Part shown: in pieces, positions 1 to 64,000 of the stretch
Layout of the letters: each line of letters opens with the position of its first letter
Numbering within the stretch: the stretch's first letter is position 1
The notes under the pieces: model-generated
What the model saw: the letters and a program-made list of their open reading frames with translations, nothing else
What the model was told of the DNA's origin: nothing
The model's database searches: none
DNA from: Bacteroidales bacterium
GTDB taxonomy: Bacteria; Bacteroidota; Bacteroidia; Bacteroidales; VadinHA17
Assembly (NCBI GenBank): GCA_050013475.1
Contig: JBEKFE010000006.1
Coordinates: 30,892-94,891, forward strand
DNA length: 64,000 nt
Direction: 5' to 3'
Position numbers and translations under genes: made by a program

Positions 1-930
1 CACTTTCCCTTCTTCATCAAAAACGATTATCCCGTCGTTGCTCTGGTTGATTATCTCCCTGAATTTTGTTTCGCTTTCCAGAAGGGTTTTTTCTGATTCT
101 ATTCGCTCTGTTATATTTCTGGCTAAACAGGTGCAGCCAATAATTTCATTCTTTTCATCCGTAACAGGATTGAAAAAAGTCTCGTAGTAACCTAAGTTTG
201 AATCTCCATATTTTTGAATTTGCGAAGTTGATTCGCCTTTTGTTGCAAGGTCAATATTCTCTTTTAGCCTCTTCCTGTCGGCAGATAAAGTGATACAATC
301 CAGGAAGTTCATCCCCTGTTTAACCTCCGCATTGTATGCAAACCTCATAGCTTCCTCATGGGCTTTATTGAAATATAGATAATTGTACTTCTTATCGACG
401 AAAAAAATTATAATGTCTTTCTGGCTCTCTATGCTTGATCTCAGCAGCAGTTTCGACTTTATCAGAGCATCTTCCGTCTTTTTGCGCTCCGTGATATCTA
501 TCACATTTGCAAGAAAGAATACTTTTCCGTCCTCCTGGGTAAATTGGGAGATAAACACCTGAACCGGGATCAGCTTTCCTGAACTGTGACGAAAGAGAAG
601 ATCAAATCCCTGTTTTGGAATACTATTGTCAAGAGTTTGTTTAAGGGCATTGTTTATGTTCTCCATATCCTGTTCAGACCAGTAGGTATATGGCGGATGT
701 TTTCCAAGAAGGTCACTTTCATTCAACCCGATCATCTCACAAAATGACTGATTGACATAAACCTGCTTGCCAGTGTCATCAATAACGGCAATTCCGCTTG
801 GAATTGCTTTTTCAATTGCCTTTCTGAATGCCATTTCAGTTTGCAGGGTTGCTTCGGTTTCAATGGATTGCAGATCGCTCATTTCGTGAACCAGATCTTT
901 CAACCTTGTGTCAGGGTCATTCTTATTCAT
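1..930 (-). CDS. Multi-PAS domain sensor protein (probable histidine kinase), 3' end outside window
   Basis: Manually translated open frame from ATG at 930 running off the window edge (MNKNDPDTRLK...IAVIDDTGKQVYVNQSFCEMIG...NVIDITERKKTEDAL...ARNITERIESEKTL...IIVFDEEGKV). It has repeated PAS/PAC signatures (DITERK). Absent from the ORF track because no stop codon lies in the window. Confidence 0.85.
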   Translation of the reverse strand, partial: MNKNDPDTRLKDLVHEMSDLQSIETEATLQTEMAFRKAIEKAIPSGIAVIDDTGKQVYVNQSFCEMIGLNESDLLGKHPPYTYWSEQDMENINNALKQTLDNSIPKQGFDLLFRHSSGKLIPVQVFISQFTQEDGKVFFLANVIDITERKKTEDALIKSKLLLRSSIESQKDIIIFFVDKKYNYLYFNKAHEEAMRFAYNAEVKQGMNFLDCITLSADRKRLKENIDLATKGESTSQIQKYGDSNLGYYETFFNPVTDEKNEIIGCTCLARNITERIESEKTLLESETKFREIINQSNDGIIVFDEEGKV

Positions 931-1217
931 ACCACCGTCTCGTTATGTGATAATTTATTTTAAAGGCATTTCAAAATGGACATATCAGTTATTGTTAACA
1001 AACATAAACTCGTTTTGTTCTTGCATTAGCCCCGGGTCTGGCAAGCCGGGCGAGACTTTCCTTTGCACCGATTTAAGAAGGATCAGGAACTCATCTATGG
1101 CAGGGTTGTTTAAAAGAAGCAGTATTTCACTGGCAGAGGTCAGAAATAAAACTTTACTTTTGATCAGACTTAACCAATATCAAAGCAAAAGCATTGACTG
1201 TCATTGAATTTATTTAG

Positions 1218-2438
1218 ATGGAAATAAATAGATGCAAAATAGTGGCTTTATGTCTATTACTGGTAATTATCCCATGCAGTATTATTTCAGGGCAACTTCA
1301 GGAAACCGGTGTAAAAAACAGTTCCAGGGTTTCTCAAATGGATATCAAGGATGTTTTTGAGGGTCTATTTAATAAAAAGCCGGGTAAGGATACAGTATTA
1401 TTACAGGGCAACGGTCCCTTCATTTCAGTCATTACTGCCGTAGGATATGCAATGCACACTGGTTTTACCGGCGTTATTTCAACCAACACAACGTTTTACA
1501 CTGATGATTCAAGGAAAAAACTTTCACGCATACAAATAAACGGAAATTTTTCTCAGTATCATCAGTATTGGTTTACAGGTTTAAGCAATATCTTCTTTGA
1601 GGATCACAAGATCCATCTGTTCGGGGATACACGGTATTATAAATTTCCAACTCAGACTTACGGATTGGGTCCGGTTAGTTCAATGCACGATCCTCTCCAG
1701 ATAGACTATTCATATTTGCGGTTTTACCAGGTATTATTTCGTGAAGTTGCCTCAAATCTTTTTGCCGGCATAGGATACAATCTTGACTACCACTGGAATA
1801 TTGAAGTTGACACCATAAAAGGAATCAAGATGGATCAGTTTTTAAAGTATCAGACCGGGAGTCAGTCGGTATCCTCCGGTATATCTTTGAATCTCCTATA
1901 TGATAACAGGAAGAATTCTGTAAACCCTCGTAATGGTACATATGTTAATTTGCAGTTCAGGCCAAATATGACCTTTCTCAGTAGCAACCAGAACTGGCAA
2001 TCCATGCTTATCGAGATAAGGCATTATTTCAGGTTACCCTCTTCTTCCTCCAACGTACTTGCTTTATGGAGCTATAATGATATCACCTTATCGGGCAACC
2101 CTCCTTATCTTGACTTGCCCAGTACTGGCTGGGATGACTATTCGAATACAGGCAGGGGATATGCACCAGGGAGATACACGGGCAGAGTATTGATCTACTT
2201 TGAATCAGAATATAGATTTTCACTCACCGGAAATGGTCTTTTAGGAGCCGTGGTATTCAGTAATCTGGAATCGATTCCTGGAAAGACACCTGATGAATTG
2301 ACCCCTTTGATCCCGGGAGGAGGGTTTGGTCTGAGAATAAAGATGAATAAACGCTCTAATATTAATCTGTGTATCGATTATGGATTTGGGATCGAAGGAT
2401 CAAGGGGTTTTATTTTCAATATGGGCGAGGTCTTTTAA
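1218..2438 (+). CDS. BamA/TamA (Omp85)-family outer-membrane beta-barrel protein lacking evident POTRA domains
   Basis: Signal peptide; YDNRKNSVNPRNG, GRGY..GRY and GFGLR motifs; terminal GEVF beta-signal. Confidence 0.8.
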   Translation: MEINRCKIVALCLLLVIIPCSIISGQLQETGVKNSSRVSQMDIKDVFEGLFNKKPGKDTVLLQGNGPFISVITAVGYAMHTGFTGVISTNTTFYTDDSRKKLSRIQINGNFSQYHQYWFTGLSNIFFEDHKIHLFGDTRYYKFPTQTYGLGPVSSMHDPLQIDYSYLRFYQVLFREVASNLFAGIGYNLDYHWNIEVDTIKGIKMDQFLKYQTGSQSVSSGISLNLLYDNRKNSVNPRNGTYVNLQFRPNMTFLSSNQNWQSMLIEIRHYFRLPSSSSNVLALWSYNDITLSGNPPYLDLPSTGWDDYSNTGRGYAPGRYTGRVLIYFESEYRFSLTGNGLLGAVVFSNLESIPGKTPDELTPLIPGGGFGLRIKMNKRSNINLCIDYGFGIEGSRGFIFNMGEVF

Positions 2439-2445
2439 TTTAAAA

Positions 2446-2485
2446 TGCCCTCCTTCGTCCAGATAAACCTGGACTTCGGAGGGCA
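2446..2485. terminator. Palindromic hairpin (REP-like) between convergent Omp85 gene and tRNA-Pro; probable bidirectional terminator
   Basis: TGCCCTCC-TTCG-TCCAG-ataaac-CTGGA-CTTC-GGAGGGCA. Confidence 0.55.
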
Positions 2486-2488
2486 GTG

Positions 2489-2561
<73 letters not shown>

Positions 2562-2589
2562 GTTAACATTCCGCGCTTAAGGAGAGGCG

Positions 2590-2620
2590 CAAAAATAACG
2601 CTTTTTCATTACGCTGCAAA
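2590..2620 (-). promoter_or_regulatory. Bacteroidota housekeeping-sigma promoter of tRNA-Pro
   Basis: TTTG (2620-2617) - 19 nt - TATTTTTG (2597-2590), matching the -33/-7 TTTG/TAnnTTTG consensus. Confidence 0.7.
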
Positions 2621-2711
2621 AAAAGCATCATTTTAAAATCAGGATAAGCAAGTGATTACAAATTTTATTTATTTTATATTGTAAAAACATTTAACTGAAC
2701 ACAATTTAATT

Positions 2712-5612
2712 ATGAAGACGGTTATAAAGTTTTCAATCATTTTAACATGGTTGGTGCTTTTCCGGTTAATGTCGGGTTATTCACAGGAAAAACGTTACGG
2801 TTTGCCAGGCATCAGGAATTATCCCCGATCCGAATATAACGGAGGAACGCAGAACTGGTCAGTCGGTCAGGCCGAGAATGGTAAAATGTACTTCAGTAAT
2901 AACGACGGTTTACTAGAGTTTGACGGGGTCCATTGGGAGTTGTACAGAGAGATGGGAATATTGAACCGTTCCCTGTGCATCGATGGCAAACGTATTTACG
3001 TAGGGGCAAATAACAAAATCGGATATTACGAGGAAAACAAAGAAGGGAGACTTAAGTATTATCCGCTGAATGCCTTGCTTCAGTCCCGGATTTACGATTT
3101 CGAAGATATTTGGCGTATTTATAAAACCAGTTTTGGCATTGTTTTCCAGTCATTTAAAGCTATATTCATTTATAAAGACAACAAAATTGACATTATTTAC
3201 CCCAGATCAAAATTTCATTTATCATACTATGTAAATGGTATACTTTGGGTTAATGACGAAAAGGAGGGACTTATGCAATACCGCGAAGGTAAGGTTCACC
3301 AGATCCCGGGGGGTGAATTATTCAGCGGTACAGAAATATGGACCATACTTCCTTTGAATGATGACCAGATAATTATTGGGACCGCCAATAAAGGATTGTT
3401 CAGGTACGACTCACATGGAATCACCAGGTGGGAGAAGCCTGTTAATGAACTTTTGAAAAAATACCAGATTTTTTCAGGAGCCCTGATCAGCCCGGGGTAT
3501 CTTGCCTTCGGAACCATTCAGAACGGATTGATCATATCTGATACCACAGGGAGGGTAATGTTCGAGATCGATAAGGAACGAGGCATCCTGAATAACACGG
3601 TCCTTTCCATCGGTTCCGACCGTGAGGGGGATTTGTGGCTTGGGCTCGACAATGGAATATCTGTAGTTCATTTTAATTCTCCCGTAACCTATATTCAGGA
3701 TTATTTTGATATCGGATCAGGCTATACTTCGGTCAGGTATGGTGAATATCTTTACCTGGGGACAAACCAGGGATTGTTTTATATTAAATGGAGCGATTTC
3801 CTAAACCCCCTTAAAGAGAAGGAGGACTTTCACCTGATAAATGGCACCGAAGGTCAGGTCTGGAGCTTATCTCTGATTGACAATGACTTGCTTTGCGGAC
3901 ATAATTTTGGCATATTTCAGATCAGAGGCAGCAAGGCAATCCGTATCTCATCTATTCCGGGTTGCTGGAATTTCCGTACACTTACCCGGAAAAAATCCTT
4001 TTTAATGGTTGGCCACTATTCAGGTCTTTCATTGTTTGAGAAGAAAGGAAATTTATGGTGCTACCGGAATGATCTGCAGGGATTCAGCCAATCATCCCGC
4101 TATTTCGAGGAAGACAGCCAGGGAGATATCTGGGTAAGTCACGATTACAAAGGGATTTACAGATTACAGCCGGACTCATCGTGGAAAGAAGTAAAGAAGG
4201 TGATTTTATATGACAGCAGCCAGGGACTTCCGCCGATGATGAATAACAGGATATTCAAATTGAAAAGTGACCTGGTAGCAGTGACTAGAAACGGGATTTA
4301 CCAGTTCGATGAAAAAAACGATCATTTTGTTAAGGACACATTATTTACCAGACTTCTCTCCGGATATACACAGTTCGATTATATTAACCAGGATCAATGG
4401 AACAACATCTGGTATTTTAATAACAGGCAGCCGGGTGTTCTTATGAATTCGGAGGATGGAAGCCTTAAGAACATTACTGATCCGTTCTTTGAACTGAGGG
4501 GAAAGATTATTCCGGCATTCGGACATATAAATATAATCGACAGGGATAATGTTCTGATAGGCATAGAGGGAGGTTTTGCTCATTATACATCCCTTTACAG
4601 GAAAAATAATGCTGTCAATTTAGTTCTTTATATCAGCTCACTGAAGAGCCGGGATTCTACGGAAGGTATTTACAGGTTTGATAATACCGGGGACAAGCAG
4701 GAGATAGTACCCGGCTTCAGGTTTAAGAATAATACAATTTCCATTGCTTTTGCTTCCGACAATTATGAAGCACATGAAACCTACTTTCAGTACAAGCTGG
4801 AAAATTTTGATGAGAAGTGGTCAGATTGGAGTACACGTAGTTTTAAAGAATATACCAATCTTCATGAAGGAAGGTACACCTTCATGCTTCAGGCAAAATG
4901 CAACGGACAGGAGCCTTGTTCAACCCTGTATCTGACATTCAGGATTTTGCCCCCATGGTACCGTTCCACTGTCGCCTGGATAGCCTACTCGGTGTTGTCA
5001 ATTCTGATCTTTTTTGCAATTCAAATATTTGTCAGAAGAAGCATAAGAAGACTCCGGCAAAAAGAAAAGGAGGCCCATCTGCGGGAGTACCTGGAGAGGG
5101 AGCAGAAACTGAAAGAAGAAGCCCTGGTTGCAGAGAAGGAGATGATCAGGCTGCGCAATGAGAAGCTTAATCTTGAAATGATCCACAAGGAAAAGGAACT
5201 GGCGAATAATACTATGCTCCTGATAAGGAAGAATAATTTATTGAATAAACTAAAGGCCGACCTGAACGGGATAATGAGATCACAGGGTAAGGACGAGCCG
5301 AAATTGAATTTTGCAGCAGTGATCAGACAAATCGAGAAGGATATGGATAATGAAAAGCAATGGCAGGTTTTCAATTCACATATCGAGCAGGTTTACGAGG
5401 AATTGCTTTATAAACTCAAAGAAAATTATCCTGATCTCACACCTCGTGAACTCAAGCTGTGTGCTTTCCTGAGGATGAATATATCAAGCAAGGAGATATC
5501 CTCGCTGATGAACATTAGTCCAAGAGGAGTTGAAATAAGCCGGTACCGGATTCGTAAGAAGCTTAAGCTTGACAGGTACGCCAACCTTACAGAATTTATC
5601 CTTAATCTGTGA
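2712..5612 (+). CDS. Membrane-spanning PUL regulator: periplasmic beta-propeller + Y_Y_Y domain, TM helix, coiled coil, C-terminal LuxR-type HTH
   Basis: Reg_prop-like repeats (LWLGLDNG), FQYKLENFDEKWSDW..KEYTNLHEGRYTF, ILPPWYRS + TM helix, C-terminal LTPRELKLCAFLRMNISSKEI..GVEISRYRIRKKL; directly upstream of susC. Confidence 0.88.
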   Translation: MKTVIKFSIILTWLVLFRLMSGYSQEKRYGLPGIRNYPRSEYNGGTQNWSVGQAENGKMYFSNNDGLLEFDGVHWELYREMGILNRSLCIDGKRIYVGANNKIGYYEENKEGRLKYYPLNALLQSRIYDFEDIWRIYKTSFGIVFQSFKAIFIYKDNKIDIIYPRSKFHLSYYVNGILWVNDEKEGLMQYREGKVHQIPGGELFSGTEIWTILPLNDDQIIIGTANKGLFRYDSHGITRWEKPVNELLKKYQIFSGALISPGYLAFGTIQNGLIISDTTGRVMFEIDKERGILNNTVLSIGSDREGDLWLGLDNGISVVHFNSPVTYIQDYFDIGSGYTSVRYGEYLYLGTNQGLFYIKWSDFLNPLKEKEDFHLINGTEGQVWSLSLIDNDLLCGHNFGIFQIRGSKAIRISSIPGCWNFRTLTRKKSFLMVGHYSGLSLFEKKGNLWCYRNDLQGFSQSSRYFEEDSQGDIWVSHDYKGIYRLQPDSSWKEVKKVILYDSSQGLPPMMNNRIFKLKSDLVAVTRNGIYQFDEKNDHFVKDTLFTRLLSGYTQFDYINQDQWNNIWYFNNRQPGVLMNSEDGSLKNITDPFFELRGKIIPAFGHINIIDRDNVLIGIEGGFAHYTSLYRKNNAVNLVLYISSLKSRDSTEGIYRFDNTGDKQEIVPGFRFKNNTISIAFASDNYEAHETYFQYKLENFDEKWSDWSTRSFKEYTNLHEGRYTFMLQAKCNGQEPCSTLYLTFRILPPWYRSTVAWIAYSVLSILIFFAIQIFVRRSIRRLRQKEKEAHLREYLEREQKLKEEALVAEKEMIRLRNEKLNLEMIHKEKELANNTMLLIRKNNLLNKLKADLNGIMRSQGKDEPKLNFAAVIRQIEKDMDNEKQWQVFNSHIEQVYEELLYKLKENYPDLTPRELKLCAFLRMNISSKEISSLMNISPRGVEISRYRIRKKLKLDRYANLTEFILNL

Positions 5613-5741
5613 AGTGTAGTAATATAATGAATCAGTATTGTATCCTGTCTTTGTGATGAAAATATTTTTTTTTCACTGATGCAGAATTTAAGAGGGTACT
5701 CTCAGCTACAGGTTTTGTGAATTAAATAGTTAAATAGAGAT

Positions 5742-5815
5742 TGATGTAATAATGATGTACCAAAAGAACCTCATTTGATGTATTATCCGGCCCGAAAGAA
5801 TAAATTATAATTTTG
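5742..5815 (+). promoter_or_regulatory. PUL promoter with phased TGATGTA direct repeats (candidate activator sites) and -7 element
   Basis: TGATGTA at 5742, 5753 and 5776; TAATTTTG at 5808-5815. Confidence 0.55.
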
Positions 5816-5881
5816 AAATATGACAATAATGTAATAATTTTATTTTCACTAAACATGTACTCAACCTAAAACTAAATCATT

Positions 5882-8800
5882 ATGAAAAGAAACCTACTAT
5901 TATGCGTATTTTTTGTGTTCCTTTCTGGCTGGACATTTTCCCAGCAGATAGCTGTAAAGGGCACAGTAAGATCCGCTGCAGACAACAAACCGCTGCCGGG
6001 GGCTACAGTAGTAGTCAAAGGCACATCCACCGGTACTCTGACCGATGCTGATGGGAAATTTACAATTAATGCCAAACCTGATCAGATGCTTGTGTTTTCA
6101 TTCATTGGTATGGAATCACAGGAAGTGACGGTAACAGCTGCTACCAAGACAGTAGACATCGTCCTGGCGGAACTGACCGCAAAGATTGAGGAGGTAGTGG
6201 TTGTAGGATACGGAACTCAGAAAAAGAGCAATGTTACCGGGGCTATTTCAAGTGTAAAAGCTGCGGATATCCTCGACATGCCGACACCCAGGATTGAGGA
6301 CGCCTTAAAAGGAAGAACCTCCGGGGTTACGATCGCTTCAAGTTCTGGTGTTCCCGGTGCGGATGCTACAGTAAACATCCGTGGCGTAACATCCATCAAC
6401 TCAGCATCTCCATTGTATGTTGTTGACGGTGTTCCTGTAGATGTTGGGGGCATTGACTACCTGAACCAGGGGGATATTGAGTCAATAGAAATTTTGAAAG
6501 ATGCCGCTTCCGCAGCTATTTATGGTACGCAGGCTGCGGCCGGTGTGATCCTTATTACAACCAAAAAAGGTCAGTCCGGCGCAATGCAGGTGAACTACAG
6601 CGGGTACATGGGAACCCAGTCTCCTGAGCACAAGCTGGACCTGCTGAATGCTACCGAATATGCTACCATCAGGAACGAGGCACTGGTCGCTGCCGGTAAA
6701 CCTATCCTGTTCCCCAACCCTTCATCACTGGGTGCTGGTACCGACTGGCAGGGGGTTATCTTCAATGACAATGCCAAGATCCAGAATCACGAATTAAGCA
6801 TCAGCGGAGGGTCGGAAAAATCGACTTATTTCGCCTCGGTAGGCTATTTTGACCAGGATGGTATTGTTGCAACAGCTATTTCATCTTATCAGAGGCTGAC
6901 GGCCAGGCTGAATTCAGCCCATAAGATAACTAAATGGCTGAATTTCGGCAATAATGTTTCCTATTCTTATATCAAGAATAAGCAGGGATTCAGTGCAAAC
7001 GATTATTTTGGAGGTGTTCTTGCCTCAGCTGTCAACCTTGACCCTGTTACGCCTCTGACCATGTCAGATCTGAATCCTACCACTGAACCTTATGCTTCAC
7101 ATCTGACCACCATAGTCAGGGATGCCAACGGATATCCTTATGGCATTTCACCTTATGTGGGGCAGGAAATGACCAACCCGGCAGCTTATATCAAGACCCA
7201 GGATGGTAACTTCAGCTGGAGCGATAATCTAGTAGGAAATATGTACGTGGAAATTATGCCAATTAAAGGGTTGCAGCTAAGGTCGAGCATTGGCGTCAAG
7301 CTGGCTTTCTGGGGATCTGATTCTTTCACACCGCTCTATTTCCTGAGTAACACAAATTCCAACCTGACAATAAATGGATTCACGAGACAGTTCAATGAGT
7401 CTTTTAGCTATACCTTTACCAATACGGCATCATATACACGATCCATTAAAGACCATAACTTTACAGTCCTCATTGGTACTGAAGCCAGGGATCTGAGCAA
7501 TGGTTTCGGAAACGGTGCGACCATCCATGGCATACCGGCATTGACCTTTGAAACTGCATCCATGAACTATAATGTTCCTGTCAATCAGACTGCAGGATGG
7601 GGCTATGAAAACCAGCCCTACACTTTGTCTTCGCTCTTTGGACGTATTAACTACGATTACAAGGGCAAATACATGTTGACAGGGATCATACGCCGTGACG
7701 GCTCCTCACACTTTGGAAGCAATAATGTATATGGTATCTTCCCATCCGTCTCTGTTGGATGGGTCGCTTCGCAGGAAAGTTTCTGGAAGACCAACGATTA
7801 TGTAAATTATTTAAAAGTGAGGGCAGGCTACGGAGTAAATGGTAACGACAACCTTTCACCGTTCCTTTATACATCAACTATAGGATCAATAGGCGGATAT
7901 ACATTCGGCAATGACGTAAATTACGTCGGATATGGCCCTACAGCCCCCGCCAATCCTGATCTGAAATGGGAACAGACAAGCCAGCTTAACATTGGCATTG
8001 ATGCTAAAATATTGAAGAACTTCAGCCTGACAGTTGAAGTTTATAAAAAGACCACCACAGGCATGCTGATGCAGGTTGTTATCCCTGAATATGTGGGCGC
8101 TTCTGCTCAGCCTTGGGGAAATATCGCTTCTATGTGGGACAAGGGGTTGGAATTTGAACTTGGATTTAACCATAAGATCGGCGATCTTACAGTAAATGTC
8201 AAGGGAAACGCCTCCTTTACCAAAAACCAGGTTACAGATATTGGTTCGAACGAATACCTGGTTAATGCCACAATGCAGTCAAGCGCCTACGAGGTTAGCC
8301 GCAAGGTTGTGGGCGAGCCTGTGAATGAGTTTTACGGTTTCCACTACCTGGGTGTCTTCCAGACTCAGGCTGAAATAAATGCTTATGTGGATAAGAACGG
8401 AGACATGATCCAGCCAAATGCCAAGCCTGGTGACTACAAATGGGAAGATGTAAATGGTGACGGGATAATAAACAGCAGTGACAGGACCTGGTTAGGCAAT
8501 CCCAACCCGACCTTTACTTATGGATTTACCCTTAACCTGGCTTACAAAGGATTCGACCTGGTCGCTTTTGGCCAGGGAGTAGCAGGGAATAAGATCTTTA
8601 ACGAGCTGCGCAGGCTTGATATCGGTGCAGCTAACTACATGAACGATGCTTTAGGCCGCTGGACAGGCCCGGGGACTTCCAATACATATGCCCGGATAGT
8701 TGACGGAGATCCTGCAAATAATTTCGCCGTTCCAAGTCAGTTCTACCTGCAGAATGGCGCATATTTCAGGCTCAAGACCGTGCAGCTGGGATACACCATT

Positions 8801-8992
8801 CCCAAAAAGCTCCTGGAACAGATCAAATTTGCAAAGATCCGCGTGTACGTTAGCGTCAACAACCTGTTTACCCTGACACAATATGAAGGATATGATCCGG
8901 AAATCGGGGGCGGACAAGGTATATATGGCATTGACAGGGGCGTTTATCCCCAGGCCCGTTCGTTTATGGGAGGATTAGATTTTACTTTTTAG
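5882..8992 (+). CDS. susC: SusC/RagA TonB-dependent transporter
   Basis: CarboxypepD-like N-terminus, VVVGYGTQKK, plug motif DIESIEILKDAASAAIYG, NPDLKWE, C-terminal YPQARSFMGGLDFTF. Confidence 0.97.
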   Translation: MKRNLLLCVFFVFLSGWTFSQQIAVKGTVRSAADNKPLPGATVVVKGTSTGTLTDADGKFTINAKPDQMLVFSFIGMESQEVTVTAATKTVDIVLAELTAKIEEVVVVGYGTQKKSNVTGAISSVKAADILDMPTPRIEDALKGRTSGVTIASSSGVPGADATVNIRGVTSINSASPLYVVDGVPVDVGGIDYLNQGDIESIEILKDAASAAIYGTQAAAGVILITTKKGQSGAMQVNYSGYMGTQSPEHKLDLLNATEYATIRNEALVAAGKPILFPNPSSLGAGTDWQGVIFNDNAKIQNHELSISGGSEKSTYFASVGYFDQDGIVATAISSYQRLTARLNSAHKITKWLNFGNNVSYSYIKNKQGFSANDYFGGVLASAVNLDPVTPLTMSDLNPTTEPYASHLTTIVRDANGYPYGISPYVGQEMTNPAAYIKTQDGNFSWSDNLVGNMYVEIMPIKGLQLRSSIGVKLAFWGSDSFTPLYFLSNTNSNLTINGFTRQFNESFSYTFTNTASYTRSIKDHNFTVLIGTEARDLSNGFGNGATIHGIPALTFETASMNYNVPVNQTAGWGYENQPYTLSSLFGRINYDYKGKYMLTGIIRRDGSSHFGSNNVYGIFPSVSVGWVASQESFWKTNDYVNYLKVRAGYGVNGNDNLSPFLYTSTIGSIGGYTFGNDVNYVGYGPTAPANPDLKWEQTSQLNIGIDAKILKNFSLTVEVYKKTTTGMLMQVVIPEYVGASAQPWGNIASMWDKGLEFELGFNHKIGDLTVNVKGNASFTKNQVTDIGSNEYLVNATMQSSAYEVSRKVVGEPVNEFYGFHYLGVFQTQAEINAYVDKNGDMIQPNAKPGDYKWEDVNGDGIINSSDRTWLGNPNPTFTYGFTLNLAYKGFDLVAFGQGVAGNKIFNELRRLDIGAANYMNDALGRWTGPGTSNTYARIVDGDPANNFAVPSQFYLQNGAYFRLKTVQLGYTIPKKLLEQIKFAKIRVYVSVNNLFTLTQYEGYDPEIGGGQGIYGIDRGVYPQARSFMGGLDFTF

Positions 8993-9013
8993 TTACTTTT
9001 AAATTCAACGACA

Positions 9014-10534
9014 ATGAAAATAAAATTCATTCTTTATGCGATACTCCTCACGGGATTATTGTTAGGGACCTCCTGTAAAAAGAGTTTCCTGGAAGTGACA
9101 CCTAAAGGAGAGGTACTGGAATCGAACTATTATCAGACTCCAGACCAGGTATTCAGTGCACTGGTAGCGGTGTACAACTGTACTGAAGCAGAAGCCGGGT
9201 ACGGCATCAACTGGTACGCCAATAAACTTGCTCCGCTGAACTGCGCTGGTGATGAATGCTGGGCCGGTGGTGGTGGTTCAACAGATATGGCTACGTACCA
9301 GGTATGGAATAATTATACCATGACCTCTGCCAACGCTATTTCTGCAAAATTCTGGGAAATGGATTATGCCGGAGTTTACAGGGCAAACCTGTTGATCTCG
9401 AAGCTGGCCACTCCCATAACCGGGTTGAGCGATGCGGATGCGACAAGGGATATTGCGGAATGCAAAACACTCAGGGCCTATTTTTATTTCGAACTTGTAA
9501 GGCTGTTTAAGAACATTCCTCTTACTACCGAACCGATATCCACTTCCGACATGTACAATATTGTTCAGGCAGTACCTGATTCCGTATTTGCCCAGATCGA
9601 ACGGGACCTGAACGATGCCATCCCTGTTTTGCCATCCACTGTTGCATCCACAGAGAACGGGAGACTAACAAAAGGAGCAGCTGAGGCTTTGCTTGGCAAA
9701 GTGATCCTCTGGCAGAACAACACTTCCCGCATGGCAGAAGCTGCGTCGTGGCTCAATAAAGTGAACACGTCAGGGGTATATAGCCTGCTGCCCAACTACA
9801 GGGACATATTTGACCCCGCCAATAAATTCAATTCGGAATCCATTTGGGAGATCGACCACAGCGGTTCAACACAGGCCCAGTGGGGTCCCAGTGATTTCAG
9901 GGGCGATGTTTATTGCATTATGGTCGGACCGAGAAGTTATAGCACAGGTGGTGGTAGTCCGGATGCCGATCATACATATTATTCTGGCTGGTCCTTTAAT
10001 CCTATCATCCCGGCTTTTGCTGCAAAAATTCACAATGACCCGCGTTATAGGTGGACAGTTGCCGACCTTGACAGCTTAAAGGCAATAGGTCAGGCCGCTT
10101 ATCTGCCCGGCTATGCCAATACAGGATTATTCATTCAAAAGTATGCCCCGCTCAGGAAATGGCTGGCACCGGTAGGTGCTGATGCATTGAACTTTCCCAA
10201 TGATGTTATCGAGATCCGCCTGGCCGATACCTACCTGATGGAGGCAGAAGCGCTGGTCCGCGGAAGCGGGGATCTTGTCCGTGCCCAGGCACTGCTTGAT
10301 GCAGTTCGTGCCCGTGTAGGACTGGCTTCAGTAACAGTCTCGCTCGACAATATTTATAACGAACGTATGCTTGAGCTGGCAACCGAAGGACACCGCTGGT
10401 TCGACCTGATCCGCACCGGTCAGGCAGCCAGTGTACTGGCATTTAAAGGATTTGTGGCCGGGAAGAGCGAATTATTGCCCATACCCCTTGAGGAGCTGAA
10501 TAATACCAAGCTGGTTCAAAATCCGGGTTATTAA
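9014..10534 (+). CDS. susD: SusD/RagB glycan-binding lipoprotein
   Basis: Lipobox (GTSC), LRAYFYFELVRLF, IRLADTYLMEAEA, ERMLELATEGHRWFDLIR, QNPGY terminus. Confidence 0.96.
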   Translation: MKIKFILYAILLTGLLLGTSCKKSFLEVTPKGEVLESNYYQTPDQVFSALVAVYNCTEAEAGYGINWYANKLAPLNCAGDECWAGGGGSTDMATYQVWNNYTMTSANAISAKFWEMDYAGVYRANLLISKLATPITGLSDADATRDIAECKTLRAYFYFELVRLFKNIPLTTEPISTSDMYNIVQAVPDSVFAQIERDLNDAIPVLPSTVASTENGRLTKGAAEALLGKVILWQNNTSRMAEAASWLNKVNTSGVYSLLPNYRDIFDPANKFNSESIWEIDHSGSTQAQWGPSDFRGDVYCIMVGPRSYSTGGGSPDADHTYYSGWSFNPIIPAFAAKIHNDPRYRWTVADLDSLKAIGQAAYLPGYANTGLFIQKYAPLRKWLAPVGADALNFPNDVIEIRLADTYLMEAEALVRGSGDLVRAQALLDAVRARVGLASVTVSLDNIYNERMLELATEGHRWFDLIRTGQAASVLAFKGFVAGKSELLPIPLEELNNTKLVQNPGY

Positions 10535-10572
10535 TGATTAGACAGGTGATTTAAAGCTTAAAACGTATTATT

Positions 10573-11550
10573 ATGAAAAAACAAAATAAACTTATATTCG
10601 GGGCATTCATTGCAGTAATAGCGCTCACAGGTCTTACCCTGTTCTTTGGCTGCAAGAAAGCTGCTACCCTAAGCCTGGGAGCTTTGCCCAATATTGATTT
10701 TACTGCAACGGTTGGCACTGATGGATATACAGTTACCATAGTCAACACATCTGCCGACCCGGTGATCCCATATTATACAATTCCTGATCTAAGTCTGGGA
10801 ACCGGAGACCTGAATGGCGATACTGTGAAGGTGATGCCCACTTTCCCGGGGACGTACAAAATTGTAATGTATGCTGCGGGGCAGGGTGGCATTGATTCTG
10901 TCACCAAGTCTTTCACTACGACAGAACCTAACCCGGCCGGCTGCGATCCGACGAAACCGTTAGGCTTCATCGCTTCATGCACACAGAAAACATGGAAGCT
11001 AAATCCTGCACCGGGAGCTATGATGGTTGGTCAGAATCCCGACGATGGGGGCTGGTGGACAAGCGGTGCCGGAGAAGTGACCGGACCAACAAGCAGGCCC
11101 TGTATGTTCAACGATGAATATACTTTCACGTACGATAAAGCCGGTGATTTCGTATATAATGACAACGGAGACTTTTACTCTGACGATGCTTCTATAATGG
11201 CCGTTCATGGTTGCTATGATGATTCGAACTATGCAGCAAACCAGGCAGCATGGGGTTCCGGTAATTTTCATTATGTAGTTATTCCTGGTGGTGGAATAAA
11301 AGGACTGGGACAGTTAAAAGTGGTAGGTTTTGGTGCCCACCTGGTAATGCAAAGACCGATCAACGGTACTGATGCTTTCACTTATGTGACAGCAAACTCG
11401 GTTACCTACGATATCTGGAAAATGACACTGGATTCCATAGATGTAGACTTAAATCATTATGACTTCCTTACCGTTACATTCCATTATGGTAACTGGAGTC
11501 CTACTGATGGATGGTGGACATATACACTCAGGGCAGATCATGCAAAATAA
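10573..11550 (+). CDS. Surface glycan-binding lipoprotein (PKD/Ig-like N-domain; SusE-positioned)
   Basis: Lipobox FFGC, Ig-like region, then Trp-rich domain (KTWKL, GGWW, CMFNDEYTF, DGWWTY); follows susD. Confidence 0.7.
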   Translation: MKKQNKLIFGAFIAVIALTGLTLFFGCKKAATLSLGALPNIDFTATVGTDGYTVTIVNTSADPVIPYYTIPDLSLGTGDLNGDTVKVMPTFPGTYKIVMYAAGQGGIDSVTKSFTTTEPNPAGCDPTKPLGFIASCTQKTWKLNPAPGAMMVGQNPDDGGWWTSGAGEVTGPTSRPCMFNDEYTFTYDKAGDFVYNDNGDFYSDDASIMAVHGCYDDSNYAANQAAWGSGNFHYVVIPGGGIKGLGQLKVVGFGAHLVMQRPINGTDAFTYVTANSVTYDIWKMTLDSIDVDLNHYDFLTVTFHYGNWSPTDGWWTYTLRADHAK

Positions 11551-11597
11551 TCTGCTGGGCTAAAAGAACCAATCTTATTCCGGTTCGTTTATCTTAC

Positions 11598-11636
11598 ATA
11601 GCCGGTCAGAAAGTTGAATGACCGGCTATTTTTTTT
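11598..11636 (+). terminator. Intrinsic terminator inside the PUL, between transport genes and hydrolases
   Basis: ATAGCCGGTCA-loop-TGACCGGCTAT followed by a T-run. Confidence 0.75.
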
Positions 11637-11664
11637 AACTTTGTACGGATTTAGGTGCAAAACT

Positions 11665-12846
11665 ATGAAAGCTATAGCTATCATCGTATTTTTCTTGTTT
11701 GTGTGTACCGCATGCAACAAGCCGGATAATTCAAAAAATACGCCAGTCATATCTTCCTTATCGACTGGAGATGTGACCCACGTGCGAAACGGCACTGCGA
11801 CAACCACATTCCGTTTTGTTATCGATGTTAACCCGGTCAATCCTGAAGATATTAAAGTGAATTATTCCACGAAGGACGGGACCGCTGTCAGCGGGATCGA
11901 TTATGCCGCAGTTTCAGGCACTCTGACCATACCGGCAAACCAGTTATCCGGATATATAGATGTAATTGTCACTTCAGACAGTCTCCGCCAGGATGACCAG
12001 TCCTTCACCCTTGAGTTGAGCTCACCCGTAAATGCCACACTTTCGGTAACCCAGGTAACAGGAACCATCCAGAACCTTGGGACTTATTTGCCAATAGACA
12101 GTGCGGGCTATACTTCTGCTTCAAGCTATCCGGGCATGACACTTATATGGAGTGATGAATTTAATGGCAAAACCCTTAATTCCGGTAACTGGACCTATGA
12201 GACCGGTGGTGGCGGATGGGGAAACAATGAGCTGGAATATTATACCGGCAGCGTGAATAATTCATACCTGACAGGCGGCTATCTGGTTATTGAAGCCCGC
12301 CAGGAAACTATAGGCTCAAACAATTATACATCGGCAAGGATCAAAACAGAGGATAAAAAGACTTTTACATACGGAAGGATAGATATCCGGGCAAAGCTGC
12401 CGAAAGGGCAGGGATTATGGCCGGCACTGTGGATGCTTGGGAACAATATCAGTCAGCAGGGATACGGATGGCCGGCCTGCGGTGAAATAGATATTATGGA
12501 GCTTCTGGGCCAGAATACACAGACAATATATGGAAGTTATCACTGGGAAAATCAGGGTAGTGAAGGTAATGCCTCACAGAGTTATTCCTTAAGTTCAGGG
12601 AGCTTCTCAGACAGTTTCCACGTATTCAGCCTTCAATGGGACTCAGCCAAAATGGCAATTCTTGTCGATGATGTTGCTTATTCCACTATTAATAAGAGTG
12701 ATGTGACAGGCTCCGGCTATCCGTTTGACAAGCCTTTCTTTTTTATAATGAATGTTGCCGTCGGAGGATCCTGGCCGGGCAATCCAAATGCTTACACCTC
12801 ATTTCCTCAGAGGATGATAGTAGATTATGTGCGGGTTTTTCAGTAG
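11665..12846 (+). CDS. Calx-beta + GH16 endo-beta-1,3-glucanase (laminarinase) lipoprotein
   Basis: Likely start MKAIAII with lipobox CTAC; Calx-beta (YSTKDGTAVSGIDY); LIWSDEF, WPALWML and catalytic EIDIME motif. Confidence 0.92.
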   Translation: MKAIAIIVFFLFVCTACNKPDNSKNTPVISSLSTGDVTHVRNGTATTTFRFVIDVNPVNPEDIKVNYSTKDGTAVSGIDYAAVSGTLTIPANQLSGYIDVIVTSDSLRQDDQSFTLELSSPVNATLSVTQVTGTIQNLGTYLPIDSAGYTSASSYPGMTLIWSDEFNGKTLNSGNWTYETGGGGWGNNELEYYTGSVNNSYLTGGYLVIEARQETIGSNNYTSARIKTEDKKTFTYGRIDIRAKLPKGQGLWPALWMLGNNISQQGYGWPACGEIDIMELLGQNTQTIYGSYHWENQGSEGNASQSYSLSSGSFSDSFHVFSLQWDSAKMAILVDDVAYSTINKSDVTGSGYPFDKPFFFIMNVAVGGSWPGNPNAYTSFPQRMIVDYVRVFQ

Positions 12847-12907
12847 GAAGTACTATTCTGCAGCTGAAGACCAGGGTTTTTAATAGAAATATTTAAAAAT
12901 TGAAACA

Positions 12908-14380
12908 ATGAGTTCAAAAGCAAATTTTCCTTTGGCGCTAATGATATTCAGCCTGTTAATTCAGCTGAACGTGAGCGGCTGTTCAAAGACAATTAAAGAG
13001 GTACAGCCGATAAACACAGATACGACAACCACGCCGAAATCCTTTGTTAAAACTGATGTCATGTTCTGGCTGACAAAAGCTGATTCAACAATCAGGTTTC
13101 AAAGGCAAAATATCGCGCTGAATTTCAGCGCTTCGTCTTCTTCCGGTACTACCATTGTGGTCGACTCGACGCAAACTTACCAGACCATGGATGGTTTCGG
13201 ATTTGCATTAACGGGCGGAAGCGCATACCTGATCAATCGCCTTCCCTCAGCTGACCGGAGTAAAATTCTGCAGGAACTATTCGCTTCAGACAGTACCTTT
13301 ATAGGAATAAGTTACCTGCGCATCAGTATTGGTTCTTCGGATCTTAATTCTTATGTTTTTTCATATGACGATACTTATACAAATTTTGCTGATACGAATC
13401 TGACGCAATTTTCAATTACACCTGACACCTACGATCTGATCCCTGTGCTGAAATCAATCCTGGCGATTAATCCCAACATTAAAATACTTGGATCTCCCTG
13501 GTCGGCGCCTGCCTGGATGAAAACTAACCAATATTCGGTGGGTGGGTCGTTGGAACCGCAATACTATGGCGTATATGCCAGATATTTCGTGAAATACATC
13601 CAGGCCATGAAAGCTAATGGCATAACACTCGATGCCGTTACTGTACAGAATGAGCCTGAGTACGGAGGAAATAACCCAAGCATGGTATTGACAGCTCAGC
13701 AGGAAGCTGATTTTGTCAAAAATGATCTGGGTCCTGCATTCAAGGCTGCCAGCATTACCACCAAGATCATCATTTTTGATCATAATTGTGATCATCCGGG
13801 TTATCCGATAACTGTGCTCAGGGACACTGATGCCTATCCATACATTGACGGTTCGGCATTCCATCTCTATGGAGGAGATATATCTGCCTTGTCGCAGGTT
13901 CATAATGCCTACCCTGACAAAAATGTTTATTTTACCGAGCAGTGGGTTGGCGGCAGCTCGACCAACAATTTTGCTCCTGACCTGGACTGGGCTGTAAAAA
14001 ATCTTATTATCGGTGCTCCGGTTAACTGGAGCAGGAACGTGCTGGAATGGAACCTTGCATCCGATCCTTCTTATAAGCCCCATACCCAGGGGGGATGCTC
14101 CACCTGTCTGGGGGCCCTTACAATAGGAACCTACATAAGGCGGAACGTCTCTTATTATATTATAGCCCATGCCTCCAAATTTGTCAGACCGGGATCGGTA
14201 AGGATTGGCTCATCAGTTGCGGCGAATTTGCCTAATGTTGCATATAAGACTCCTGATGGGAAGAAGGTACTTATAGTAATGAATGATGGTAGTTCGACCC
14301 AGTCTTTCAGCATAAAATCAGGAGATAAATATGTAACAACATCGCTTGATGCCGGCTCCGTGGCAACTTATGTCTGGTGA
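12908..14380 (+). CDS. GH30 glycoside hydrolase (GH30_3-like endo-beta-1,6-glucanase) lipoprotein
   Basis: YQTMDGFG, SPWSAPAWMK, acid/base QNEP, nucleophile FTEQW, HASKFVRPGS. Confidence 0.9.
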   Translation: MSSKANFPLALMIFSLLIQLNVSGCSKTIKEVQPINTDTTTTPKSFVKTDVMFWLTKADSTIRFQRQNIALNFSASSSSGTTIVVDSTQTYQTMDGFGFALTGGSAYLINRLPSADRSKILQELFASDSTFIGISYLRISIGSSDLNSYVFSYDDTYTNFADTNLTQFSITPDTYDLIPVLKSILAINPNIKILGSPWSAPAWMKTNQYSVGGSLEPQYYGVYARYFVKYIQAMKANGITLDAVTVQNEPEYGGNNPSMVLTAQQEADFVKNDLGPAFKAASITTKIIIFDHNCDHPGYPITVLRDTDAYPYIDGSAFHLYGGDISALSQVHNAYPDKNVYFTEQWVGGSSTNNFAPDLDWAVKNLIIGAPVNWSRNVLEWNLASDPSYKPHTQGGCSTCLGALTIGTYIRRNVSYYIIAHASKFVRPGSVRIGSSVAANLPNVAYKTPDGKKVLIVMNDGSSTQSFSIKSGDKYVTTSLDAGSVATYVW

Positions 14381-14448
14381 GGCACCTTATAAGTTACGGG
14401 CAGACAGACCTTTAATAATATAGATTTATAATTATAAACAGAAAAAAT

Positions 14449-15342
14449 ATGAAAAAATGTTTTAAATCAGCCATGACTATCTGTATGGCTCTGACCGCAG
14501 CTGTAGCAATAAGTCTTCCGGGCTATGCACAAAAGCATAACAAGGGAACAAAATCAAAAGAAAAACCCGCCGATGGAATAAGGCTGGAGTATAAGTTTCC
14601 GGTGAATAAGCCGCTCAGCTATTCGTCGCTTTCAAAAGTCGACCAGTCGATGGAGGTGAACGGGGAATCGATGCAGGTTAACGTGGTAATTGTCGTTGCA
14701 ACTACTGTTACCTCGCTTGGAAAAGATAATGACAATCTTAAGCTTGATGTAAGGATCGATACCCTGAGCCAGAAAGTTGATTCTCCCCAGGGCTCTTCAG
14801 GTGGTCTGGTTAATGAAGTCGCCGGCAAGTCATTCACTATGATCCTTGCACCCAATGGTAAGGAGGTGGATATAACCGGTGCTGAGAAGATAACATATTC
14901 AGCTGATGGACAGGAGACAAATGCATCTCAGACCTTTTCAGATTATTTTCCTGATATTCCGACTAAGCCGCTCAAGCCCGGAGATATATGGGTGACCAAT
15001 GATACTCTAAACAGCAAGGCCACGACGATGTCGATGAAACAGATCGTAAAGGCTGATAACAAATTTGAAGGTATAGTCAATGTTGATGGCATTGATTGTG
15101 CAAAAATTACAGCTGCACTTTCGGGAACAAGAGAGCAGTCGGGCGAGAACATGGGAATGGATATAGCCATTAAAGGTGATTTTACAGGAACTTCCGAACT
15201 CTATTTTGCTGTTAAAGAGGGGTATCTTATTAAATCCACCTCCACGACTAAAATGATAGGGACTCTTGATCTGAGCGGCGCCCAGAACATGTCTATGCCG
15301 CTTACAGCAACAATGGTTACCACAAAGTGGCTGAAGAAGTAG
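14449..15342 (+). CDS. Exported hypothetical protein (DUF6263-like beta-rich fold)
   Basis: Signal peptide; beta-strand pattern; FPDIPTKPLKPGDIW motif. Confidence 0.6.
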   Translation: MKKCFKSAMTICMALTAAVAISLPGYAQKHNKGTKSKEKPADGIRLEYKFPVNKPLSYSSLSKVDQSMEVNGESMQVNVVIVVATTVTSLGKDNDNLKLDVRIDTLSQKVDSPQGSSGGLVNEVAGKSFTMILAPNGKEVDITGAEKITYSADGQETNASQTFSDYFPDIPTKPLKPGDIWVTNDTLNSKATTMSMKQIVKADNKFEGIVNVDGIDCAKITAALSGTREQSGENMGMDIAIKGDFTGTSELYFAVKEGYLIKSTSTTKMIGTLDLSGAQNMSMPLTATMVTTKWLKK

Positions 15343-15352
15343 AAAAATACGC

Positions 15353-16312
15353 CTAACGCGTAACTTTAATTACAATACCCGAAACCGGCTCTTTACCTTT
15401 CGTAGTTACCGAGGTTGAGCCGGTTTTTTCTTTACTGTCAATATACAGATGAATATAGTACAATCCCTCTTTTGGAAACTTTACAGGGATCGCATATACT
15501 GTTCCATTCCTGTACTTTGCAAGATCCCAGGGAGCTTTATCGGTAAAGACCTCACCCGAATAATCCTCATAGCTTCCCAAACCCGACAGCTGCTTCACAG
15601 TTAAAGGTTTAGGGAGCTTCTCCCTGTAGATGGTCATGAAATAGAGAAAGCAGTTACCCCTGGTATCAATTGTTATGGTACCTGTTTCATTTATTCTTAG
15701 CTCCTTCGGGATATCCCTGAATTCCACGTATCTGTCGATGAACTCCTCGTTGTACCTGAACTGACCTCCGGCAAGGTAGTAGCCTATCCCCACCCAATTA
15801 TGGTCTTTATTTATAATATTCTTCTTATGTCCGTCGTTCGGTGCTCTCTCTTTCATAAAAGTGCCATGACCTTCTTTCATCAGATCCTGCAGAACATTCT
15901 GAGATGTGCCATAATCTTCAGTTGTCCATTCACCGAACACATTTTCGGATACATGGTCGCAGCCTCCGGCAAAGGCATATCTCATATATGGCTTTTCACC
16001 TGCCAGGTTCCAGTGTGAAATATATCCTTTCTCAGCTGCCTCGCGACACTGTTTGTTTGCCACCCTCGATGCGAGGATGTCCAGTCTGACATCCTGAACC
16101 CTGAATTTTCGCCTGCTCTGATTAATGATCATCAGCTGGTTCAGCTTATTCTGTAGTGCTGCATCATCATCCTTGTATTCGATTAGCCTTTTCTCGCTGT
16201 CATTTACCCGTTTATAATACTGAGGATCGCCTGTGATATCCTGCCCGTACAATTGACCCTGGTGCCTGCAGAGACAGATCAACAACATATAAAGCAAAAA
16301 AATGTACCTCAT
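15353..16312 (-). CDS. CAP/SCP-domain exported protein
   Basis: INQSRRK, ISHWN..GEKPYMRY, SENV, GHKKNIINKDHNWVGIG CAP motifs. Confidence 0.8.
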   Translation of the reverse strand: MRYIFLLYMLLICLCRHQGQLYGQDITGDPQYYKRVNDSEKRLIEYKDDDAALQNKLNQLMIINQSRRKFRVQDVRLDILASRVANKQCREAAEKGYISHWNLAGEKPYMRYAFAGGCDHVSENVFGEWTTEDYGTSQNVLQDLMKEGHGTFMKERAPNDGHKKNIINKDHNWVGIGYYLAGGQFRYNEEFIDRYVEFRDIPKELRINETGTITIDTRGNCFLYFMTIYREKLPKPLTVKQLSGLGSYEDYSGEVFTDKAPWDLAKYRNGTVYAIPVKFPKEGLYYIHLYIDSKEKTGSTSVTTKGKEPVSGIVIKVTR

Positions 16313-16365
16313 GTTATATGAACAATTCTGAGAAACTGTTGTTCTAAATATAAATTTAATTCAAA

Positions 16366-16917
16366 ATGATGAGACAAGTTAAAATAACATTCATGTTTTT
16401 AATGATGATGGCTACATTGAACGGTATTTCCCAGACAACTGGATTTTACGATTTCAAAGTGAAGACACTCGACGGAGGGACTTTTGATTTCGCGACCCTG
16501 AAAGGGAAGAAGGTAATGATAGTAAATACCGCTTCAAAATGCGGTTTTACTCCGCAGTATAAAGACCTGGAGGAGCTTTACACGAGATACGGTGGTGAGA
16601 AATTTGTCATAATAGGTTTCCCGGCCAACAACTTCCTCAGCCAGGAACCCGGTACAGCTGCCGAGATAAAGGAATTCTGTACAAAGAATTACGGCGTTAC
16701 ATTCCCGATGATGGATAAGATCTCTGTGAAGGGAAAAGACATTAATCCCGTTTACCAGTGGCTGACCTCAAAATCGAAGAACGGGGTGATGGATTCGGAG
16801 GTAAAATGGAATTTTCAGAAATATCTTATCGATGAGAACGGGAATCTGAAAGATGTCGTTTACTCAAGGGAAAGTCCACTTTCTGATAAGATAGTTGCAT
16901 GGATATCTGCTAAATAA
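16366..16917 (+). CDS. gpx: Glutathione peroxidase family protein (Cys-type, exported)
   Basis: VNTASKCGFTPQY, GFPANNFLSQEPG, VKWNFQKYLID. Confidence 0.95.
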   Translation: MMRQVKITFMFLMMMATLNGISQTTGFYDFKVKTLDGGTFDFATLKGKKVMIVNTASKCGFTPQYKDLEELYTRYGGEKFVIIGFPANNFLSQEPGTAAEIKEFCTKNYGVTFPMMDKISVKGKDINPVYQWLTSKSKNGVMDSEVKWNFQKYLIDENGNLKDVVYSRESPLSDKIVAWISAK

Positions 16918-16952
16918 GTTTTCATTGAGGGGGTTTTGTTTGAGATCGTCCC

Positions 16953-17031
16953 GGCGGGGGTTACACTCCAAAGGGACGATTCTTTTTTACCCCCGCCGCA
17001 TACCGCACGCCTCACGCCCCACACCCCACAC
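16953..17031. repeat. GC hairpin plus five degenerate heptamer tandem repeats between convergent genes
   Basis: GCGGGGGT...ACCCCCGC then cgcatac cgcacgc ctcacgc cccacac cccacac. Confidence 0.6.
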
Positions 17032-17038
17032 CCTTTTC

Positions 17039-17566
17039 TTAAAAGATATAAGGTATAAACATCTTCGTTTCCTTCATATAGGTTCTGTAATCATCGCCAA
17101 ACCTTGCGATCATCTCCTTCTCTTCAATTCTTGCGGTCAGCCATACAGCGGCCAGGTTTATTCCACCAAGGATAAGCTGAATTGTTTCAGGATTCTTCAT
17201 CATCACTCCTGTTCCCAGGATAAAGAGGGATAGATACAGAGGGTGCCTTATATATCTGTACAAACTCGTTCTGACGATCACCGATGTGTTCTCAAAATTG
17301 CCTCCCTTTGGTTTGCCGATCTCTTTAAGGAGTAAAAACCCTGCAACAGCAAAATAAATTGATGAGAACAGAAGTATCCAGGAGATGATCTGGGTACCGG
17401 AAAAGGGCTCCCTGAACCAGACCTTGTAATTGAGAAGAACAAGTATAAAGATGCTTTCAAAGGAAAAGAACCTTGCGATTCCATGATATCTTTTATGCTT
17501 TATGGAAAGAAACCATGAAAATGCAATAATGATAATTGTTCCTGCTATCAGAACCGGATAATTCAT
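17039..17566 (-). CDS. Isoprenylcysteine carboxylmethyltransferase/PEMT family membrane protein
   Basis: LYRYIRHPLY and EEKEMIARFGDDYRTYMKET motifs; multiple TM helices. Confidence 0.88.
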   Translation of the reverse strand: MNYPVLIAGTIIIIAFSWFLSIKHKRYHGIARFFSFESIFILVLLNYKVWFREPFSGTQIISWILLFSSIYFAVAGFLLLKEIGKPKGGNFENTSVIVRTSLYRYIRHPLYLSLFILGTGVMMKNPETIQLILGGINLAAVWLTARIEEKEMIARFGDDYRTYMKETKMFIPYIF

Positions 17567-17583
17567 ACTTTATGCCTTATAGA

Positions 17584-19644
17584 TTATTTTTCTGAACTCT
17601 TCTCGTTGATCTTTTTCAGGTAATTGTAAACTTCTATCTGTGAATGTACAGGCTCCTTGCCTTTTACAACAAACTCATTCGACATCATCTGGTCTATCCT
17701 GCGGGCTTTGACATTGTCGCTCCACTGGATCTCGAAAAGTTTCTTAAGCTCGCTTCTTATTGTTTTGTCGAAGATGGGACAGGTTACCTCTACCCGATGA
17801 TCAAGGTTCCTTGTCATCAGGTCGGCCGATGATATAAAATATTCCTCATCACCGCCATTGCAGAATATCATAAGTCTTGCATGTTCAAGATACCTGTCGA
17901 CAATTCCGATAGCCTTGATATTCTCGCTGAATCCTTTTATTCCGGGTACGAGAGAGATCATTCCCCTGACAATCAGCCGGATGTTCACTCCGGCATTACT
18001 TGCTTCGTAGAGGTAGTTAATAATTTCACTATCGGTGAGATTATTAAGCTTCAGGTAGATAAATGCTTTCTTGCCTGCCTTCGCATTTTCTATCTCGTTC
18101 TCAATAAGCAGGGTTATCTTATTCCTTAGTGCAAAAGGGGAGAGTACCAGGTGGTAATAATTGTCCTTTCTGTAGTTCATACTGAAGAAATTGAATGCCT
18201 TGTAGACCTCATTCGTGATCTTTTTATTGGTGGTAAAAAGAAGAAAGTCTGTATATATCCTTGCAGTATCTTCATTGAAGTTGCCAGTCCCCACCACTGC
18301 ATATCGCTGAGACGTATCATCCTTTAAACGGGTAATAAGGCATAGTTTTGAGTGAACTTTTAAACCGGGTACTCCGTAAATTACCTTCACTCCCTCTTCA
18401 AGCAACCTGTTACCCCAGTTAATATTCGCCTCTTCGTCAAATCGGGCCTGAAGCTCAACAACAGTTGTCACATCCTTTCCGTTCCTGACTGCATTAAGAA
18501 GGGCGTTTATCACGCTTGAGTTTCTTGCAAGCCTGTAAAGTGTTATCTGTATAGTTGTTACATAAGGATCTATCGAGGCTTCCCTGAGGAGATCAAGGAA
18601 ATGGTCAAATGGATGATAGGGGAGGTTAAGCATAATATCCCTCTTCTTTATTGCTGACAGGATGCTCTTCCCTGGCTGAATATCGCGGTGCTGGACAGGA
18701 ATTATGGGTTCAAAATAGAATTTTTTCCTTCCAAGGTTGGGGAAGTTCATAAAGTCCTTTGAATTGTGATACCTGTCGCTCGGAATGATAACATCATCAG
18801 GTCCGAAATTGAGCTTCTTCGTGATAATTGAAAGCAGTTCTTCAGGCATCTTCCTGTCGTGAACAAACCTCACAGGTGTTCCATGTTTTCTCTGCTGCAG
18901 GCTTCTTGAAAGCTTGTCGATATAGCTTTCGGAGATGTCGTCGGCTATCTCCAGTTCAGCATCCTTGGTCAGTTTAATGGAATATGCGGCAAGCTCGTCA
19001 AAATCAAATATAAAAAATACCTCCTTCAGACCGTACCTTATAATATCGTCAAGATAAATGACATATTTCTCATCATCCCTATCCGGAAGGACCACAAATC
19101 GGGGCAGTACATTTGTAGGGATCTCGAGCAGGGAAAATCTCTTTTTCTGCCCGTCCTTTTTGGAAAGTATAACGGCCAGGAAGATCGCATCATCCGTAAG
19201 ATTAGGAAGTTCAGAATCCTTTTCAATCAGGAAAGGCATCAGGCGCGTCCTGACCTCCAGATGGAAATACTTCCGGACAAATTCGGCCTGTTCCTCATCC
19301 AGCTGTTTCTCATTTATCAGATGGATCTTATGGTTATCCAGTTCCTGGAGAAGGCCTGTGTATATCTTTTCGAATTTCTCGTTCTGGGTAAGAACGATCT
19401 CCTGGATCTTTTTCAATGTCGGTTTTGGGCTGTACCCGAGTACATATTTTGATTTGGTGCCAAACAGCGAAAGTCTTTTCAGTGTCGCTACTCTGACACG
19501 GAAATATTCATCAAGGTTGTTGGAATATATCCCAAGGAATTTAAACCGCTCGAGAAGAGGTACATTCTTGTTCTCTGCCTCCTGTAACACTCTCTCATTG
19601 AATGAAAGCCAGCTGATCTCTTTAGGTATGAATGTTTTGCTCAT
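17584..19644 (-). CDS. ppk1: Polyphosphate kinase 1
   Basis: EISWLSFNERVLQEA, NLDEYFRVRVA, ELQARFDEEANI, LKVHSK, SADLMTRNLDHRVE. Confidence 0.98.
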   Translation of the reverse strand: MSKTFIPKEISWLSFNERVLQEAENKNVPLLERFKFLGIYSNNLDEYFRVRVATLKRLSLFGTKSKYVLGYSPKPTLKKIQEIVLTQNEKFEKIYTGLLQELDNHKIHLINEKQLDEEQAEFVRKYFHLEVRTRLMPFLIEKDSELPNLTDDAIFLAVILSKKDGQKKRFSLLEIPTNVLPRFVVLPDRDDEKYVIYLDDIIRYGLKEVFFIFDFDELAAYSIKLTKDAELEIADDISESYIDKLSRSLQQRKHGTPVRFVHDRKMPEELLSIITKKLNFGPDDVIIPSDRYHNSKDFMNFPNLGRKKFYFEPIIPVQHRDIQPGKSILSAIKKRDIMLNLPYHPFDHFLDLLREASIDPYVTTIQITLYRLARNSSVINALLNAVRNGKDVTTVVELQARFDEEANINWGNRLLEEGVKVIYGVPGLKVHSKLCLITRLKDDTSQRYAVVGTGNFNEDTARIYTDFLLFTTNKKITNEVYKAFNFFSMNYRKDNYYHLVLSPFALRNKITLLIENEIENAKAGKKAFIYLKLNNLTDSEIINYLYEASNAGVNIRLIVRGMISLVPGIKGFSENIKAIGIVDRYLEHARLMIFCNGGDEEYFISSADLMTRNLDHRVEVTCPIFDKTIRSELKKLFEIQWSDNVKARRIDQMMSNEFVVKGKEPVHSQIEVYNYLKKINEKSSEK

Positions 19645-20138
19645 AGTATTCTCTTTGGTTCATATGAAATTTCCGGGGTCCCGCTCGCAGGTTTGAGATC
19701 CGACCATATCATTATATTGAACGAGAGACAGACAATGCCGCTTTTGGCAATAGGCCCGACAGGCTCCCTTGAGTACCATATAGCAATATTACTGAATGAT
19801 GGGTTATGCCCGAAAAGTGTAATGGTTTCTGTATCCTCACCTCTCTTTTTCAGTATCTGGAACAGTGTCTCCTGGTTGAACCTTGAATAGATGAGGCTGT
19901 CAAGGATGATCTTCTCAGGCTTTATGCCATACTCCTGAGCGAAGATCATGGCTGTCTCTATTGCCCTGAACGCCGGACTTGAGACAAGTGTACCCGGATC
20001 TGTAATTTTATCCTTAAGTCTTCTTGCCATCTGCCTTGTGATGTTCTTGCCTTTCGATGTCAGGGACCTTTCGAAATCAGGAATACCATCGCCTCCTTCT
20101 TCAGCCTGGCCATGGCGCATCAATATGATCCTTTTCAT
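19641..20138 (-). CDS. sixA: Phosphohistidine phosphatase SixA family
   Basis: LMRHGQAE, SSPAFRAIETA, FGHNP. Confidence 0.9.
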   Translation of the reverse strand: MKRIILMRHGQAEEGGDGIPDFERSLTSKGKNITRQMARRLKDKITDPGTLVSSPAFRAIETAMIFAQEYGIKPEKIILDSLIYSRFNQETLFQILKKRGEDTETITLFGHNPSFSNIAIWYSREPVGPIAKSGIVCLSFNIMIWSDLKPASGTPEISYEPKRIL

Positions 20139-20191
20139 CAGAATCTATGTTTTTAGTTTAGCTAAAATTTATAATCCTTTACCAGTCTGTG

Positions 20192-21232
20192 TCAGACGCC
20201 GAAGCTGGTTCCCATATCTCTGGCCTGTTTTACCATAGGATCGCCCGGATCAACAAGTCGTGTTTTACCGGCAACTTCACTCAAGGGAATGGAATTTATT
20301 CCGCAGTCGAAATGAGCTACCATCCTGCCATAATTCATATCGGCTATCATATTGGCTGCAGTTGAGCCGAACCTTGAAGCCAGGATCCTGTCCATGGGCG
20401 AGGGAGAACCTCCCCTCTGAAGATAGCCAAGAACCGTCTCCCTGGTCTCAAGGCCTGTCATTTCATTTATTCTCCTGGCAATATAACGGCCCGGTGATTC
20501 TTTTTTTGATGGGATATCAACTCCTTCCGCCACAACCACGATCGAATAAGGTTTGTTTTCTTCGGCCCTGGCCATAAGATATTCAGAAATTATATCCTCA
20601 TTAAAAGGTATCTCCGGAATCAGGATGACATCACCGCCACCCGCAATACCTGAATAGAGGGCAAGCCATCCCGCGTTATGACCCATTAGTTCAATTACCA
20701 TGATCCTTTTGTGCGAGTTAGCGGTGGAGTGAAGCCTGTCAATTGCTTCGGCAGCTATGTTTACTGCAGAATCGAATCCGAATGTGACATCTGTTCCCCA
20801 CACGTCGTTATCGATTGTTTTTGGAATACCGACCACATTAAGCCCTTCCTGCGAGAGAAGATATGCTGTTTTTTGTGTCCCGTTTCCGCCTATGCAAACA
20901 AGGCAATCCAATCCCATCTGCTCGTAATGTTCCTTTATAAGTACAGGCTTGCTGAGTTCCTTTTTGCCCTTGCTGTTACCCTTGAATGGCTTTTCACGGG
21001 AGGTTCCAAGGATCGTTCCTCCCAGGGTAAGAATACCTGAAAGCTTGTTTTCGGTCAGTTCGGAATACTCCTTGTTTATCATTCCGGTAAAGCCATCGCT
21101 TATCCCTATTACCTCCATGCCATATTTTACAATGGCTGTTTTACCGACACCTCGTATGGCGGCATTTATGCCCGGGCAATCCCCTCCTGCGGTCAGGATC
21201 CCTATTCTCTGTGGTTTTTTGTTTTTACCCAT
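20192..21232 (-). CDS. pfkA: 6-phosphofructokinase (PfkA family, mixed-substrate group III-like)
   Basis: TAGGDCPGINA, IGGNGT, IPKTIDND, ELMGHNAGW, LGYLQRGG. Confidence 0.93.
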   Translation of the reverse strand: MGKNKKPQRIGILTAGGDCPGINAAIRGVGKTAIVKYGMEVIGISDGFTGMINKEYSELTENKLSGILTLGGTILGTSREKPFKGNSKGKKELSKPVLIKEHYEQMGLDCLVCIGGNGTQKTAYLLSQEGLNVVGIPKTIDNDVWGTDVTFGFDSAVNIAAEAIDRLHSTANSHKRIMVIELMGHNAGWLALYSGIAGGGDVILIPEIPFNEDIISEYLMARAEENKPYSIVVVAEGVDIPSKKESPGRYIARRINEMTGLETRETVLGYLQRGGSPSPMDRILASRFGSTAANMIADMNYGRMVAHFDCGINSIPLSEVAGKTRLVDPGDPMVKQARDMGTSFGV

Positions 21233-21243
21233 ATTCCTCTGTT

Positions 21244-21310
21244 TTTCCCTCAGATCGCGCTGATCCGCGCAGATGGTTTTTCTGCGTTAATCTGCGATAT
21301 CAGCGGGAAA
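21244..21310. repeat. Imperfect inverted repeat of ~10-nt GC(A/T)GAT units directly upstream of pfk
   Basis: TTTCCCTCAGATCGCGCTGATCCGCGCAGA / TCTGCGTTAATCTGCGATATCAGCGGGAAA. Confidence 0.7.
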
Positions 21311-21469
21311 TACTATTTTTTGTCATCCAAATTTATCAAAATATGAACAGATCAGCAACATTAATTGAACCCGATCCGGGTTATACAAATGTATGGCAAT
21401 GAACTCTATTTATTGTTACAAATATGCTAAAAAGCGAAACCCTGACAGGAATTGACTATTTTTACATTC

Positions 21470-22351
21470 ATGGAACTTGATTATGTAAAACTAAAGGAGG
21501 TAAAACCGGTAATTTCCGGGTATATCTCTGAGGCGCTTTTCCTGATGAAGAGAGCGCCTGTTCCTGACGATGCTGCAGTTCACGACATCAGGGTGCTGAT
21601 GAAAAAGTCAAGAGCCGTAATGAAACTTCTTGCTACTCACCTCGATCCGGGATTGTTTCAAAAGGAGTATATTACATTCAGGGATATCGGGAGGGCGCTC
21701 TGTTCCTTCCGGGAGACATCAGTGCACAGAAAGACACTCAAGGGATTAAAGAAGATGCATCGTGAGCTCTTTTCAAGGCTCACGGAGAATGAAAAAATTG
21801 GAACACTGCTGAAAAAAAATGATATTCATGCAGAGATCCCTGCCGGGGTCAGGGCCTCTCTGGATATTACCATCGATATGCTCAGCAGGGCTGCTTTCAG
21901 GATACGATTCCTTTCGCTTGATAATCTCGATCCCAGGGTTCTGCTGCAGGAGCTGGAGAAAAGCTATAAGATCGTTTGCCAGGATTATGTAGATTGCAGG
22001 AACACTCTAAAGCCCGCGCATCTGCATCAGCTCCGTAAAAGGCTTAAGGATTTTCTTTACCAGCTTTATTTCTTCCGTCCTTTGAATCCTGTTATAATTA
22101 AATCGCTTGAAAAAAAGATTGACGGACTATCCCAGGATCTTGGAGGGTATAACGACCTCACACAGCTTCTTGAAGCGATCGATTATAAAATTTCCGAACA
22201 GGGTAAATCTCCGGCTATGGATGAACTTATGATCATAATAAGGAACAAGCAGGATGTATACCTTTCAAAAATATGGCCGGTGGCATATAAAATATTCTGC
22301 CCCGGCCAGCAACTCCTTAATGTGCTTGGATTCAAGCTGCTGATGATATAG
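21470..22351 (+). CDS. CHAD-domain (polyphosphate-binding) protein
   Basis: AVHDIRVLMKKSRA and HLHQLRKRLKDFLYQ..LGGYNDL CHAD motifs; likely start MELDYV. Confidence 0.88.
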   Translation: MELDYVKLKEVKPVISGYISEALFLMKRAPVPDDAAVHDIRVLMKKSRAVMKLLATHLDPGLFQKEYITFRDIGRALCSFRETSVHRKTLKGLKKMHRELFSRLTENEKIGTLLKKNDIHAEIPAGVRASLDITIDMLSRAAFRIRFLSLDNLDPRVLLQELEKSYKIVCQDYVDCRNTLKPAHLHQLRKRLKDFLYQLYFFRPLNPVIIKSLEKKIDGLSQDLGGYNDLTQLLEAIDYKISEQGKSPAMDELMIIIRNKQDVYLSKIWPVAYKIFCPGQQLLNVLGFKLLMI

Positions 22352-22378
22352 ATACTGCCTTTTTCCTGCGGTAAAGGA

Positions 22379-22882
22379 TCAGGTAAAGATGATCTGGGAA
22401 CCTTCGCCTCCTGCGAGGGCATAGAATTCACCAACTGTAAGAACACCAGAAACATGTTCGCAAAGATCTTCCTTTTTGAATTTGAACATATCCATAGCCA
22501 GCTTGCAGGCATAGATTTTACCGCCACCGGCAGTGATAAGATCCAGAAATTCACTTACTGGAGGAATATCCAGTTTGTCCATTCCGCTCTTCATCATTCC
22601 TGAAGTAAAAGCTTCCATACCCGGTATGATCCCGAGGAGGGTTGGCATCCGCATGCCACCCGGAAGCCTTAGTGCAGGGTTTCCTACAACGGCAGTGTGC
22701 AGCTTATCCATCCTGCCTTTCACAATTGCATCAAGTCCGAAGAATGTGAAGAAGATATTTGCTTCAATACCTTCCATTACAGCGCCGTTACCCAGGACAA
22801 GTGTTGCATAAACATCCTCAATTGCACCTTTAGCGCATATGAGATTGACTTTCTTTATTGGATAATTCTGTGAATCAGTCAT
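22379..22882 (-). CDS. DsrE2-like (DsrE/F/H family) sulfurtransferase
   Basis: IFFTFFGL and KIYACKLAMDMF (conserved Cys) of the DrsE_2 family. Confidence 0.85.
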   Translation of the reverse strand: MTDSQNYPIKKVNLICAKGAIEDVYATLVLGNGAVMEGIEANIFFTFFGLDAIVKGRMDKLHTAVVGNPALRLPGGMRMPTLLGIIPGMEAFTSGMMKSGMDKLDIPPVSEFLDLITAGGGKIYACKLAMDMFKFKKEDLCEHVSGVLTVGEFYALAGGEGSQIIFT

Positions 22883-22899
22883 ATATTTGGTTTTAAAGG

Positions 22900-23211
22900 T
22901 TACACGCAGCTGGCCGGTTTGGGAATACCTCCAATTTTTGTCGCCTTCTTGAGAGGAGCCCCAGGGAATAGCTGATAAAAGGTTTTGACATCAATGATCC
23001 CGGAATGATTAATACTCCTGATCGATAACGCATCTCCGCTGTTGTGCCTGTTGCGAAGGTATTCGATGATGGCAAAGTGCTGATCGGTCAGAACAATGCC
23101 CTCTTCCTTTGCAATTTCAGCGGCGATCTCCCTGGTCCACTGGGAAGGATTTGTAAAATAACCCTCCTCGTTAACATCTACAATTATTCCTGCATAAGTT
23201 TTCTGTGCCAT
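22900..23211 (-). CDS. tusE: TusE/DsrC-family sulfur relay protein
   Basis: Likely start MAQKTYAG; VNEEGYF..W, LTDQHFAIIEYLR, LFPGAPLKKATKIGGIPKPASCV (only the penultimate CysA). Confidence 0.88.
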   Translation of the reverse strand: MAQKTYAGIIVDVNEEGYFTNPSQWTREIAAEIAKEEGIVLTDQHFAIIEYLRNRHNSGDALSIRSINHSGIIDVKTFYQLFPGAPLKKATKIGGIPKPASCV

Positions 23212-23240
23212 TTTATAAAGTTTTAGAAATGTATTATTTG

Positions 23241-24473
23241 TTAAGAAATCATTTTTCCACTCATACTCATTTTTGTTGAAATCGGTAATTTTCTGGCTTT
23301 CAGAAGAATATTCCAATATACCCATTTGAACAGGAGTTTCCCCAAATGGTTGATCCTGCTCTCTTTCAGTAGGCTGAATGGCCCGATCACGGAATAGGGA
23401 AACACTCCTGGCAAAGGCTCGGTGTCATAGTTAAAGTCGATAAGCACTGCCTTATCGTATCCGGTCTCGATATAGCAGTTTGAATGGCCATCGGATATTC
23501 TGGTCAAAGGTTTGCCAGCTATATAACTCAGTAAATTTTCTGTAAGAATTTCAGCCTGGAAATGAGCTACGGCACCAGCCTTGGAGGCAGGGTAATTACC
23601 AGCATCGCCGATAGCGAAAATATTCTGATGCAACGTTGATTGCAGCGTAAATTTATCAGCCCGGACGAAGCCAAATTCATCCCCGAGCCCGCTCCTTATA
23701 ATTGCAGGATCTCCACCGTGTAAGGGAATACTGATCAGACAATCGAATGGAACCTCGCGTCCTCCGAAATCCCTGATCACTCTGGCTTCATTATCGACCT
23801 CGCCGAGGAAGAAATCAGATACAAGTGAAATGTTCTTTTTCTCAAGAAGGGCCCCAAGCATTTTCGATGAACGGGGCTTTGTAAATGCACCTGACAAAGG
23901 AGTTACATATGAGATCTTCACTTTATCCCTTATGCCCTTTCCTGTGAAGAATTCATCGGCCAGAAAAGCAAATTCAAGAGGTGCAACGGGACATTTTATT
24001 GGATTATCCACTATGTTTATAACAAGGTTGCCACCTTCCCAGGTTTTAAAGAAATCAGCCAGGGCCAAAGCACCCTCAATGGTATAGAAATCAAAGATCT
24101 TACTGTACCAGAGCTTGCCTTTGAGACCCGGAGTCTCCTCAGGAATAATTCTTGTACCAGTGGCAACGACAAGCAGATCGTATTCCAGAACCTCGCCTTT
24201 CAGTAACTTAACAGAATTATTGGCAGCATCGATCTTTTCAATTATATCATAAATTACACTGATACCACCCGATAATGTATCTGAGGTCGGTTTGATAATG
24301 TCCTCCTTCCTGTAATATCCAAATGGGATAAAAAGGAAGCCGGGCTGATAATAGTGAATCTTACTCTGATCTACAATTGTGATATTCCACTCTTTACGAG
24401 GAAGCTTCTTCCGCATTTTATTGGCCATGATGGTACCACCTGTACCAGCGCCAAGAATTAAAAGTTTTTTCAT
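23241..24473 (-). CDS. sqr: Sulfide:quinone oxidoreductase-like flavoprotein
   Basis: GAGTGG FAD loop, HYYQPG, KCPVAPLEF, FAIGDA, DGHSNCYIETG (two catalytic-type Cys), amphipathic C-terminus. Confidence 0.85.
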   Translation of the reverse strand: MKKLLILGAGTGGTIMANKMRKKLPRKEWNITIVDQSKIHYYQPGFLFIPFGYYRKEDIIKPTSDTLSGGISVIYDIIEKIDAANNSVKLLKGEVLEYDLLVVATGTRIIPEETPGLKGKLWYSKIFDFYTIEGALALADFFKTWEGGNLVINIVDNPIKCPVAPLEFAFLADEFFTGKGIRDKVKISYVTPLSGAFTKPRSSKMLGALLEKKNISLVSDFFLGEVDNEARVIRDFGGREVPFDCLISIPLHGGDPAIIRSGLGDEFGFVRADKFTLQSTLHQNIFAIGDAGNYPASKAGAVAHFQAEILTENLLSYIAGKPLTRISDGHSNCYIETGYDKAVLIDFNYDTEPLPGVFPYSVIGPFSLLKESRINHLGKLLFKWVYWNILLKARKLPISTKMSMSGKMIS

Positions 24474-24485
24474 CCGCGAATCCTG

Positions 24486-24513
24486 CTGTTATTTAAATAA
24501 CAAGGCAAATATA
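24486..24513 (-). promoter_or_regulatory. sqr operon -7 promoter element with adjacent Rex-type palindrome
   Basis: Minus strand TATATTTG-cc-TTGTTATTTAAATAACAG; the 16-bp core TGTTATTTAAATAACA is a perfect palindrome. Confidence 0.6.
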
Positions 24514-24766
24514 GAGATATTTATATATCAATATGTATAAAAGAATATTTGAAAAGATGATATTTAGCACTTTGAGGTTAATGCGTTGAAATACAGAAGT
24601 AACTACCAGTTATTTTTTCAGGATATCACCCGAAGTTCGGGTTTTAATATCTCATTGCCACCTTGCTCGTTACATATTTATGTACTGGTGATATATCCTT
24701 TGAAGGGAATTAATTAATATCTATATTTCGCAATTAATTTTTATGCAAATCCCAAAATACAATTTT

Positions 24767-25147
24767 ATGAAAAATGTACTTATTCTGATCATTCTCACTC
24801 TTTCATGTTTTAGTCTGTCAGCTCAGACATCAAAAGTTAAGCATAACCCTGAAGGCAAATGGGATTTCGAGGCCCCGACTGCACCAGGCGGATACACTTC
24901 CGGTGTGGTTGAAGTAGCTTCGGCTGAAAATAAATATTCAGCTACCATGTCATTCACCGGGAACGATTATAAGTTCCCTATTGACATGGTCAAATTTGAA
25001 AATGACAGCCTTAAGATTAACCTGAATATCGAGGGAACAGATGTAAATATCAAAATTAAATTTGAGGACTCGGATAAAATGTCAGGCGTAGCTGTTACTA
25101 ACGACGGGGAGATCCCACTGGTACTTACACGCGAAAAGGCTAAATAG
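24767..25147 (+). CDS. Small exported hypothetical protein
   Basis: Signal peptide MKNVLILIILTLSCFSLSA; beta-rich body (GKWDFEAPTAP). Confidence 0.7.
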   Translation: MKNVLILIILTLSCFSLSAQTSKVKHNPEGKWDFEAPTAPGGYTSGVVEVASAENKYSATMSFTGNDYKFPIDMVKFENDSLKINLNIEGTDVNIKIKFEDSDKMSGVAVTNDGEIPLVLTREKAK

Positions 25148-25164
25148 ATCGGCGTCATCTGCAG

Positions 25165-27138
25165 ATGAAAAAAATTATTGCCCTGATCTTTTGTGCTGTG
25201 CTGATAATTAATAAAGGCAATGCACAGATAGTTAACGGTACTCCTCTGAGCCAGAGGATTACAGGTTATAAAATGGATGTTGAACTCGATCCGGTATCAA
25301 AAATAGTTTCCGGAAGCATAGACGCCTACTGGGTGAATATTTCCACAGATAAGGTACCTGACATTCAGCTTCATATGTACCTCAATGCATTCAGGAGCAA
25401 TAGATCGACATTTTATAAGGAATCAGGCGGATCACCAGGTTCATCCAAAGATGATGCAGGCTGGGTTGAGATCAAATCGATGACCGACAGGAAAGGGAAT
25501 GATCTTACTAAAAATATGGCATTTATTAGTCCGGATGATGGCAATAAGGATGATATGACTGTCCTCAGGGTAGTCATGCCTGAACCCGTGGCACCAAAAG
25601 ATACTGTCTTCCTGAAATTAAAGTTCAGATCCAAGCTGCCGTCAGTGATCAGAAGAACAGGTTTCTGCGATGATTTCTTCTTTGTTGCCCAGTGGTTCCC
25701 TAAATTCGGTGTATATGAACCTGCAGGCATGAGATATGCAGTTAAAGGCGGATGGAACTGCCACCAGTTTCATGCCAATTCAGAATTTTATGCTGATCAC
25801 AGTACATACGATGTGAATATAACCTTACCTGAGAAATATATAGTTGGCACAGGCGGAATGATGCTTGACGAAAAAAAGATCGATGGCGGAAGGAAAACCC
25901 TGAAGTACAGAGCTGAAGACATTGTCGATTTTGCGTGGACCGCATGGCCGGGCTATGCCCTGGCAACCGATCAATGGAAGAATGTTAAGATAACATTCCT
26001 TTACCCCCCGGAAAGAAAAGACCAGGTTTCACGTCAGCTTACCGCAGTTAAGAATGCCCTCGAATACTTTTCTGAAAATGTTGGCCCTTACCCATGGCCC
26101 TATCTTACATTTGTCGATCCGCCAGCCAAAGGCAGCGGTGCCAGTGGTATGGAATATACGACCATTTTTACCACGGAGTCGACAACCGGACTTCCCGGGT
26201 ATATTCATGTTCCGGAGATGGTAACCATCCATGAGTTTGGGCATGCTTACTTCATGGGGATACTCGCGAGCAATGAATTTGAAGAACCATGGCTCGATGA
26301 GGGTGTCAATTCTTTTCTTGAAGAGAGAATTGTGGACCATTACTATGGACAGGGAGGAATGATAGACCATCCGCTTCTGAAAGTCGGGGATGAGTCACTT
26401 GAAAGAGCAGGCTACGTGGCATCAGGAAATAACAGGGTTGTCAGTAACGCCGAATACTCCTGGAATTATTCTCATTCCACATATGGCATGATGTCGTATA
26501 TGAAAACAGCCACATGGCTTTATACGGTAATGGGGATCATCGGCGAAAAAGCCACAAATGAGGTTTTCAGGGAATACTACAGGGAATGGGCATTCAAACA
26601 TCCTTCAGGAAAAAATTTCATCGCAGTATTCAGTAAGGTTGTGCCTGAGATATATGGAGACAAGTTTGGACCCGATATGAACTGGTATTTTGACCAGGTT
26701 ACTTATGGAACAGGCATCTGCGATTACAAGGTGGCAGGTTTCTATAATACCAGGAATACCGACTTTGAGGGAGTTATCATTGAAGGCGACTCAGTGAGGC
26801 TCAGGAAAAATCTGTTCAGGAATGATACAATATTTACTTCAAGGGTTGAACTGGAAAGGCTTGGTGAAATAACCCTGCCGGTTGAGGTACTTGTTCATTT
26901 TGATAATGGTGACCATCTGCTTGAAAACTGGGATGGTAAAAGCAGCTTTAAGGATTATACATATTCCGGAAAGAGAAAAATAGACTGGGTCAAGATCGAC
27001 CCTGACTACAAGATCAAAATGGATGTGAATTATGTCAATAATTCCATGACTCTTAAACCTGACAGGAAGCCTGTCAGACGGATAACAGATAAGCTGATCG
27101 GATTCATGCAGTTCTTTATAAGTTTTATTTCACTGTAA
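25165..27138 (+). CDS. M1-family zinc aminopeptidase
   Basis: SGMEY exopeptidase motif, HEFGH-X18-E (EPWLDEG), signal peptide. Confidence 0.92.
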   Translation: MKKIIALIFCAVLIINKGNAQIVNGTPLSQRITGYKMDVELDPVSKIVSGSIDAYWVNISTDKVPDIQLHMYLNAFRSNRSTFYKESGGSPGSSKDDAGWVEIKSMTDRKGNDLTKNMAFISPDDGNKDDMTVLRVVMPEPVAPKDTVFLKLKFRSKLPSVIRRTGFCDDFFFVAQWFPKFGVYEPAGMRYAVKGGWNCHQFHANSEFYADHSTYDVNITLPEKYIVGTGGMMLDEKKIDGGRKTLKYRAEDIVDFAWTAWPGYALATDQWKNVKITFLYPPERKDQVSRQLTAVKNALEYFSENVGPYPWPYLTFVDPPAKGSGASGMEYTTIFTTESTTGLPGYIHVPEMVTIHEFGHAYFMGILASNEFEEPWLDEGVNSFLEERIVDHYYGQGGMIDHPLLKVGDESLERAGYVASGNNRVVSNAEYSWNYSHSTYGMMSYMKTATWLYTVMGIIGEKATNEVFREYYREWAFKHPSGKNFIAVFSKVVPEIYGDKFGPDMNWYFDQVTYGTGICDYKVAGFYNTRNTDFEGVIIEGDSVRLRKNLFRNDTIFTSRVELERLGEITLPVEVLVHFDNGDHLLENWDGKSSFKDYTYSGKRKIDWVKIDPDYKIKMDVNYVNNSMTLKPDRKPVRRITDKLIGFMQFFISFISL

Positions 27139-27148
27139 TAATTACAAG

Positions 27149-27997
27149 ATGAATATTTTAAGCCATCTCAGTTCAGGCGCATCAAAGTCATTTCGATCTT
27201 GGAAATGGATACTTGTAATCTGGTTTGCAGTTTTGGTTCTGGTCTCAATCCTTGGACTAACGCTGAGGGGAGAGCTGAACGCGATTTTCGGCAAAAGCAT
27301 GATCACCGAAAAGCTTGCCGACGGGACAATTGTTGATGTTATTGCAAACGCCGGAACAGGTATGAGGATACTTATTTCATCTTTTACAACAGGGTTTTTT
27401 CTGATCACCTTCCTGGGAATCCTTGTTATTGTTTTCTTTAATGGCGGTTTGTTTACTGTATTAAGGACCAGTGAAGCTAAAACTGGTTCAACAGAATTCT
27501 TTGGAGGAGCCGCCTCCAACTTCTGGCCTTTCCTGGTGATCTGGCTGCTCATTGCATTGATGATAGCGTTTGCAGCATTTCTTCTTGTTGGTCTGCCCGT
27601 TGTGATAAGGGCCGGATCGAACTCAGCAGGATCACCCGTTATTCTGAAATTAACTTCACTGGTATTACTGCTTATTATGCCTGTTTTTCTGCTGGTGGCA
27701 GATTATGCCAGAGCCTGGCAGGTATCAAATGAAAGAAAGAATGCGTTCAAAGCCATCGGAAAGGGATTTGCAACGACATTCCGTCATTTCTTCTTATCAT
27801 GGTCTGCAATGTTCCTTATGATCGTCATCCAGGTTATTTACCTGTTTCTGGTCTTCAGGTTTACCGGCAGCCTTAAACCGGTGTCAGCAGGTGGTATCTT
27901 TCTACTCTTTATCCTTATTCAGGTATTGTTCATCATAAAGCTTTTTCTCAGGACCTGGAGATATGGAATCGTAACTTCTTTGTACGAAAAGCCGTAA
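27149..27997 (+). CDS. Multi-pass membrane hypothetical protein, probably co-transcribed with the M1 peptidase
   Basis: About six hydrophobic segments; 10 bp gap from the peptidase gene. Confidence 0.75.
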   Translation: MNILSHLSSGASKSFRSWKWILVIWFAVLVLVSILGLTLRGELNAIFGKSMITEKLADGTIVDVIANAGTGMRILISSFTTGFFLITFLGILVIVFFNGGLFTVLRTSEAKTGSTEFFGGAASNFWPFLVIWLLIALMIAFAAFLLVGLPVVIRAGSNSAGSPVILKLTSLVLLLIMPVFLLVADYARAWQVSNERKNAFKAIGKGFATTFRHFFLSWSAMFLMIVIQVIYLFLVFRFTGSLKPVSAGGIFLLFILIQVLFIIKLFLRTWRYGIVTSLYEKP

Positions 27998-28056
27998 GCC
28001 CTGAGTACTGCGTCAATAAGTATAAATACCCCTCATAAATAGGCTTTAACTCTACT

Positions 28057-28102
28057 TTACCCTGATCAGGATTAGGGTAATTTTGTGTTAATAAGTTCAC
28101 AT
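28057..28102 (+). promoter_or_regulatory. Promoter of the hdr-like operon: 24-bp palindrome, -7 element and Rex-type operator
   Basis: TTACCCTGAT-CAGG-ATTAGGGTAA (28057-28080); TAATTTTG (28078-28085); GTGTTAA-TAAG-TTCACAT (28085-28102). Confidence 0.6.
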
Positions 28103-28125
28103 TTATCTGAATTCAGAGGGGGGGT

Positions 28126-28839
28126 ATGGAAAGTCTTTATAATCAGCTTTTAAAGGATATAAGGTTTGTCGAGGGACTCAATGCCTGCATGAACTGTGGC
28201 GTTTGTACAGCGATCTGTCCTGCTGCCGAATTTTATAATTATGATCCAAGGAAAATTGTCGATGAGGTACAGGAGCGGAATGAAGAGACCATAGAGGAAC
28301 TTCTTAAATCAGATACCATCTGGTACTGCGGCGAATGCATGTCGTGCAAGACCAGGTGCCCGCGTGGGAATGCTCCGGGACTTATCATAATGGCACTGCG
28401 GGCACTTTCGCAGGAACTTGGATATTTTGTAGAATCGGAAAAGGGGAGGCAGCAGCTTGCAATAAAAAGAACCGTGGGAGAGTGGATAATTAACCATGGA
28501 TACTGTCTTTATCTTGAGGGGGTTGGAACATCATTGCATCCCGAACAGGGGCCGGTTTGGGATTGGATACAGGAGAACTGGGTTGAACTTTTTAAACGAC
28601 TGGGTGCAAATTATAAAGGCGATGGGCCCGGGATATTGAGGAAAATCCCCGAAGATGCAATGGAAGAGATAAGGGAGATATTCAGGGTTACAGGCGGAAT
28701 GAAAAGGTTCGAGAAGATTGAAGAATTCTCAAGAATAAAAGCAGCGGAGATGTCTTTAAAACTGGATGATGGGATTGACAATGATTATTTCCGATATATT
28801 TATAAAACAGATAATCAGTCCCATACAAGGGACAAATAA
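28126..28839 (+). CDS. hdrC: HdrC-like 2x[4Fe-4S] protein with C-terminal extension (sHdrC1-like)
   Basis: CMNCGVCTAICP and WYCGECMSCKTRCP; extension containing HPEQGPVW. Confidence 0.88.
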   Translation: MESLYNQLLKDIRFVEGLNACMNCGVCTAICPAAEFYNYDPRKIVDEVQERNEETIEELLKSDTIWYCGECMSCKTRCPRGNAPGLIIMALRALSQELGYFVESEKGRQQLAIKRTVGEWIINHGYCLYLEGVGTSLHPEQGPVWDWIQENWVELFKRLGANYKGDGPGILRKIPEDAMEEIREIFRVTGGMKRFEKIEEFSRIKAAEMSLKLDDGIDNDYFRYIYKTDNQSHTRDK

Positions 28840-28848
28840 TATTTCGTA

Positions 28849-29910
28849 ATGAAGCTTGAAGGAAAAAAGGAAATCTGGAAGGATTACCAGAAGGAGATAG
28901 CAAATGATAAATATTTTTATGTCAGAAGCTGCGTGAGGCAGAATTTCTTCCCAGGCTCTGAAACTGCATTTCTCAGGATCATGACTGAGGTCTTAAAGAA
29001 GGATATCTATGAACATCCATGCCATACTACCTGTACCGGTATCGGGTACCATGGAGATATTGTTCCCGTTGAAACAACTATGACTGTTGTAGCAAGGCAA
29101 TTTGCCCTTATGAATGAATCGGGTTATGAAAACCTTCTGCCTTCATGCATCACATCATTCGGTTTATATACGGAAATACTAGATACGTGGCATCATTTCC
29201 CTGAAGTTGAGGAGAAGGTAAGGGAAAACCTGAGAAAAGCAACGGGAAGGGAATTTAAGATCCCTAAAAACCTTGCTCATGCAAGTGATGTCATATATAA
29301 GTTCAGGAAAGAGATTGCTGCAAAAGCAAAATATAAGCTGATAAACAAGAACACTGGTGAGCCCCTTAAAGTGGTTGACCACATAGGCTGTCATTATGCC
29401 AAGATGTTCCCATCAAAGGGCGTTGGAGGTGCAGAATATCCCTATGTGCTTGCTGGGATGGTAGAGGAATGGGGAGGAGAGGTTATCGACTATCCCGAAA
29501 GAAGACACTGCTGCGGATTTGGATTCAGGCAGTACCTCGTTCAGGCCAACAGGGGCTTCTCTGTTGCATGCTCCAAAGCAAAGTTCGAGTCGATGAAACC
29601 TTACAAGCCCGATATGATCATTACAAACTGCCCCGGTTGTCCAATGTTTCTCGACAGATGGCAGTATGTGATAAAGGAAATGGAGGGTGTTGCCTACGGT
29701 AAGAATAACGAAGGGATACCGGTCTTCACATACGAGGAGGTTGCAGGGCTTGTACTCGGATACGACCCCTGGGATCTTGGCTTGCAGATGCATCAGACAG
29801 ACTGTGAACCTGTGCTGGAAAAAATGGGCATCGAATATTCACCTGAGGACAAGTTTAAATTAAAAAAGAGTCAGTTCTCTTCCAATCCTCATATTGTTGT
29901 AAATGGCTAA
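28849..29910 (+). CDS. hdrB: HdrB-like CCG-domain protein (sHdrB1-like)
   Basis: Degenerate first CCG (RSC..TTCTG..SCITSFG), intact second CCG (HIGCHY..CCGFGFR..NCPGC). Confidence 0.88.
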   Translation: MKLEGKKEIWKDYQKEIANDKYFYVRSCVRQNFFPGSETAFLRIMTEVLKKDIYEHPCHTTCTGIGYHGDIVPVETTMTVVARQFALMNESGYENLLPSCITSFGLYTEILDTWHHFPEVEEKVRENLRKATGREFKIPKNLAHASDVIYKFRKEIAAKAKYKLINKNTGEPLKVVDHIGCHYAKMFPSKGVGGAEYPYVLAGMVEEWGGEVIDYPERRHCCGFGFRQYLVQANRGFSVACSKAKFESMKPYKPDMIITNCPGCPMFLDRWQYVIKEMEGVAYGKNNEGIPVFTYEEVAGLVLGYDPWDLGLQMHQTDCEPVLEKMGIEYSPEDKFKLKKSQFSSNPHIVVNG

Positions 29911-30952
29911 AGAGATGGATAAGCATGTAGTGGTCATAGGAGGGGGGGTTGCAGGACTTGAGGCAGCCGGTCAGCTGGCAAATGCCGGGATAGAGGTCAG
30001 CCTCATTGAGAAGGAATCTTTAACAGGAGGTCACCTGAATGACTGGTACAGGTTATTTCCCGACAGGAGAGACAGCTCTGAAGTGAAAGCTTATTTTGAT
30101 GAACTCATTTCTCGTGGCGGCATATCGGTTCAGACAAATACCACGATTGAGGATTTTCATCATCATAAAAACCATTTTGACATCACAACAAGTGATGGTA
30201 AAAGCCTGAAAGCTGATGCTGTAATAGTTTCAACAGGGTTCGACCTTTTTAAAAGCTCTAAGAAAGAAGAATATGGCTACGGGATTTATGATAATGTAAT
30301 AACATCCGCTGATCTTGAGACTCTTTTTCGTAAAAATGCGATCAGAACACATAACGGTGCAGAACCGAAGAGGATCGGTATCGTCCATTGCGTCGGTTCA
30401 AGGGATGAAAAGATCGGGAACCTTTATTGTTCAAAGCTATGCTGCGTAACTGCAGTCAAGCAGGCAATCGAGATAAGGGAGCATCTTCCGGAATGCCAGG
30501 TATTCTGTTTTTATATGGACATGAGGATGGGCGGGGCTTATTATGAAGAATTATACAGAGAGGCTCAGGAAAAATGGGGGGTTAATTTTGTAAGAGGCAA
30601 AGTCTCTGAAGCAGGCGAGAATATTGATGGAAAGATAGTTGTAAAGGTTGAGGACACGCTTGCTGGCCGACCTCTCAAAATGGAGGTAGACATACTTGTC
30701 CTGATGGCAGGAATGGAGATCTCTGAAGGAGGTAAATCAATTGCAGAAAAAACCGGGCTTCTTAGAGGCGAGAACAGGTTCTTTTCACCGGCAGATCATC
30801 ATTACGGGAATAACAGGAGCAATATTGAGGGTATTTTTTATGCAGGTACCTGCACAGCCCCGATGAATATTACCGAGACAATTTCCCACGCGCGTGCTGC
30901 GGTAACGGAAGTCGTAAATTATCTTGAAAGGGGCAGCAGGAAAAATGGATAA
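29903..30952 (+). CDS. hdrA: Short HdrA-like flavoprotein (FAD/TrxR domain + one [4Fe-4S])
   Basis: GGGVAG, EYGYG..NVITS, HCVGSRD..YCSKLCC, FYMDMR; no N-terminal or ferredoxin domains. Confidence 0.9.
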   Translation: MAKEMDKHVVVIGGGVAGLEAAGQLANAGIEVSLIEKESLTGGHLNDWYRLFPDRRDSSEVKAYFDELISRGGISVQTNTTIEDFHHHKNHFDITTSDGKSLKADAVIVSTGFDLFKSSKKEEYGYGIYDNVITSADLETLFRKNAIRTHNGAEPKRIGIVHCVGSRDEKIGNLYCSKLCCVTAVKQAIEIREHLPECQVFCFYMDMRMGGAYYEELYREAQEKWGVNFVRGKVSEAGENIDGKIVVKVEDTLAGRPLKMEVDILVLMAGMEISEGGKSIAEKTGLLRGENRFFSPADHHYGNNRSNIEGIFYAGTCTAPMNITETISHARAAVTEVVNYLERGSRKNG

Positions 30953-31289
30953 GTTTGGGTATACCATATCAAAACCAAGGATCATAGACTATGATCTGAA
31001 TGACCGAAGTATTGCAGGCTATATACTGGAACGGGAGAATAGTTTCAGAATATGCATAGAATGCGGAGGTTGCTCAGCAACCTGTACAACAGGTAAGTTT
31101 ACATCATTCAGCCTGAGGGAGCTTCACATTCTTATGAAAAGAGGTGAAAATGAAAAGCCGCGTGAAAAAATCAGGGAGTGTATGCTATGCGGCAAATGCA
31201 CTCTGGTTTGTCCACGGGGCGTGAATACACGAAATGTTATTTTCCTTGCCAGGGAGGCATTCAGAAAACTTGACAACCATGCGCTTTGA
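30945..31289 (+). CDS. Small HdrC-like 2x[4Fe-4S] protein
   Basis: CIECGGCSATC and CMLCGKCTLVCP; ATG overlaps the hdrA stop. Confidence 0.85.
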   Translation: MDKFGYTISKPRIIDYDLNDRSIAGYILERENSFRICIECGGCSATCTTGKFTSFSLRELHILMKRGENEKPREKIRECMLCGKCTLVCPRGVNTRNVIFLAREAFRKLDNHAL

Positions 31290-33183
31290 TCCATTTGTAA
31301 TACCATTTAATATCGGACTATACTTTATAATCATATATAGTGTGGTCAGATGTGTCAGGTGGTTTACAGAACTTTCACGGGCAGATAAATTAAGGTTGCA
31401 GAGAGGGTTTTTCGGACGATCATTCAGCGCCAGTATAAAAGAGGTATTCCTTGAAAGTCTCATTCACAGGAAAATACTTAAGACCAATCCGAGGCTTGGT
31501 TATATGCATATGAGCCTTGCATTCGGGTGGTTCCTCCTTATCCTGTTCGGTACCATTGAAGCGGATGTTTTCGGACTCAGGCATCTCAACCCGCCATCCC
31601 ATGCTATATTTTTCAGATTCTTCAATCCCGACCTTGGAACTTCAGGCTTCGGAGCAGCATATTCATTCCTGATGGACCTGATACTTGCCTTTATCCTGTC
31701 CGGACTTTTCCTTGCAATTCTGAAAAGGTTCACTCCGAAGGCGGTTGGTATGAAGAAGACTACCAGGCTGAAGATCAGGGATAAGGTGGCTCTTACGGCT
31801 TTATGGCTTATCTTCCCGAGCAGGCTTATGGCAGAGAGTCTGACCTGCGGAGCCCACGGCACAGGAAGCTTTCTTACAGGGACACTGGGCTCATTCTTCG
31901 GCTCATTCCTGCCGGCACATCAGCTTGCCTATCCATTCTGGTGGTTATATTCACTCTCCCTGGGTACTTTTTTCATTCTTCTGCCGGTAACAAGATATAT
32001 GCATATTCCTACTGAAATATTTCTGATCTTCATGAGGAATTCGGGCATCCGCACGGGAGACAAAACAGGGTCATTTTCGGAAGTTGAAGTTCACTCCTGC
32101 TCATCCTGCGGGATATGCATAGACAAATGTCAGCTAAATTACAGTGCAGGTATTACCCATATACAATCTGCCTACCTGATGAAGGCAATAAGGAATGATG
32201 GTGATGCATGCGAAATAGCCCGTAACTGCCTGATGTGCGGGAGATGCGAGGAGTCATGTCCTGTCGGCTTAGAAATGTCGGCTATTCGAATGATACAAAG
32301 AAGGGAAGGAGAGAGGAATGGAGAATTCAGGAACATATGGAAAGGATATTATCGTGTCAGACAAGCGCCGATTACGGTAAAACACGCCGAAACTTCCCCG
32401 TACGCATTTCTCCCGGAATGTAAAACAGGGAAGGCTGATGTTATATATTTTGCAGGTTGCATGACGCATCTTACACCTGCGATAAAAAATTCAATGCTAA
32501 GAATATTCAAGGCTGCAAATGAGAAGTTCCTTTTTATGGACAATGAAGGAGGGGTATGCTGCGGCAGGCCGTTGATGCTTGCCGGGCAGGAGAAGGAGGC
32601 AAGGGAGCTGATTAACTTCAATTCAGACATAATCTGGAAATCAGGGGCTCAAACGCTTGTAACTTCATGTCCGATCTGCTATAAGGTATTTCGTGAAAGC
32701 TACTACCTCGATGTTGAAGTGCTTCACCATACGCAGTACATCAAGAGACTTATAGATGAAAAGACGGTAAGGATAAACTATTCGAGAAAGAAAATAGTAT
32801 ATCACGATCCATGCGAACTTGGAAGAGGTTCCGGAATTTATGAAGAACCCCGTAAAATTCTGGAACATGTTGCAGTACTTCAAAAGACAGGCCATGAAGG
32901 AGCAGATTCATTATGCTGCGGGGGAAGCCTTGCAAACCTGAAGATCGATCAGAAAGGAAGGAGAAGGATAGCTTCGGATGTGGTTGCAGTTCTTACCTCG
33001 GGAAAGCCCGATATTCTTGCAACTGCATGTCCGATGTGTAAAAAGATACTTTCAGCCATGACAGACACCAGGGTAGCTGATATAGCTGAGATAGTTGCAG
33101 AAGAGATATCCGATATCCAAAAGAAGAAGAGCATAACATCCGGACTGAATATCAGGGAACTGGTTGATATTTCTCTTCAGTGA
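31279..33183 (+). CDS. Membrane-bound HdrE/HdrD-like fusion: NarI-type TM domain + 2x[4Fe-4S] + two CCG domains
   Basis: About 5-6 TM helices with YMH motifs; CSSCGICIDKC and CLMCGRCEESCP; FAGC..CCG..SCPIC and HDPC..CCGG..ACPMC; likely start MRFDPF. Confidence 0.88.
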   Translation: MRFDPFVIPFNIGLYFIIIYSVVRCVRWFTELSRADKLRLQRGFFGRSFSASIKEVFLESLIHRKILKTNPRLGYMHMSLAFGWFLLILFGTIEADVFGLRHLNPPSHAIFFRFFNPDLGTSGFGAAYSFLMDLILAFILSGLFLAILKRFTPKAVGMKKTTRLKIRDKVALTALWLIFPSRLMAESLTCGAHGTGSFLTGTLGSFFGSFLPAHQLAYPFWWLYSLSLGTFFILLPVTRYMHIPTEIFLIFMRNSGIRTGDKTGSFSEVEVHSCSSCGICIDKCQLNYSAGITHIQSAYLMKAIRNDGDACEIARNCLMCGRCEESCPVGLEMSAIRMIQRREGERNGEFRNIWKGYYRVRQAPITVKHAETSPYAFLPECKTGKADVIYFAGCMTHLTPAIKNSMLRIFKAANEKFLFMDNEGGVCCGRPLMLAGQEKEARELINFNSDIIWKSGAQTLVTSCPICYKVFRESYYLDVEVLHHTQYIKRLIDEKTVRINYSRKKIVYHDPCELGRGSGIYEEPRKILEHVAVLQKTGHEGADSLCCGGSLANLKIDQKGRRRIASDVVAVLTSGKPDILATACPMCKKILSAMTDTRVADIAEIVAEEISDIQKKKSITSGLNIRELVDISLQ

Positions 33184-33347
33184 TCGAACTCGGCCTCCCC
33201 CGTTCGTTGATCCCATCTTGCGTAACTTTTAAAAAAATCATTTTTTTCAGAATAATTAAAATATTTAGTCTTATTTTGTCGTTTGTTTGATGTAGTTCGA
33301 AAGTTGCAAGAGGTATCACAATTCTCTTTTATTAATAAACGAAGGAA

Positions 33348-33890
33348 ATGAGGCAGCGCCTGGTAATACCAATAATAGTATCATTTATTATCATTTGTGC
33401 TTCATGTGCTGATTCAGAGAATGGGAAAGGCAAAACCTCAGCAAACAAAATCACCCAGCAGGCAGACGGTACGATCTCACTTAATTTCGACAAGGCATCA
33501 TTTTACAACTGTGAAACTGATCCTTCAAACAATACCGCCGAATGGAATTTTGTCGTTTCACAGCCGGGCAGATATGGAGTGTGGTTATCTACCGCAACCA
33601 CGGACACAATGAACCTGAGGTATGCAAGCTCAGTCAAGATCAATCTTCAGGATGAGCGAATTGAGGCCAGGCCTGTCGGCGATAAGATCGTACTTAATGC
33701 AAGCGATGTCAAATACCCTTATTACAGGGCTGATTCATATATGGGAACTTTCTATATCGAACAAGCGGGTGAGTACAGCATCCAGGTAATAAGCGAAAAA
33801 GTCATTCCGGTCGATAAGAAGGAAGATGCCGCTAAAAGCCAATGTCCTACAAGGATGATGTCAGTTATACTGACACCTATGACCCGGTAA
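33348..33890 (+). CDS. Hypothetical lipoprotein (possible CBM/galactose-binding-like fold)
   Basis: Lipobox CASC; TAEWNFVVSQPGRYGVWL beta-sandwich pattern. Confidence 0.65.
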   Translation: MRQRLVIPIIVSFIIICASCADSENGKGKTSANKITQQADGTISLNFDKASFYNCETDPSNNTAEWNFVVSQPGRYGVWLSTATTDTMNLRYASSVKINLQDERIEARPVGDKIVLNASDVKYPYYRADSYMGTFYIEQAGEYSIQVISEKVIPVDKKEDAAKSQCPTRMMSVILTPMTR

Positions 33891-33901
33891 ACAGATCTGT
33901 T

Positions 33902-36900
33902 TTATAAATTCTCGATCCACTTCCGGGCATTTACGAATGCCTGCATCCACGGCGTAACATCATCTTTTCTCCTGTCAGAAGGATAGTATCCGCACTGCCA
34001 TGGGAAATATGCTCTTTCAAGGTGAGGCATTGTTACAAGATGACGCCCATCATCTGAACATAATCCTGCTATGTCGTGATCTGATCCGTTGGGGTTGCCC
34101 GGGTAATCGTGCCTGCTGAATTTCATAGCGACATGATATCTGTTTTCCTCGTAAGGCAGGGAGAATCTTCCCTCCCCGTGAGCTACCCATATTCCGAGCT
34201 CCATCCCCGACAGATTGCCGAGCATCACGGAATGATTATCAGGAATTCTCACATTCAGGAAAGCTGATTCAAATTTATGAGACGCATTTAAAAGCAGCCT
34301 TGGCATTTCTTTGTGCCCGGGATATATAAGATCAAGCTCTGCCATTACCTGGCATCCGTTGCAGACTCCCAGTGAAAGAGTATCAGTTCTTTTATAATAG
34401 TTCTCAAGAGCTTTGCGTGCCTGTTCGTTATACCTGAATGCTCCGGCCCATCCCTTTGCAGATCCTAAAACATCGGAGTTTGAAAACCCGCCGACGAATA
34501 CGATCATGTTCATCTCTTCAAGGGTTTCTCTTCCGCTTATCAGGTCGGTCATGTGTACATCCTTTACATCAAACCCGGCAAGCCAGAGGGCATAAGCCAT
34601 CTCCCTGTCACCATTCACCCCTTTCTCCCTGATAATTGAGGCTTTTATGCCGCTTTTCCTTCTCCTGTCGGGGCTTATGCCAAGGGATTTGAATTTTCCG
34701 CTGAAATCCCGAAGATCAAATGCAAGCCCGTTGTTTTTATAGTTCCTGTATCTGTCAGAAGCTCTTTCTTCTCCACATTGCCTGCGATCGAGAAGGTAGG
34801 ATGATCTGAACCAGATATCTCTCATCTCATCTATATCAAAACTGTAGCTTTCATCACCATTGGTGACCAGCAGGTTCCTTTCCACAACCGGGTGTCCGAT
34901 CGAATAATAGGATATTCCATGTTCAAGAAGTATCTCTGCGACCTCATTTTCATCCTTAACCTGTATTACAATACCCGGGTTCTGGCTGAAAAGAATTTTT
35001 ACCGTATCGTCATTATTAAGGGCCGAAAGATTCACCGCAACGCCACCTGAAGTATTGGAGAAGCACATCTCCAGCAGCACGGTGAATAATCCTCCCGAAG
35101 AAATATCATGTCCGGCGAGGATCATCTCATTATTGATAAGTTGCTGTATGGTATTAAAGACTTCGGCAAAGTACGAAGGATCTTTTACTGTAGGTGCTTC
35201 ATTCCCAAGCCTGTTAAGCACCTGCCCGAAACAACTGCCGCCCAGCTTCATTTCATCCCGACTAAGATCGATATAAAGCAGGCTTGTGTAGGGATCATTA
35301 ACAATAACTGGTTCCACAATTTTCCTGATATCAGTGACCTCCCCGGCAGCTGAAATGATGACTGTGCCAGGTGAAAAAACCACCTGATCGGGATATTTCT
35401 GAGTCATTGACAGACTATCCTTTCCTGTAGGAATATTTATTTCGAGCTCAGTTGCGAAATTGGCTGCAGCATTTACGGCTTCATACAATCTGGCATCTTC
35501 ACCTGGATTCTTGCAGGGCCACATCCAGTTTGCTGACAATGATATGCCTTTAAGTCCATCTTTAATGGGTGCCCAGATTATATTGGTAAGCGCCTCAGCT
35601 ATTGAAAGGAGTGAACCAGCAGATGGATCTATAAGTCCTGCTGCCGGTGCATGTCCAAGCGAAGTGGCCATACCAGCACGGCCCCTGTAATCGAGTGTTA
35701 TTGCTCCAAGATTATTGAGCGGAAGCTGGAGCGGACCGGCACATTGCTGTTTTGCCAAACGACCCGTAACGGATCTGTCAACCTTATTGGTCAGCCAGTC
35801 CTTGCATGCCACCTCTTCAAGCTGTAAGACCAGAACGGCATACTCTTGTATTTGATCTTTACTATAAATGATCTCCCTGAATATCTGAGGTTCAGATCTG
35901 TCGGACATCACAGTTCTTGGGGGATTTCCAAAAAGCGAATCCACCTGGATATCAATAGGTTTTTCTCCGGTAGCCGGATTATAGAATGTGAACTGGTGGT
36001 CACCTGTTATTTCACCTATGACATAGAACGGAGCTCTTTCCCTTTCAGCGATCCGCCCCAGTATCTCGGCGTCTTTCTTCCTCAGGACAAGTCCCATTCT
36101 TTCCTGTGATTCGTTCCCTATAATCTCTTTTGCCGACAGGGTAGGATCTCCAACCGGCAGCTTGCTTATATCTATCTTTCCACCTGTGGCTTCAACAAGT
36201 TCAGAAAGGCAGTTCAGATGTCCGCCGGCACCATGGTCGTGGATAGAAATTACCGGGTTATTGTCACCTTCACATAAAGCTCTTATGGCATTATACACTC
36301 TTTTCTGCATTTCAGGATTTGCTCTCTGCACCGCATTAAGCTCAATTGAAGTGTCAAACTGTCCGGTATCCACTGAAGAGACCGCACCTCCACCCATTCC
36401 GATCCTGTAGTTGTCTCCGCCAAGAAGTATTACCAGATCTCCTTTTTCAGGAGTGCTCTTTACGCTGTCTTTTTTCTTGCCAAGGCCGATGCCTCCTGCA
36501 AGCATTATTACCTTGTCGTAGCCAAATTTTTTCAGATTTTCGAAATGTTCAAATGTAAGAACTGATCCGCATATAAGTGGCTGGCCAAACTTATTCCCGA
36601 AATCACTGGCTCCGTTCGATGCCTTCACAAGTATGTCCCCGGGAGTCTGGTAAAGCCATTTTCTTTCAGGAGTATTTTTCTCCCATGGGCGGTCGTCGGA
36701 AGATCTTGGATAGGATGTCATGTATACAGCAGTTCCTGCAATCGGGAACGCTCCTTTACCACCTGCAATACGGTCTCTGATCTCACCACCAGTTCCGGTA
36801 GATGCACCGTTGAAGGGTTCAACCGTAGTGGGAAAATTATGCGTTTCTGCCTTGAGCGACAGCACTGATTCAAAATCTTTGATCGTGAAGAAATCGGGCT

Positions 36901-37585
36901 TGTCCTGGGTCGCAGGTGCAAATTGCTCAACAACTGGTCCCTGGATAAAGGCACAGTTATCCTTGTAGGCTGATACAACCCCATTCCTGTTCAGATGAGT
37001 TGTGTTCTTTATCATTTGGAAAAGGGTGGATCCCTTCTCCACGCCGTCTATTACAAATATCCCGTTGAAAATTTTATGCCGGCAGTGTTCTGAATTCACC
37101 TGCGAAAATCCGAAAACTTCACTGTCGGTAAGCTTCCTTCCAAGTGATTTTGAGAGATCCTCAAGGTACTGTATTTCTTCTGCACTTAGGGCCAGCCCTT
37201 CTTTCAGATTATATTCACCTATATTGTCAATCTCAATAACAGGATCAGCTTCATGATTTATTTTAAATATTTCCTGGTCCAGGTCATAATAAACAGCCTG
37301 GAGCATAGGGTCGAAGCTGGGCTTTTGGGATTTTGAAAGAAAATACTCTTCGATCCTGGTTATACCCCTGATACCCATATTCTGGGTGATCTCCACAGCG
37401 TTTGTGCTCCACGGGGTGATCATCTCCTTTCTGGGACCAACATAGATGCCGTTGATAGTCTCCTTTTCCAGAAACTGAGCTTTCCCTAAAAGCCACAAGA
37501 GCTTTTCAACCTCTTTATCGGGCAGCTTAACTGAGGTGCCTACAGCAATGATGTTTTTGTAAGAATTTTCGAAAAAGATGATCAT
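33902..37585 (-). CDS. purL: Phosphoribosylformylglycinamidine synthase (large single-chain type)
   Basis: NSEHCRHKIF, KAETHNFPT, IHDHGAGG, NKVDRSV, glutaminase GVCNGCQ and MPHLER. Confidence 0.98.
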   Translation of the reverse strand: MIIFFENSYKNIIAVGTSVKLPDKEVEKLLWLLGKAQFLEKETINGIYVGPRKEMITPWSTNAVEITQNMGIRGITRIEEYFLSKSQKPSFDPMLQAVYYDLDQEIFKINHEADPVIEIDNIGEYNLKEGLALSAEEIQYLEDLSKSLGRKLTDSEVFGFSQVNSEHCRHKIFNGIFVIDGVEKGSTLFQMIKNTTHLNRNGVVSAYKDNCAFIQGPVVEQFAPATQDKPDFFTIKDFESVLSLKAETHNFPTTVEPFNGASTGTGGEIRDRIAGGKGAFPIAGTAVYMTSYPRSSDDRPWEKNTPERKWLYQTPGDILVKASNGASDFGNKFGQPLICGSVLTFEHFENLKKFGYDKVIMLAGGIGLGKKKDSVKSTPEKGDLVILLGGDNYRIGMGGGAVSSVDTGQFDTSIELNAVQRANPEMQKRVYNAIRALCEGDNNPVISIHDHGAGGHLNCLSELVEATGGKIDISKLPVGDPTLSAKEIIGNESQERMGLVLRKKDAEILGRIAERERAPFYVIGEITGDHQFTFYNPATGEKPIDIQVDSLFGNPPRTVMSDRSEPQIFREIIYSKDQIQEYAVLVLQLEEVACKDWLTNKVDRSVTGRLAKQQCAGPLQLPLNNLGAITLDYRGRAGMATSLGHAPAAGLIDPSAGSLLSIAEALTNIIWAPIKDGLKGISLSANWMWPCKNPGEDARLYEAVNAAANFATELEINIPTGKDSLSMTQKYPDQVVFSPGTVIISAAGEVTDIRKIVEPVIVNDPYTSLLYIDLSRDEMKLGGSCFGQVLNRLGNEAPTVKDPSYFAEVFNTIQQLINNEMILAGHDISSGGLFTVLLEMCFSNTSGGVAVNLSALNNDDTVKILFSQNPGIVIQVKDENEVAEILLEHGISYYSIGHPVVERNLLVTNGDESYSFDIDEMRDIWFRSSYLLDRRQCGEERASDRYRNYKNNGLAFDLRDFSGKFKSLGISPDRRRKSGIKASIIREKGVNGDREMAYALWLAGFDVKDVHMTDLISGRETLEEMNMIVFVGGFSNSDVLGSAKGWAGAFRYNEQARKALENYYKRTDTLSLGVCNGCQVMAELDLIYPGHKEMPRLLLNASHKFESAFLNVRIPDNHSVMLGNLSGMELGIWVAHGEGRFSLPYEENRYHVAMKFSRHDYPGNPNGSDHDIAGLCSDDGRHLVTMPHLERAYFPWQCGYYPSDRRKDDVTPWMQAFVNARKWIENL

Positions 37586-37715
37586 CTTGAATTTTTAAAG
37601 TATTATATATTAATTTATTAAACTGAAAGTTTGTAGATAAGGAATTTCGTCGTAAATATAGTACATGTTTTTATACTCTTTATTTGACAATGAAAAAGTC
37701 CGAGTATGAAAACGA

Positions 37716-37852
37716 TTAACCGCAGGGAACGCAAAGTTCCTCTATCCCGGTCAAAACCGTGATAGAGTAAAACGCAAAGGGCGCAGAGAAAAATCAAAAT
37801 TTATTATAACTCTGCGTTCTCTGCGTAAGATCTCCGCGTTCTCTGCGGTTAA
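37716..37852. repeat. Nested palindromic (MITE/REP-like) element
   Basis: Terminal IRs TTAACCGCAGGGAACGCAAAG / CTCCGCGTTCTCTGCGGTTAA; inner IR pair AACGCAAAGGGCGCAGAG / CTCTGCGTTCTCTGCGT; inserted hairpin CTCTATCCCGGT-caaa-ACCGTGATAGAG. Confidence 0.8.
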
Positions 37853-37881
37853 AAAGATTTAAAAGAACATTTTCTCTTTTG

Positions 37882-39912
37882 TCATTTCAGGCCGCTTCGT
37901 TCAAGGAAAGCGTCTATGGAAGGCTCTTTGCCCCTGAACCTGATAAACAGGTTCAAAGGCTTGTCTGTCCCTCCCTTTTCGAGGATGTTTATCCTGAACG
38001 AAGCAGCAATATCCCTGTTAAATATCCCATTCTCCCTGAAATACCAGAATGCATCTGCATCCAGGACCTCTGCCCATTTATAACCGTAATATCCTGCTGC
38101 ATAACCGCCACCAAAAAGATGTGCGAACGAACAGCTGATGTTTGCAACTTTTATTTCAGGGAATTGATCGGTTTTATTCATCGCCCGTTTTTCAAGATCC
38201 TCTACCGCGTCATCGAAAGGAGAGGTGAGTGTGTGCCATGCCATATCCAGGAACCCGAATCCCAGTTGCCTTTCACAAGCATATCCCTCATTGAAAGTTG
38301 AAGCCTCCTTTATACGGTCGATCACCTTTTCAGGGATCATCTTTCCTGTCTGATAATGAACTGCCCAGGTTTTGAGCCATTCTTTCTCAAAAGCCCAGTT
38401 TTCCATAAACTGCGATGGAAGCTCAACAAAATCCCTGGCAACATTGGTCCCTGAAAGGCTCTCGTAGGTGCAATCTGTCAGGATCGCATGAAGAGAATGC
38501 CCGAATTCATGAAGGAAGGTAGTTACCTCATTGAAGGTCAGCAATGAAGGCTTTGTTTCGGTAGGTCTGCTGAAATTGGTAACTATAGAGACAAATGGTC
38601 GTATATTAGTTCCATTTTCTTTTCTCTGCTCCCTGTAACATGTCATCCAGGCACCCCCGTTTTTACCCGGCCTGGGATGGAAATCTGCGTAAAACACTGC
38701 CAGCAATTTACCATCTGGATCGGCAATTTCCCATGTAATAACTTCCGGATGATAGACAGGAATATCCTTGTTTTCCCTGAAGCTGATCCCGTACAGCTTT
38801 TCCGCAAGGCTGAAAATGGCTTTCTGTACAGATTCAAGGCTGAAATATGGTTTGAGTATCTCATCATCTATATCGAATCTTGCTTTCTTGAGTTTCTCTG
38901 AATAGTATGCCCAGTCCCATCGTTCGAGATCTCCCTGATGTCCGTTAATCTCCGCGAATTTCCTGATATTTTCAAAGTCACGTTCTGCAGCGGGGTGCGA
39001 TGCCTTGTAAAGGTTTTCCAGGAAGGCATCGACTTTTGAGCGGTTTTCAGCCATACGGTCCTCAAGGACCATTTCAGCGTAATTTTTAAATCCCAGAATG
39101 GTAGCCAGCTCGAGTCTAAGGTTGACAATTCTCTTTACAAGATCCCTGTTGTCATGTTCATTTCCCTGGAATGCTCTTGAGCAATAAGCTTTTAACATTT
39201 TCTCCCTGAGCTCTCTCTTTTCCGAATACTGCATGAAAGGTACATAACTTGGGAAATGCAGAGTGAAAACCCAGCCTTTCTTATTCCTGTCGGAAGCTTC
39301 TTTTGCTGATGTCTCAATTATTCCATCAGGGAGGCCGGCAAGATTTTCCCTGTCTGTAATATGAAGCTCAAATGAGTTTGTTTCTTCAAGTACATTCTCC
39401 TCGAATTTTAGTCCTGATGATGCAAGTTCCTCGCTTATTTCCCTGAAACGGTTCTTCTTCGTTTCATCCAGTCCCGCCCCTCCAAGCAGGAAAGTCCTGT
39501 ATTTTCTTTCCAGGAGTATTTTCTGCTCTGTCGTCAGCTTTTCCTTTTCAGCTGACTCATATACAACTTTTACCCTGGTAAAGAGTTCCTCATTTAGTGT
39601 TATATCGTTTGAAAACCTTGCCAGCATAGGAGATACCCTCTGGGCAACGGACTGGAGTTCTTTCGAAGTTTCTGCGCTGTTAAGGTTGAAGAGCACGGAG
39701 GCAACTCTGCCGACATCCTCTCCGCAGCGTTCAAGAGCTTCGATACTGTTATTAAAATCAGGAGGAGCTGTATTCTCTGTGATTTTTTTAAGCTCTTCAT
39801 TTGCTGATCTGATTGCCTCTTCGGCAGCAGGAATATAATGTTCTGTTTTTATTATGTCGAAAGGGGGCGTCCCGAATGGAGTTTTCCATTCTTTAAGAAG
39901 AGGATTATTCAT
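37882..39912 (-). CDS. dcp: M3-family peptidyl-dipeptidase Dcp / oligopeptidase
   Basis: NPLL..TPFGTPPF start, KNGGAWM, FLHEFGHSLH, DFVELPSQFMEN, GYAAGYYGYKWAEVLDADAF; start placed at MNNPLL. Confidence 0.95.
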   Translation of the reverse strand: MNNPLLKEWKTPFGTPPFDIIKTEHYIPAAEEAIRSANEELKKITENTAPPDFNNSIEALERCGEDVGRVASVLFNLNSAETSKELQSVAQRVSPMLARFSNDITLNEELFTRVKVVYESAEKEKLTTEQKILLERKYRTFLLGGAGLDETKKNRFREISEELASSGLKFEENVLEETNSFELHITDRENLAGLPDGIIETSAKEASDRNKKGWVFTLHFPSYVPFMQYSEKRELREKMLKAYCSRAFQGNEHDNRDLVKRIVNLRLELATILGFKNYAEMVLEDRMAENRSKVDAFLENLYKASHPAAERDFENIRKFAEINGHQGDLERWDWAYYSEKLKKARFDIDDEILKPYFSLESVQKAIFSLAEKLYGISFRENKDIPVYHPEVITWEIADPDGKLLAVFYADFHPRPGKNGGAWMTCYREQRKENGTNIRPFVSIVTNFSRPTETKPSLLTFNEVTTFLHEFGHSLHAILTDCTYESLSGTNVARDFVELPSQFMENWAFEKEWLKTWAVHYQTGKMIPEKVIDRIKEASTFNEGYACERQLGFGFLDMAWHTLTSPFDDAVEDLEKRAMNKTDQFPEIKVANISCSFAHLFGGGYAAGYYGYKWAEVLDADAFWYFRENGIFNRDIAASFRINILEKGGTDKPLNLFIRFRGKEPSIDAFLERSGLK

Positions 39913-39919
39913 GCCAGGG

Positions 39920-42568
39920 TCAGTTGTCGTCATCATCCGTATTTTTATTTCCTGCAAATTTTTCAGGATATGAAGCATTCCCCCTGGCTTCAAACCAGAG
40001 TATCCTGTTCAGGAGGTCGTCATTGCCGCCGTCAATAGCGTCAAATTCCGGAAGCATACTTTTCTTTGCATAGTACAATGCTTTCCCGCTGAGCGACATA
40101 AGCTGAGGATTCAGTTCATCCAGCGGTACCTTATTCGGAATGGCCGTGTATGGAGACAGATCAGCTTCCGTTTTAAAACAATTGGTCATCGGGTTTGCAA
40201 TCGCATCCTGAATATTCATTGGAGGAAGACCCAGTATCTGTTCGATTGTTCTGACCATTGAAGGTTGAGTATAATAAGTATGATTTGTTTTGTTAATTCT
40301 TGAATATGGGCTTAACACAAGAGCCACTGTGCGGTAAGCAGACACATGGTCCCATCCGGATTGCGAATCGTCCTCAACAACAAATATTACTGTATTTTTC
40401 CAGAAGCGGCTCCTGGAAAATGCTTCAACTATCCTTCCAAGAGCATAGTCGTTATCTGCTATCATTGCCTTTGGCGTGGGGTTGCCCGGTCTTGTTCCCG
40501 CTGTATGGTCGTTAGGAAGGGCAACGATCATCAATTCGGGAAGCTGATCTCCCCGACCGGCTTCAAAATCATGCAGTTCCTTTATCAGGGCATCAGCTCT
40601 CATTGCATCTGAAAATTCATGGTTTCCGTAAGATGGATATGTCTGACAAAGAATAGGCTTAACTGGCTCAATTGTAGTTTTATTTGTAAACTCAATTTTC
40701 TCGCCATTTTTGTATTTCTTATAAATGTCAATCCATTTCAGCTTAGGATCAATTACAGGAGAAGATGCCTCGCCATAGATTCTTACCTTCCTGTCGTTTT
40801 TGAGGGCATTGTCCCAAAGGAAACCGGACGGAGAATATACAAGAGCATCAGTCTGCACATGGGGATAGCTTCTGAACCAGGCTGCCATATTCTTCTCAAT
40901 ATAGTCAGTGACAATTGATGCATCAGTCCACTGGTGTCCTTCCGCTGAGCATTTCCCCGATACATGGAAATTGTCGAGAAGAATAAATTCCTCTGCAAGC
41001 TTATGTGTATTCGGAGTAATCTGTTCTCCATACGTGCAAAGAGCTGAATCTCCATCCCCCTGTTTCATATCGCCTAGCACCTGATCATATGTCCTGTTCT
41101 CTTTAATTATGTAGACGACATGCTTAAAAACTGATGGTTCACCGATTCTTTCCGGTACTGGTGCCGGATTGATCGATTGCCTCGGTTTTTCTCTTGAAGT
41201 CAGGGCCCGGGAAAGATTGTTCAGGGCAATCACTGTATCAGTATATGCTTTAAGCTTTCTGTTGTCCGGAATGGCTATTACCGATACGGAGGTACCCATA
41301 TTATGAGAATTATAAGTAAGGTTCCTGGTTGTACTCCTGGTACGACCAAAATTGACTCCTTCACCTTCCAGATTACATACGTACATTAAGCCCTTACCTG
41401 AAACGGTTACAGAAGAAGGGTAGGCTCCTGTTGGAATAAATCCTGTTACAGTACTTCTTTCAACTTGAGTTTTTAAAGGCGGTTCAGTGTATTTCAGTCT
41501 GATCACGGCAATGGCATTATCCATACCATTTACCACATAGAGATACTTTTCGTCAGGCGACAGGCTTAATCCGTCAGGGGAATCGCCAAAAAATGGATTT
41601 ATTTCCGGCTGAAGCCTTACACTTATAGTCTCAATGACCTCATCACTCTTTGTATCTATGACAGATACGTTGTCGCTATTTGAATTTGTGACATAAACAT
41701 AACTGCCATTTTTATTGGCAATTATCTCATTCGGATGAAGTCCGACAACCAGTTCCTTTATGATCCTGCCAGTGGCAGGATCAATAATTGTCACATCACC
41801 TTCGCGGGTAGCACCACCCAAATTTTTATTATCCACTTTGGCTGAACCCCAGGGAACTCCGGCAATTTCCGGATCATTTCCGGCCGGATGCCTTCCTGCC
41901 CAGTTGGTAACATAAAGTTTTCCTGATGCCATTACAATGCCGTATGGTGCAACCCCCGGATCTGATTCCCAGATCATTTGGCCGGTGGAAAGATCCTGCT
42001 TGATGACCCTGTTATTGCCATTCAGAACAACATAAATGTATACGTGATCAGATTCTTTTTTTATCAGGATCTCATTTGGCAAAGCAGTTACTGCAGGGAG
42101 AACGGTCCGGTACTCGAGCACCCTTCCGAATTCAGCTTTTTTACCGTTCCATTTTGCCGATACAACATATGATTTGCCCTGATCATCAGCATTGCTCCAG
42201 AATACTTCCAATCCATTATGGCCATTGTACCAGGTTATTCCCGAATAGGTATTTTTTCCACCCCTTATTTCCGGACGTTCAAAATTTCTCAGAACGAACT
42301 TGACGGTATTATCTCCGGTGCTTATAAATACTATGCTGGATCTTTCTTCCACAGCGAGCCATTTTCCGTCCGGAGAAAGGGCCGCATCCAGAGCATGATT
42401 TTCAAGTGAAGCATCCCCGAAGCGTATCTGAATGCCCGCAGGCTGAATAATCCTGTTCCATGGCAGCTGGAATGATCTGCCACTTCCATCCGGCGGATTG
42501 ATGCTTATCACCTGTGATATGCAGACCGGGGAAACAATGAACAGGGCAATCAGAGATAAGTATTTCAT
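39920..42568 (-). CDS. Bifunctional YncE-type beta-propeller / alkaline-phosphatase-superfamily (phosphoesterase) protein
   Basis: YVTN repeats (LYVTNW, YVYVTNSNSDNVSVID); HVVYIIKENRTYDQVLGD, SAEGHQW, LPNDHT, EDDSQSGWDHV. Confidence 0.9.
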   Translation of the reverse strand: MKYLSLIALFIVSPVCISQVISINPPDGSGRSFQLPWNRIIQPAGIQIRFGDASLENHALDAALSPDGKWLAVEERSSIVFISTGDNTVKFVLRNFERPEIRGGKNTYSGITWYNGHNGLEVFWSNADDQGKSYVVSAKWNGKKAEFGRVLEYRTVLPAVTALPNEILIKKESDHVYIYVVLNGNNRVIKQDLSTGQMIWESDPGVAPYGIVMASGKLYVTNWAGRHPAGNDPEIAGVPWGSAKVDNKNLGGATREGDVTIIDPATGRIIKELVVGLHPNEIIANKNGSYVYVTNSNSDNVSVIDTKSDEVIETISVRLQPEINPFFGDSPDGLSLSPDEKYLYVVNGMDNAIAVIRLKYTEPPLKTQVERSTVTGFIPTGAYPSSVTVSGKGLMYVCNLEGEGVNFGRTRSTTRNLTYNSHNMGTSVSVIAIPDNRKLKAYTDTVIALNNLSRALTSREKPRQSINPAPVPERIGEPSVFKHVVYIIKENRTYDQVLGDMKQGDGDSALCTYGEQITPNTHKLAEEFILLDNFHVSGKCSAEGHQWTDASIVTDYIEKNMAAWFRSYPHVQTDALVYSPSGFLWDNALKNDRKVRIYGEASSPVIDPKLKWIDIYKKYKNGEKIEFTNKTTIEPVKPILCQTYPSYGNHEFSDAMRADALIKELHDFEAGRGDQLPELMIVALPNDHTAGTRPGNPTPKAMIADNDYALGRIVEAFSRSRFWKNTVIFVVEDDSQSGWDHVSAYRTVALVLSPYSRINKTNHTYYTQPSMVRTIEQILGLPPMNIQDAIANPMTNCFKTEADLSPYTAIPNKVPLDELNPQLMSLSGKALYYAKKSMLPEFDAIDGGNDDLLNRILWFEARGNASYPEKFAGNKNTDDDDN

Positions 42569-42610
42569 ACTGATTCTATTTTTTATTCCTGGACCCAATG
42601 AAATTAAAGA

Positions 42611-42635
42611 AAAGGGACCCGTAAAGAGTCCCTTA
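42611..42635. terminator. Hairpin/terminator downstream of the DUF3127 gene
   Basis: AAGGGAC-ccgtaaaga-GTCCCTT with a T-tract on the minus strand. Confidence 0.55.
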
Positions 42636-42641
42636 AGATTT

Positions 42642-43022
42642 TCAGAATGGGAGATCGCTCAGTTCTTCATTTTCAGGCGGAAAGTCCCCTGGATCAGGAG
42701 TTTTGCTCTCAGGCTGTTCACGACCTGATGAAGAGGATCTCTCAATCTTCCAGGCATCGAGGTTGGTGAAATAGTTTACCTTTCCATCACGTTCCCATTT
42801 ATTGCCTCTGATATTGAACCATACTTTGATCTCGTCGTGAAGAAATGATTCATTTATCATTTCACACTTGTCCTGAACAAGCTGGAATTTGATATAATCT
42901 ATAAAGACCGCGCTACCACCGGTTTCTTTTTTCTCAATAACAAATTCGCGTTTCCTGAATTTGTCGCTCACCTGGTTGACCGGCATAACTTCAATTACCT
43001 TTCCTGTTATTTCGTACGGCAT
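42642..43022 (-). CDS. DUF3127 family SSB-like OB-fold protein
   Basis: FRKREFVI, FNIRGNKW..YFTNLDAWKI, acidic C-terminus ending DLPF like SSB. Confidence 0.88.
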   Translation of the reverse strand: MPYEITGKVIEVMPVNQVSDKFRKREFVIEKKETGGSAVFIDYIKFQLVQDKCEMINESFLHDEIKVWFNIRGNKWERDGKVNYFTNLDAWKIERSSSSGREQPESKTPDPGDFPPENEELSDLPF

Positions 43023-43027
43023 ATGGG

Positions 43028-43486
43028 TTAACCTTTGGCTATAATGATTTTTTCAATTTTATCACCTTTCCGTATCTTGTCTATCACTTCAAGTCCTTCA
43101 GTAACTTTACCGAAGCAGGTATGCTGGCGGTCAAGATGCTTTGTATTTGTTCTTCCATGACAGATAAAAAACTGTGATCCACCGGTATCTCTTCCCGCAT
43201 GGGCCATTGAGAGCACTCCCTTGTCGTGATACTGGTTATTCCCTTTAAGCTCGCATTTTATTGAATATCCCGGACCGCCGGTACCCACCCTTGGATCATT
43301 CATGTCTTTTGAATAAGGGCAACCGCCCTGGACCACGAAATCGGGTATCACGCGGTGAAAGGCCAGTCCATCATAGAAACCTTCCTCGGCGAGCTTAACA
43401 AAATTTGAAACAGCACCCGGTGCATCCTTTTCAAAGAATTCAACTTTCATGACACCTCTAAGGGTGTGTATCTCAGCGAATTTCAT
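43028..43486 (-). CDS. Cyclophilin-type peptidyl-prolyl isomerase
   Basis: [45 protein letters not shown]. Confidence 0.95.
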
Positions 43487-43487
43487 C

Positions 43488-44198
43488 TTATTTTTTAACA
43501 ATTTCCAGTAAATCCACTTCAAAGATCAGAGTTGAGAATGGCTTGATGACACTACTTGCCCCTGAGGAACCGTATGCCAGGTTAGCAGGGATGTAAAGCA
43601 TGAATTTTGATCCTACGGGCATAAGCTGCAGACCTTCCACCCATCCTTTAATGACACCTCCTACGGGGAACTGTGCAGGCTGACCTCTGTCGACTGATGA
43701 ATCAAATTTGGTCCCATCAATTAAAGTTCCGGTATAATGAACCTTAACTACGTCTGAAGCAGTGGGTTTCGGACCTGTTCCCAATTTGATAACTTTATAC
43801 TGCAACCCTGAAGCAGTTACTAAAACACCAGGTTTTTCCTTGTTCTTCTGAAGAAAAGAATCACCCTGCTGGATAAGGTTTTTGTATTTTTCCTTATTTA
43901 TTGCTTCCTCTTTTGCCTTTTTTGCCACGTCCTTTTTATTCATGAAGGCAAGAATAAAACCCCTGGCGGCATTATCATCCATAGTGGCTTTACCTGATTG
44001 AGCTTCAATCATAGCTTTTGCTATGGCGGTAGGATTGAGAACAATACTATCCTGCTTAAGTGAATGATAAATATTTACACCGAATGCATATGAAAGGGAA
44101 TCATTCCCATTTGCAATTTTGGTACTCGTGATACCATTTTTCCCACAGGAAACAAGAGTAACAATTGTACACAGTACAAGCAACTGTTTGATTTTCAT
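43488..44198 (-). CDS. FKBP-type peptidyl-prolyl isomerase lipoprotein (FKBP_N + FKBP_C)
   Basis: [45 protein letters not shown]. Confidence 0.95.
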
Positions 44199-44259
44199 AA
44201 CTGATATTTTAATTTAAGTTTCCGCAAAGATAATATTTTGGTAACAGGAAAAAAGGTTC

Positions 44260-44931
44260 TTAAAATAATTTATCTTTTTTGATTGCTCTTATCATCTGGC
44301 GTTTCCCGGGAGGTCCCTGAAGCATTGATACATCGAAGCCGCACGATCTGAGAGCTCTTTTCACAGTACCCTTGGCCGAATATGTCACGAACACGCCTCC
44401 GGGTGCGGTGACATCCGATATTTTCCTGAATAGCTGTCCGCTCCACATTTCCGGCTGCTTGTCGGGGCCGAACGCATCAAAATAGATAAGGTCGAACAGA
44501 CCGGTTATCTGATCAGAAGTAAAGTCAGATATGAGCTTGGAAAGGGTAAAATTTTCAGTCAGCTTCACTGGCATGTTCCATGCGGCCGAATGAATAAGAT
44601 CCGAAAGGTAGGCACCTTTCTCGCCTGCAAAGGATGAGTGGTTCAGGAGGCTGATCAGATCTTTCTGAAGAGGATATTTTTCAATTGCAGTATAGTAAAC
44701 AGATCTTTCTGCTTCGGATGATCGCATCAATGTAAGCAGGGCATTCAGCCCGGTGCCAAAGCCAATTTCAAGCAGGTGAACAGGATCGGCAGCACAGAAA
44801 TCAAAACCATTCTTTATATAAACCAGCATTGATTCCTGGACTGCACCATTTACAGAATGGAAATGCTCATTCAATTCTGGAACAAACAGCGTATGGGATC
44901 CGTCGGATGTCGTAACCAGCTTATTTGACAT
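44260..44931 (-). CDS. mnmD: tRNA mnm5s2U34 methyltransferase (MnmC N-domain / MnmD)
   Basis: DGSHTL..EHFHSVNGAVQES, EIGFGTGLN, YFDAFGPDKQPEMW, GPPGKRQM. Confidence 0.9.
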   Translation of the reverse strand: MSNKLVTTSDGSHTLFVPELNEHFHSVNGAVQESMLVYIKNGFDFCAADPVHLLEIGFGTGLNALLTLMRSSEAERSVYYTAIEKYPLQKDLISLLNHSSFAGEKGAYLSDLIHSAAWNMPVKLTENFTLSKLISDFTSDQITGLFDLIYFDAFGPDKQPEMWSGQLFRKISDVTAPGGVFVTYSAKGTVKRALRSCGFDVSMLQGPPGKRQMIRAIKKDKLF

Positions 44932-45194
44932 TTGCACGTTTATTCGGGATAAATGAAACTTCTGATGAAGGGTAAAGATATTAAAGACTGAGACCGTTAA
45001 CAAGAAAATTGCAGGCCTTAATCATGACTGATTCCAAAAAGAAAACCAGGTGCTAAGATAAAGATTGCAAGTTTTCAATGTATTTAAAAATTATTTTATA
45101 AACTTTGAAGTGTGACCGGTTTTCCGTCATTTGTTTTGAACTTCACATTAGGGGTATTTGTTTTAATAAACATAAACTGTTAATAATCATTATT

Positions 45195-46157
45195 ATGAAA
45201 GAGAAACGTTCAAGAAGAGATTTTCTGAAGATATCTGCAGCAGGTGCAGTGGGTGCAGTGGTCCTTTCGAGGTACTCTCTGGGGAACACGACTTCAGGAA
45301 AGCCAGCGTATAATTCATCTGCAGTTTCTGTCGATCCGAAATCCTTCGGGATCGGGTTGCAGCTGTATACGATCCGTGATGCAATGGATAAAGATGTTCC
45401 GGGTTCACTTAAAAAGGTGTCGGATACTGGTTACAAGTATGTCGAACTGGCAGGTTATAAAGATGGCAAATTCTATGGTTATGAACCGGCTGAATTCAGG
45501 AAGCTGGTTGAAGGGCTTGGAATGGTCATCCTAAGCAGTCACACTCAGGTAGAGGCAGCAGGCATAACCCTGGAGAATGCAAAAAAGATGGCTGAGGACC
45601 ATGCAAAGGTTGGAACTAAATATTGCATACAGCCATGGGTTGTTCCTGAAGCCCGCAAGCCACTCTCAAACTGGCACAAAATGGCTGCCGACTGGAATGA
45701 GGTCGGAAAGATCATGAAGGCTTCAGGTATCCAGTTTGGTTATCATAACCATAATTTTGAATTTGCAGATCTGGAGGGTAAAAAGCCTTACTTTGATGTG
45801 CTTCTTCCCGAGCTGGATAAAGACCTTGTAACTATGGAAATGGATTTATTCTGGGTTACCAAGGCAGGACAGGACCCTGTGGAGATCTTCAAGAAATTCC
45901 CGGGAAGGTTCCAGCTGTTTCATATGAAAGATATGTTCACAAAAGAGAGTCCGTTTTTTTCAACCGAGGGAGTTAAGGATTTCGCCCCGGTTGGAGCAGG
46001 CGTGATCGATTTCAAGAGGATTCTTGCTGCAAAGGATATTGCCGGGCTGAAGTACATGATAGTTGAGCAGGATAGCAGGGGTGGTAATCCCACACCATTC
46101 GAGGATATCAAGACAAGCATAACAAACCTGACAACAAAAATCCTGGTACAAAAGTAA
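45195..46157 (+). CDS. Tat-exported sugar phosphate isomerase/epimerase (xylose-isomerase-like TIM barrel)
   Basis: SRRDFLK Tat motif; GLQLYTIR, YHNHNFEF, EMDLFW, HMKD, IVEQD. Confidence 0.9.
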   Translation: MKEKRSRRDFLKISAAGAVGAVVLSRYSLGNTTSGKPAYNSSAVSVDPKSFGIGLQLYTIRDAMDKDVPGSLKKVSDTGYKYVELAGYKDGKFYGYEPAEFRKLVEGLGMVILSSHTQVEAAGITLENAKKMAEDHAKVGTKYCIQPWVVPEARKPLSNWHKMAADWNEVGKIMKASGIQFGYHNHNFEFADLEGKKPYFDVLLPELDKDLVTMEMDLFWVTKAGQDPVEIFKKFPGRFQLFHMKDMFTKESPFFSTEGVKDFAPVGAGVIDFKRILAAKDIAGLKYMIVEQDSRGGNPTPFEDIKTSITNLTTKILVQK

Positions 46158-46179
46158 TTTACACAGTTATTCTTAATTA

Positions 46180-46220
46180 ATAAAGGGCAGAGCCGGATCT
46201 TATGGCTTTGCCCTTTTTAT
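46180..46220. terminator. Bidirectional intrinsic terminator
   Basis: AAAGGGCAGAGCC-loop-GGCTTTGCCCTTTTT between convergent genes. Confidence 0.75.
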
Positions 46221-46269
46221 TATCACCTTCAACAGGTCATTGGAGGCTGTCTGAAAAGCCTCCTGTCCT

Positions 46270-46869
46270 TTACCAGTTTGCATTGTACCATGATCTGACA
46301 TCTGTTGCAATCATGCCAGCCCGTTTTGCAGCTTCAATTCCGAGGTCGCCATCCTCGAAAACCTCAACCAGGGACGGTTCGACTTTCATCAGCTCTGCAC
46401 ATTTAAGGAAGGTATCGGGATGAGGCTTATGGTTCACAACGTCATTTGCGGTAACAACAATATCGAAATATTTCTTCATGCCTGTCACCTCAAGGGTCCT
46501 CTCCACTGCAGCACGGTGTCCGCCGGTCCCTACTGCCATAGGCAGTATCCCTGAATATTTTCTTACGATCTCAGCAACCGGTTCAACAGGTCTGATAAGA
46601 TGCTGCATCCTGTAGAATTCATCGAGCTTGACTTTGAGGATATCATCTACCGTGACATTCCCGTTCAGTCCGCTGTGCTCAATTATTGCTGCGGCTATTG
46701 CCCAGCCGGGACTGCCAGTATGAAACCTCAGGAAAGCAGGATCAATGTGTGCCCCGAACTTTTCACACGCCTTCTTCCATCCTTCAAAGTGGATCGGCAT
46801 GGAATCCACAAGAGTTCCATCGAGATCGAAGATCAATCCTTTTACACCTGGTTGAATATTGTATTTCAT
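46270..46869 (-). CDS. HAD-family phosphatase (YqaB/beta-PGM-like)
   Basis: FDLDGTLVDS, KPHPDTFL, FEDGDLGIEAA. Confidence 0.92.
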   Translation of the reverse strand: MKYNIQPGVKGLIFDLDGTLVDSMPIHFEGWKKACEKFGAHIDPAFLRFHTGSPGWAIAAAIIEHSGLNGNVTVDDILKVKLDEFYRMQHLIRPVEPVAEIVRKYSGILPMAVGTGGHRAAVERTLEVTGMKKYFDIVVTANDVVNHKPHPDTFLKCAELMKVEPSLVEVFEDGDLGIEAAKRAGMIATDVRSWYNANW

Positions 46870-46895
46870 ACTTGAAAATAAGTGGCAAATATAGT

Positions 46896-46920
46896 AAAAA
46901 AACCCCGCCGAAGCGGGGCT
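46896..46920 (-). terminator. Intrinsic terminator after transketolase
   Basis: Minus strand AGCCCCGC-TTCG-GCGGGGTTTTTTT. Confidence 0.85.
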
Positions 46921-46938
46921 GATGAATGATCATAATGT

Positions 46939-48981
46939 TTACCTTTTATATTGTGCAAGGTAATCCCTGACCTGGCGATAAACATTCTCTGCAGTGAATC
47001 CGAATTTTTCATCGAGTACTTTGTATGGGGCTGAATAGCCAAAACTTTCAAGGCCCCATACTTTACCCTTACCACCTGCAAGACCCAGTAATGTGACTGG
47101 TAATCCTGCAGTAAGTCCGAAAACCGGTCCGTCAGCCGGTATAACGGATTCTCTGTATTCTTTCGGCTGTGATCTGAAAAGGCCTTCGGAAGGTGCTGAT
47201 ACAATTCTGATCTTAAGTCCCTCTTTCTTCAGAAGGGCTGCTCCTTCAAACAATGTTGCAACCTCCGAACCGCAGGCGACCAGGGTGATGTCAGGTTCGC
47301 CCTTGCAATCCTCAACAATATATGCACCTTTAGATGCATTCAGAGCGTCAGCAAACCTGTCATTTTTCGGTGATGGAAGGTCCTTTATGTTCTGTCGTGA
47401 AAGTATAAGTGCTGTGGGTGTTTTTTTATTTTCAAGTGCCATCTTCCATGCAACTGTTGTCTCAGCGGCATCAGCAGGTCTCAGTACAACCATGCCGTTT
47501 TCACCATGGTGATTCTTAATGTGTTCCATGAGCCTGATCTGGGCCTCCTGTTCAACAGGCTGATGGGTAGGACCGTCCTCTCCGACACGGAATGCGTCGT
47601 GTGTCCAGATATACTTGACTGGCAGACCCATGAGGCATGCCAGTCTGATCGCTGGTTTCATGTAGTCGGAAAAAACAAAGAAAGTGCCGCACACCGGAAT
47701 AACTCCTCCATGAAGGGCCATTCCGTTCATAATTGCAGCCATTGTAAGTTCGGAGACTCCTGCATGGAGGAAAGATCCTGAGAAATCTTTTTTTCGGAAC
47801 GGGCTTGTGTTTTTAAGGAAAGCGTCGGTTTTGTCTGAATTGGCCAGATCGGCAGAGGCAACGATCATATTCTCCACCCTGGTGGCAAATTGTTCCAGCA
47901 TAGCCGCTGATGCTGCCCTGGTGGCGATACCCTCTTTTTGCTTTACTGCCTTATAGTCGATCTCAGGGATCTTTCCTGAATAGAAATAGTGTAGTTTCCT
48001 GTCAAGCTCCGGATTCTTCTTCTCCCATTCATTTTTCTTCTTTTTCCATTCAGAAGCAGCTTCTCTTTTTAATTTAAGAACCTTATCATAATGATCCCTT
48101 ACATCCTCAAATATTACAAAAGGATTTTCGGGCGAACCGCCAAGATTCAAAAGTGATTTTTCGAAAGAGCCTCCCGCTTCACTAACGGGCATTCCATGAG
48201 TTGATGTTTTCCTTTCAAAGCTGTTTCCATCCTTGTCGAGAAGGCCTTTCCCCATTATGGTTTTACCTAATATTAAAGTAGGTCTCTCTTTTTCTTCCAG
48301 AGACTCATTCAGGGCTTTTCTTATCTGATCGTGATTGTTGCCATCTATCTTAATTACGTTCCAACCCCATGATCTGTATTTCATTGCAGTATCCTCAATG
48401 GTAACTGCTTTTGTCTCGGTTGAAAGCTGTATGTCATTTGAATCATAGAACATAATCAGGTTCGAAAGACCAAGAAATCCTGCGATCCTTCCTGCTCCCT
48501 GGGATATCTCTTCCTGTATGCCGCCATCTGAAATAAAGGCATATATTTTATGAGTGAAGAGTTTTCCAAAGCGCGATTCCAGGAATCTTTCTGCAATGGC
48601 AGCTCCGACAGCCATCGTGTGTCCCTGTCCGAGCGGACCGGATGTGTTTTCTATCATCCTCGTGGGGTCGAGTTCAGGATGACCGGGGGTCGGGCTGCCC
48701 CACTGGCGGAAATTCTTGAGATCATCGATCCTGAAATGGCCGGTCAGGGTCAGTACCGAGTAAAGCATCGTGGACATATGTCCCGGATCGAGGAAAAACC
48801 GGTCGCGGTTGATCCATCCCGGATTATCAGGATCAAAATTAAGATACTCCGAGAAAAGTATATGGATATAATCAGCTCCTCCCATTGCACCTCCGGGATG
48901 ACCAGATTTTGCCTTTTCGACCATCGACATGGCAAGAATGCGGATATTGTCCGCCGACCTTAAGTTAATATTGCTGCTCAT
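46939..48981 (-). CDS. tkt: Transketolase
   Basis: KSGHPGG, NRDRFFL, TPGHPE, SGPLGQG, THD..VGEDGPTHQPVEQ. Confidence 0.97.
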   Translation of the reverse strand: MSSNINLRSADNIRILAMSMVEKAKSGHPGGAMGGADYIHILFSEYLNFDPDNPGWINRDRFFLDPGHMSTMLYSVLTLTGHFRIDDLKNFRQWGSPTPGHPELDPTRMIENTSGPLGQGHTMAVGAAIAERFLESRFGKLFTHKIYAFISDGGIQEEISQGAGRIAGFLGLSNLIMFYDSNDIQLSTETKAVTIEDTAMKYRSWGWNVIKIDGNNHDQIRKALNESLEEKERPTLILGKTIMGKGLLDKDGNSFERKTSTHGMPVSEAGGSFEKSLLNLGGSPENPFVIFEDVRDHYDKVLKLKREAASEWKKKKNEWEKKNPELDRKLHYFYSGKIPEIDYKAVKQKEGIATRAASAAMLEQFATRVENMIVASADLANSDKTDAFLKNTSPFRKKDFSGSFLHAGVSELTMAAIMNGMALHGGVIPVCGTFFVFSDYMKPAIRLACLMGLPVKYIWTHDAFRVGEDGPTHQPVEQEAQIRLMEHIKNHHGENGMVVLRPADAAETTVAWKMALENKKTPTALILSRQNIKDLPSPKNDRFADALNASKGAYIVEDCKGEPDITLVACGSEVATLFEGAALLKKEGLKIRIVSAPSEGLFRSQPKEYRESVIPADGPVFGLTAGLPVTLLGLAGGKGKVWGLESFGYSAPYKVLDEKFGFTAENVYRQVRDYLAQYKR

Positions 48982-49050
48982 AAAGATTACGTACCGTTAG
49001 ATAGTTTAACAGTAAACAAAAATATAATTATTTGGCAGAGAAAAAAAATC

Positions 49051-49136
49051 GGCCACCTTCGCCGCTCCGTCGCTGAAGCTATGGAGCGTAAGCGACAAGG
49101 CTTCGGCGGCTAAAAGAAGTCCGAAGTCGGAAGTAC
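49051..49136. repeat. Nested REP-like palindrome plus heptamer tandem
   Basis: GCCACCTTCGCC-[GCTCCGTCGCTGAAGCTATGGAGC]-..-GGCTTCGGCGGC, then gaagtcc gaagtcg gaagtac. Confidence 0.7.
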
Positions 49137-49137
49137 G

Positions 49138-49554
49138 TTAAAGATATTTCCTGTCCTCGTCGGGGACTTCAAAGTACTTGTTATATCTGCTAGCATCCGG
49201 GCCATCCATCATCTCCACTTTTGTGCCCCTGATCTTGTAGGTGCATTTCTCACCGGCGATACCTGAGAAATAGATATTGTACTCCTTTTTATCGTCATCG
49301 ATCATTATAATACGCACAAGGTGGGGATACTTTGCGCTATTCAGCTGGGAATGACATATAGGGCAGGTATAATTATATTCCTCCCCCTCTTTAATTATAA
49401 AGGAAGGATGGGTAGTTGTTGTGTAATTACCCAGTTCAGGATTAAGATAGACCAATCCTCTGAGGGCGCTGTTAACTTTCTGGGCTGCAAGTATTATAGA
49501 AGTTTTTCCATTAAGTACTCCCCTGCATGCCTTGCATAAATATTCAGTTGCCAT
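49138..49554 (-). CDS. Hypothetical protein with two CxxC motifs (Zn/Fe-binding)
   Basis: YLCKAC...YTCPIC; strong SD AGGAGGTG upstream. Confidence 0.75.
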   Translation of the reverse strand: MATEYLCKACRGVLNGKTSIILAAQKVNSALRGLVYLNPELGNYTTTTHPSFIIKEGEEYNYTCPICHSQLNSAKYPHLVRIIMIDDDKKEYNIYFSGIAGEKCTYKIRGTKVEMMDGPDASRYNKYFEVPDEDRKYL

Positions 49555-49776
49555 AATACACCTCCTGTTTATTAATCATTTGAAAAACATTATCTGCAAC
49601 ATCCATTAAAGGTAAGAAGTATTTTGACCATAATCAACTTTCCGGGAGCTGATCAAAGGTAGCAAATGAAAGCCCGATCCTTTAACCAGGTCCCTAAATT
49701 GTCAGACTGTCATTAAACAAATTTTTGAAAAATATATGTTTTATAAATTCAATAAGTTAGCTTGGTTATTGAATTA

Positions 49777-51522
49777 TCATACTGCGAATAATCCATCTAC
49801 CTGTGCAAGTATCTGCTGGTCGGTGAAATGCCGGCCCTTTATGGCTGATGACGGACATGCTGCCACGCATACACCACAGCTCTTGCAGAGAGCACTTATT
49901 ATATGACTGTGTCTTTTTTCTTCGTCGAATTCAATTGCACTATAGGGGCAAAGCTTGTTACAGAACCGGCATCCGGAACATTGTTCCTCATTTACTTCTG
50001 AATAAACTGCATCGACCTCGATCTTCCCTTTTGCGATTCTTGCGAGTATACGAGCAGCGGCTGCCCTTGCCTGAGCAACAGAATCAGGTATATCCTTTGG
50101 AGCAACACATGTCCCGGCAATAAATATTCCGTCAGTTGTAGTCGCAACAGGTTCAAGCTTCGGATGACTTTCGATGAACCATCCGTCTTTGTCCTGGCTG
50201 ATATTTACAAGTCGGGCAATTTCATTTGAGTCTTCCCGGGCTTCCATTCCTACCATAAGGATCACCATATCTGCCGGGATTTCAATATGTTCACCTGAAA
50301 GCTTTTCATTGACTTCTATAAGCATCTCACAGTCATCTTTCGGACCTGCTTTATGGATCACCGGTCTGTCACCTTTTTCGTACATCAGGAATAGTGTTTT
50401 AGCTTCCGATGATTTGCGATAGAAATCTTCATGCCCTTTCCCGAAAGCATGCATATCTATATAGATATCTGAAATATAGCAATCCGGGTTTGCAGACTTG
50501 ATCTCAGAGGCATATTTTAAAGCGGTCATGCAGCAGACCCGCGAGCAATAGGTGTGAAATTCCTTTGACCGGCTTCCCACGCAGTGGATAATAGCCACAT
50601 ATTTGGGCACTTTTCCTTCCTTTGTTTCAATGCTTCCGGCACGTATCATCTTTTCCAGATCGAAAGAAGTAATGACATTTGGTAGTTTTCCGTATCCATA
50701 GTGGACTATCCTGGATGCATCAAATTCCTTATATCCCGTACACACTACAACATTTCCGATCTTCACATTGACCTTCCTCCCCGGATAATTGAATTTATAG
50801 TCATAGGACTGAATTGTTGCCTTAAAATTGCCTATAAAGCCCGTGACCTCTGTCACTTTTGATTCAAGATAAACAATCACTTTTCTGTTATCCTTGATAC
50901 GCGTTATCTTTTCAGTGATCAGATCCCGGGCGGAATAGAGATAAGGTGCCGTAAGATCAACACGTGCAAGGTTCCCGCCAAGATGGTTATCTTTTTCAAC
51001 CAGATAAACAGTATAGCCTGAATCAGCAAGTTCAAGAGCTGCTGTCATACCGGTAATGCCCCCTCCGATAACAAGTACATTAGGGCACATATCAACCGAC
51101 ATGGTCTCGAGTGACTCATGGAGCTCAACACGGCAAACGGCTGCGCAGACAAGAGCTTTGGCTTTTTCAGTTGCTTCAACCGGATCAGTATGTACCCAGC
51201 TGCATTGTTCGCGTATATTGGCCATTTCGAAAAGATACTGATTCAGGCCAGCTGATCTCAGTGCACTACGAAAAGTCCGCTCATGCATATTTGGGCTGCA
51301 GGCAGCGACAACCACGCGATCAAGCTTATGCTCCTTTATATCCTGGGTGATCATCTCCTGTCCGGGATTGGAGCACATGTATTTATAGCTTTTTGCAAGA
51401 ACAACGTTTGGCAGATTGGAGGCGAATCCGGCAACTGCTTCCACATCGACTGCTTTTGCTATATTAGTTCCGCAACAGCAGATATACACTCCTATTCTGG
51501 GTGATTTTTCTTTGTCAGCCAT
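49777..51522 (-). CDS. hdrA: HdrA paralog with N-terminal Fe-S domain and C-terminal ferredoxin, no inserted ferredoxin (HdrA'')
   Basis: YICCCGTNI..YMCS..AACSP..REQCSWVH; GGGITG; HCVGSR..YCSRVCC; CSGCRFCNKLCP and CKSCGVCVAACP. Confidence 0.92.
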   Translation of the reverse strand: MADKEKSPRIGVYICCCGTNIAKAVDVEAVAGFASNLPNVVLAKSYKYMCSNPGQEMITQDIKEHKLDRVVVAACSPNMHERTFRSALRSAGLNQYLFEMANIREQCSWVHTDPVEATEKAKALVCAAVCRVELHESLETMSVDMCPNVLVIGGGITGMTAALELADSGYTVYLVEKDNHLGGNLARVDLTAPYLYSARDLITEKITRIKDNRKVIVYLESKVTEVTGFIGNFKATIQSYDYKFNYPGRKVNVKIGNVVVCTGYKEFDASRIVHYGYGKLPNVITSFDLEKMIRAGSIETKEGKVPKYVAIIHCVGSRSKEFHTYCSRVCCMTALKYASEIKSANPDCYISDIYIDMHAFGKGHEDFYRKSSEAKTLFLMYEKGDRPVIHKAGPKDDCEMLIEVNEKLSGEHIEIPADMVILMVGMEAREDSNEIARLVNISQDKDGWFIESHPKLEPVATTTDGIFIAGTCVAPKDIPDSVAQARAAAARILARIAKGKIEVDAVYSEVNEEQCSGCRFCNKLCPYSAIEFDEEKRHSHIISALCKSCGVCVAACPSSAIKGRHFTDQQILAQVDGLFAV

Positions 51523-51526
51523 TTCA

Positions 51527-52678
51527 CTATTTCATTTTATATAAGTTTTCCGTTTGTCCCTTTGACATCACGGATTTTTTTATTTCCGCAAAATAGATGG
51601 CGAAAGGCCTGTAGGCAAGGTGTGACCATTTGGAGAATGGTACCTCCACGCAGAGCATCGGAACGAGTACAGCCATATGAATTATGTACATATAATATGT
51701 AGCAACCGGCATGCCTTCGATCCTGAATATATGCAAAAGAATCCCCGAAACGGTTGTCATAAATAAAAGGACGATAAAGATCCAGTCGCTTAAATGTGAA
51801 AATTTGAATATCTGTCCAATTTTCTTAATCCGGCCCCAGCTGAAAAAAACCAGGCCAACGAGTAAACCGAAAGTAGAATAATATCCCAGAAGTCTTTGCG
51901 GTTCATACCAGGAATAGATTTTTTCAGTCTGGAACCATTTCAGATTCCCCACTATAAGTGCGAACATCAAAACATATCCCGACATTAAGATCCAGTGAAA
52001 AAACCAGTAGCTTCTGTCTTTGCATTTACTGAACTGCTTCTGTGTGGCGAAATGAACGATAAGTTGGTACAATTTAGTAACATAAAGACGGAAAGGTATC
52101 TTTAAAGACTTATCCTTCAGGAGTGTCAGATACCACATATGGATAATATTTGCAATAAGGAAGCTGGCAATGGAGATCAGCATGATATGTGCCCCGATAT
52201 TCACTGTCTCGACAGGGAACATCTCGTTTATCTTCACTCCTCCGTCGGGTGTCAGGGAGGTCACAATTCCGTGAGGATTGAAAACAGAGAACAGAAGGGC
52301 AATCAGGACCCCTATAACGAATACTGCAGCAAATTCCCACCAGTGGGAAGTATAAAACTTCCTCGACAATCCTGTCAGGTCATATACTGATGTCAGGTAT
52401 CTCCTTAATATCATCATGGTATCTCCCGGATTAGCCTCCCTTGGGCATAAATCCGAGCAGTCGCCGCAATAATAGCACAACCATGGTTCAAGCGTGGTTT
52501 CCACCTTCTTTTCAAGTCCCATTTGCAGCAGCCGGATGGGTTTACGGGGGAATCTGTAAAACTCGTCGGCATGCGGACAAACGGCAGAACAGTCACCGCA
52601 CTGGTAACATAACTGTATGTTTTCCTTGCCAAAACGATCCAGTGCATTTATGAATCCCGGGTTGACTCTGATTGCCAT
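51527..52678 (-). CDS. QmoC-like protein: HdrC-type 2x[4Fe-4S] domain fused to a heme-b-type transmembrane domain
   Basis: CYQCGDCSAVCP, WLCYYCGDCSDLCP, LRRYL, then TM helices with FFHWILMSGYVLM and IIHMAVL..FSKWSHLAYRP; likely start MAIRVNP. Confidence 0.85.
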   Translation of the reverse strand: MAIRVNPGFINALDRFGKENIQLCYQCGDCSAVCPHADEFYRFPRKPIRLLQMGLEKKVETTLEPWLCYYCGDCSDLCPREANPGDTMMILRRYLTSVYDLTGLSRKFYTSHWWEFAAVFVIGVLIALLFSVFNPHGIVTSLTPDGGVKINEMFPVETVNIGAHIMLISIASFLIANIIHMWYLTLLKDKSLKIPFRLYVTKLYQLIVHFATQKQFSKCKDRSYWFFHWILMSGYVLMFALIVGNLKWFQTEKIYSWYEPQRLLGYYSTFGLLVGLVFFSWGRIKKIGQIFKFSHLSDWIFIVLLFMTTVSGILLHIFRIEGMPVATYYMYIIHMAVLVPMLCVEVPFSKWSHLAYRPFAIYFAEIKKSVMSKGQTENLYKMK

Positions 52679-52688
52679 GGTAAGATTT

Positions 52689-54491
52689 TTATACTGTTTG
52701 AATATTCTTAGCCTTTGCTTCGATCTCACTGAGCGGGATGCTGCTCATATGTCCTATACCTCTCTTTGTTGTGAGGCTTCTGAGCACACCGGCTGCCACC
52801 GCAGATGCCTGGGCCACCGTATCGGGAATATCCTTTGGACCCTGGCACATTCCGGCCACATATATACCCCCTTTTTCAGTATCAGTCGGGCTGCCGTTGT
52901 AATTCAGTTCTGAAAACCATCCGTCAGTATCCTTGCTGATATCCAGCATTTTGACTAATTCATTTGTGCCGGAGGAAGGAATAAGACCAACTGCAAGGAC
53001 AACCATATCAACATTGAATTCAGCTAATCTGTCATTAATGATATCCTCACCCCTGACGACCATTTGACCGTTATTCATGGTAACTTTAGCCGAATGTCCG
53101 CGAATTATTAAAGTCCCTTCCTCCTTGATACGGTCAGCAAATTCCTCATAACCTTTTCCGAAGGCACGCATATCGATGTAAAACTCATAAACTGTGACAT
53201 TTGGGATCTTCTCTTTTATCAGATGTGCAAATTTCAGGGAATACATGCAGCATACCCTTGAGCAATACGAGTTGTATTTTTTATTTCTGGATCCTACGCA
53301 GTGGATAAGGGCAACACTTTTTGGGGGTACACCATCTGGCAAAAAGACCCATTCATCCTTTTCTGTTTTTTTATTAAAACGTTTGGTTTTAGTGACGATC
53401 TTTCCGCCTGTGGTCCCTGATGCATTGGTGAGGCGCTCAAATTCAAGTGAAGTCAGTACATTTGGATACAGGCCATATCCATACTGTTCTATTTTACTGA
53501 CATCCATAAGCTCATATCCTATGGCCAGGATGATGTTTCCCACCTCTATATCGAGAAAATGGTCGGTTTCGTTAAGGTTAATGCATTCCTTGGGACATTT
53601 TTTTACACAGACGCCGCATTTTTTTCCACCAGAAAGGATATAGGTGCATTTTGAAGCATCAACGAGGTAGGCATTCGGAACAGCCTGTGGAAACGGGATA
53701 TAGATCGCTTTTCTCAAAGAAATTCCGGCATCGAATTCACTTTCCACCTTAACCGGGCAAACTTCCACACATTGATTACATGCAACACACGATCTGACAT
53801 CTACAAACCTTGCGCTTTGTTTTATCTTCACATGGTAAGCACCAGGTTTCCCGGTAACGGCCACAACCTTTGATTTGGTCAACAGCTGGATCATCTCATG
53901 CTGTCCAACCGTAACCATTTTAGGAGTCAGGATACAGGCAGCGCAATCCAGTGTCGGGAACGTTTTGTCAAACATGGCCATATGTCCTCCGATCGTTCCT
54001 GTCTGTTCAACCAGATAAACCGGTTTACCTGCGTTTGCTATCTCGAGGGCAGATTGTATTCCGGCTATGCCGCCTCCTATGATAAGAGTCGAGTGATTGA
54101 CCGGATTTCCAACAGGTATAGCAGCTAGCGGAAAAGGAACAGCCATGGTTGCACAGGCTACTATAGCTTTTGCTCGATCCATCGCATTTTCTCCTCTTGC
54201 ACCGTGCTCCATGAAAGAAGCAAGACGTATTTCATCAGTATTGCCTCCCGCCAATGCCATCGCTTTGGTAAAGGCCGGTTTATAATAACCGGGCATATCT
54301 CCTGCGATAACAATCCTTCCCAGGTTATTTGTCCTGATGAGCTCATTAAGGATTTTTACATCAAGACGAGGCTTTACCCCCAGCATCTGGACAATATCAA
54401 CATTCGGAAGATTTGCAGCATATTTTGCAATGGAATCAATATTCAGATCCTTGCTCTGGTCTACCTGACAGAAAAAGACTCCTACTCGCAT
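52689..54491 (-). CDS. hdrA: HdrA paralog with inserted ferredoxin domain, degenerate N-terminal domain and no C-terminal ferredoxin (HdrA')
   Basis: GGGIAG, KTFPTLDCAAC, CVACNQCVEVCP..CGVCVKKCP, HCVGSR..YCSRVCC, GPKDIPDTVAQ. Confidence 0.92.
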   Translation of the reverse strand: MRVGVFFCQVDQSKDLNIDSIAKYAANLPNVDIVQMLGVKPRLDVKILNELIRTNNLGRIVIAGDMPGYYKPAFTKAMALAGGNTDEIRLASFMEHGARGENAMDRAKAIVACATMAVPFPLAAIPVGNPVNHSTLIIGGGIAGIQSALEIANAGKPVYLVEQTGTIGGHMAMFDKTFPTLDCAACILTPKMVTVGQHEMIQLLTKSKVVAVTGKPGAYHVKIKQSARFVDVRSCVACNQCVEVCPVKVESEFDAGISLRKAIYIPFPQAVPNAYLVDASKCTYILSGGKKCGVCVKKCPKECINLNETDHFLDIEVGNIILAIGYELMDVSKIEQYGYGLYPNVLTSLEFERLTNASGTTGGKIVTKTKRFNKKTEKDEWVFLPDGVPPKSVALIHCVGSRNKKYNSYCSRVCCMYSLKFAHLIKEKIPNVTVYEFYIDMRAFGKGYEEFADRIKEEGTLIIRGHSAKVTMNNGQMVVRGEDIINDRLAEFNVDMVVLAVGLIPSSGTNELVKMLDISKDTDGWFSELNYNGSPTDTEKGGIYVAGMCQGPKDIPDTVAQASAVAAGVLRSLTTKRGIGHMSSIPLSEIEAKAKNIQTV

Positions 54492-54542
54492 AATTATCTA
54501 TGATTGATTATCTTATAAATCATCTTTTACGGTCGAAGAATA

Positions 54543-56006
54543 TTAATCTCTTATCACACGCTGCGTCAATTCTCCTCCGGCATCACGAATTTCAAGAATC
54601 ATTGGCATTTCTCCGGGAAGGCTATGAGTAGCACATGAAAAACACGGGTCATATGCCCTGAAAGCCATTTCGATCATATTCAGAGTGCCGGCGGTCACTT
54701 CAACTCCTTTTTTGATCAGACCAGCCGCAGCTTTTTTTATCGACATGCTGATTGCCGCATGATTATTTGTAGTTCCGACGATAAGATTTACTTTGGTAAC
54801 AATTCCTTTGTTGTCGGTGAAATAATGGTGTGTCAGAGTTCCTCTCTGGGCTTCAACGATTCCTACACCTTCACCTGGAATTGACCCTAACTGTGCCCGT
54901 AATTCTTTACCGGTAATCTCATCATCCCGGGCGAGTTCCAGACATCTTTCAGCAGAATATAAAAGCTCCACAAGCCTTGCCCAGTGCATAGCAAGTGTTG
55001 CATGGACTGGTTTGCCTCCAAGTGTGCTGTACATGCGTTCATATTCTTTTTGTGCCAGAGGAGTGGCCATTCCATCAGCTGCATTTAACCTCGATAATGG
55101 TGTGGCCTGGTAAACCCCTGAATTCTGCCCCTCGGTAAATCCTTTCCATCCAATCTTTTTAAGATATGGGAACTTAAGATAACTCCAGGGTTCAACATGT
55201 TCTGCTACATAATTGAGATACTCAGGTGGAGAATATTTGTACAACTCTTTTCCTTCTGTATCCACCACCCTTACTTTTCCATCATAAAAGTTTACCTTAT
55301 TGTTGGAATCAACGAGACCCATTGAATGAAGTTTGAGGGAATATGGACCGTTAAGTATAATATCGACGTACTGTTTATTATCAAGCACGAAATTTTGAAA
55401 AACATTGAGAGAAAACTTTGCGAATTCCACGAACCCCTTTGCTTTTTCGACAACATCATCACGCTCTTTTACGGAAAGTCCTCTTCGTACTCCACCCGGG
55501 ATATTCATTACAACAAAAGTCTGATGTCCACCCAGGAGTGCCTGTATTTCCTGCGCCAGGCGACGTTGTTTAATTACTTCCGTTCCGATTTCCTTTCCAA
55601 CCTTTTCAATTACTCCAAGGATATTTCTTTTAGCAGCTGGAGCATCCGGGCCTAAAACAAAATCCGGTGCAGCCAGTGCATAAAAATTGGCTATATGACT
55701 ATGGATAAAATGTGCCATGTAAAAAAGCTCCCTGAGTTTTTTAGCTGTTGGCGGAGGTTCGACACCAAATACAGCATCAACAGCTTTTCCTGAAGCCATA
55801 TGATGACAACCAGGGCAGACTCCGCATATTTTTGCGACGATTGCTGGGAGTTCTTCAACAGGTCTTCCCTCGCAGAATTTTTCAAAACCTCTCAGTTCCG
55901 GAACCTGAAAATATACATTATCAACTTCTCCGTCATCATTAAGAAAAATTTCTATTTTACCATGACCTTCGAGTCGCGTAATAGGATCAATCGTGATTCT
56001 TTTCAT
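54543..56006 (-). CDS. mvhA: [NiFe]-hydrogenase large subunit, group 3c (MvhA)
   Basis: TRLEGHG, RGFEKF, L1 KICGVCPGCH, L2 AYDPCFSCATH with cleavable C-terminal tail. Confidence 0.95.
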   Translation of the reverse strand: MKRITIDPITRLEGHGKIEIFLNDDGEVDNVYFQVPELRGFEKFCEGRPVEELPAIVAKICGVCPGCHHMASGKAVDAVFGVEPPPTAKKLRELFYMAHFIHSHIANFYALAAPDFVLGPDAPAAKRNILGVIEKVGKEIGTEVIKQRRLAQEIQALLGGHQTFVVMNIPGGVRRGLSVKERDDVVEKAKGFVEFAKFSLNVFQNFVLDNKQYVDIILNGPYSLKLHSMGLVDSNNKVNFYDGKVRVVDTEGKELYKYSPPEYLNYVAEHVEPWSYLKFPYLKKIGWKGFTEGQNSGVYQATPLSRLNAADGMATPLAQKEYERMYSTLGGKPVHATLAMHWARLVELLYSAERCLELARDDEITGKELRAQLGSIPGEGVGIVEAQRGTLTHHYFTDNKGIVTKVNLIVGTTNNHAAISMSIKKAAAGLIKKGVEVTAGTLNMIEMAFRAYDPCFSCATHSLPGEMPMILEIRDAGGELTQRVIRD

Positions 56007-56977
56007 GATAATTTTCTCCTTATTAGTGAGACAGGCAGACTAAATCTGTAGAATAATCCGGCCGGGTCTACAATATCGTCAATTACCCTGTTAATTTCTT
56101 CCGGTTCCTTTTCATCTATTATACTTCCGATTGCTGACATCATTTTGGTTCCGGGATCAGTTACACCGGGTGTAGGTCCGTAGCAGCCACGGCATGGAGC
56201 ATTGCCTTTAATGCATCGATAACCGCATCCCTCCCTGGTCGCAGGTCCCATGCATATGACCCCCTGCTCCATAAAGCAGGTTTCGCCATCATCAGTTATT
56301 TCCCACGGGCGGTAAAACTTTTTTATCTGCTTGTTCTCTGTTTTCTTCCTGATACACTCATCGCATTGAGCCCTTATCCCGGCTCCGATAACGGAACCTT
56401 TTGGCGGAAGTTCATCTCCGCTGACTATTGCAGCAAATACCTCGAGGAACCTTTCTGTCTGAGGAGGACAACCGGGGATGAAATAATCTACCTCAACGGT
56501 TTGTGAGAGGGAACGGACATCATTATAAAAAACAGGTATCTCGAGTACGCCTTCCTTTACTTTATTTTCAGAAAGAGGTCTTGTTTTTTCAGGGTTGATC
56601 GTTGATTCACTTTCTTCATAAACTCTCCGGAATATATCCTCTTTGGTTGAAAAATTGGCCAGTCCCGGAATACCCCCAAGATGCGAGCAACTGCCATAAG
56701 CAACAAGAGTTTTGCTTTTCTTTCTTAAGAGTTTGGCCATATGCTCGTTCTCGCTGTTCCTTACAGCACCGTTAAATAGTGTGAGATCAATATAATTATC
56801 TGGCATTTCTTCGACATCTTTGTATTTGATATCCAGAGCAATAGGCCAGAATACAAAATCGGCAGCCTCTATAACATCAAAAAGCTTCTCGTGTACATCA
56901 AGAACTGATACACAACAACCGCCGCAGGCAGAAGCCCAATAAACGGCAAGTTTAAGTTTTGGCTTTGATCCTTCCAT
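56003..56977 (-). CDS. mvhG: [NiFe]-hydrogenase small subunit (MvhG)
   Basis: ACGGC, YGSC, PGCPP, CDEC, CFMEQGVICMGP..GC..C..NAPCRGCYG. Confidence 0.95.
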   Translation of the reverse strand: MEGSKPKLKLAVYWASACGGCCVSVLDVHEKLFDVIEAADFVFWPIALDIKYKDVEEMPDNYIDLTLFNGAVRNSENEHMAKLLRKKSKTLVAYGSCSHLGGIPGLANFSTKEDIFRRVYEESESTINPEKTRPLSENKVKEGVLEIPVFYNDVRSLSQTVEVDYFIPGCPPQTERFLEVFAAIVSGDELPPKGSVIGAGIRAQCDECIRKKTENKQIKKFYRPWEITDDGETCFMEQGVICMGPATREGCGYRCIKGNAPCRGCYGPTPGVTDPGTKMMSAIGSIIDEKEPEEINRVIDDIVDPAGLFYRFSLPVSLIRRKLS

Positions 56978-56994
56978 GGCACAAAAATTAATAT

Positions 56995-57420
56995 CTATGT
57001 TAAGACATTCAGCGTCTCTTTTATTTTGGATTGTCCCAATTCTGTTATAGTTTCTGTAAAACTATCGATCAACTCAGCGAATTGCTTACCCTCACTGGCG
57101 CTTATCCATTCAAGTTTAAGTCTTTCTGTCTCAATACCCATCTGGGTGATGTATTTCTGCAACAACTCGTACCTCCGGAGACACCTGTAATTGCCCTCCT
57201 GATAATGACAGTCACCCGGGTGACAGCCACAAAGCAGCACACCATCGGCACCATTGGTAAATGCCTTGAGTACAAATGTAGGTTCTATCCGGCCTGAGCA
57301 CATAACCTTGACAATCCTCACATTGGGTTTATACACCATCCGTGATGTACCTGCCAGATCTGCACCGGTGTACGAGCACCATTTGCAGAGAAATGCAATG
57401 ATCCGGGGTTTAAATTCCAT
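56995..57420 (-). CDS. mvhD: Hydrogenase [2Fe-2S] adaptor subunit (MvhD)
   Basis: FLCKWCSY, VMCSGR, GCHPGDCHY, WISASEG. Confidence 0.96.
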   Translation of the reverse strand: MEFKPRIIAFLCKWCSYTGADLAGTSRMVYKPNVRIVKVMCSGRIEPTFVLKAFTNGADGVLLCGCHPGDCHYQEGNYRCLRRYELLQKYITQMGIETERLKLEWISASEGKQFAELIDSFTETITELGQSKIKETLNVLT

Positions 57421-57526
57421 TTTACTGACTCATTTATTTAATGAAAAACATCAACAATAATGACTTTTGTCATAGATCAAAAATTCAATAAAAAGTTAGC
57501 AAACAATTTTTGAAAATATTATGATT

Positions 57527-57544
57527 AAGTGAAGTATTTCACAA
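57527..57544. promoter_or_regulatory. Rex operator upstream of mvhD
   Basis: AAGTGAA-GTAT-TTCACAA vs consensus TTGTGAA-N4-TTCACAA (12/14). Confidence 0.75.
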
Positions 57545-57837
57545 TAAGTAATCTGATAAATCTTTATGGGATGTTATATTTTCAGATAAATAATTGTTTT
57601 CGTATCTGTAATATATTTATTGTGCTGATTGAATTATAGAATAATAAAAAAATGCGTAAGAGATTATATATTAGTATATAAACAACATTAATAAGAAAAA
57701 AATGATCGGGATTTAATAGTCTCGAAAGAGAGTTTATTTTATATTTAAATCAATATGGTCACTAAAAATCATGGCTTTGAAAAAATATTTCAGAAAGAGA
57801 GAAAAAAACGATATAGAATAATGATAATCCTGAAATA

Positions 57838-57855
57838 AAATGAAACTATTCACAA
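57838..57855. promoter_or_regulatory. Rex-type operator
   Basis: AAATGAA-ACTA-TTCACAA (11/14). Confidence 0.6.
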
Positions 57856-57924
57856 TAAATTATAAAAATAAAATCAGGAATTTTCCATAATTATCTTTGC
57901 CTTCTTAACTTTTTAAAGCTGTTT

Positions 57925-58395
57925 TTATTGAACAATAATCCACCTGACTTTTTCCAGTACCTTTTCGAGTATTTCGGGATACTTTTTCTTTAATTCCAGA
58001 GTGAATTCTTCACTGAATTCCATATCTTCAATGATCTCAATGGCAATTATATGCAGATCTTCCGGCAGATCCAGATTCAGAGTACGACCCAGTTTAAGGG
58101 CTGTGAGGAATGATACATCGTGAAGATTAGACAGATGCAAAGTGTCCTGGAAATCAGAAGGGATAAAATAATATACATCACCTGGCTTGCCTTCGCGGGT
58201 GCGGATCGCATCTATGAAAATAACCCGCTTAAAATCCCTGATGTGATCAATTATCTCCAGACCACCGCAGCCAGCCTTTTCATAATCAAGATCCGGATCG
58301 CTGATCATTTTCCCGATGTCATCGACAAGCCGGAAACCAATACCATCATCTGTCAGGATATTATTCCCGATTCCCAGGATCAAAGTTTTTTTCAT
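57925..58395 (-). CDS. Hydrogenase maturation endopeptidase (HycI/HybD family)
   Basis: LGIGNNILTDDGIG, IFIDAI, NLHDV. Confidence 0.93.
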   Translation of the reverse strand: MKKTLILGIGNNILTDDGIGFRLVDDIGKMISDPDLDYEKAGCGGLEIIDHIRDFKRVIFIDAIRTREGKPGDVYYFIPSDFQDTLHLSNLHDVSFLTALKLGRTLNLDLPEDLHIIAIEIIEDMEFSEEFTLELKKKYPEILEKVLEKVRWIIVQ

Positions 58396-58497
58396 CCTCG
58401 TATTTCATTGAGAGAGCAGATGACACAGAGCAGGATGGAACCGTAAACTCTATAATGTTGTACTGCCCTTCTTTTCTGTAAATATAGTAAAGTGTTA

Positions 58498-58515
58498 ATG
58501 TGAGATTATTCACAT
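58498..58515. promoter_or_regulatory. Rex-type operator in the divergent protease/rex region
   Basis: ATGTGAG-ATTA-TTCACAT (11/14). Confidence 0.65.
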
Positions 58516-58680
58516 AAAAAATATATTATAAAGATATATTAATCAATCTAATATATCACAATTATTATTATTTATATTATGGATAACATTTTAAATATCT
58601 ATAAATCAGTTATAAAATAAAATATTTTGTATTTATAAAATTTGATTATCTTGCATATTAAAGTAAATTAAAAACATTTG

Positions 58681-58698
58681 ACGTGAAACAATTCACAA
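58681..58698. promoter_or_regulatory. Rex operator overlapping the rex start codon (autoregulation)
   Basis: ACGTGAA-ACAA-TTCACAA (12/14). Confidence 0.7.
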
Positions 58699-59321
58699 GA
58701 AATATTATTAAAAACAGTCTTAAGAGGATCTTCCTGTATCGGGCATGTTTACTGCGACAAAAACTGATGGGGGTTGAAAAGGTCTTTTCCTATACCCTTG
58801 CCAAGGAGACAGGAGTTACACCTGACCAGGTACGGAAAGACTTCTCGGAGTTCAAAATTACCGGGAATAAGAGGGGAGGATATGATATTAATGAACTGCT
58901 CGAAAAAATGGAAATAATATTCCATCGTAACAAGGACAACAATATTGTACTTGTCGGGATGGGCAACATGGGTCTGGCATTATCGAAATACGGTAAGTTC
59001 CTTCAGAGGCATATGAACATTGTTGCCACATTCGACATAGATCCTTTTAAGCAGAAAATGAGATCGGGTATTCCTGTTTATTCAATGAACCGGTTAAAAG
59101 AAATAATCGACAGGTTCAATGTCAAAGTGGCAATAGTCGCTGTTCCGGAAATTTCTGCACAGGAGGTTGTTGATGAGCTCCTCAGTTATGGTATAAAGGG
59201 GATAGTGAACTTTGCTCCGGGTCTGCTGAAGGTACCGCAGGCAGTGGTAATTAATAATGTTAACCTTTGCGATGAACTTGAGAGTGTTATTTATTATGTT
59301 CACAAGATAATGGAGTCATAG
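58683..59321 (+). CDS. rex: Redox-sensing transcriptional repressor Rex
   Basis: wHTH QVRKDFS..GNKRGGY, Rossmann GMGNMGLAL, GIVNFAP. Confidence 0.93.
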   Translation: MKQFTRNIIKNSLKRIFLYRACLLRQKLMGVEKVFSYTLAKETGVTPDQVRKDFSEFKITGNKRGGYDINELLEKMEIIFHRNKDNNIVLVGMGNMGLALSKYGKFLQRHMNIVATFDIDPFKQKMRSGIPVYSMNRLKEIIDRFNVKVAIVAVPEISAQEVVDELLSYGIKGIVNFAPGLLKVPQAVVINNVNLCDELESVIYYVHKIMES

Positions 59322-59341
59322 GAGCATAAAAACTCAGAGGT

Positions 59342-61606
59342 ATTAAAAAGGGATATGAAATATTAATAAGAGGGCTCGTGCAGGGTGTCGGGTTCCGTCC
59401 ATTTATCTACAGGCTGGCGGCATTATATCAATTAAATGGCAAGGTAGATAACAGGGCTAATGGCGTAATGATCAATGTTGAGGGTGAAGAGGAGAAAGTC
59501 CTTAAATTCAAAGATCATATTCTGATGTCTCCACCTGCCGCATCTCAAATCAAGTCAGTCGAAATAAGACAAACTGATCTAGCAGGCTACGAAAACTTTT
59601 TTATTGATATTAGTAAATCAGGGGATTCCGAAATTACTGAGATAAGTCCCGATATAGCCGTCTGCTCAGATTGCCTTGAGGATCTTCAGAATGACCCGGA
59701 AAGAATTGATTACGCGTTTACAAACTGCACTAATTGCGGACCAAGATTTACAATTGTTGAAGGACTTCCTTACGACAGGAATAAGACATCTATGAAAGAT
59801 TTCAGGATGTGTGATCATTGTGCTTCGGAATATACAGATATATTGAATCGCAGATTTCACGCTCAGCCGGTCGCCTGTAACTCTTGCGGTCCTGTCTTTT
59901 CTCTTGAAGTGAATGGGCAAAGAATTGAGGAGATCAGCGACATATTAGATGTTGTCTCCGGCAGGATAATGGATGGGAGATCTGTGGCGATAAAGGGACT
60001 TGGCGGTTATCACCTGCTCTGTAATGCCTTGGATGATAAAGCGGTTAAAGAGCTGAGATCGAGAAAGCACCGTGATGCAAAACCTTTTGCTGTGATGTTC
60101 AGGGATATCCTGTCAGCTGAAGAATATTGCTTCGTGAATCCGGCAGAATATCGCGAACTTACATCATGGCGGAGACCAATACTTATACTTAAGCAGAAGA
60201 AAGCCCTTGCCCAATCTGTAAATAACGGACTTGGTACTATTGGTGCTATTCTCCCTTACATGCCGATTCATTATCTCCTCTTAAGCAGGCTGGAAACACC
60301 GGTCATTGTACTGACAAGCGGTAATATTTCAGATGAACCGCTGATAAAGGATGATAATCTGGCCCACGAAAGCCTCCAACCGATAACCGGGGCCATTATG
60401 AGCTACAACAGGGAAATAGTAAACAGGGCTGATGATTCGGTTGTAAGAATAATCGGGAACAGGATCAGTATTATACGTCGTTCCAGGGGATATGTGCCAT
60501 CTCCCGTTGATCTGGCATACAATGTTGACGGTGTTCTGGCCCTTGGAGCTGAGCAAAAGAACAGCTTTTGCATTGGCAGAGATAAGCAGGCAATAATGAG
60601 CCAGTTCATCGGGGACCTTAAAAACCTGCCGGTATACGAATTCTATTTGGAATCTCTTGCACGTTTTAAAGATCTTTTCAGGTTCAAACCGGAGTTTCTG
60701 GTCTGTGATATGCATCCCGATTATCTCTCTTCCTTTCATGCGCAGAAGCTTGAAAGCGAGCTTAATATTCCTTTGATAAGGGTGCAGCACCATCATGCAC
60801 ATATAGCCTCATGCATGGCAGAGCACCATCTGGATGAAAAAGTAATTGGCCTCAGTATGGACGGGACAGGCTTCGGAGCAGACGGAAATATTTGGGGGGG
60901 AGAGTTCCTGGTTGCAGATCTGAAAGAGTTCCGCCGGTACACTCATTTCGATTATGTCCCATTGCCTGGAGCCAATAAGGCAGTCGAGGAACCATGGAGG
61001 ATGGCATTCTCTTACCTTTATAAATATTTCAGGAATGAAATTGATTATAATGCAATTCCTTGTTTCAAATCTGTTAATACCGGCGAGATGAACCTTCTCA
61101 GGGAAATGATTGATAAAAACATTAATTCACCATTAAGCTCAGGAGCAGGGCGTTTATTTGATGCCGTATCTGCAATGCTGGGATTATGCTCAGTTGCCGG
61201 TTTTGACTCAGAAGCACCGATAAGACTGGAGTCAGTAATTGACGGTGAAACTGACAAGCATTATCCATACCAAATTGGCACTACTGTTGTTTTTGCAGAA
61301 ACACTTCGGGCACTCCTTGATGATCTGGGAAAAGAAGGAGTTTCAATTATTTCTTCAAAATTTCATAATACGGTAGCCAGGGCCATTGCAGATGTTTCTG
61401 AAAAGATGAGGGCAGAGACTTCAATTAATAAGGTAGTACTCTCCGGAGGAGTGTTCCAGAATAAATACCTCACGGAAAAATTAACAAACATTCTGATAAG
61501 AAAAAAATTTGAGGTATTTTCAAATCAGCTGGTGCCTGCAAATGATGGTGGTATCTCGCTGGGACAGTTGATAGTTGCATCTAAAACAATTGGATTATGT
61601 GCTTAA
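59342..61606 (+). CDS. hypF: Carbamoyltransferase HypF (start uncertain: ATT 59342 or GTG 59378)
   Basis: VQGVGFRPF, two CxxC-X18-CxxC Zn fingers, RRFHAQP, KGLGG, QHHHAH, PANDGGISLGQ. Confidence 0.96.
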   Translation: MKKGYEILIRGLVQGVGFRPFIYRLAALYQLNGKVDNRANGVMINVEGEEEKVLKFKDHILMSPPAASQIKSVEIRQTDLAGYENFFIDISKSGDSEITEISPDIAVCSDCLEDLQNDPERIDYAFTNCTNCGPRFTIVEGLPYDRNKTSMKDFRMCDHCASEYTDILNRRFHAQPVACNSCGPVFSLEVNGQRIEEISDILDVVSGRIMDGRSVAIKGLGGYHLLCNALDDKAVKELRSRKHRDAKPFAVMFRDILSAEEYCFVNPAEYRELTSWRRPILILKQKKALAQSVNNGLGTIGAILPYMPIHYLLLSRLETPVIVLTSGNISDEPLIKDDNLAHESLQPITGAIMSYNREIVNRADDSVVRIIGNRISIIRRSRGYVPSPVDLAYNVDGVLALGAEQKNSFCIGRDKQAIMSQFIGDLKNLPVYEFYLESLARFKDLFRFKPEFLVCDMHPDYLSSFHAQKLESELNIPLIRVQHHHAHIASCMAEHHLDEKVIGLSMDGTGFGADGNIWGGEFLVADLKEFRRYTHFDYVPLPGANKAVEEPWRMAFSYLYKYFRNEIDYNAIPCFKSVNTGEMNLLREMIDKNINSPLSSGAGRLFDAVSAMLGLCSVAGFDSEAPIRLESVIDGETDKHYPYQIGTTVVFAETLRALLDDLGKEGVSIISSKFHNTVARAIADVSEKMRAETSINKVVLSGGVFQNKYLTEKLTNILIRKKFEVFSNQLVPANDGGISLGQLIVASKTIGLCA

Positions 61607-61821
61607 GCATTCCGGCAAAAGTGGTTGATATTGAAGGCGATATGGCTGAGGTTTCCATTGGAGGGACAATCTTAAAAGCAGGTCTTCAAATGGTTGAAAA
61701 TGTGGCGATCGGCGATTATGTTCTTCTTCACACAGGATTTGCAATTCAAAAAATAAGTGAGGAGGAGGCAATGGAGACTCTTAAGATTCTGCAGGAATTG
61801 GATGATCTGACGGACAAATAA
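61597..61821 (+). CDS. hypC: HypC hydrogenase chaperone
   Basis: MCLSIPAKV, GDYVLLHTGFAI. Confidence 0.96.
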   Translation: MCLSIPAKVVDIEGDMAEVSIGGTILKAGLQMVENVAIGDYVLLHTGFAIQKISEEEAMETLKILQELDDLTDK

Positions 61822-61828
61822 CGGCACA

Positions 61829-62914
61829 GTGAAATATATTGATGAGTACAGGGATAAAGATTTGATTATTAAGCTTTCGGATCTTATTAAGAAAGCTGCA
61901 ATTCATACTTATACTTTTATGGAAGTATGCGGAGGTCATACCTCAGCGATAAGCAGGTTTGGCATACCTTCACTTTTACCTGGGAATATTAAGCTGATCT
62001 CTGGCCCTGGATGCCCGGTTTGTGTCACTGACACCAGCTTTATTGACAAAGCCATTGCTCTTTCGATAAGAGAAGATACAATTATTGCATCTTTTGGGGA
62101 CCTTATCAGAGTTCCCGGGTCGGAATCATCCCTTGAGAAAGAAAAGATGATGGGTCGGGATATACGAATTGTATTGTCTGGCCTTGAAGCTCTGGATATC
62201 GCAAAAGCAAACAATGAAAAGAAAATAGTTTTTCTTGGTATAGGATTTGAAACTACTGCTCCGGGAACTGCAGTAACGATTAAGGAGGCGTACAAAGCCG
62301 GAGCAAAAAATTTCTTTCTGCTAAGCGCACACAAGGTAATGCCTCCTGCAATGGAAGTAATTATAAAAGAGGGAATTAACCTGAATGGGTTTATTTGTCC
62401 CGGACATGTCGCAGCTATTACAGGTTCCAGACCTTTCAGGTTCATTCCTGAAAAATATAAAATAGGATGCGTAATTACCGGATTTGAACCGGTAGATATT
62501 CTGCAGGCAATTTACATGCTGGTCAGGCAGGTGAACGAAAAGGATGCTAAAATGGAGATCCAGTACAGGAGAGCTGTTACAGAGTCAGGTAATCCTATAG
62601 CATTGGAAACCATGAAAGAGGTTTTTGAGACTTGCGATGAACACTGGAGAGGACTTGGCCTCATTCCTTCAAGCGGACTGAAGCTGAGGAAAGAGTTTGA
62701 GAAATATGATGCAGGGAAGCTGATGCAATTCCCGATCAAAGAGAAACCGGAAAACAAATTTTGCATTTGTGGTGACATACTCAGGGGTATGAAAACACCC
62801 GCCGATTGTACGCTTTTTGCCCGACTATGCGTCCCGGAAAATCCGGTAGGGGCCTGTATGGTATCAGCCGAAGGCGCATGCAGCGTTTTTTATAAATACA
62901 GAATTAATGGATAA
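61829..62914 (+). CDS. hypD: HypD
   Basis: MEVCGGHT, GPGCPVC, GFETTAP, PGHV, GACMVSAEGAC. Confidence 0.97.
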   Translation: MKYIDEYRDKDLIIKLSDLIKKAAIHTYTFMEVCGGHTSAISRFGIPSLLPGNIKLISGPGCPVCVTDTSFIDKAIALSIREDTIIASFGDLIRVPGSESSLEKEKMMGRDIRIVLSGLEALDIAKANNEKKIVFLGIGFETTAPGTAVTIKEAYKAGAKNFFLLSAHKVMPPAMEVIIKEGINLNGFICPGHVAAITGSRPFRFIPEKYKIGCVITGFEPVDILQAIYMLVRQVNEKDAKMEIQYRRAVTESGNPIALETMKEVFETCDEHWRGLGLIPSSGLKLRKEFEKYDAGKLMQFPIKEKPENKFCICGDILRGMKTPADCTLFARLCVPENPVGACMVSAEGACSVFYKYRING

Positions 62915-63914
62915 ATGTATCACGCTAAATCATGGGACCGGAGGCAAGCTTACAGGCGAGCTGATCAGGGATGTTTTTGCAGGCAGGTTTGGAATTGCCG
63001 AACCTCTTACAGATTCGGCAATAATTGACATACAGGGATCCAGCCTTGCCTTTACAACTGATTCATACGTAGTGGACCCCTTATTTTTCCCGGGAGGGAA
63101 TATCGGAAAACTTGCAGTGTGTGGTACCGTAAATGATATTGCTGTTTCCGGAGCATCACCCGATTGTCTGTCGGCTGCTTTTATTATTGAAGAGGGATTT
63201 CTTCTGGATGATCTGATCAGAATAGTGGAATCGATGGCTGAGGAGGCAAAAATTGCAGGTGTACGTATCGTAACCGGAGATACCAAAGTAGTTGAAAAAG
63301 GAAAATGTGATGGTATCTTTATTACCACTTCGGGATACGGTCATCTGAGGTCCGGTTGTGAACATATCAGCAGCGCCGTGAATGTCAGGGAAGGCGATAG
63401 TCTTATCATCACCGGTCCGGTAGGTAACCACTCCGTTGCGGTAATGGGTGCCAGGAAAAAAATTAATTTCAGTACACCTGTTGAATCTGATGTTGCATGC
63501 CTCAACCATCTTATTGACAAAGTTCTTGACCGGTCAGGGGAAATACATTTTATGAGAGATCTGACTCGTGGAGGGCTTGCCACAGTTCTTAATGAGTTAT
63601 GCAGAATGACAGGTTTAACGATGGAAATAAATGAATCATGTGTTCCTGTTGAAGAACCAGTACAGGGAATTTGTGAAATACTGGGATTTGATCCGCTCTA
63701 TCTGGCAAATGAAGGAAAAGCATTGATCGTTGCAGGAGATGAGGATCATGAAAAAGTAATGGCAGTTCTGCGATCCGATCCTCTTGGAAGGAACTCTTCG
63801 GTGATAGGTAAGGTCCTGGAGGATAAAAACCATCTGGTAGTAATGAATACATCGATCGGAGGAAGACGTATACTCGATCTTCATTCAGGGACACAACTTC
63901 CCAGGATCTGTTAA
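62907..63914 (+). CDS. hypE: HypE
   Basis: TTDSYVV..FPGGNIG, GDTKVV, MRDLTRGG, terminal PRIC. Confidence 0.97.
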   Translation: MDKCITLNHGTGGKLTGELIRDVFAGRFGIAEPLTDSAIIDIQGSSLAFTTDSYVVDPLFFPGGNIGKLAVCGTVNDIAVSGASPDCLSAAFIIEEGFLLDDLIRIVESMAEEAKIAGVRIVTGDTKVVEKGKCDGIFITTSGYGHLRSGCEHISSAVNVREGDSLIITGPVGNHSVAVMGARKKINFSTPVESDVACLNHLIDKVLDRSGEIHFMRDLTRGGLATVLNELCRMTGLTMEINESCVPVEEPVQGICEILGFDPLYLANEGKALIVAGDEDHEKVMAVLRSDPLGRNSSVIGKVLEDKNHLVVMNTSIGGRRILDLHSGTQLPRIC

Positions 63915-63923
63915 GCTTAAGTT

Positions 63924-64000
63924 ATGCATGAAATACAAATAGCACAGAATTTATCCGCAATAGTGCTGGAAGTCGCTGAAAGAGAGAAACTATCAGTTGT
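63924..64000 (+). CDS. hypA: HypA nickel metallochaperone (5' fragment, truncated by window end)
   Basis: MHEIQIAQNLSAIVLEVAEREKLSV: MHE start motif directly after hypE. Confidence 0.85.
   Translation, partial: MHEIQIAQNLSAIVLEVAEREKLSV

Follow-up and report, generated by a model that had tools for sequence, protein, structure and literature searches.

Two Rex paralogues and two classes of predicted Rex operator at hydrogenase and sulfur-related operons of a Bacteroidales bacterium

Main

Excerpts of a Thermoanaerobacterium study give the Rex motif as TTGTTA-N6-TAACAA (PMC5886521), and excerpts of a report on the T. maritima Rex–DNA complex describe Lys49 contacting a G at the position that discriminates the two operator classes of this study (PMC8836258).

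Here we follow up a first-pass annotation of one window, the whole 64,000-nt stretch of Bacteroidales DNA that was analysed. The annotation had proposed that six 18-bp boxes share one Rex-type motif, which would join a sulfide:quinone reductase (SQR)–TusE–DsrE operon, an Hdr-like operon and a [NiFe] hydrogenase (mvh) operon in a single regulon under the window's Rex, with electrons passing from H2 to sulfur. The Rex-type boxes of these operons withstood analysis, the two distal ones (at SQR and at the Hdr-like operon) being real and conserved in the genus, but the shared motif and the single regulon did not.

Boxes and genes in the window

All six 18-mers are present, letter for letter and at the coordinates in Table 1, and all fit the frame TGTnA-N6-TnACA. 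Both distal boxes are predicted Rex-type operators in a repressor position: each lies beside a TAnnTTTG −7 element, as claimed, and overlaps the start site expected just past that element. The SQR box and the SQR start codon are 13 nt apart, and the Hdr-like box lies 24 nt ahead of the ATG at 28126. The Rex-type boxes at rex, mvh, hycI and hyp were likewise borne out; the one at 57838 is the weakest of the six, and a clear counterpart to it was not found in related loci.

The gene calls also hold, comprising a type III SQR with TusE/DsrC and DsrE2-like proteins, HdrC/B/A-like proteins together with a membrane HdrE/D-like fusion, and MvhDGA alongside one QmoC-like and two HdrA-like proteins. 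Because the TusE/DsrC family match covers residues 46–141 of the listed open reading frame, the true start is probably later. In a hydropathy scan, hydrophobic segments occur in the QmoC-like protein and in about the first 270 residues of the membrane fusion, whose residues 285–629 give NCBIfam TfrB, LdhH, DsrK and GlpC-like matches. Of 100 other families in the order, 38 have orthologues of the HdrB-like protein, at 57–85% identity.

Table 1. Genes, predicted operators and promoter elements in the window
Feature	Position	Strand	Remarks
DsrE2-like sulfur carrier gene	22379..22882	-	Pfam DrsE_2, 88 bits; NCBIfam DsrE2, 94 bits, below cut-off 210
TusE/DsrC family gene	22900..23325	-	Pfam DsrC, 86 bits; TIGR03342, 71.1 bits (cut-off 53.5)
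Type III sulfide:quinone reductase	23241..24473	-	NCBIfam NF049943, 607.7 bits (cut-off 525)
T-class Rex-type operator (predicted), SQR promoter	24486..24503	.	16-bp core TGTTATTTAAATAACA, a perfect palindrome
-7 promoter element TATATTTG	24506..24513	-	3 nt off SQR box core
-7 promoter element TAATTTTG	28078..28085	+	abuts Hdr-like box core; its last G is the box start
Rex-type operator (predicted), Hdr-like operon	28085..28102	.	T/G hybrid TGTTAA-TAAG-TTCACA
HdrC-like 4Fe-4S protein	28126..28839	+	below equivalog cut-offs
HdrB-like CCG protein	28849..29910	+	
Short HdrA-like flavoprotein	29903..30952	+	349 aa
Small 4Fe-4S protein, HdrC2-like	30924..31289	+	
Fusion of membrane domain and Fer4/CCG domain	31234..33183	+	HdrD, DsrK or TfrB kind
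HdrA-like protein	49777..51522	-	581 aa
QmoC-like membrane Fe-S protein	51527..52729	-	NCBIfam qmoC, profile positions 5-360 of 360, 194 bits, below cut-off 300
HdrA-like protein	52689..54491	-	600 aa
[NiFe] hydrogenase large subunit, Mvh/Vhu type	54543..56006	-	only one found in genome
[NiFe] hydrogenase small subunit	56003..56977	-	
MvhD	56995..57420	-	Pfam FlpD, 187 bits
G-class box	57527..57544	.	123 nt upstream of mvhD
Weak G-class box	57838..57855	.	between hycI and mvhD; 2 mismatches to 16-mer
HycI-type hydrogenase maturation protease	57925..58395	-	
G-class box	58498..58515	.	between divergent hycI and rex
G-class box	58681..58698	.	on GTG start of rex; directly 3' of -7-like AACATTTG
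Rex paralogue 2 (the window's Rex)	58683..59321	+	beside hydrogenase genes; NCBIfam Rex NF003996, 203.2 bits (cut-off 138); Pfam Put_DNA-bind_N and CoA_binding
hypF, hypD, hypE-like gene	59378..63914	+	downstream of rex

Two operator classes and two Rex paralogues

The distal boxes are of a T class (TGTTA), whereas those at mvh, hycI and rex–hypF are of a G class (TGTGA). A position weight matrix (PWM) built from the four proximal boxes, which the annotation had offered as its own refutation test, places the distal boxes at ranks 130 and 16,531 genome-wide, that is, at background. In the reverse test, a leave-out PWM derived from 14 further members of the distal family ranks the proximal boxes 79–1054; genome-wide it ranks the SQR box 3 (23.1 bits) and the Hdr-like box 14 (19.1 bits). 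Half-sites segregate too: all eight in the window's proximal boxes carry G, boxes near rex2 in 39 related loci have 143 G versus 7 T, and boxes in congeners have 21 T versus 1 G at the Hdr-like operon and 13 T versus 1 G at SQR.

The genome encodes a second Rex (Rex1) on contig C18, 33% identical to the window's Rex (Rex2), and both exceed the NCBIfam Rex cut-offs. The rex1 gene adjoins a HydABC-like operon, and its own operon has a T-class box. Rex2 travels with [NiFe] hydrogenase genes: a large-subunit gene is present in four of five Rex2-bearing congeners, each time within about 6 kb of rex2, and in one of five congeners without Rex2. Congener G108 has a window-type mvhD (83% identity) with two one-mismatch T-class boxes upstream, and Rex2 was not found in it; here operator class switches with regulator. 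At the position corresponding to the T. maritima contact, Rex2 has Arg-Lys and Rex1 Arg-Arg; Arg-Arg is likewise present in PDB chains of Rex from B. subtilis and S. agalactiae, and we regard the Arg-for-Lys difference as not diagnostic.

Conservation of the boxes

Upstream of orthologues within the genus, both distal boxes hold their position, with half-sites kept and spacers varying. Of 8 congeneric orthologous loci, 7 have an exact SQR box, at −26 to −31 and with a TAnnTTTG-like element in front, and the Hdr-like box, preceded by a kept TAnnTTTG, is exact in 11 of 18 congeneric loci and within one mismatch in another 2, at −26 to −45; these related genomes are non-independent samples. Outside the genus, a box within one mismatch at a comparable position was found in 0 of 26 orthologous Hdr-like promoters. 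A single box within one mismatch was seen there upstream of an Hdr-like orthologue, at −317.

At the hydrogenase locus, counterparts of the rex boxes at 58498 (about −184) and 58681 (start codon) were seen in 37 of 39 related loci, and hypF follows the rex2-type rex in 35. The mvhD box at 57527 recurs in two of three related loci that carry mvh (L125, at −122; L131, exact, at −94). The annotation had also described CCG modules as missing from the hydrogenase operon and supplied by the Hdr-like one. That argument finds no support: the layout of the mvh operon is Qmo-like, and a separate HdrC–HdrB(CCG)–HdrA–MvhD operon lies on contig C3; to our knowledge, QmoABC has no HdrB.

A palindrome family that tracks Rex

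Both distal boxes are exact members of the family TGTKAW-N4-WTMACA. With N4 spacing, 16 exact intergenic matches to this palindrome occur genome-wide, versus 0–3 at each of 12 other spacings, and direct and everted arrangements are also low. Coding DNA holds 7 copies versus the 16 intergenic ones, though intergenic DNA, as delimited by crude ORF-based gene calling, makes up 8.8% of positions. The TGTKAA palindrome comes second among 180 composition-matched permuted palindromes, and the genome has four exact intergenic matches to TGTKAA-N4-TTMACA, the Hdr-like box among them. Other family sites lie at ldh, at nuoA, at the HydABC-like operon, in which two NuoE-like genes flank NuoF and HydA, and at OYE reductase and Mqo-like genes; a multihaem cytochrome gene is also among the neighbours. 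This gene content fits a Rex regulon.

Across the order, we compared palindrome counts with control counts in 100 other genomes, one per family. Genomes with Rex hold 787 palindromes versus 437 in the control, with an excess of at least 8 in 23 of 57; genomes without a Rex homologue hold 312 versus 456, and 0 of 43 show such an excess. In G098, whose sole Rex match is of the window type (46% identity), the counts are 8 versus 13. The palindrome family thus tracks Rex across the order. One congener, G103 (86% complete), has 70 palindromes versus 9 in the control, yet no Rex was found in it by protein or Pfam search, nor was the rex1-neighbour gene. Some congeners carry 129–258 exact palindromes; the Rex regulons known to us are far smaller, and another global factor may be at work in these genomes.

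Alternative explanations

That the distal boxes are chance palindromes of AT-rich promoter DNA is hardly credible. Intergenic DNA is 36% G+C, the proximal-site PWM leaves both boxes at background, and the 18-mer at up to three mismatches is not enriched in the window (21 matches versus 16.2 ± 4.0 expected; 13 of 100 shuffles reach 21), but the spacing control and the genus conservation of both boxes contradict a chance origin, as do the permuted-palindrome rank and the retention of half-sites and position beside varying spacers. A single Rex regulon, in which all six boxes are bound by the window's Rex, or by the two paralogues without distinction, and Mvh, the Hdr-like complex and SQR are co-regulated as an H2-to-sulfur unit, is more of a contender but unlikely. 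The frame common to the boxes suits it, yet the reciprocal PWMs score each other's set poorly. The T/G-hybrid Hdr-like box has one perfect TTCACA half and 9 of the 32 family half-sites carry G, which leaves room for Rex1 to bind G-class boxes as well, or for Rex2 to bind the hybrid; that hybrid, however, also occurs in G114, where no Rex2 was found, and exact Hdr-like and SQR boxes persist in six and four congeners, respectively, in which only a Rex1-type Rex was found. In 3 of 39 loci the two G-class boxes of rex2 flank a T-class box, a hint of cross-talk, but only 3 of the 39 carry mvh itself within 10 kb of rex2. Similarly, SQR and the Hdr-like operon are within about 4–18 kb of each other in six congeners, whereas the three operons are not co-inherited (of 18 congeners, 17 have the Hdr-like operon, 8 have SQR and 2 have window-type mvhD), and at least 14 other intergenic, promoter-associated sites of the distal type deprive the three-operon link of its specificity.

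It is also improbable that the T-class boxes are operators of another global factor, for example of the CRP/FNR family, with Rex sites limited to the G-class hydrogenase boxes. The CRP/FNR-type frame is TGTGA-N6-TCACA, and the 16-bp frame of the boxes is the classic CRP one; two of the family sites precede Crp-family regulator genes, by 111 and 148 nt, which would fit CRP/FNR autoregulation, and the counts in G103 and in G112 (up to 258) would be more easily understood. Against this, all 23 genomes with the excess have Rex, the gene content suits Rex, rex1 sits beside box-bearing operons and the T-class consensus has the form of a Rex motif described elsewhere (PMC5886521, in excerpt). For one of the two Crp-family genes, 85 of 101 genomes have a homologue; identity reaches 40% or more in 12 of them, and the excess is seen in only 7 of these 12. 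No match to that gene at E ≤ 1e-20 turned up in G063, where the excess is 15.

Discussion

We favour, as the probable though by no means certain arrangement, a global T-class regulon of Rex1 combined with a local G-class circuit of Rex2 at the [NiFe] hydrogenase. The genome holds two putative NADH/NAD+-sensing repressors of the Rex family, with Rex-type boxes split into two operator classes; the pairing of Rex1 with the T class and of Rex2 with the G class is the most likely one, as their distribution suggests. The T-class consensus TTGTTAATTAATTAACAA, with some G half-sites tolerated, would mark a genome-wide redox-balancing regulon, with ldh, nuoA, the NuoEF–HydA [FeFe] hydrogenase operon, the OYE NADH:flavin reductase gene, the Mqo-like gene, the SQR–TusE–DsrE operon and the Hdr-like operon, membrane subunit included, as candidate members. 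A T-class box usually lies directly past a −7 element, so that a repressor dimer on it would keep transcription from starting until rising NADH released the dimer. For this T-class regulon the most likely regulator is Rex1, the housekeeping paralogue. The G-class boxes, TGTGAW-N4-WTCACA, are confined to the [NiFe] hydrogenase locus and are most likely Rex2 operators, through which Rex2 would autoregulate rex2–hypFDE and control hycI–mvh.

Under this two-class arrangement, SQR, the Hdr-like complex and Mvh would have a type of signal in common, the NADH/NAD+ ratio, rather than one operator or a dedicated circuit, and an electron path from H2 to sulfur is speculation. In its sequence, the T-class consensus of this genome matches the Rex motif given for Thermoanaerobacterium in the excerpts of that study (PMC5886521).

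Operons and boxes of the window

Profile matches bear out the first-pass gene calls for the SQR, Hdr-like, hydrogenase and rex operons (see table), which belong to contig C6 (window at 30892–94891) of a 3.46-Mb Bacteroidales genome (G000; 30 contigs, 43% G+C). The genome carries a T9SS gene, in keeping with Bacteroidota, and related uncultured Bacteroidales MAGs come from fens, peat, permafrost and sediments. The SQR reaches 607.7 bits against NCBIfam NF049943 (cut-off 525). Its gene (23241–24473) passes the NCBIfam model for type III SQR, selenoprotein subtype, as an open reading frame without an in-frame stop, so the protein is presumably the Cys form; the 3′ end overlaps the longest open reading frame of the TusE/DsrC gene. 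The Hdr matches of the Hdr-like operon all fall below the NCBIfam equivalog cut-offs. The last gene of that operon encodes a 649-aa protein, hydrophobic over its first ~270 residues and continuing into an HdrD/DsrK/TfrB-like Fer4-CCG domain. The mvhA gene encodes the sole [NiFe] large subunit in the genome.

Operons of the window and the two Rex genes of the genome; positions are those of the window unless a contig is named.
Feature	Position	Strand	Content or evidence
SQR cluster	22379–24473	minus	Type III SQR, TusE/DsrC, DsrE2-like; profile matches
Hdr-like operon	28126–33183	plus	HdrC-like, HdrB-like CCG, short HdrA-like, small Fer4 protein, last gene
Hydrogenase operon	49777–58395	minus	hycI, mvhD, mvhG, mvhA, HdrA-like, QmoC-like, HdrA-like
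rex operon	from 58683	plus	rex, hypF, hypD, hypE-like gene
Rex2	58683–59321	plus	Pfam Put_DNA-bind_N (residues 10–55), CoA_binding (83–180)
Rex1	G000:C18:51666–52295		NF003995, 199.4 bits against a cut-off of 126

All six boxes reported in the first-pass annotation are present: four proximal ones around mvh, hycI and rex, at 57527, 57838, 58498 and 58681, and two distal ones, at 24486 before the SQR gene and at 28085 before the Hdr-like operon. The first base of the box at 28085 is the final base of TAATTTTG; the box at 24486 is separated by 3 nt from TATATTTG, read on the SQR strand, and by 13 nt from the start codon of the SQR gene. At the level of sequence, the Rex-type nature and the repressor position proposed for the distal boxes are supported.

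The annotation had also read all six boxes as one shared motif, to be judged by the score of the distal boxes under a position weight matrix (PWM) built from the four proximal ones. Scanned over 3,464,354 positions, 301,493 of them intergenic, this PWM ranks the box at 28085 at 130 genome-wide and 26 among intergenic positions, and the box at 24486 at 16,531 and 2,359, respectively. By the annotation's own criterion the distal boxes score at background, and one shared motif is not what the ranks show. The loose 18-mer pattern, with up to three mismatches, matches the window 21 times; chance predicts 16.2 ± 4.0, and the difference is not significant. The four training sites of the proximal-box PWM form a special class, and for that reason we rejected it as a description of the regulon as a whole.

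A palindrome family across the genome

Exact copies of the palindrome TGTKAA-N4-TTMACA number 4 in intergenic DNA, which by our own greedy ORF calling makes up 8.8% of positions, and 2 in coding DNA; one-mismatch copies number 21 and 31, respectively. Among 180 palindromes with permuted half-sites, counted in intergenic DNA only, this one ranks second, with 25 matches against a mean of 7.9. The most enriched of the 180, GTTKAA-N4-TTMAAC, has 55 intergenic matches with at most one mismatch, against the same mean; it may be either a shifted reading of these boxes or another motif.

TGTTAT is the variant half in 7 of the 21 one-mismatch intergenic sites. With W allowed, the family TGTKAW-N4-WTMACA comprises 16 exact intergenic and 7 exact coding sites, both distal boxes being exact members; the W position was picked after the data had been seen, and with the two distal boxes subtracted the intergenic count is 14 against about 0.8. 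When the spacing between the same half-sites is scanned from N0 to N12 in intergenic DNA, N4 gives 16 sites and the other twelve spacings give 3, 0, 1, 0, 1, 1, 1, 0, 0, 1, 0 and 2, and direct and everted arrangements of the half-sites give at most 5. The distal boxes are not noise. The 14 other sites yield the consensus TTGTTAATTAATTAACAA and a leave-out PWM under which, over 3.46 million positions, the SQR box ranks 3 (23.1 bits) and the Hdr-like box ranks 14 genome-wide (19.1 bits).

Among the genes that the 16 family sites adjoin are an Ldh-family gene, nuoA, two divergent NuoE-like genes at the head of an [FeFe] hydrogenase operon (NuoF-HydA), genes for an OYE NADH:flavin oxidoreductase, an Mqo-like flavoprotein and a multihaem cytochrome c, two Crp-family genes, and cupin, ABC ATPase and YdeI-like genes. 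Only 3 of the 16 exact sites, and one one-mismatch site on contig C3, have the strict −7 element TAnnTTTG at a distance of up to 3 nt; by eye, one-mismatch versions of the element stand beside several other family sites.

Conservation of the distal boxes

The first-pass annotation had proposed conservation upstream of orthologues as a check, and within the genus the distal boxes are kept. The Hdr-like box is exact in 11 of 18 congeneric loci and has one mismatch in a further 2 of the 18, at −26 to −45 and in two closer paralogue groups, each box standing directly after TAnnTTTG and the spacers varying; in a third paralogue group no box was found in 5 loci. SQR orthologues occur in 8 of 18 congeners (genomes G101–G118), and none turned up in 12 genomes of other families; the SQR box is exact in 7 of the 8 congeneric loci, at −26 to −31 after the −7 element. 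A block AATAGG(C/T)TTTAA(G/C) (window 28020–28050, related loci L043–L059) lies ~30 nt upstream of the Hdr-like −7 element in most congeners and could be a −33 region or the site of another factor.

Between families the check fails for the Hdr-like box. HdrB-like orthologues of 57–85% identity occur in 38 of 100 other families, and in the 350 nt upstream of 26 usable loci (of 29; L016 and L032, whose first gene is truncated by the edge of the locus, and L042, which gave no HdrC-like match, were dropped) no box with at most one mismatch lies at a comparable position, the sole such box being at −317. The ldh gene, present in only 4 of the 100 other genomes, was of no use as an order-wide conservation marker.

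The palindrome family and Rex

The order-wide sample comprised 100 other genomes, one per family, and 57 of them count as having Rex (window Rex as query, E < 1e-15). Seven of the 57 carry a homologue 44–52% identical to the window Rex; the rest are of the type encoded on contig C18, with 54–58% identity to the C18 protein. Genomes with Rex hold 787 palindromes against 437 for a control in which the pattern is read backwards, whereas genomes without Rex hold 312 against 456, and a palindrome excess of at least 8 is seen in 23 of the 57 and 0 of the 43. The Mann–Whitney p value of 7e-9 for Rex against palindrome excess is overstated because related genomes are not independent.

Two of the family sites lie upstream of Crp genes, as would be expected if the sites with TGTTA half-sites (T-class) belonged to a Crp-family regulator rather than to Rex. 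A Crp homologue is, however, no better a predictor of the palindromes: for the one of the two Crp genes tested, homologues are present in 85 of 101 genomes, a palindrome excess is seen in 7 of the 12 genomes whose homologue reaches 40% identity or more, and G063, whose excess is 15, has no Crp match. Against a Rex assignment, one congener, G103, has 70 palindromes against 9 in the control, and no Rex was found in its 86%-complete assembly, in which the neighbour gene of rex1 was not found either. We conclude that the palindrome family is a predicted Rex regulon.

Exact TGTKAW-N4-WTMACA sites number 10–258 per congener against 3–9 for the reversed control, with 258 in G112, 164 in G102 and 129 in G108. 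Their spacers differ, so they are not one repeated element; at the G112 sites that were read (L169, L171), the box directly follows TAnnTTTG, just before the start codon. These counts may reflect a very large operator expansion. To our knowledge, the largest of them exceed any known Rex regulon, a further point against the Rex assignment.

Two Rex paralogues and two box classes

Rex2, the paralogue of the window, has the Rex domain plan of an N-terminal winged helix for DNA binding and a C-terminal Rossmann domain for NAD(H), scores 203.2 bits against NF003996 (cut-off 138) and contains GMGNMG in its sequence. A search with it found Rex1 (C18:51684–52274, 33% identical), which matches 8 distinct PDB Rex sequences over their full length, with a best E-value of 2.9e-32. 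Rex1 is present in 17 of 18 congeners and Rex2 in 8 of 18. The rex1 gene shares an operon with response-regulator and histidine-kinase genes. A T-class box with one mismatch precedes this operon, which lies directly downstream of a HydABC-like operon with an exact and a one-mismatch T-class box in its promoter region. Between these two operons sits a gene (G000:C18:54062–56023, minus strand; L123:7062–9023) for a 653-aa protein that combines an [FeFe]-hydrogenase large-subunit domain with HisKA and HATPase_c domains, a candidate H2- or redox-sensing histidine kinase.

The half-sites of the Hdr-like box are T in 21 cases and G in 1, and those of the SQR box T in 13 and G in 1. Exact Hdr-like boxes occur in six congeners with Rex1 only (G114, G106, G108, G105, G111 and G102) and exact SQR boxes in four such congeners (G114, G105, G106 and G108). 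Around rex2 the composition is reversed, with 143 G against 7 T half-sites at 39 loci, the T coming from an occasional third box at −115. Boxes were found in the −400 to +25 region of 37 of the 39 named loci with Rex2 relatives, where they recur at two set positions, one near −184 and the other over the GTG start codon. A T-class box between these two G-class boxes (TGTGA half-sites), at ~−115, was seen in 3 of the 39 loci (L129, L146 and L148, exact in L148), a hint at possible regulation of rex2 by Rex1 in some genomes.

In the window, 8 of 8 half-sites of the four proximal boxes are G, against 9 of 32 in the family, and under the family PWM these boxes score 4.1–11.7 bits, with ranks of 79–1054. 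The mvhD box keeps the G class in two related loci of the same layout. In G108, for which the search gave no Rex2, the window-type mvhD (83% identity) is instead preceded at −84 and −61 by T-class boxes, each with one mismatch. The family tolerates G half-sites, so cross-binding may occur.

The hypF gene follows rex2 in 35 of 39 loci, and mvh lies within 10 kb in 3 of 39 only. A [NiFe] large-subunit gene is present in 4 of 5 Rex2-bearing congeners, each within about 6 kb of rex2, and in 1 of 5 congeners without Rex2. A hybrid box, TTGTTATTAA(T/A/G)TT(C/A)ACA(G/A), recurs 3′ of hyp genes in many related loci, about 6–8 kb downstream of rex2 in many of L129–L158; in the genome under study it stands outside the window, at G000:C6:114680, 15 nt before an ABC-transporter ATPase gene.

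At 58672–58698 of the window, the operator of rex directly follows the −7-like AACATTTG and takes in the GTG start codon of the gene, so that the transcript may have little or no leader. VKQFT, the N-terminal residues of Rex2, look dictated by the operator sequence.

Inheritance and predicted function

The first-pass annotation joined the three operons by one motif into one regulon and a possible H2-to-sulfur circuit, a reading that the poor PWM ranks of the distal boxes, the class split and separate inheritance leave unsupported. The operons are not inherited together: the Hdr-like operon occurs in 17 of 18 congeners, the SQR in 8 and window-type mvhD in 2, and the SQR and the Hdr-like operon are same-contig neighbours in six congeners. 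The accompanying argument, that the Hdr-like operon supplies CCG modules missing from the hydrogenase operon, is weakened by a separate HdrC-HdrB(CCG)-HdrA-MvhD operon with its own boxes on contig C3 (G000:C3:246636–254071, L124), and also by the Qmo-like layout of the mvh operon. Further along, the C3 operon encodes a Fer4_22 protein and an NAD-binding protein. Opposite it lies a second nuoA-like gene, with three one-mismatch boxes of mixed class in the DNA between them.

In the proposed mechanism, an excess of NADH would derepress several parallel outlets, namely H2 production, lactate, Nuo, and the SQR with the Hdr-like complex. The latter two would act on sulfur compounds via menaquinone, and [NiFe] hydrogenase maturation and Mvh would be under separate control by the second Rex. 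A further-reaching version, which we consider possible, if somewhat doubtful as a whole, is that an uncultured wetland Bacteroidales lineage has split Rex control in two. A duplicated Rex with the canonical Arg-Lys pair would own the TGTGA operators and serve [NiFe] maturation and H2 uptake only, and the older Arg-Arg paralogue would read TGTTA operators set directly against the −7 element. In some congeners the TGTTA operator would have spread to 100–250 promoters, with NADH/NAD+ becoming a near-global transcriptional signal there, and the SQR and the menaquinone-linked Hdr-like complex would be NADH-overflow electron sinks onto sulfur compounds.

Significance

Firmicutes, Actinobacteria and Thermotogae are groups with well-documented Rex regulons. 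Hydrogenases, hyp genes and a sulfite reductase are already among the predicted Rex targets (PMC5886521), so Rex boxes beside a hydrogenase are unremarkable. Less ordinary would be a Bacteroidales Rex regulon with the operator fused to a phylum-specific −7 element, of which we found no description in the open-access texts searched. The same holds for the predicted NADH response of a type III SQR and of a membrane-linked Hdr-like complex that is widely conserved, a response that points to redox balancing and not to sulfide-driven energy gain. Less ordinary, too, are two Rex paralogues in one genome with cleanly segregated box classes that differ at a predicted Rex-contacted base, a small testable case of paralogous repressors insulating their regulons. 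There is also a caution: a regulon defined from the sites beside the regulator gene misleads when, as here, such sites are the atypical ones.

Comparison with known systems

The hydrogenase operon resembles MvhADG plus Qmo-like systems in its MvhD, small and large subunits, two HdrA-like proteins and QmoC-like membrane protein, the last of which matches positions 5–360 of the 360 of the qmoC profile at 194 bits, below the cut-off of 300. The operon has no HdrB/CCG subunit, the absence of which is normal for Qmo, and its layout looks Qmo-like.

The Hdr-like cluster shares part of the HdrC1-B1-A-(H)-C2-B2 gene set of sulfur-oxidising sHdr-LbpA systems, in the form of a row of HdrC1-, HdrB1-, short HdrA- and HdrC2-like genes, with DsrE and TusE/DsrC sulfur-transferase genes about 5 kb away. 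Unlike those systems, it ends in a membrane-anchored HdrE/D- or DsrMK-like fusion, and its predicted control is a Rex box, not sHdrR; PMC11094781, PMC10451225 and 10.1101/2025.02.17.638619 give the ArsR-type repressors sHdrR and SoxR as regulators of sHdr-LbpA systems. A PF01597 (GcvH-like) search of the genome found matches at C4:138562 and C12:88879 and a sub-cut-off one at C1:263544, with none on contig C6 that would place an LbpA gene near the cluster. With no lipoate-binding protein gene nearby, we do not file the cluster as an sHdr-LbpA system.

Among Rex regulons, the closest likeness is in operator type: the family consensus is of the same type as the Thermoanaerobacterium saccharolyticum operator, an 18-bp palindrome TTGTTA-N6-TAACAA (PMC5886521). 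The same paper predicts targets that include the [NiFe] hydrogenase and maturation genes ech-hyp, the [FeFe] hydrogenase genes hfs and hydG, and the sulfur-reducing asrABC, and describes relief of repression by NADH in anaerobic Firmicutes Rex regulons. Unlike those regulons, the present one belongs to an uncultured Bacteroidales host, its box abuts a Bacteroidota-type −7 element, a type III SQR and an Hdr-like complex linked to the membrane are among its predicted targets, and a second paralogue has G-class boxes of its own.

In the Thermotoga maritima Rex–DNA complex (7WB3; PMC8836258), Arg48 touches G5 of each half-site and Lys49 touches G7; when we align the published operator with the consensus, G7 falls on the G/T position seen here. 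Rex2 keeps the Arg-Lys pair (recognition helix QVRKD), and both paralogues align end to end with Rex chains, as computed against PDB chains for Rex1 and by aligning Rex2 with Rex1. At the second position of the pair, PDB Rex chains have K (T. maritima, Thermus), Q (T. ethanolicus) or R (B. subtilis, S. agalactiae). Since some solved Rex proteins share the Arg-Arg pair, the recognition-helix argument is suggestive only, and the Arg/Lys difference is not diagnostic. Unlike T. maritima Rex, Rex1 has Arg-Arg (QVRRD), and the base that Lys49 contacts would be the very one that differs between the two classes, G against T.

Follow-up and report, generated by a model that had tools for sequence, protein, structure and literature searches.

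A conserved operon of anaerobic Bacteroidales for a membrane-anchored sister of the sulfur-oxidizing sHdr complex

The locus considered here raises two related questions: how close is an Hdr-like gene cluster that ends in a membrane protein to the sulfur-oxidizing sHdr systems, and what reaction might its products carry out in an anaerobic member of the Bacteroidales? In the window, by which we mean the whole 64,000-nucleotide stretch of DNA that was analyzed, five coupled plus-strand ORFs in the order C1-B1-A-C2-ED span positions 28126-33183, preceded by a hairpin:

28057..28080, plus strand: terminator-like hairpin between C1 and the upstream membrane-protein gene, a possible 5' operon boundary
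28126..28839, plus strand: C1, 237 aa, HdrC-like, with two [4Fe-4S] motifs (8 cluster cysteines) and a long C-terminal extension
28849..29910, plus strand: B1, 353 aa, HdrB-like putative catalytic subunit
29903..30952, plus strand: A, 349 aa, short HdrA-like flavoprotein, FAD-type fold, single [4Fe-4S] motif (C163, C176, C180, C181)
30945..31289, plus strand: C2, 114 aa from the likely start ATG 30945 (ORF opens with TTG 30924), small ferredoxin-like protein, two [4Fe-4S] motifs
31279..33183, plus strand: ED, 634 aa from the likely start ATG 31279 (ORF opens with ATG 31234), membrane Fe-S/CCG protein, EtfD/EMO-like

C1 and B1 are separated by a 9-nt gap and the B1/A, A/C2 and C2/ED junctions are overlaps of 8, 8 and 11 nt, sizes that fit translational coupling of the five genes; the order, coordinates and coupling given in the first-pass annotation were all recovered. 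The hairpin is a weak boundary mark, since such sites in the region are not above chance (5 found vs 4.2 expected). The genes themselves are real rather than chance ORFs, because the 120 listed of the 2691 matches to B1 include relatives at 74-86% identity and the block recurs across Bacteroidales loci. It is whole (C1, B1, A and ED present) in 54 of 60 such loci, the remaining 6 ending at contig ends, and its hosts include Butyricimonas, Gabonibacter and Alistipes; overall, 111 of 301 Bacteroidales genomes carry the cluster. C1 is the conserved first gene of the block and B1 its most conserved subunit, with 59-76% identity across Bacteroidales families.

All of the motifs previously read from the sequence are present as well. 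C1 carries HPEQGPVW, B1 carries HTTCTG (and hence TTCTG), SCITSFG, CCGFGFRQYLVQ and NCPGC, and CxxCxxCxxxC occurs twice in each of C1, C2 and ED, the last of which combines these two [4Fe-4S] motifs with two CCG domains. The N-terminal CCG domain of B1 is degenerate (C28, C62, C100, with the last Cys replaced by S103) and the C-terminal one is complete (C181, C221, C222, C261, C264). In C2, 8/8 Cys are invariant among 29 sequences. Pfam and NCBIfam concur on the domains, with all Hdr equivalog scores far under the curated cut-off; for example, C1 matches Fer4_8 at E 3.9e-11 and the HdrC equivalog at 89 bits vs a cut-off of 350. C1 is 47.5% identical to a cyanobacterial C1 and 26% identical to Thermoplasmata sHdrC1.

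The relationship to sHdr was evaluated in unrooted trees whose sHdr references, checked by synteny and Pfam (C1-B1-A-H-C2-B2-GCV_H-DsrE-lipoate ligase), were Thermoplasmata plus three representatives, with proteobacterial and Aquificota sHdr left out. In the B1 tree (50 rows), a clade of Bacteroidales and cyanobacterial B1 (100/99) is sister to sHdrB1 (100/99), the two joining at 99/97, and the same tree pairs the cyanobacterial B2 with sHdrB2 as sisters (100/97). In the A tree (46 rows), A and sHdrA lie opposite all long HdrA and Qmo-like forms across a 100/99 branch. Judged by these trees, B1 is the sister clade of sHdrB1 and A that of sHdrA, both outside sHdr and apart from long HdrA and canonical HdrB. 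The proposal that the cluster is an sHdr relative is supported, with its proteins standing as sisters of sHdr and not as members, and neither subunit branched with canonical methanogen-type HdrB or long HdrA, the tree outcome that the first-pass annotation had named in its own refutation. A degenerate first CCG domain (S/T-C-T, C-x-T-S-F/Y-G) and CCGxGFR are common to this B1 clade and sHdrB1, and synteny-verified Thermoplasmata sHdrB1 carry CGTSYG and CCGFGFRH, which bears out the sHdrB1 segments named in the first-pass annotation; these proteins end in DTGC where the present B1 has NCPGC. Furthermore, A and 6tjr_A, the 349-aa sHdrA structure from H. denitrificans, align over their entire lengths (E 5.1e-60), whereas for A the alignment to the ~650-residue methanogen HdrA chains is confined to their flavin-domain segments. 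This operon of anaerobic Bacteroidales specifies a membrane-anchored sister of the sulfur-oxidizing sHdr complex.

The anchor itself is ED, in which a helical membrane domain (~255 residues) is combined with a pair of cubane [4Fe-4S] motifs and with two CCG domains, both complete (C..CC..CxxC twice); its Pfam matches are to CCG (twice) and Fer4. With the AF2 model of ED (pLDDT 87, pTM 0.81), the best and sole full-length Foldseek match was M. smegmatis EtfD (9ojn; E 6.8e-21, TMq 0.63), which is described as a heme-b menaquinone reductase with heme ligands His78 and His241 beside the menaquinone site (PMC13083937). Among 55 ED sequences, H63, H77, H242, R182, R239 and 18 Cys are invariant, and H77 and H242 stand at numbering equivalent to the ligand pair reported for EtfD. 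Pfam gave no NarI/HdrE-type domain for the membrane part, even with the threshold relaxed to E <= 10. The earlier label of an "HdrE/D fusion" would be better replaced by EtfD/EMO-like, and the quinone-type membrane anchor claimed with it is supported by the EtfD match and by a predicted contact with C2. The C2-ED complex prediction scored 0.87 vs 0.01 for the best of 3 controls, a mark reached by 58/80 solved complexes and 2/110 mismatched pairs, and since HdrB-HdrC complexes have already been solved, this score may mirror likeness to them. The runs share at least 95% of contacts (partner pLDDT at least 79), and the docking site that they predict for C2 is on the CCG domains of ED. A quinone should be available to such a complex, because the genome encodes futalosine-pathway genes and UbiA prenyltransferases.

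The accessory proteins of classical sHdr are not found with the cluster. No LbpA or sHdrH gene adjoins it in 60 loci, and lbpA and lipoate-ligase genes are likewise missing beside it (0/60). The window holds no GCV_H (LbpA-type) gene and the genome no sHdrH homologue (tblastn, E <= 1e-4), in agreement with the first-pass statement that sHdrH and LbpA are absent from the window. The genome check for lbpA and lipoylation genes that had been suggested gave a divided answer: none lie beside the cluster, whereas one GcvH and two lipoate-ligase genes lie elsewhere, the GCV_H matches falling on contigs C4, C12 and C1 (the contig, not the gene) and at C6:163214, all beyond the window. We infer lipoate independence from one fact, namely that lbpA and ligase genes are missing next to the cluster.

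Three further genes in the window, on the minus strand at 22379-24473, were missed by the earlier reading:

23241..24473, minus strand: type III sulfide:quinone reductase (SQR; NF049943, 607.7 bits, above the cut-off of 525)
22900..23214, minus strand: TusE/DsrC-family sulfur carrier (PF04358, E 2.9e-24; TIGR03342, 71 bits), likely start M38 in an ORF that opens at 23325
22379..22882, minus strand: DsrE2-family sulfur transferase (PF13686, E 6.5e-25; NF047629, 94 bits, below the cut-off of 210)

The carrier has a single C-terminal Cys (end ...PASCV) and, as there is no second Cys ~10 residues upstream, it is TusE-like rather than a two-Cys DsrC. In two species of this genus, DsrE2, the TusE-like gene and SQR are found at a distance of 2.5-4 kb upstream of the cluster, with SQR 2.5 kb from C1 in the second of these species. 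SQR is a putative upstream supplier of sulfane sulfur, an accessory part whose association is seen in this genus. Elsewhere, cysteate synthase (TIGR03844, 463 bits vs a cut-off of 324.9) lies directly 3' of ED in 13 of the 51 loci with enough downstream DNA, and likewise in genome G169; these synthases share 52-100% mutual identity and some have a stop/start overlap with their neighbor. In a genome of another family (G046), cysH is divergent from C1 and is followed by cysN and cysD. These three separate neighborhoods point to the sulfane-sulfur/sulfite part of sulfur metabolism, and they suggest that sulfite is what the complex makes from reduced sulfur, and that some gut bacteria use it to build sulfonolipids. 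This sulfite lead is more specific than the persulfide/disulfide idea put forward originally. Within 8 kb of the cluster, none of the 60 named loci has SQR, DsrC, DsrE2, cysH or cysD/N. Cysteate synthase has no match in the present genome (98.8% completeness), so sulfonolipid supply cannot be the role of the operon here.

Genome-wide co-occurrence of the cluster with sulfur genes is weak, and its significance is overstated by the counting of related genomes as independent. Of the 301 genomes, 36 encode both the cluster and cysteate synthase, 75 have just the cluster and 41 just the synthase (odds ratio 1.7). Within the 77 synthase genomes, the cluster is found in 14/20 without APS/PAPS reductase vs 22/57 that encode this enzyme (odds ratio 3.7, uncorrected p 0.02). 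Cluster and synthase are combined with no APS reductase match in Butyricimonas synergistica, Gabonibacter massiliensis and Alistipes sp. CAG:831. A DsrC/TusE-family gene is about three-fold enriched (52/111 cluster-bearing vs 43/190 other genomes), and is missing from the two other sampled species of this genus.

Based upon these features, we tentatively propose, at slightly less than an even chance and with both substrate and direction inferred, that the operon encodes a menaquinone-linked, lipoate-independent enzyme that oxidizes sulfane sulfur to the level of sulfite. One membrane-bound Hdr-like complex on the sHdr plan would be built on a dimer of the short flavoprotein A, one A presumably bearing the catalytic arm C1 and B1, and the other C2, which would dock on the CCG domains of ED. 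ED would replace soluble sHdrB2 and link the complex to menaquinone via two cubane clusters and a b-type heme. Sulfane sulfur would presumably reach the complex in persulfide form; in this genome, SQR would generate it, and DsrE2 and the single-Cys TusE would pass it on. At B1 it would be oxidized to sulfite, with four electrons passing via C1, A, C2 and ED to menaquinone; neither the lipoate-binding protein nor sHdrH of classical sHdr would take part. In lineages that have cysteate synthase as sixth operon gene, the sulfite would go into cysteate and from there into sulfonolipids, and in those without it in the operon, sulfite formation may serve sulfide detoxification or energy conservation. 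Against the oxidase reading, LbpA is reported as essential in classical sHdr (PMC6067878), yet the cluster has none beside it.

Two of the observations suit the reverse direction just as well and count against the oxidase direction, namely the cysH neighborhood and the presence in this genome of APS reductase without a siroheme sulfite reductase. The same complex could work reductively, as a non-siroheme sulfite reductase that draws electrons from menaquinol (or another reductant), supplies sulfane sulfur or sulfide to assimilation and fills the sulfite-reductase gap. This genome has a cysH-cysD-cysN ... nifS ... cysE-cysK operon (C6:108-118 kb) and no NIR_SIR domain anywhere, and APS reductase occurs without NIR_SIR in 172 of the 301 genomes of the order. 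However, the cluster is not enriched in these (66/172 vs 45/129 others), G046 itself has NIR_SIR proteins, and a sulfite reductase operon-coupled to a sulfite-consuming cysteate synthase would be self-defeating. Sulfite reduction with menaquinol is also slightly uphill at standard potentials. Together with the oxidative working described for the sister family sHdr (PMC11094781), this makes the reductive reading improbable.

A less improbable alternative, though still an unlikely one, is a quinone-linked oxidoreductase that never makes sulfite. It would instead act, by reduction or oxidation, on a TusE/DsrC-like protein in its disulfide or persulfide state, or on disulfides or polysulfides of low molecular weight, as in HdrDE and DsrMK. 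Noncubane-cluster CCG domains are described as disulfide-reducing sites in HdrB, HdrD and DsrK, both full CCG sets are kept in ED, and DsrC-family genes are enriched with the cluster and adjoin it in this genus. Nevertheless, 59/111 cluster-bearing genomes lack a DsrC-family gene, and the window copy, having one Cys only, cannot form the intramolecular di-/trisulfide reduced by DsrK. Furthermore, the same CCG clusters are an electron wire rather than a disulfide site in EtfD as described (PMC13083937), B1 is sister to sHdrB1 and not to canonical HdrB, and the links to cysteate synthase and cysH would be left unexplained. Very unlikely is an electron-transfer module with no sulfur role, for example in oxidation of hydroxy acids or other organic compounds in the manner of the CCG proteins LutA, GlcF, GlpC and TfrB. 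The best NCBIfam matches of ED are TfrB (111 bits), LdhH and GlpC, all under their cut-offs, its second fold match is LutA (CCG part only), and most loci have no sulfur gene within 8 kb; against this, both trees group the proteins with sHdr, all recurrent or notable neighbors found are sulfur genes, and the operon encodes no dehydrogenase subunit for an organic substrate.

The putative oxidase can finally be set beside the known systems. It shares with type I sHdr (shdrC1B1AHC2B2 with LbpA) an arrangement in which C1-B1-A ... C2 precede a CCG protein, a short FAD-containing A subunit (~350 aa) that has one [4Fe-4S] cluster, and the B1 features and tree positions given above. It differs in having no sHdrH gene and no adjacent lbpA or lipoate-ligase genes, a 634-aa membrane protein in place of soluble B2, a shorter B1 (353 vs 415-432 aa) that keeps the final CxxC, identities of only 29% (B1) and 34-37% (A), and anaerobic Bacteroidales as hosts. 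The archaeal HdrC-HdrB-HdrA clusters (Methanocellaceae, Methanoperedenaceae, ANME-1 and others; L024-L043) are the next outgroup of B1 and sHdrB1 (100/97) and share the degenerate first CCG domain in HdrB, but they have a long HdrA (685-785 aa) that groups with canonical HdrA, lack C2 and a second CCG protein, and in ANME-1 carry an HdrC-HdrB fusion. HdrDE and DsrMK likewise pair a membrane b-heme subunit with a cytoplasmic 2 x [4Fe-4S]/CCG protein and connect a quinone or phenazine pool to a thiol/disulfide site, and EtfD is described as homologous to HdrDE (PMC13083937). Unlike ED, these are two separate subunits without the A, B1 and C1 module; ED has no detected NarI-type Pfam domain and scores 63 bits against the DsrK equivalog (cut-off 400).

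With mycobacterial EtfD/EMO (9ojn), ED shares the N-terminal helical membrane domain, the two cubane clusters, the two CCG domains and the His pair (77 and 242 vs 78 and 241 as published), despite ~16% identity, no ETF partner genes, a location inside an Hdr-like operon and no disordered C-terminal tail of ~260 residues. In type II sHdr (shdrC1B1AHB3-etfAB-emo), as published, electrons are proposed to reach menaquinone via an EtfD/EMO-type membrane Fe-S protein (PMC11094781), the type to which ED belongs; by that description, the present operon differs in having no etfAB, H or B3 fusion and an EMO-like protein directly after C2, with an 11-nt overlap and predicted binding to C2. The nearest named relative outside Bacteroidota is a plasmid cluster of the cyanobacterium Picosynechococcus sp. 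PCC 7003 (NZ_CP016476.1), C1-B1-A-C2-B2 plus an SQR-family flavoprotein. Its B2 is soluble (sister to sHdrB2), its C2 is longer (203 aa) and it has no membrane subunit, but C1, B1 and A are 47.5%, 39% and 46% identical to those described here, the B1 motifs are the same, H is likewise missing, both trees place it in the same clade, and it too adjoins an SQR-family gene.

Five genes on the forward strand occupy positions 28126-33183 of the window, and their open reading frames share the orientation and positions that the first-pass annotation had assigned to them from the sequence alone; every motif cited there is likewise found in the translations. For C2 and ED, the ATG codons at 30945 and 31279 were used as starts.

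28126-28839 (+): C1, HdrC-like protein, ORF of 237 aa
28849-29910 (+): B1, HdrB-like protein, ORF of 353 aa
29903-30952 (+): A, short HdrA-like flavoprotein, ORF of 349 aa
30945-31289 (+): C2, HdrC-like protein
31279-33183 (+): ED, membrane Fe-S/CCG protein, 634-649 aa

A gap of 9 nt separates C1 from B1 and the remaining junctions are overlaps (8 nt for B1/A, 8 nt for A/C2 and 11 nt for C2/ED), which is the packing typical of translationally coupled genes. Downstream of C2, the window continues with ED, an unrelated 180-aa gene, and then purL. Just 5' of C1 lies a gene for a 282-aa multi-pass membrane protein (27149-27997, +) with no Pfam or NCBIfam match; a terminator-like hairpin separates it from C1, and it accompanies the cluster at this position in close relatives only (L057, L103 and G254). 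A promoter scan of the region, uninformative for Bacteroidota, returned sites no commoner than chance.

Pfam assigns Fer4 dicluster domains to C1, C2, and ED and CCG domains to B1 as well as ED; for A it reports the pyridine-nucleotide-disulfide-oxidoreductase fold. The top NCBIfam names are HdrC for C1 (89 bits, cut-off 350), HdrB for B1 (136 bits, cut-off 450), and HdrA2/HdrA for A (260 bits, cut-off 1100; 215 bits against the HdrA model, cut-off 1400), all well under the curated equivalog cut-offs. Judging from these sequence comparisons, the operon encodes no ordinary Hdr subunit. In CCG domain 1 of B1, C28, C62, and C100 are kept and two of the five cysteines are missing, with T61 at the first position of the CC pair and S103 at the final cysteine, while CCG domain 2 retains five of five.

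The cluster is widely distributed among the Bacteroidales. Searches with B1 yielded 2691 relatives with E <= 0.001 from 3816 candidates, and among the 120 matches listed identity is 74-86%, the named ones being MAGs of Bacteroidota, Bacteroidales or Bacteroidia. Within the window's genus, 23 of 24 further species have B1, and it occurs in 7 of the 16 additional families sampled and in 111 of 301 evenly drawn Bacteroidales genomes (110 of the 292 high-quality ones; 82 of 199 genera). A scan at one genome per species gave 80 loci, of which 20 are archaeal. The 60 Bacteroidota loci include those of Butyricimonas synergistica DSM 23225, B. muris, and Gabonibacter massiliensis GM7 as well as Alistipes spp., a Paludibacter sp., Rikenellaceae, and Lentimicrobiaceae. 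At 54 of these 60 loci, C1, B1, A, and ED are all encoded, in the order seen in the window, and C2 separates A from ED; the other six are incomplete where contig ends interrupt them. Identity across loci is highest for B1 (59-76%, compared with 43-62% for A and 37-67% for ED), consistent with a catalytic role for this subunit. Many Bacteroidales genomes (e.g. G004, G031, G064, G095, G192, and G297) carry two B1 paralogues, one ~73-85% and the other ~63-68% identical to the window's B1.

The sHdr complex serves the cytoplasmic, lipoate-dependent sulfur oxidation of lithotrophs, and two gene arrangements have been described for it. As references, protein A was searched in the class of a Methanomassiliicoccales locus and the neighborhoods of the best short matches were fetched. 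The resulting Thermoplasmata clusters are textbook shdr-lbpA gene sets (C1 ~259 aa, B1 415-432 aa, A 341-369 aa), in which a 236-aa protein without a Pfam match occupies the sHdrH position and is followed by C2, B2, GCV_H (the lipoate-binding protein LbpA), DsrE, and a lipoate-protein ligase, with DsrE2-like genes upstream. Seven more short or odd-length HdrA matches from Thermoplasmata (L111-L117) are type I-like sHdr genes lying in GC-rich DNA where ORF calls are unreliable. The reference sHdrB1 proteins exhibit the motifs TSCTAWNYHG, HCGTSYG, DCCGFGFRH, and DTGC. Thus, the sHdrB1 segments cited in the first-pass annotation are indeed seen (CGTSYG, CCGFGFRH), and the NCPGC of B1 does stand where sHdrB1 differs, having DTGC.

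Phylogenies were built for the B subunit (50 rows, IQ-TREE, LG+C20) and the A subunit (46 rows), both unrooted and with sHdr represented only by Thermoplasmata and three sHdrB1-like representatives. In the B tree, Bacteroidales B1, cyanobacterial B1, and two further representatives form one clade (100/99), which is sister to the sHdrB1 clade (100/99; join 99/97). The next outgroup (100/97) consists of HdrB from Methanocellaceae, Methanoperedenaceae, and Methanomassiliicoccales clusters, and the canonical HdrB-like sequences and the sHdrB2 group are more distant. In the A tree, Bacteroidales and cyanobacterial A (100/98) share one side of a 100/99 branch with sHdrA (100/100), and the opposite side holds all long HdrA and Qmo-like proteins, including three paralogues from the window's own genome. 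Identity to sHdr is 29% for B1, 34-37% for A, and 26% for C1. Protein A aligns end to end (residues 7-337, E 5.1e-60) with the 349-aa sHdrA of H. denitrificans (6tjr_A) at ~34% identity by hand count on the alignment, and its four cluster cysteines are kept; only the flavin-domain segments align with the ~650-residue methanogen HdrA chains. The kinship with sHdr proposed in the first-pass annotation therefore stands insofar as B1 and A group with sHdrB1 and sHdrA, but they do so as sister clades and are not nested within them. On these unrooted trees with their Thermoplasmata-heavy reference sampling, the cluster appears to be a sister lineage of sHdr, outside sHdr itself. The archaeal HdrB that form the nearest outgroup to sHdrB1 and Bacteroidales B1 come from HdrC-HdrB-HdrA clusters with a 685-785 aa HdrA (L024-L043; Methanocellaceae, Methanoperedenaceae, Syntrophoarchaeum, Methanomassiliicoccales, and Methanobacteriaceae) and have a degenerate first CCG domain (S-T-C-x-G, C-P-T-S-Y-G) in common with sHdrB1; HdrC and HdrB are fused (466-541 aa) in ANME-1 and Methanoliparum.

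For residues 1-289 of ED, Pfam gives no match up to E 10, and the sole solved relative found by sequence search is the M. smegmatis EtfD 9ojn (E 1.9e-18), which aligns with the C-terminal part only. An AlphaFold2 model built with 30 orthologues (pLDDT 87, pTM 0.81) again has EtfD 9ojn as its best and only whole-length Foldseek match (E 6.8e-21, TMq 0.63, TMt 0.55), the other matches (LutA and HdrB) covering just the CCG part. Among 55 ED orthologues, H63, H77, H242, R182, and R239 are invariant, as are 18 cysteines, comprising eight for cubane clusters and ten for CCG. According to the EtfD structural report, that protein has five TM helices, one heme b on His78/His241, and an adjoining menaquinone site, with its CCG clusters, cubanes, and heme forming an electron wire to quinone (PMC13083937). 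Based upon the EtfD-like fold and the invariant histidines and cysteines, ED is best described as an EtfD/EMO-like quinone-reactive anchor.

Complex prediction places C2 on the CCG domains of ED (residues 255-634) with a score of 0.87, compared with 0.01 for the best of three controls; this score is attained by 58 of 80 solved complexes and by 2 of 110 mismatched pairs. At least 95% of the contacts agree between runs and partner pLDDT is at least 79. Since HdrC-HdrB complexes have already been solved, this pass may reflect likeness rather than independent evidence. According to the model, the CCG part of ED would be used as a B subunit would be. The window's own genome encodes futalosine-pathway and UbiA genes and can presumably make menaquinone via the futalosine route, so the failure to find MenA of the classical pathway in this genome is not counted against a quinone link. 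Together, phylogeny and structure prediction support the sHdr-like, quinone-anchored reading put forward earlier, in which the complex would be wired straight to the quinone pool.

A second redox cluster lies on the reverse strand at 49777-58395, and its gene content looks like an Mvh-type hydrogenase coupled to a Qmo-like quinone module:

57925-58395 (-): hydrogenase maturation protease
56995-57420 (-): MvhD-like protein
56003-56977 (-): Vhu/Mvh-type [NiFe]-hydrogenase, small subunit
54543-56006 (-): Vhu/Mvh-type [NiFe]-hydrogenase, large subunit
52689-54491 (-): HdrA-like protein, 600 aa
51527-52729 (-): QmoC-like membrane protein, 194 bits (cut-off 300)
49777-51522 (-): HdrA-like protein, 581 aa

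Gene neighborhoods were compared across the 60 Bacteroidota loci using ORFs of at least 70 aa within 8 kb (blastp E <= 1e-5). No LbpA-like or sHdrH-like ORF occurs within that distance at any of the 60 loci, nor was DsrC, DsrE2, SQR, cysH or cysD/N recovered there. Elsewhere in the window's own genome, a GcvH gene is found on contig C4, a second GCV_H match on contig C12, and two lipoate-ligase genes on contig C7. Clustering of the flanking ORFs yielded a sole recurrent neighbor, a 424-430-aa PLP enzyme identified as cysteate synthase (TIGR03844, 463 bits, cut-off 324.9). It lies directly 3' of ED at 13 of the 51 loci with at least 1.3 kb downstream, and in some the ED stop and the synthase start overlap. 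These ED-adjacent synthases share 52-100% mutual identity and occur in Rikenellaceae/Alistipes-like, Paludibacteraceae, and other lineages. The six-gene arrangement is also present in G169, where a MarR/OhrR-family regulator gene (L147:5477-5926) sits directly 5' of C1; its product may control the operon as a thiol-based sensor. At another locus, a different, threonine-synthase-like PLP enzyme (L097:12356-13669; 135 bits for cysteate synthase and 156 bits for threonine synthase, both below cut-offs) is directly 3' of ED.

Two further associations are more restricted. In a genome from another family (G046; B1 85% identical), the cluster and cysH point away from each other on either side of a 113-nt spacer, and cysN and cysD come after cysH. 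In the window, genes for a type III SQR (607.7 bits, above cut-off), a TusE/DsrC-family protein, and DsrE2 are found at 22379-24473, and the same trio lies 2.5 kb from C1 in a second species of the genus (L148), such that DsrE2 and the TusE-like gene are 2.5-4 kb 5' of the cluster in two species. A TusA gene is located on contig C2 of the window's genome. The window's TusE-like protein ends in ...PASCV and has no second cysteine, so it is of the persulfide carrier type rather than a two-Cys DsrC. The genes adjoining this trio are:

17584-19644 (-): polyphosphate kinase 1
19641-20138 (-): SixA-like phosphohistidine phosphatase
20192-21232 (-): phosphofructokinase
21452-22351 (+): CHAD-domain protein

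The phosphofructokinase and CHAD neighbors recur in the second species as well.

Across the 301 Bacteroidales genomes, cysteate synthase is encoded by 77, a DsrC-family protein by 95, an APS/PAPS reductase by 194, and NIR_SIR by 23. The co-occurrence counts ignore genome relatedness and are suggestive only: cluster and cysteate synthase occur together in 36 genomes (cluster only 75, synthase only 41, neither 149; odds ratio 1.7), cluster and DsrC family in 52 (59, 43, and 147; odds ratio 3.0), and cluster and APS reductase in 77 (34, 117, and 73; odds ratio 1.4). By these profiles, none of the partner genes is obligatory for the cluster. Cysteate synthase was rejected as an obligate partner given its weak co-occurrence and its absence from the window's own genome, and DsrC/TusE was rejected as well, since it is found in just 52 of the 111 cluster-bearing genomes. 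Where cysteate synthase is encoded, 14 of the 20 genomes without APS reductase (ten families) carry the cluster, compared with 22 of the 57 that have the reductase, a contrast that ignores relatedness (odds ratio 3.7, uncorrected p 0.02). Cluster and cysteate synthase occur together, with no APS reductase match, in Butyricimonas synergistica, Gabonibacter massiliensis, and Alistipes sp. CAG:831; a Paludibacter MAG encodes the cluster plus an APS reductase, and no cysteate synthase in it scores above cut-off. In 172 of 301 genomes, an APS/PAPS reductase is present and NIR_SIR proteins, i.e. siroheme sulfite reductases, are absent, which flags a gap in Bacteroidales sulfur assimilation; 72 of the 172 are also without the Hdr-like cluster and cysteate synthase. 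Outside the window, its genome has an assimilatory operon (C6:108000-118100) that begins cysH-cysD-cysN and continues with genes for an ABC ATPase-like protein, a HypB/CobW-like GTPase, nifS/iscS, a 230-aa Fe-S protein, cystathionine gamma-synthase, cysE, and cysK.

By homology, the complex would follow the sHdr plan, with an A dimer as its core. One arm would be C1-B1, carrying the catalytic noncubane site, and the other would be C2-ED, with cubanes and heme b as the path to menaquinone. ED would thereby stand in for the B2/LbpA branch of type I, which reduces lipoamide, and for the type II branch made up of B3, ETF, and EMO. In the favored reaction, carrier-bound sulfane sulfur would be oxidized to sulfite and the quinone pool would receive four electrons. 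The three genomic associations (cysteate synthase, cysH-cysDN, and SQR/TusE/DsrE2) all touch the sulfane sulfur-sulfite step, the same conversion that sHdr is held to catalyze. Two other readings, a reductase acting purely on disulfides or polysulfides and a role outside sulfur metabolism, are less well supported. Sulfite formation is thus a well-motivated reading, to which we would give slightly less than an even chance.

The live rival is the same complex operating in reverse as a sulfite reductase. It would suit the window's own genome, which encodes cysH-cysDN and cysK, yet no protein with an NIR_SIR domain. However, the cluster is not enriched in genomes with APS reductase and no NIR_SIR (66 of 172, about the background rate, vs 45 of the 129 others), which also leaves it unsupported as a general missing Bacteroidales sulfite reductase, and an operon shared with the sulfite-consuming cysteate synthase speaks for sulfite production. 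Taking sulfite formation as the preferred reading, a broader and distinctly more tentative proposal is that anaerobic Bacteroidales, including the cultured gut genera Butyricimonas, Gabonibacter, and Alistipes, possess a third, lipoate-independent type of sHdr, which uses an EtfD-like menaquinone reductase for B2, oxidizes sulfide-derived sulfane sulfur to sulfite without oxygen, and supplies cysteate synthase with the sulfite for making sulfonolipids where APS reductase is lacking.

In a literature search covering texts without supplementary tables, we found no description of this cluster, of a Bacteroidota sHdr-like system, or of a link between Hdr and cysteate synthase. A survey for the six-gene sHdr cluster attributes 334 of 406 annotated clusters to Proteobacteria MAGs and names no Bacteroidota in the portion of its text available (PMC12345210). 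The published distribution criteria demand H and B2, or H, B3, and etfAB (PMC11094781), and the Bacteroidales form would be left out by them. What emerges is a sister system of sHdr, widespread in fermentative and anaerobically respiring Bacteroidales, with no LbpA or sHdrH accompanying the cluster. If the function proposed for it is right, it would show the sHdr catalytic module operating lipoate-free, and it would provide anaerobes with a route from sulfide to sulfite as well as gut sulfonolipid producers devoid of sulfate reduction genes with a testable sulfite source. Links are emerging between the sulfonolipids of Alistipes and Odoribacter relatives and both host immunity and inflammatory bowel disease (PMC11525784). 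As several of the hosts are in culture, the hypothesis is open to ordinary genetics and biochemistry.

When compared with known systems, the cluster has the order C1, B1, A, C2 in common with type I sHdr, as well as a short HdrA-like flavoprotein of the FAD plus one [4Fe-4S] kind. In type I, sHdrH lies between A and C2, B2 is soluble, and lbpA and lipoate-maturation genes accompany the cluster, whereas here A and C2 overlap by 8 nt with no gene between, the cluster has no soluble B2, none of the 60 loci has an LbpA-like ORF within 8 kb, and the window's genome has no sHdrH homologue. The cluster consequently falls outside the type I definition, a syntenic core of shdrC1-B1-A-H-C2-B2 (PMC11094781, section 5.8). 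It does not fit type II (shdrC1B1AHB3, etfAB, and emo in one cluster) either: an EMO/EtfD-like protein is present, and H, B3, and etfAB are not. In the published description, type II clusters encode EMO with EtfAB, and EMO is proposed as the electron route to menaquinone (PMC11094781). ED matches EtfD/EMO in fold and in conserved histidines and cysteines, heme binding in ED being predicted, but those proteins take electrons from EtfAB, whereas the operon has no etfAB and the predicted partner of ED is C2. Canonical HdrABC has an HdrA of ~650-800 aa with extra ferredoxin-type domains, unlike the 349-aa A, and an HdrB with two complete CCG motifs, unlike B1, whose first domain is two cysteines short of five. 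A second, more canonical Hdr set (C3:247560-250643; HdrC, HdrB, and a 667-670-aa HdrA) is present in the window's genome, its HdrB being 33-34% identical to sHdrB2 and cyanobacterial B2. HdrDE and DsrMK pair a NarI-type di-heme membrane subunit with a separate HdrD/DsrK, whereas ED is a single polypeptide (63 bits against the DsrK equivalog, cut-off 400).

Beyond the Bacteroidota, the nearest named relative lies on a plasmid of Picosynechococcus sp. PCC 7003 (L023; NZ_CP016476.1, 185219-190959). This cluster bears generic annotation only and comprises C1-B1-A-C2-B2 plus a flavoprotein of the SQR family, which scores 83 bits against type III SQR, under cut-off. Its C1, B1, and A are 47.5%, 39%, and 46% identical to those of the window. 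It too is without H, but it retains a soluble B2 that is sister to sHdrB2. This points to an H-less C1B1A-C2B2 ancestor whose B2 was swapped for a membrane protein in the Bacteroidales.

Follow-up and report, generated by a model that had tools for sequence, protein, structure and literature searches.

What can a [NiFe]-hydrogenase operon do when it carries two HdrA paralogs, neither of which is complete? The question is posed by a minus-strand operon of seven genes, at 49777-58395 of the window (the whole 64,000-nucleotide stretch of DNA analysed here). An initial annotation had read the two paralogs, HdrA' and HdrA'', as a reciprocally degenerate pair forming a heterodimer. It was right about the complementary losses and is partly supported in its interpretation, but it overlooked the QmoC-like gene that lies between the two genes, which changes the kind of complex to be expected.

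Gene content and cofactor sites of the operon

The operon consists of the following genes:
57925-58395, minus strand: HycI-family hydrogenase maturation protease, which opens the cluster (PF01750, 1.3e-09)
56995-57420, minus strand: MvhD, the [2Fe-2S] connector subunit, a separate protein (PF02662 FlpD, 1.1e-55)
56003-56977, minus strand: MvhG, [NiFe]-hydrogenase small subunit (PF01058, 2.2e-23; 13 Cys)
54543-56006, minus strand: MvhA, [NiFe]-hydrogenase large subunit (PF00374, 4e-33)
52689-54491, minus strand: HdrA', the 'core' subunit, 600 aa
51527-52678, minus strand: QmoC-like subunit, with an HdrC-like and a cytochrome-b-like domain
49777-51522, minus strand: HdrA'', the 'arm' subunit, 581 aa

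The three hydrogenase genes make up an Mvh-type subunit set, and MvhA has both Ni-binding Cys motifs, CGVC (CGVCPGCH, residues 61-68) and DPCFSC (DPCFSCATH, residues 453-461). We take the enzyme to be of group 3c (Mvh-type) in the hydrogenase classifications. Both PF00374 matches of the genome fall inside the MvhA ORF, which makes MvhA its sole PF00374 protein. The top NCBIfam matches of these genes are VhuA, VhuG and VhuD, each under its equivalog cut-off (MvhG to NF045875 VhuG, 224 bits against 450; MvhD to NF045873 VhuD, 125 against 215), and none of the HdrA, Vhu and QmoC scores of the operon proteins reaches the curated cut-off. Of 80 related loci, 46 have a homolog of the HycI-family protease in their flanks. 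An sHdr-like hdrC-B-A-C-B cluster lies in the window as well, 20 kb from the operon.

Within the two HdrA paralogs the following features can be placed, all on the minus strand:
54117-54491: HdrA' N-domain, Cys-less
54060-54077: HdrA' FAD loop
53934-53963: HdrA' Cys pair, TFPTLDCAAC, residues 177-186
53556-53819: HdrA' inserted 2x[4Fe-4S] ferredoxin (CVACNQCVEVC, residues 235-245; CGVCVKKCP, residues 292-300)
53247-53300: HdrA' TrxR-domain cluster Cys (CVGSR/CSRVCC), residues 398-415
51103-51522: HdrA'' N-domain with C15, C17, C50, C75 and C107
51049-51066: HdrA'' FAD loop
50923-50955: HdrA'' LTAPYLYSARD, residues 190-200, where the Cys pair is expected
50530-50583: HdrA'' TrxR-domain cluster Cys (CVGSR/CSRVCC), residues 314-331
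49780-50025: HdrA'' C-terminal 2x[4Fe-4S] ferredoxin, two CxxCxxCxxxC motifs, residues 515-525 and 546-556

Both paralogs are TrxR-fold flavoproteins with the FAD loop and the CxGSR..CxxxCC cluster, and when aligned to 5odc_A and 8rvu_a they match the solved HdrA chain with E-values of 1.7e-132 (HdrA') and 2.4e-152 (HdrA''). Rather than all four HdrA modules in a single polypeptide, each has two of the four, and against NCBIfam HdrA2, which has a cut-off of 1100, they score 516 and 603. In HdrA', the first Cys (C8) alone remains of the N-terminal set, with FFCQ..VDQ in place of CHCGVNI, AGDMPGYY in place of AACSPRLH and MEHGA in place of REHCS; this N-domain is also less conserved than the other domains (mean identity 0.49 vs 0.63-0.75). 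The HdrA' chain stops about 30 residues past the TrxR fold and thus has no C-terminal ferredoxin. HdrA'' aligns in two blocks, residues 6-238 to 8rvu 10-243 and residues 248-577 to 8rvu 322-651, and the inserted ferredoxin (about 80 aa) is therefore absent from it. The alignments uphold what the initial annotation had seen: loss of the N-terminal cluster Cys and C-terminal ferredoxin from HdrA' with retention of TFPTLDCAAC and the inserted ferredoxin, the mirror image of this in HdrA'', and a FAD loop, CVGSR..CSRVCC cluster and following Lys kept in both.

The QmoC-like gene was listed as an ORF beginning at GTG 52729, a start that would overlap hdrA'; the ATG at 52678 is the likely start. Its product (minus strand) has two parts:
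52385-52678: HdrC-like 2x[4Fe-4S] domain, Cys motifs at 52577-52609 and 52445-52477
51530-52357: six-helix cytochrome-b-like membrane domain, six hydrophobic segments

The protein matches NF038018 qmoC at 5e-57 and 194 bits, under the cut-off of 300; a true QmoC scores 446. Its eight Cys are invariant in 58/58 sequences, and His245, His351, His370 and Cys236 are likewise invariant and occur in a true QmoC as well. Thus, instead of an HdrB (CCG) protein partnered with HdrC, the operon has an HdrC-like domain joined to a cytochrome b in one protein. The genome has 7 CCG matches, all of them outside the operon, and the gene families conserved around 80 loci, led by protease, histidine kinases and response regulators, include no CCG/HdrB gene. 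With HdrB unlinked, the operon genes should not be annotated as heterodisulfide reductase. The QmoC-like subunit would define the high-potential branch and make the predicted complex Qmo-like, not HdrABC.

Conservation and co-occurrence of the complementary pattern

The complementary pattern is more than chance. We tallied the ligands in 78 HdrA' (the window and 77 loci) and 60 HdrA'' (the window and 59 loci), leaving out rows that had internal stops or covered less than about 93% of the query, and numbering positions by the genome's own complete HdrA (P0132):
C11, C44 and C69: HdrA' 0/78; HdrA'' 60/60
C101: HdrA' 1/78; HdrA'' 52/60
C191/C194: HdrA' 78/78; HdrA'' 0/60
Eight inserted-ferredoxin Cys: HdrA' 78/78; HdrA'' absent in 59-60/60
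Four TrxR-cluster Cys: HdrA' 78/78; HdrA'' 60/60
C-terminal ferredoxin Cys: HdrA' absent; HdrA'' 60/60 at seven columns out of eight, the remaining one being misaligned

Both families also conserve the glycines of the FAD loop, the Lys that follows CC, and PKDIP. Aligning both proteins to characterized HdrA and tabulating the ligands had been suggested with the initial annotation, as had asking whether the complementary losses always co-occur; the losses prove complementary throughout the two families, and the paralogs accompany each other from either side. Among 80 genome loci collected with HdrA', QmoC is found in 67/67 and HdrA'' in 62/62 loci with enough flank; among 80 metagenome loci collected with HdrA'', QmoC is found in 61/61 and HdrA' in 50/50. 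The order hdrA'-qmoC-hdrA'' is present at every related locus with enough flank. Over 59 loci the pairwise identities of HdrA' and HdrA'' correlate with r = 0.948, and the two clades branch congruently. The 80 genome loci of the HdrA' family carry 11 phylum names. Where there is room on both sides, mvhA adjoins the triad in 39/41 (HdrA' side) and 29/32 (HdrA'' side) loci. Five loci (L070, L075, L169, L170 and L172) have the room and no adjacent mvhA, and the triad may therefore accept electrons from donors besides Mvh.

Relation to Qmo and to other HdrA systems

QmoABC of sulfate reducers, like the operon described here, combines two HdrA paralogs with an HdrC-cytochrome b fusion. We compared a canonical 'type I' example from genome G004 (QmoA P0129, QmoB P0130, QmoC P0131). 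As read from the sequences, QmoA resembles HdrA' in its Cys pair (CPPNC), inserted ferredoxin and TrxR cluster and in having no C-terminal ferredoxin, and QmoB resembles HdrA'' in its N-terminal Cys and C-terminal ferredoxin and in lacking the Cys pair and inserted ferredoxin. True QmoC and the window protein have eight Cys, three His and one Cys in common. The differences are equally clear. The N-domain is wholly missing from QmoA, unlike HdrA'; QmoB carries MvhD fused as its C-terminal domain, whereas HdrA'' finishes after the C-terminal ferredoxin and MvhD has its own gene beside mvhGA; the canonical order is A-B-C beside apr, here it is A'-C-A''; and the two QmoC proteins are 27% identical. 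In a careful IQ-TREE run on the TrxR domain (87 rows, 343 columns), QmoA and QmoB group together (100/100), separately from the clade of HdrA' and HdrA'' (100/97). Grouping HdrA' with QmoA was rejected (p-AU 0.00018), the constrained group having been named after a quick tree had been seen. On this tree the canonical QmoA/QmoB split is a duplication separate from that of HdrA' and HdrA''. Consistently, the paralogs score 382 and 388 bits in blastp to the genome's own complete HdrA, and 205 and 188 to QmoA and QmoB. The operon is thus not a canonical QmoABC, as judged by the QmoC cut-off, an MvhD-fused QmoB linked to aprBA and sat, and placement in the QmoA/QmoB clade; its architecture is Qmo-like, combining a QmoC-like subunit with paralogs that are nearer to typical HdrA than to canonical QmoAB. 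This fits, by description, the 'type II' QmoAB(C) that Neukirchen 2023 (PMC10504309, citing ref. 43) describes as nearer typical hdrA than bacterial qmoAB and attributes to a separate assembly event; type II is found with or without Dsr/Apr, and its role is called unclear there. The likeness extends to the TrxR-domain tree and to the absence of apr and dsr here (neither aprA nor dsrA was found in the genome, which is 98.8% complete). The examples named in that description (V. moutnovskia, A. degensii) are, however, sulfate reducers, and it speaks of no Mvh linkage.

The methanogen MvhAGD-HdrABC complex (PDB 5ODC, 8RVU, 9SW2-9SW6) shares with the operon its hydrogenase module, HdrA fold and cofactor sites and, as described, the trans logic in which the arm of one HdrA serves the core of the other. 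There a single HdrA forms the dimer, which is symmetric and has two full pathways, whereas here two paralogs have half of the sites each, and its high-potential branch ends in HdrBC and the heterodisulfide rather than in a QmoC-like quinone module. In published accounts of the methanogen enzyme the arm domains hold MvhD, the Cys202/Cys205 pair sits between MvhD and the partner's FAD, HA4' leads to the high-potential branch, and HA3, HA5' and HA6' lead to the low-potential branch. The structural premises of the initial annotation agree with this literature: a Cys of the partner HdrA, Cys197, completes the N-terminal cluster, the dimer being obligate (Chadwick 2022, PMC9012536), and the inserted ferredoxin is the low-potential exit to ferredoxin or polyferredoxin.

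A complementary-paralog HdrA heterodimer, the Qmo parallel and the H2/menaquinone/ferredoxin hypothesis have all appeared in print before, and our contribution is confirmation, breadth and conservation statistics rather than discovery. Chadwick 2022 (PMC9012536) proposed a heterodimer that breaks two-fold symmetry for the tandem or fused HdrA of ANME and for the HdrA of Moorella MetFV-HdrABC-MvhD; one copy of the pair has Cys197 and no N-terminal domain, and the C-terminal ferredoxin is complementary. As described, these pairs belong to archaea or acetogens and have no QmoC-like subunit beside them, and their Cys197-bearing copy lost the N-domain, whereas HdrA' keeps a Cys-less one. Methanogenic Archaeoglobi have a cluster of MvhAGD, two HdrA and a QmoC-HdrC fusion (preprints by Buessecker et al., 10.1101/2022.12.01.518715, and Lynes et al., 10.1101/2023.09.08.556235). 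In Ca. Methanoglobus this gene set was hypothesised to bifurcate electrons from H2 to menaquinone and ferredoxin, and the Archaeoglobi cluster is highly transcribed (995-2,431 RPKM in culture), according to the same reports. Gene content and proposed function match those here by description alone, the host being archaeal, and the relevant text of those reports gives no complementary Cys/domain pattern.

A proposed complex coupling H2, menaquinone and ferredoxin

We propose, with a probability of roughly 0.6, that the genes at 49777-58395 encode one membrane-anchored complex in which an HdrA'/HdrA'' heterodimer forms the core and couples H2, menaquinone and ferredoxin by flavin-based bifurcation. 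The complex would consist of the MvhAGD hydrogenase, the heterodimer and the QmoC-like iron-sulfur cytochrome b. HdrA'', with its N-terminal cluster domain and C-terminal ferredoxin, would be the counterpart of the methanogen mobile arm, docking MvhD and carrying the shuttle cluster. HdrA' would be the stationary core served in trans, with the Cys pair near the flavin, the bifurcating FAD, the TrxR-domain cluster and the inserted ferredoxin. Electrons from H2 would pass through MvhA, MvhG and MvhD to the FAD of HdrA'. The high-potential electron would then leave through the HdrA' TrxR-domain cluster, presumably the docking side for QmoC, to the two QmoC [4Fe-4S] clusters, the b haems and menaquinone; the low-potential electron would pass from the HdrA'' shuttle cluster to the HdrA' inserted ferredoxin and on to ferredoxin. 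Overall, the complex would catalyse 2 H2 + MK + 2 Fd(ox) -> MKH2 + 2 Fd(red), and the reverse, H2 evolution from Fd(red) and menaquinol, could also occur. The pair has the cofactor sites that the methanogen model needs for flavin-based bifurcation. The complementary, fully conserved losses and the strict co-occurrence both ways would fit an obligate heterodimer with one trans pathway. The initial annotation went further, to exactly one complete path. FAD, Lys and the TrxR-domain cluster are kept in both paralogs, which counts against a single path and leaves the second flavin and cluster unexplained.

Could the two paralogs instead form separate homodimers with separate roles, their linkage reflecting co-regulation only? 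The solved HdrA are homodimers, and the pairing here is read from sequence. A HdrA'' homodimer would, however, have no partner Cys for its N-terminal cluster and no low-potential exit, and a HdrA' homodimer would be without the arm domains by which MvhD is held in the solved structures from methanogens; the two-way co-occurrence (62/62, 50/50), the co-divergence (r = 0.948) and the joining of both halves in a single chain in many relatives make this very improbable. A heterodimer could also serve without bifurcation, as an H2:menaquinone oxidoreductase or a menaquinol-driven H2 producer, its flavins and clusters being a simple wire and the inserted ferredoxin having no soluble partner. Electron transfer from H2 to menaquinone is strongly exergonic alone, by standard potentials, and the conserved QmoC-like haem and iron-sulfur ligands beside Mvh would suit such an enzyme. 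Yet a plain wire needs neither low-potential clusters, nor the Cys pair, nor two flavoproteins, and all eight inserted-ferredoxin Cys are kept in every HdrA', as are the N-terminal cluster Cys in 60/60 HdrA'', clusters that serve only the low-potential branch in accounts of the methanogen enzyme. We hold this unlikely.

Quite unlikely, in our view, is a role like that of canonical Qmo, between the quinone pool and some cytoplasmic acceptor (a thiol, sulfur or another reductase), with H2 entering through Mvh as co-donor in a confurcation. The complementary architecture is common to canonical QmoA/QmoB, a hydrogenase was proposed as Qmo co-donor by Ramos 2012, type II Qmo is described with or without Apr/Dsr in an unclear role (Neukirchen 2023, PMC10504309), and the sHdr-like cluster is 20 kb away. 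Against this, aprA and dsrA are absent from the nearly complete genome, a candidate acceptor gene is not conserved in the flanks of the 80 loci, and the HdrA' inserted ferredoxin aligns with the exit domain to ferredoxin or polyferredoxin described in methanogens.

For the broader version of the bifurcating heterodimer, we see even odds that these loci represent a widespread bacterial membrane-bound hydrogenase in which menaquinone is the high-potential acceptor driving H2-dependent ferredoxin reduction, or the reverse, through an obligate HdrA heterodimer whose arm/core split has an origin independent of QmoAB. In that case the label 'MvhADG/HdrABC heterodisulfide-linked hydrogenase', routinely given to these genes in MAGs of Bacteroidota, Acidobacteriota, Actinomycetota and others, would be wrong, and HdrA, having been split repeatedly and independently along one line, would provide natural evidence that a single trans pathway is enough for bifurcation. 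If the proposed reaction is right, H2 could serve anaerobes of at least 11 named phyla as a source of low-potential ferredoxin, paid for by the quinone pool; or they could dispose of electrons as H2 from menaquinol and ferredoxin. Having only one of each cofactor site that it divides, the natural 'half-site' dimer may also offer an asymmetric system for probing the trans, mobile-arm mechanism proposed for methanogen Hdr.

The rest of the genome offers possible partners. It holds PFOR, two futalosine-pathway matches (PF02621) and three UbiA-family genes; a classical menA was not found in it, and predicted menaquinone synthesis rests solely on the futalosine-pathway matches. A complete hdrC-hdrB-hdrA-mvhD cluster lies on another contig and could compete for the genome's only hydrogenase.

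Operon and cluster ligands of the HdrA pair

The split HdrA pair with its QmoC-like protein is real, conserved and mechanistically coherent, and it adds a case to a known principle, not a new principle. The hydrogenase/HdrA region is a tight row of minus-strand genes in the window, assigned by Pfam and NCBIfam as follows:

57925-58395, minus strand, HycI-family maturation protease
56995-57420, minus strand, mvhD
56003-56977, minus strand, mvhG
54543-56006, minus strand, mvhA
52689-54491, minus strand, hdrA'
51527-52678 from an ATG (a GTG at 52729 begins the listed ORF), minus strand, QmoC-like gene
49777-51522, minus strand, hdrA''

From mvhD to hdrA'' the intergenic spacing runs from a 4-base overlap (mvhG/mvhA) up to 51 bases, with the protease gene set apart, 504 bases upstream of mvhD. 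Divergent from this operon are a Rex-like redox-sensing regulator (58683-59321, plus strand; Put_DNA-bind_N and CoA_binding domains) and, at 59378-61606 on the plus strand, hypF. An ORF of 138 aa carrying two CxxC pairs (49138-49554, minus strand) lies 222 bases downstream of hdrA''; it has no match in Pfam or NCBIfam, and tblastn recovered it at L012 and L013, the two closest loci, and at no other. The initial annotation had described the two HdrA genes, and that description stood, but it had overlooked the gene between them, whose product matches the NCBIfam qmoC family at 5e-57 (194 bits, under the cut-off of 300).

When both proteins were aligned to the solved HdrA chains 5odc_A and 8rvu_a, all the motif and domain details that had been read from the DNA were confirmed. 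HdrA' retains only one of the five N-domain cysteines, together with the TFPTLDCAAC pair, both motifs of the inserted ferredoxin and the CVGSR/CSRVCC cluster, and it terminates without a C-terminal ferredoxin. HdrA'' retains the N-domain cysteines and the C-terminal ferredoxin; its inserted ferredoxin of about 80 residues is absent, and LTAPYLYSARD replaces the cysteine pair. The FAD loop, the lysine after CC and PKDIP are kept by both. Across 78 HdrA' and 60 HdrA'' sequences, aligned with the genome's own complete HdrA (P0132) as the reference for numbering, this complementarity is essentially invariant. The cysteine-less N-domain of HdrA' keeps its full length, yet it is the least conserved of the long domains of that protein (mean identity 0.49 versus 0.63-0.75 for the others; the N-domain of HdrA'' stands at 0.66).

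Co-occurrence and spread of the cluster

That the complementary losses go together across genomes was borne out in two scans in which co-occurrence was counted solely at loci with sufficient contig flank. The HdrA' scan, with one genome per species, yielded at least 542 confirmed relatives out of at least 600 pattern matches; among the best 80, which were analysed, the QmoC-like gene is present in 67/67 loci, HdrA'' in 62/62 and an adjacent mvhA in 39/41. The HdrA''-side scan gave 80 metagenome contigs with identities of 73% or more, which therefore mostly represent the window's own clade; here the QmoC-like gene is present in 61/61, HdrA' in 50/50 and an adjacent mvhA in 29/32. Eleven phylum names occur among the best 80 HdrA' loci: Bacteroidota (37), Actinomycetota (13), Acidobacteriota (10), Myxococcota (5), Ca. 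Krumholzibacteriota (2) and six others with one locus each, seven loci being unlabelled. Upstream placement of mvhDGA relative to the triad hdrA'-qmoC-hdrA'' is found only in Bacteroidota loci (22), and in 39 loci spread over many phyla the set lies downstream. Pairwise identities of HdrA' and HdrA'' are correlated at r = 0.948 (1711 pairs, 59 loci), which shows that the paralogs are co-inherited as a unit, although it is by itself no proof of contact.

A search with HdrA'' of 300 sampled Bacteroidota genomes found no ortholog beyond the source genome (G000), so this sample is uninformative on paralog co-occurrence; its 11 matches have 38-49% identity, and nine of them lie in fused ORFs of 1033-1494 aa. 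The triad stands without an adjacent mvhA at loci L069, L070, L072, L075, L169, L170 and L172, where the electron donor may differ; at L069 and L072 the flank is too short to judge the absence, and L070, L072 and L075 carry an MvhD-like gene 3-5 kb upstream of the triad. In four loci from Actinomycetota, Acidobacteriota and 'Deltaproteobacteria' (L041, L046, L052 and L056), a second mvhDGA set lies within a few kb of the hdrA'-qmoC-hdrA''-mvhDGA cluster; the HdrA that accompanies this second set shares 42-46% identity with HdrA', so that both systems coexist in one genome. The sequencing runs matching words sampled from the DNA are labelled peat or wetland metagenomes, with none from RNA among those listed; the share of words per run reaches 0.70 in the top run, the only one above half and possibly the source sample itself, and 0.50 in the next.

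Proposed electron path and the probable quinone branch

The structural premises are drawn from Chadwick 2022 (PMC9012536), the 2025 Nature Elp-Hdr paper and the 2026 Science Advances Mvh-Hdr-Fmd paper. In these complexes the HdrA dimer is obligate because a cysteine of the TFPTxDCxxC segment serves the N-terminal cluster of the partner subunit, and MvhD comes near the cysteine pair and FAD of the partner. The high-potential electron exits through the TrxR-domain cluster (HA4'), and the low-potential electron passes by the shuttle cluster of the arm (HA3) to HA5' and HA6' in the partner's inserted ferredoxin. These papers support two premises of the initial annotation, the approach of the segment cysteine to the partner cluster and the inserted ferredoxin as low-potential exit. 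By homology, HdrA'' would be the arm and HdrA' the core of a single pathway acting in trans, in which the HdrA' flavin would be reduced by H2; one electron would then pass to QmoC and menaquinone, and the other by the HdrA'' shuttle cluster to the inserted ferredoxin of HdrA' and on to ferredoxin. A single trans pathway leaves unexplained why FAD and the TrxR cluster are present in both subunits.

The QmoC-like protein has six hydrophobic segments and eight cysteines for two [4Fe-4S] clusters, invariant in 58/58 family members. Likewise invariant, and also present in a true QmoC, are His245, His351, His370 and Cys236; His226 is found in 49/58. No CCG/HdrB gene is present in the operon or in the conserved flank families of the best 80 loci, the top families being the protease (46), histidine kinases (24) and response regulators (16). 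Given these ligands and the lack of a linked CCG/HdrB gene, the quinone pool, and not a disulfide, is the most likely end of the high-potential branch. Plain annotation of the cluster as HdrABC is ruled out, as no HdrB is linked. Where the cluster occurs in other phyla, its flanks carry genes for histidine kinases and response regulators in place of the Rex-like regulator and HypF.

The source genome (3.46 Mb, 30 contigs, 98.8% complete) encodes the window's MvhA as its sole [NiFe] large subunit. It also encodes PFOR (1918 bits), two matches to the futalosine pathway and three UbiA-family genes; a search for classical menA in this genome found none. PFOR and the futalosine-pathway and UbiA-family genes are plausible partners supplied by the genome for the proposed reaction.

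Relation to Qmo, fused HdrA and other Hdr clusters

The idea of a heterodimeric HdrA is already proposed in Chadwick 2022 (PMC9012536), and for Qmo the precedent is Ramos 2012. Neukirchen 2023 (PMC10504309) describes a 'type II' qmoAB nearer to typical hdrA, arising by a separate assembly event and occurring with or without Apr/Dsr. For methanogenic Archaeoglobi, the exact gene set and the hypothesis of H2 oxidation feeding menaquinone and ferredoxin appear in Buessecker 2022/2023 (10.1101/2022.12.01.518715) and Lynes 2024 (10.1101/2023.09.08.556235). The Archaeoglobi cluster and the type II Qmo of A. degensii and V. moutnovskia resemble the window's cluster by published description and may be its orthologs. 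Among the papers listed by literature searches, none describes the cluster in bacteria, Bacteroidota included, and nothing on it was found in PMC6085437, PMC2702500 or PMC12142623; this does not prove absence, and the family may already appear as type II Qmo in supplementary figures of Neukirchen 2023. In an Ignavibacteria MAG a group 3c [NiFe] hydrogenase bears the customary annotation, MvhADG/HdrABC (PMC7509429).

Canonical qmoABC was represented by genome G004, whose qmoC scores 446 bits, above the cut-off. Its QmoA, read from sequence, has no N-domain and carries the CPPNC pair, inserted ferredoxin and TrxR cluster; its QmoB has the N-domain cysteines, a C-terminal ferredoxin and a fused MvhD domain, with neither cysteine pair nor inserted ferredoxin. 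The arm/core split of QmoB/QmoA is thus the same as that of HdrA''/HdrA'. HdrA' and HdrA'' nevertheless score 382 and 388 bits against complete HdrA versus 205 and 188 bits against QmoA and QmoB. From the TrxR-domain columns that the proteins share (343, in 87 rows), a tree was built with IQ-TREE (LG+C20+F+G4 by PMSF) for the window and 18 of the 80 loci picked for spread (37 HdrA'/HdrA'' rows, one HdrA'' missing), nine Qmo pairs, seven complete HdrA, six short forms and nine fused proteins cut in halves, with the window's sHdrA-like ORF as outgroup and omitting the QmoA of L184 and L185, at contig ends. QmoA and QmoB form one clade (100/100), and HdrA' and HdrA'' a separate one with one complete and one short representative (100/97). 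Constraining HdrA' to group with QmoA, a group named after a quick tree had been seen, costs 110 log-likelihood units (p-AU 0.00018). These separate clades imply either that independent duplications produced the same arm/core split or that partner domains undergo concerted evolution. A canonical Qmo serving APS reductase is ruled out by the separate clade, the QmoC score under the cut-off and the failure to find aprA or dsrA in the 98.8% complete genome.

The same genome holds other Hdr genes. Its second HdrA (P0132, 667 aa) has all four modules and lies beside hdrC, hdrB and mvhD on contig C3, at about 247.5-251.2 kb (L004, L010), in a complete cluster of symmetric type that also includes a 266-aa FeS protein and has no hydrogenase beside it. 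Within the window is a second Hdr-like cluster, at 28126-33183 on the plus strand:

28126-28839, plus strand, HdrC-like
28849-29910, plus strand, CCG/HdrB-like
29903-30952, plus strand, short 349-aa HdrA-like flavoprotein without ferredoxin domains
30924-31289, plus strand, small Fer4 protein
31234-33183, plus strand, 649-aa protein with two CCG domains

We take this layout to resemble the sHdr clusters of sulfur oxidisers, which is odd in a genome without dsrA or aprA.

The closest relatives of HdrA' are often fused. When HdrA' was searched against a representative library of 1.84 billion proteins and the best 150 representatives were examined, 111 were at least 900 aa long, and 90 of these 111 have a ferredoxin motif in the first third and C-terminal ferredoxin motifs, with no N-terminal CxC[GS]. 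By their motifs these 90 are read as single chains in which a core-type half precedes an arm-type half, matching the fused forms described in Chadwick 2022 (PMC9012536). The nearest representatives (P0134-P0282) are dominated by proteins of about 1000-1530 aa with at least two HdrA units, and some of those of about 1300-1500 aa carry a third FAD-loop motif.
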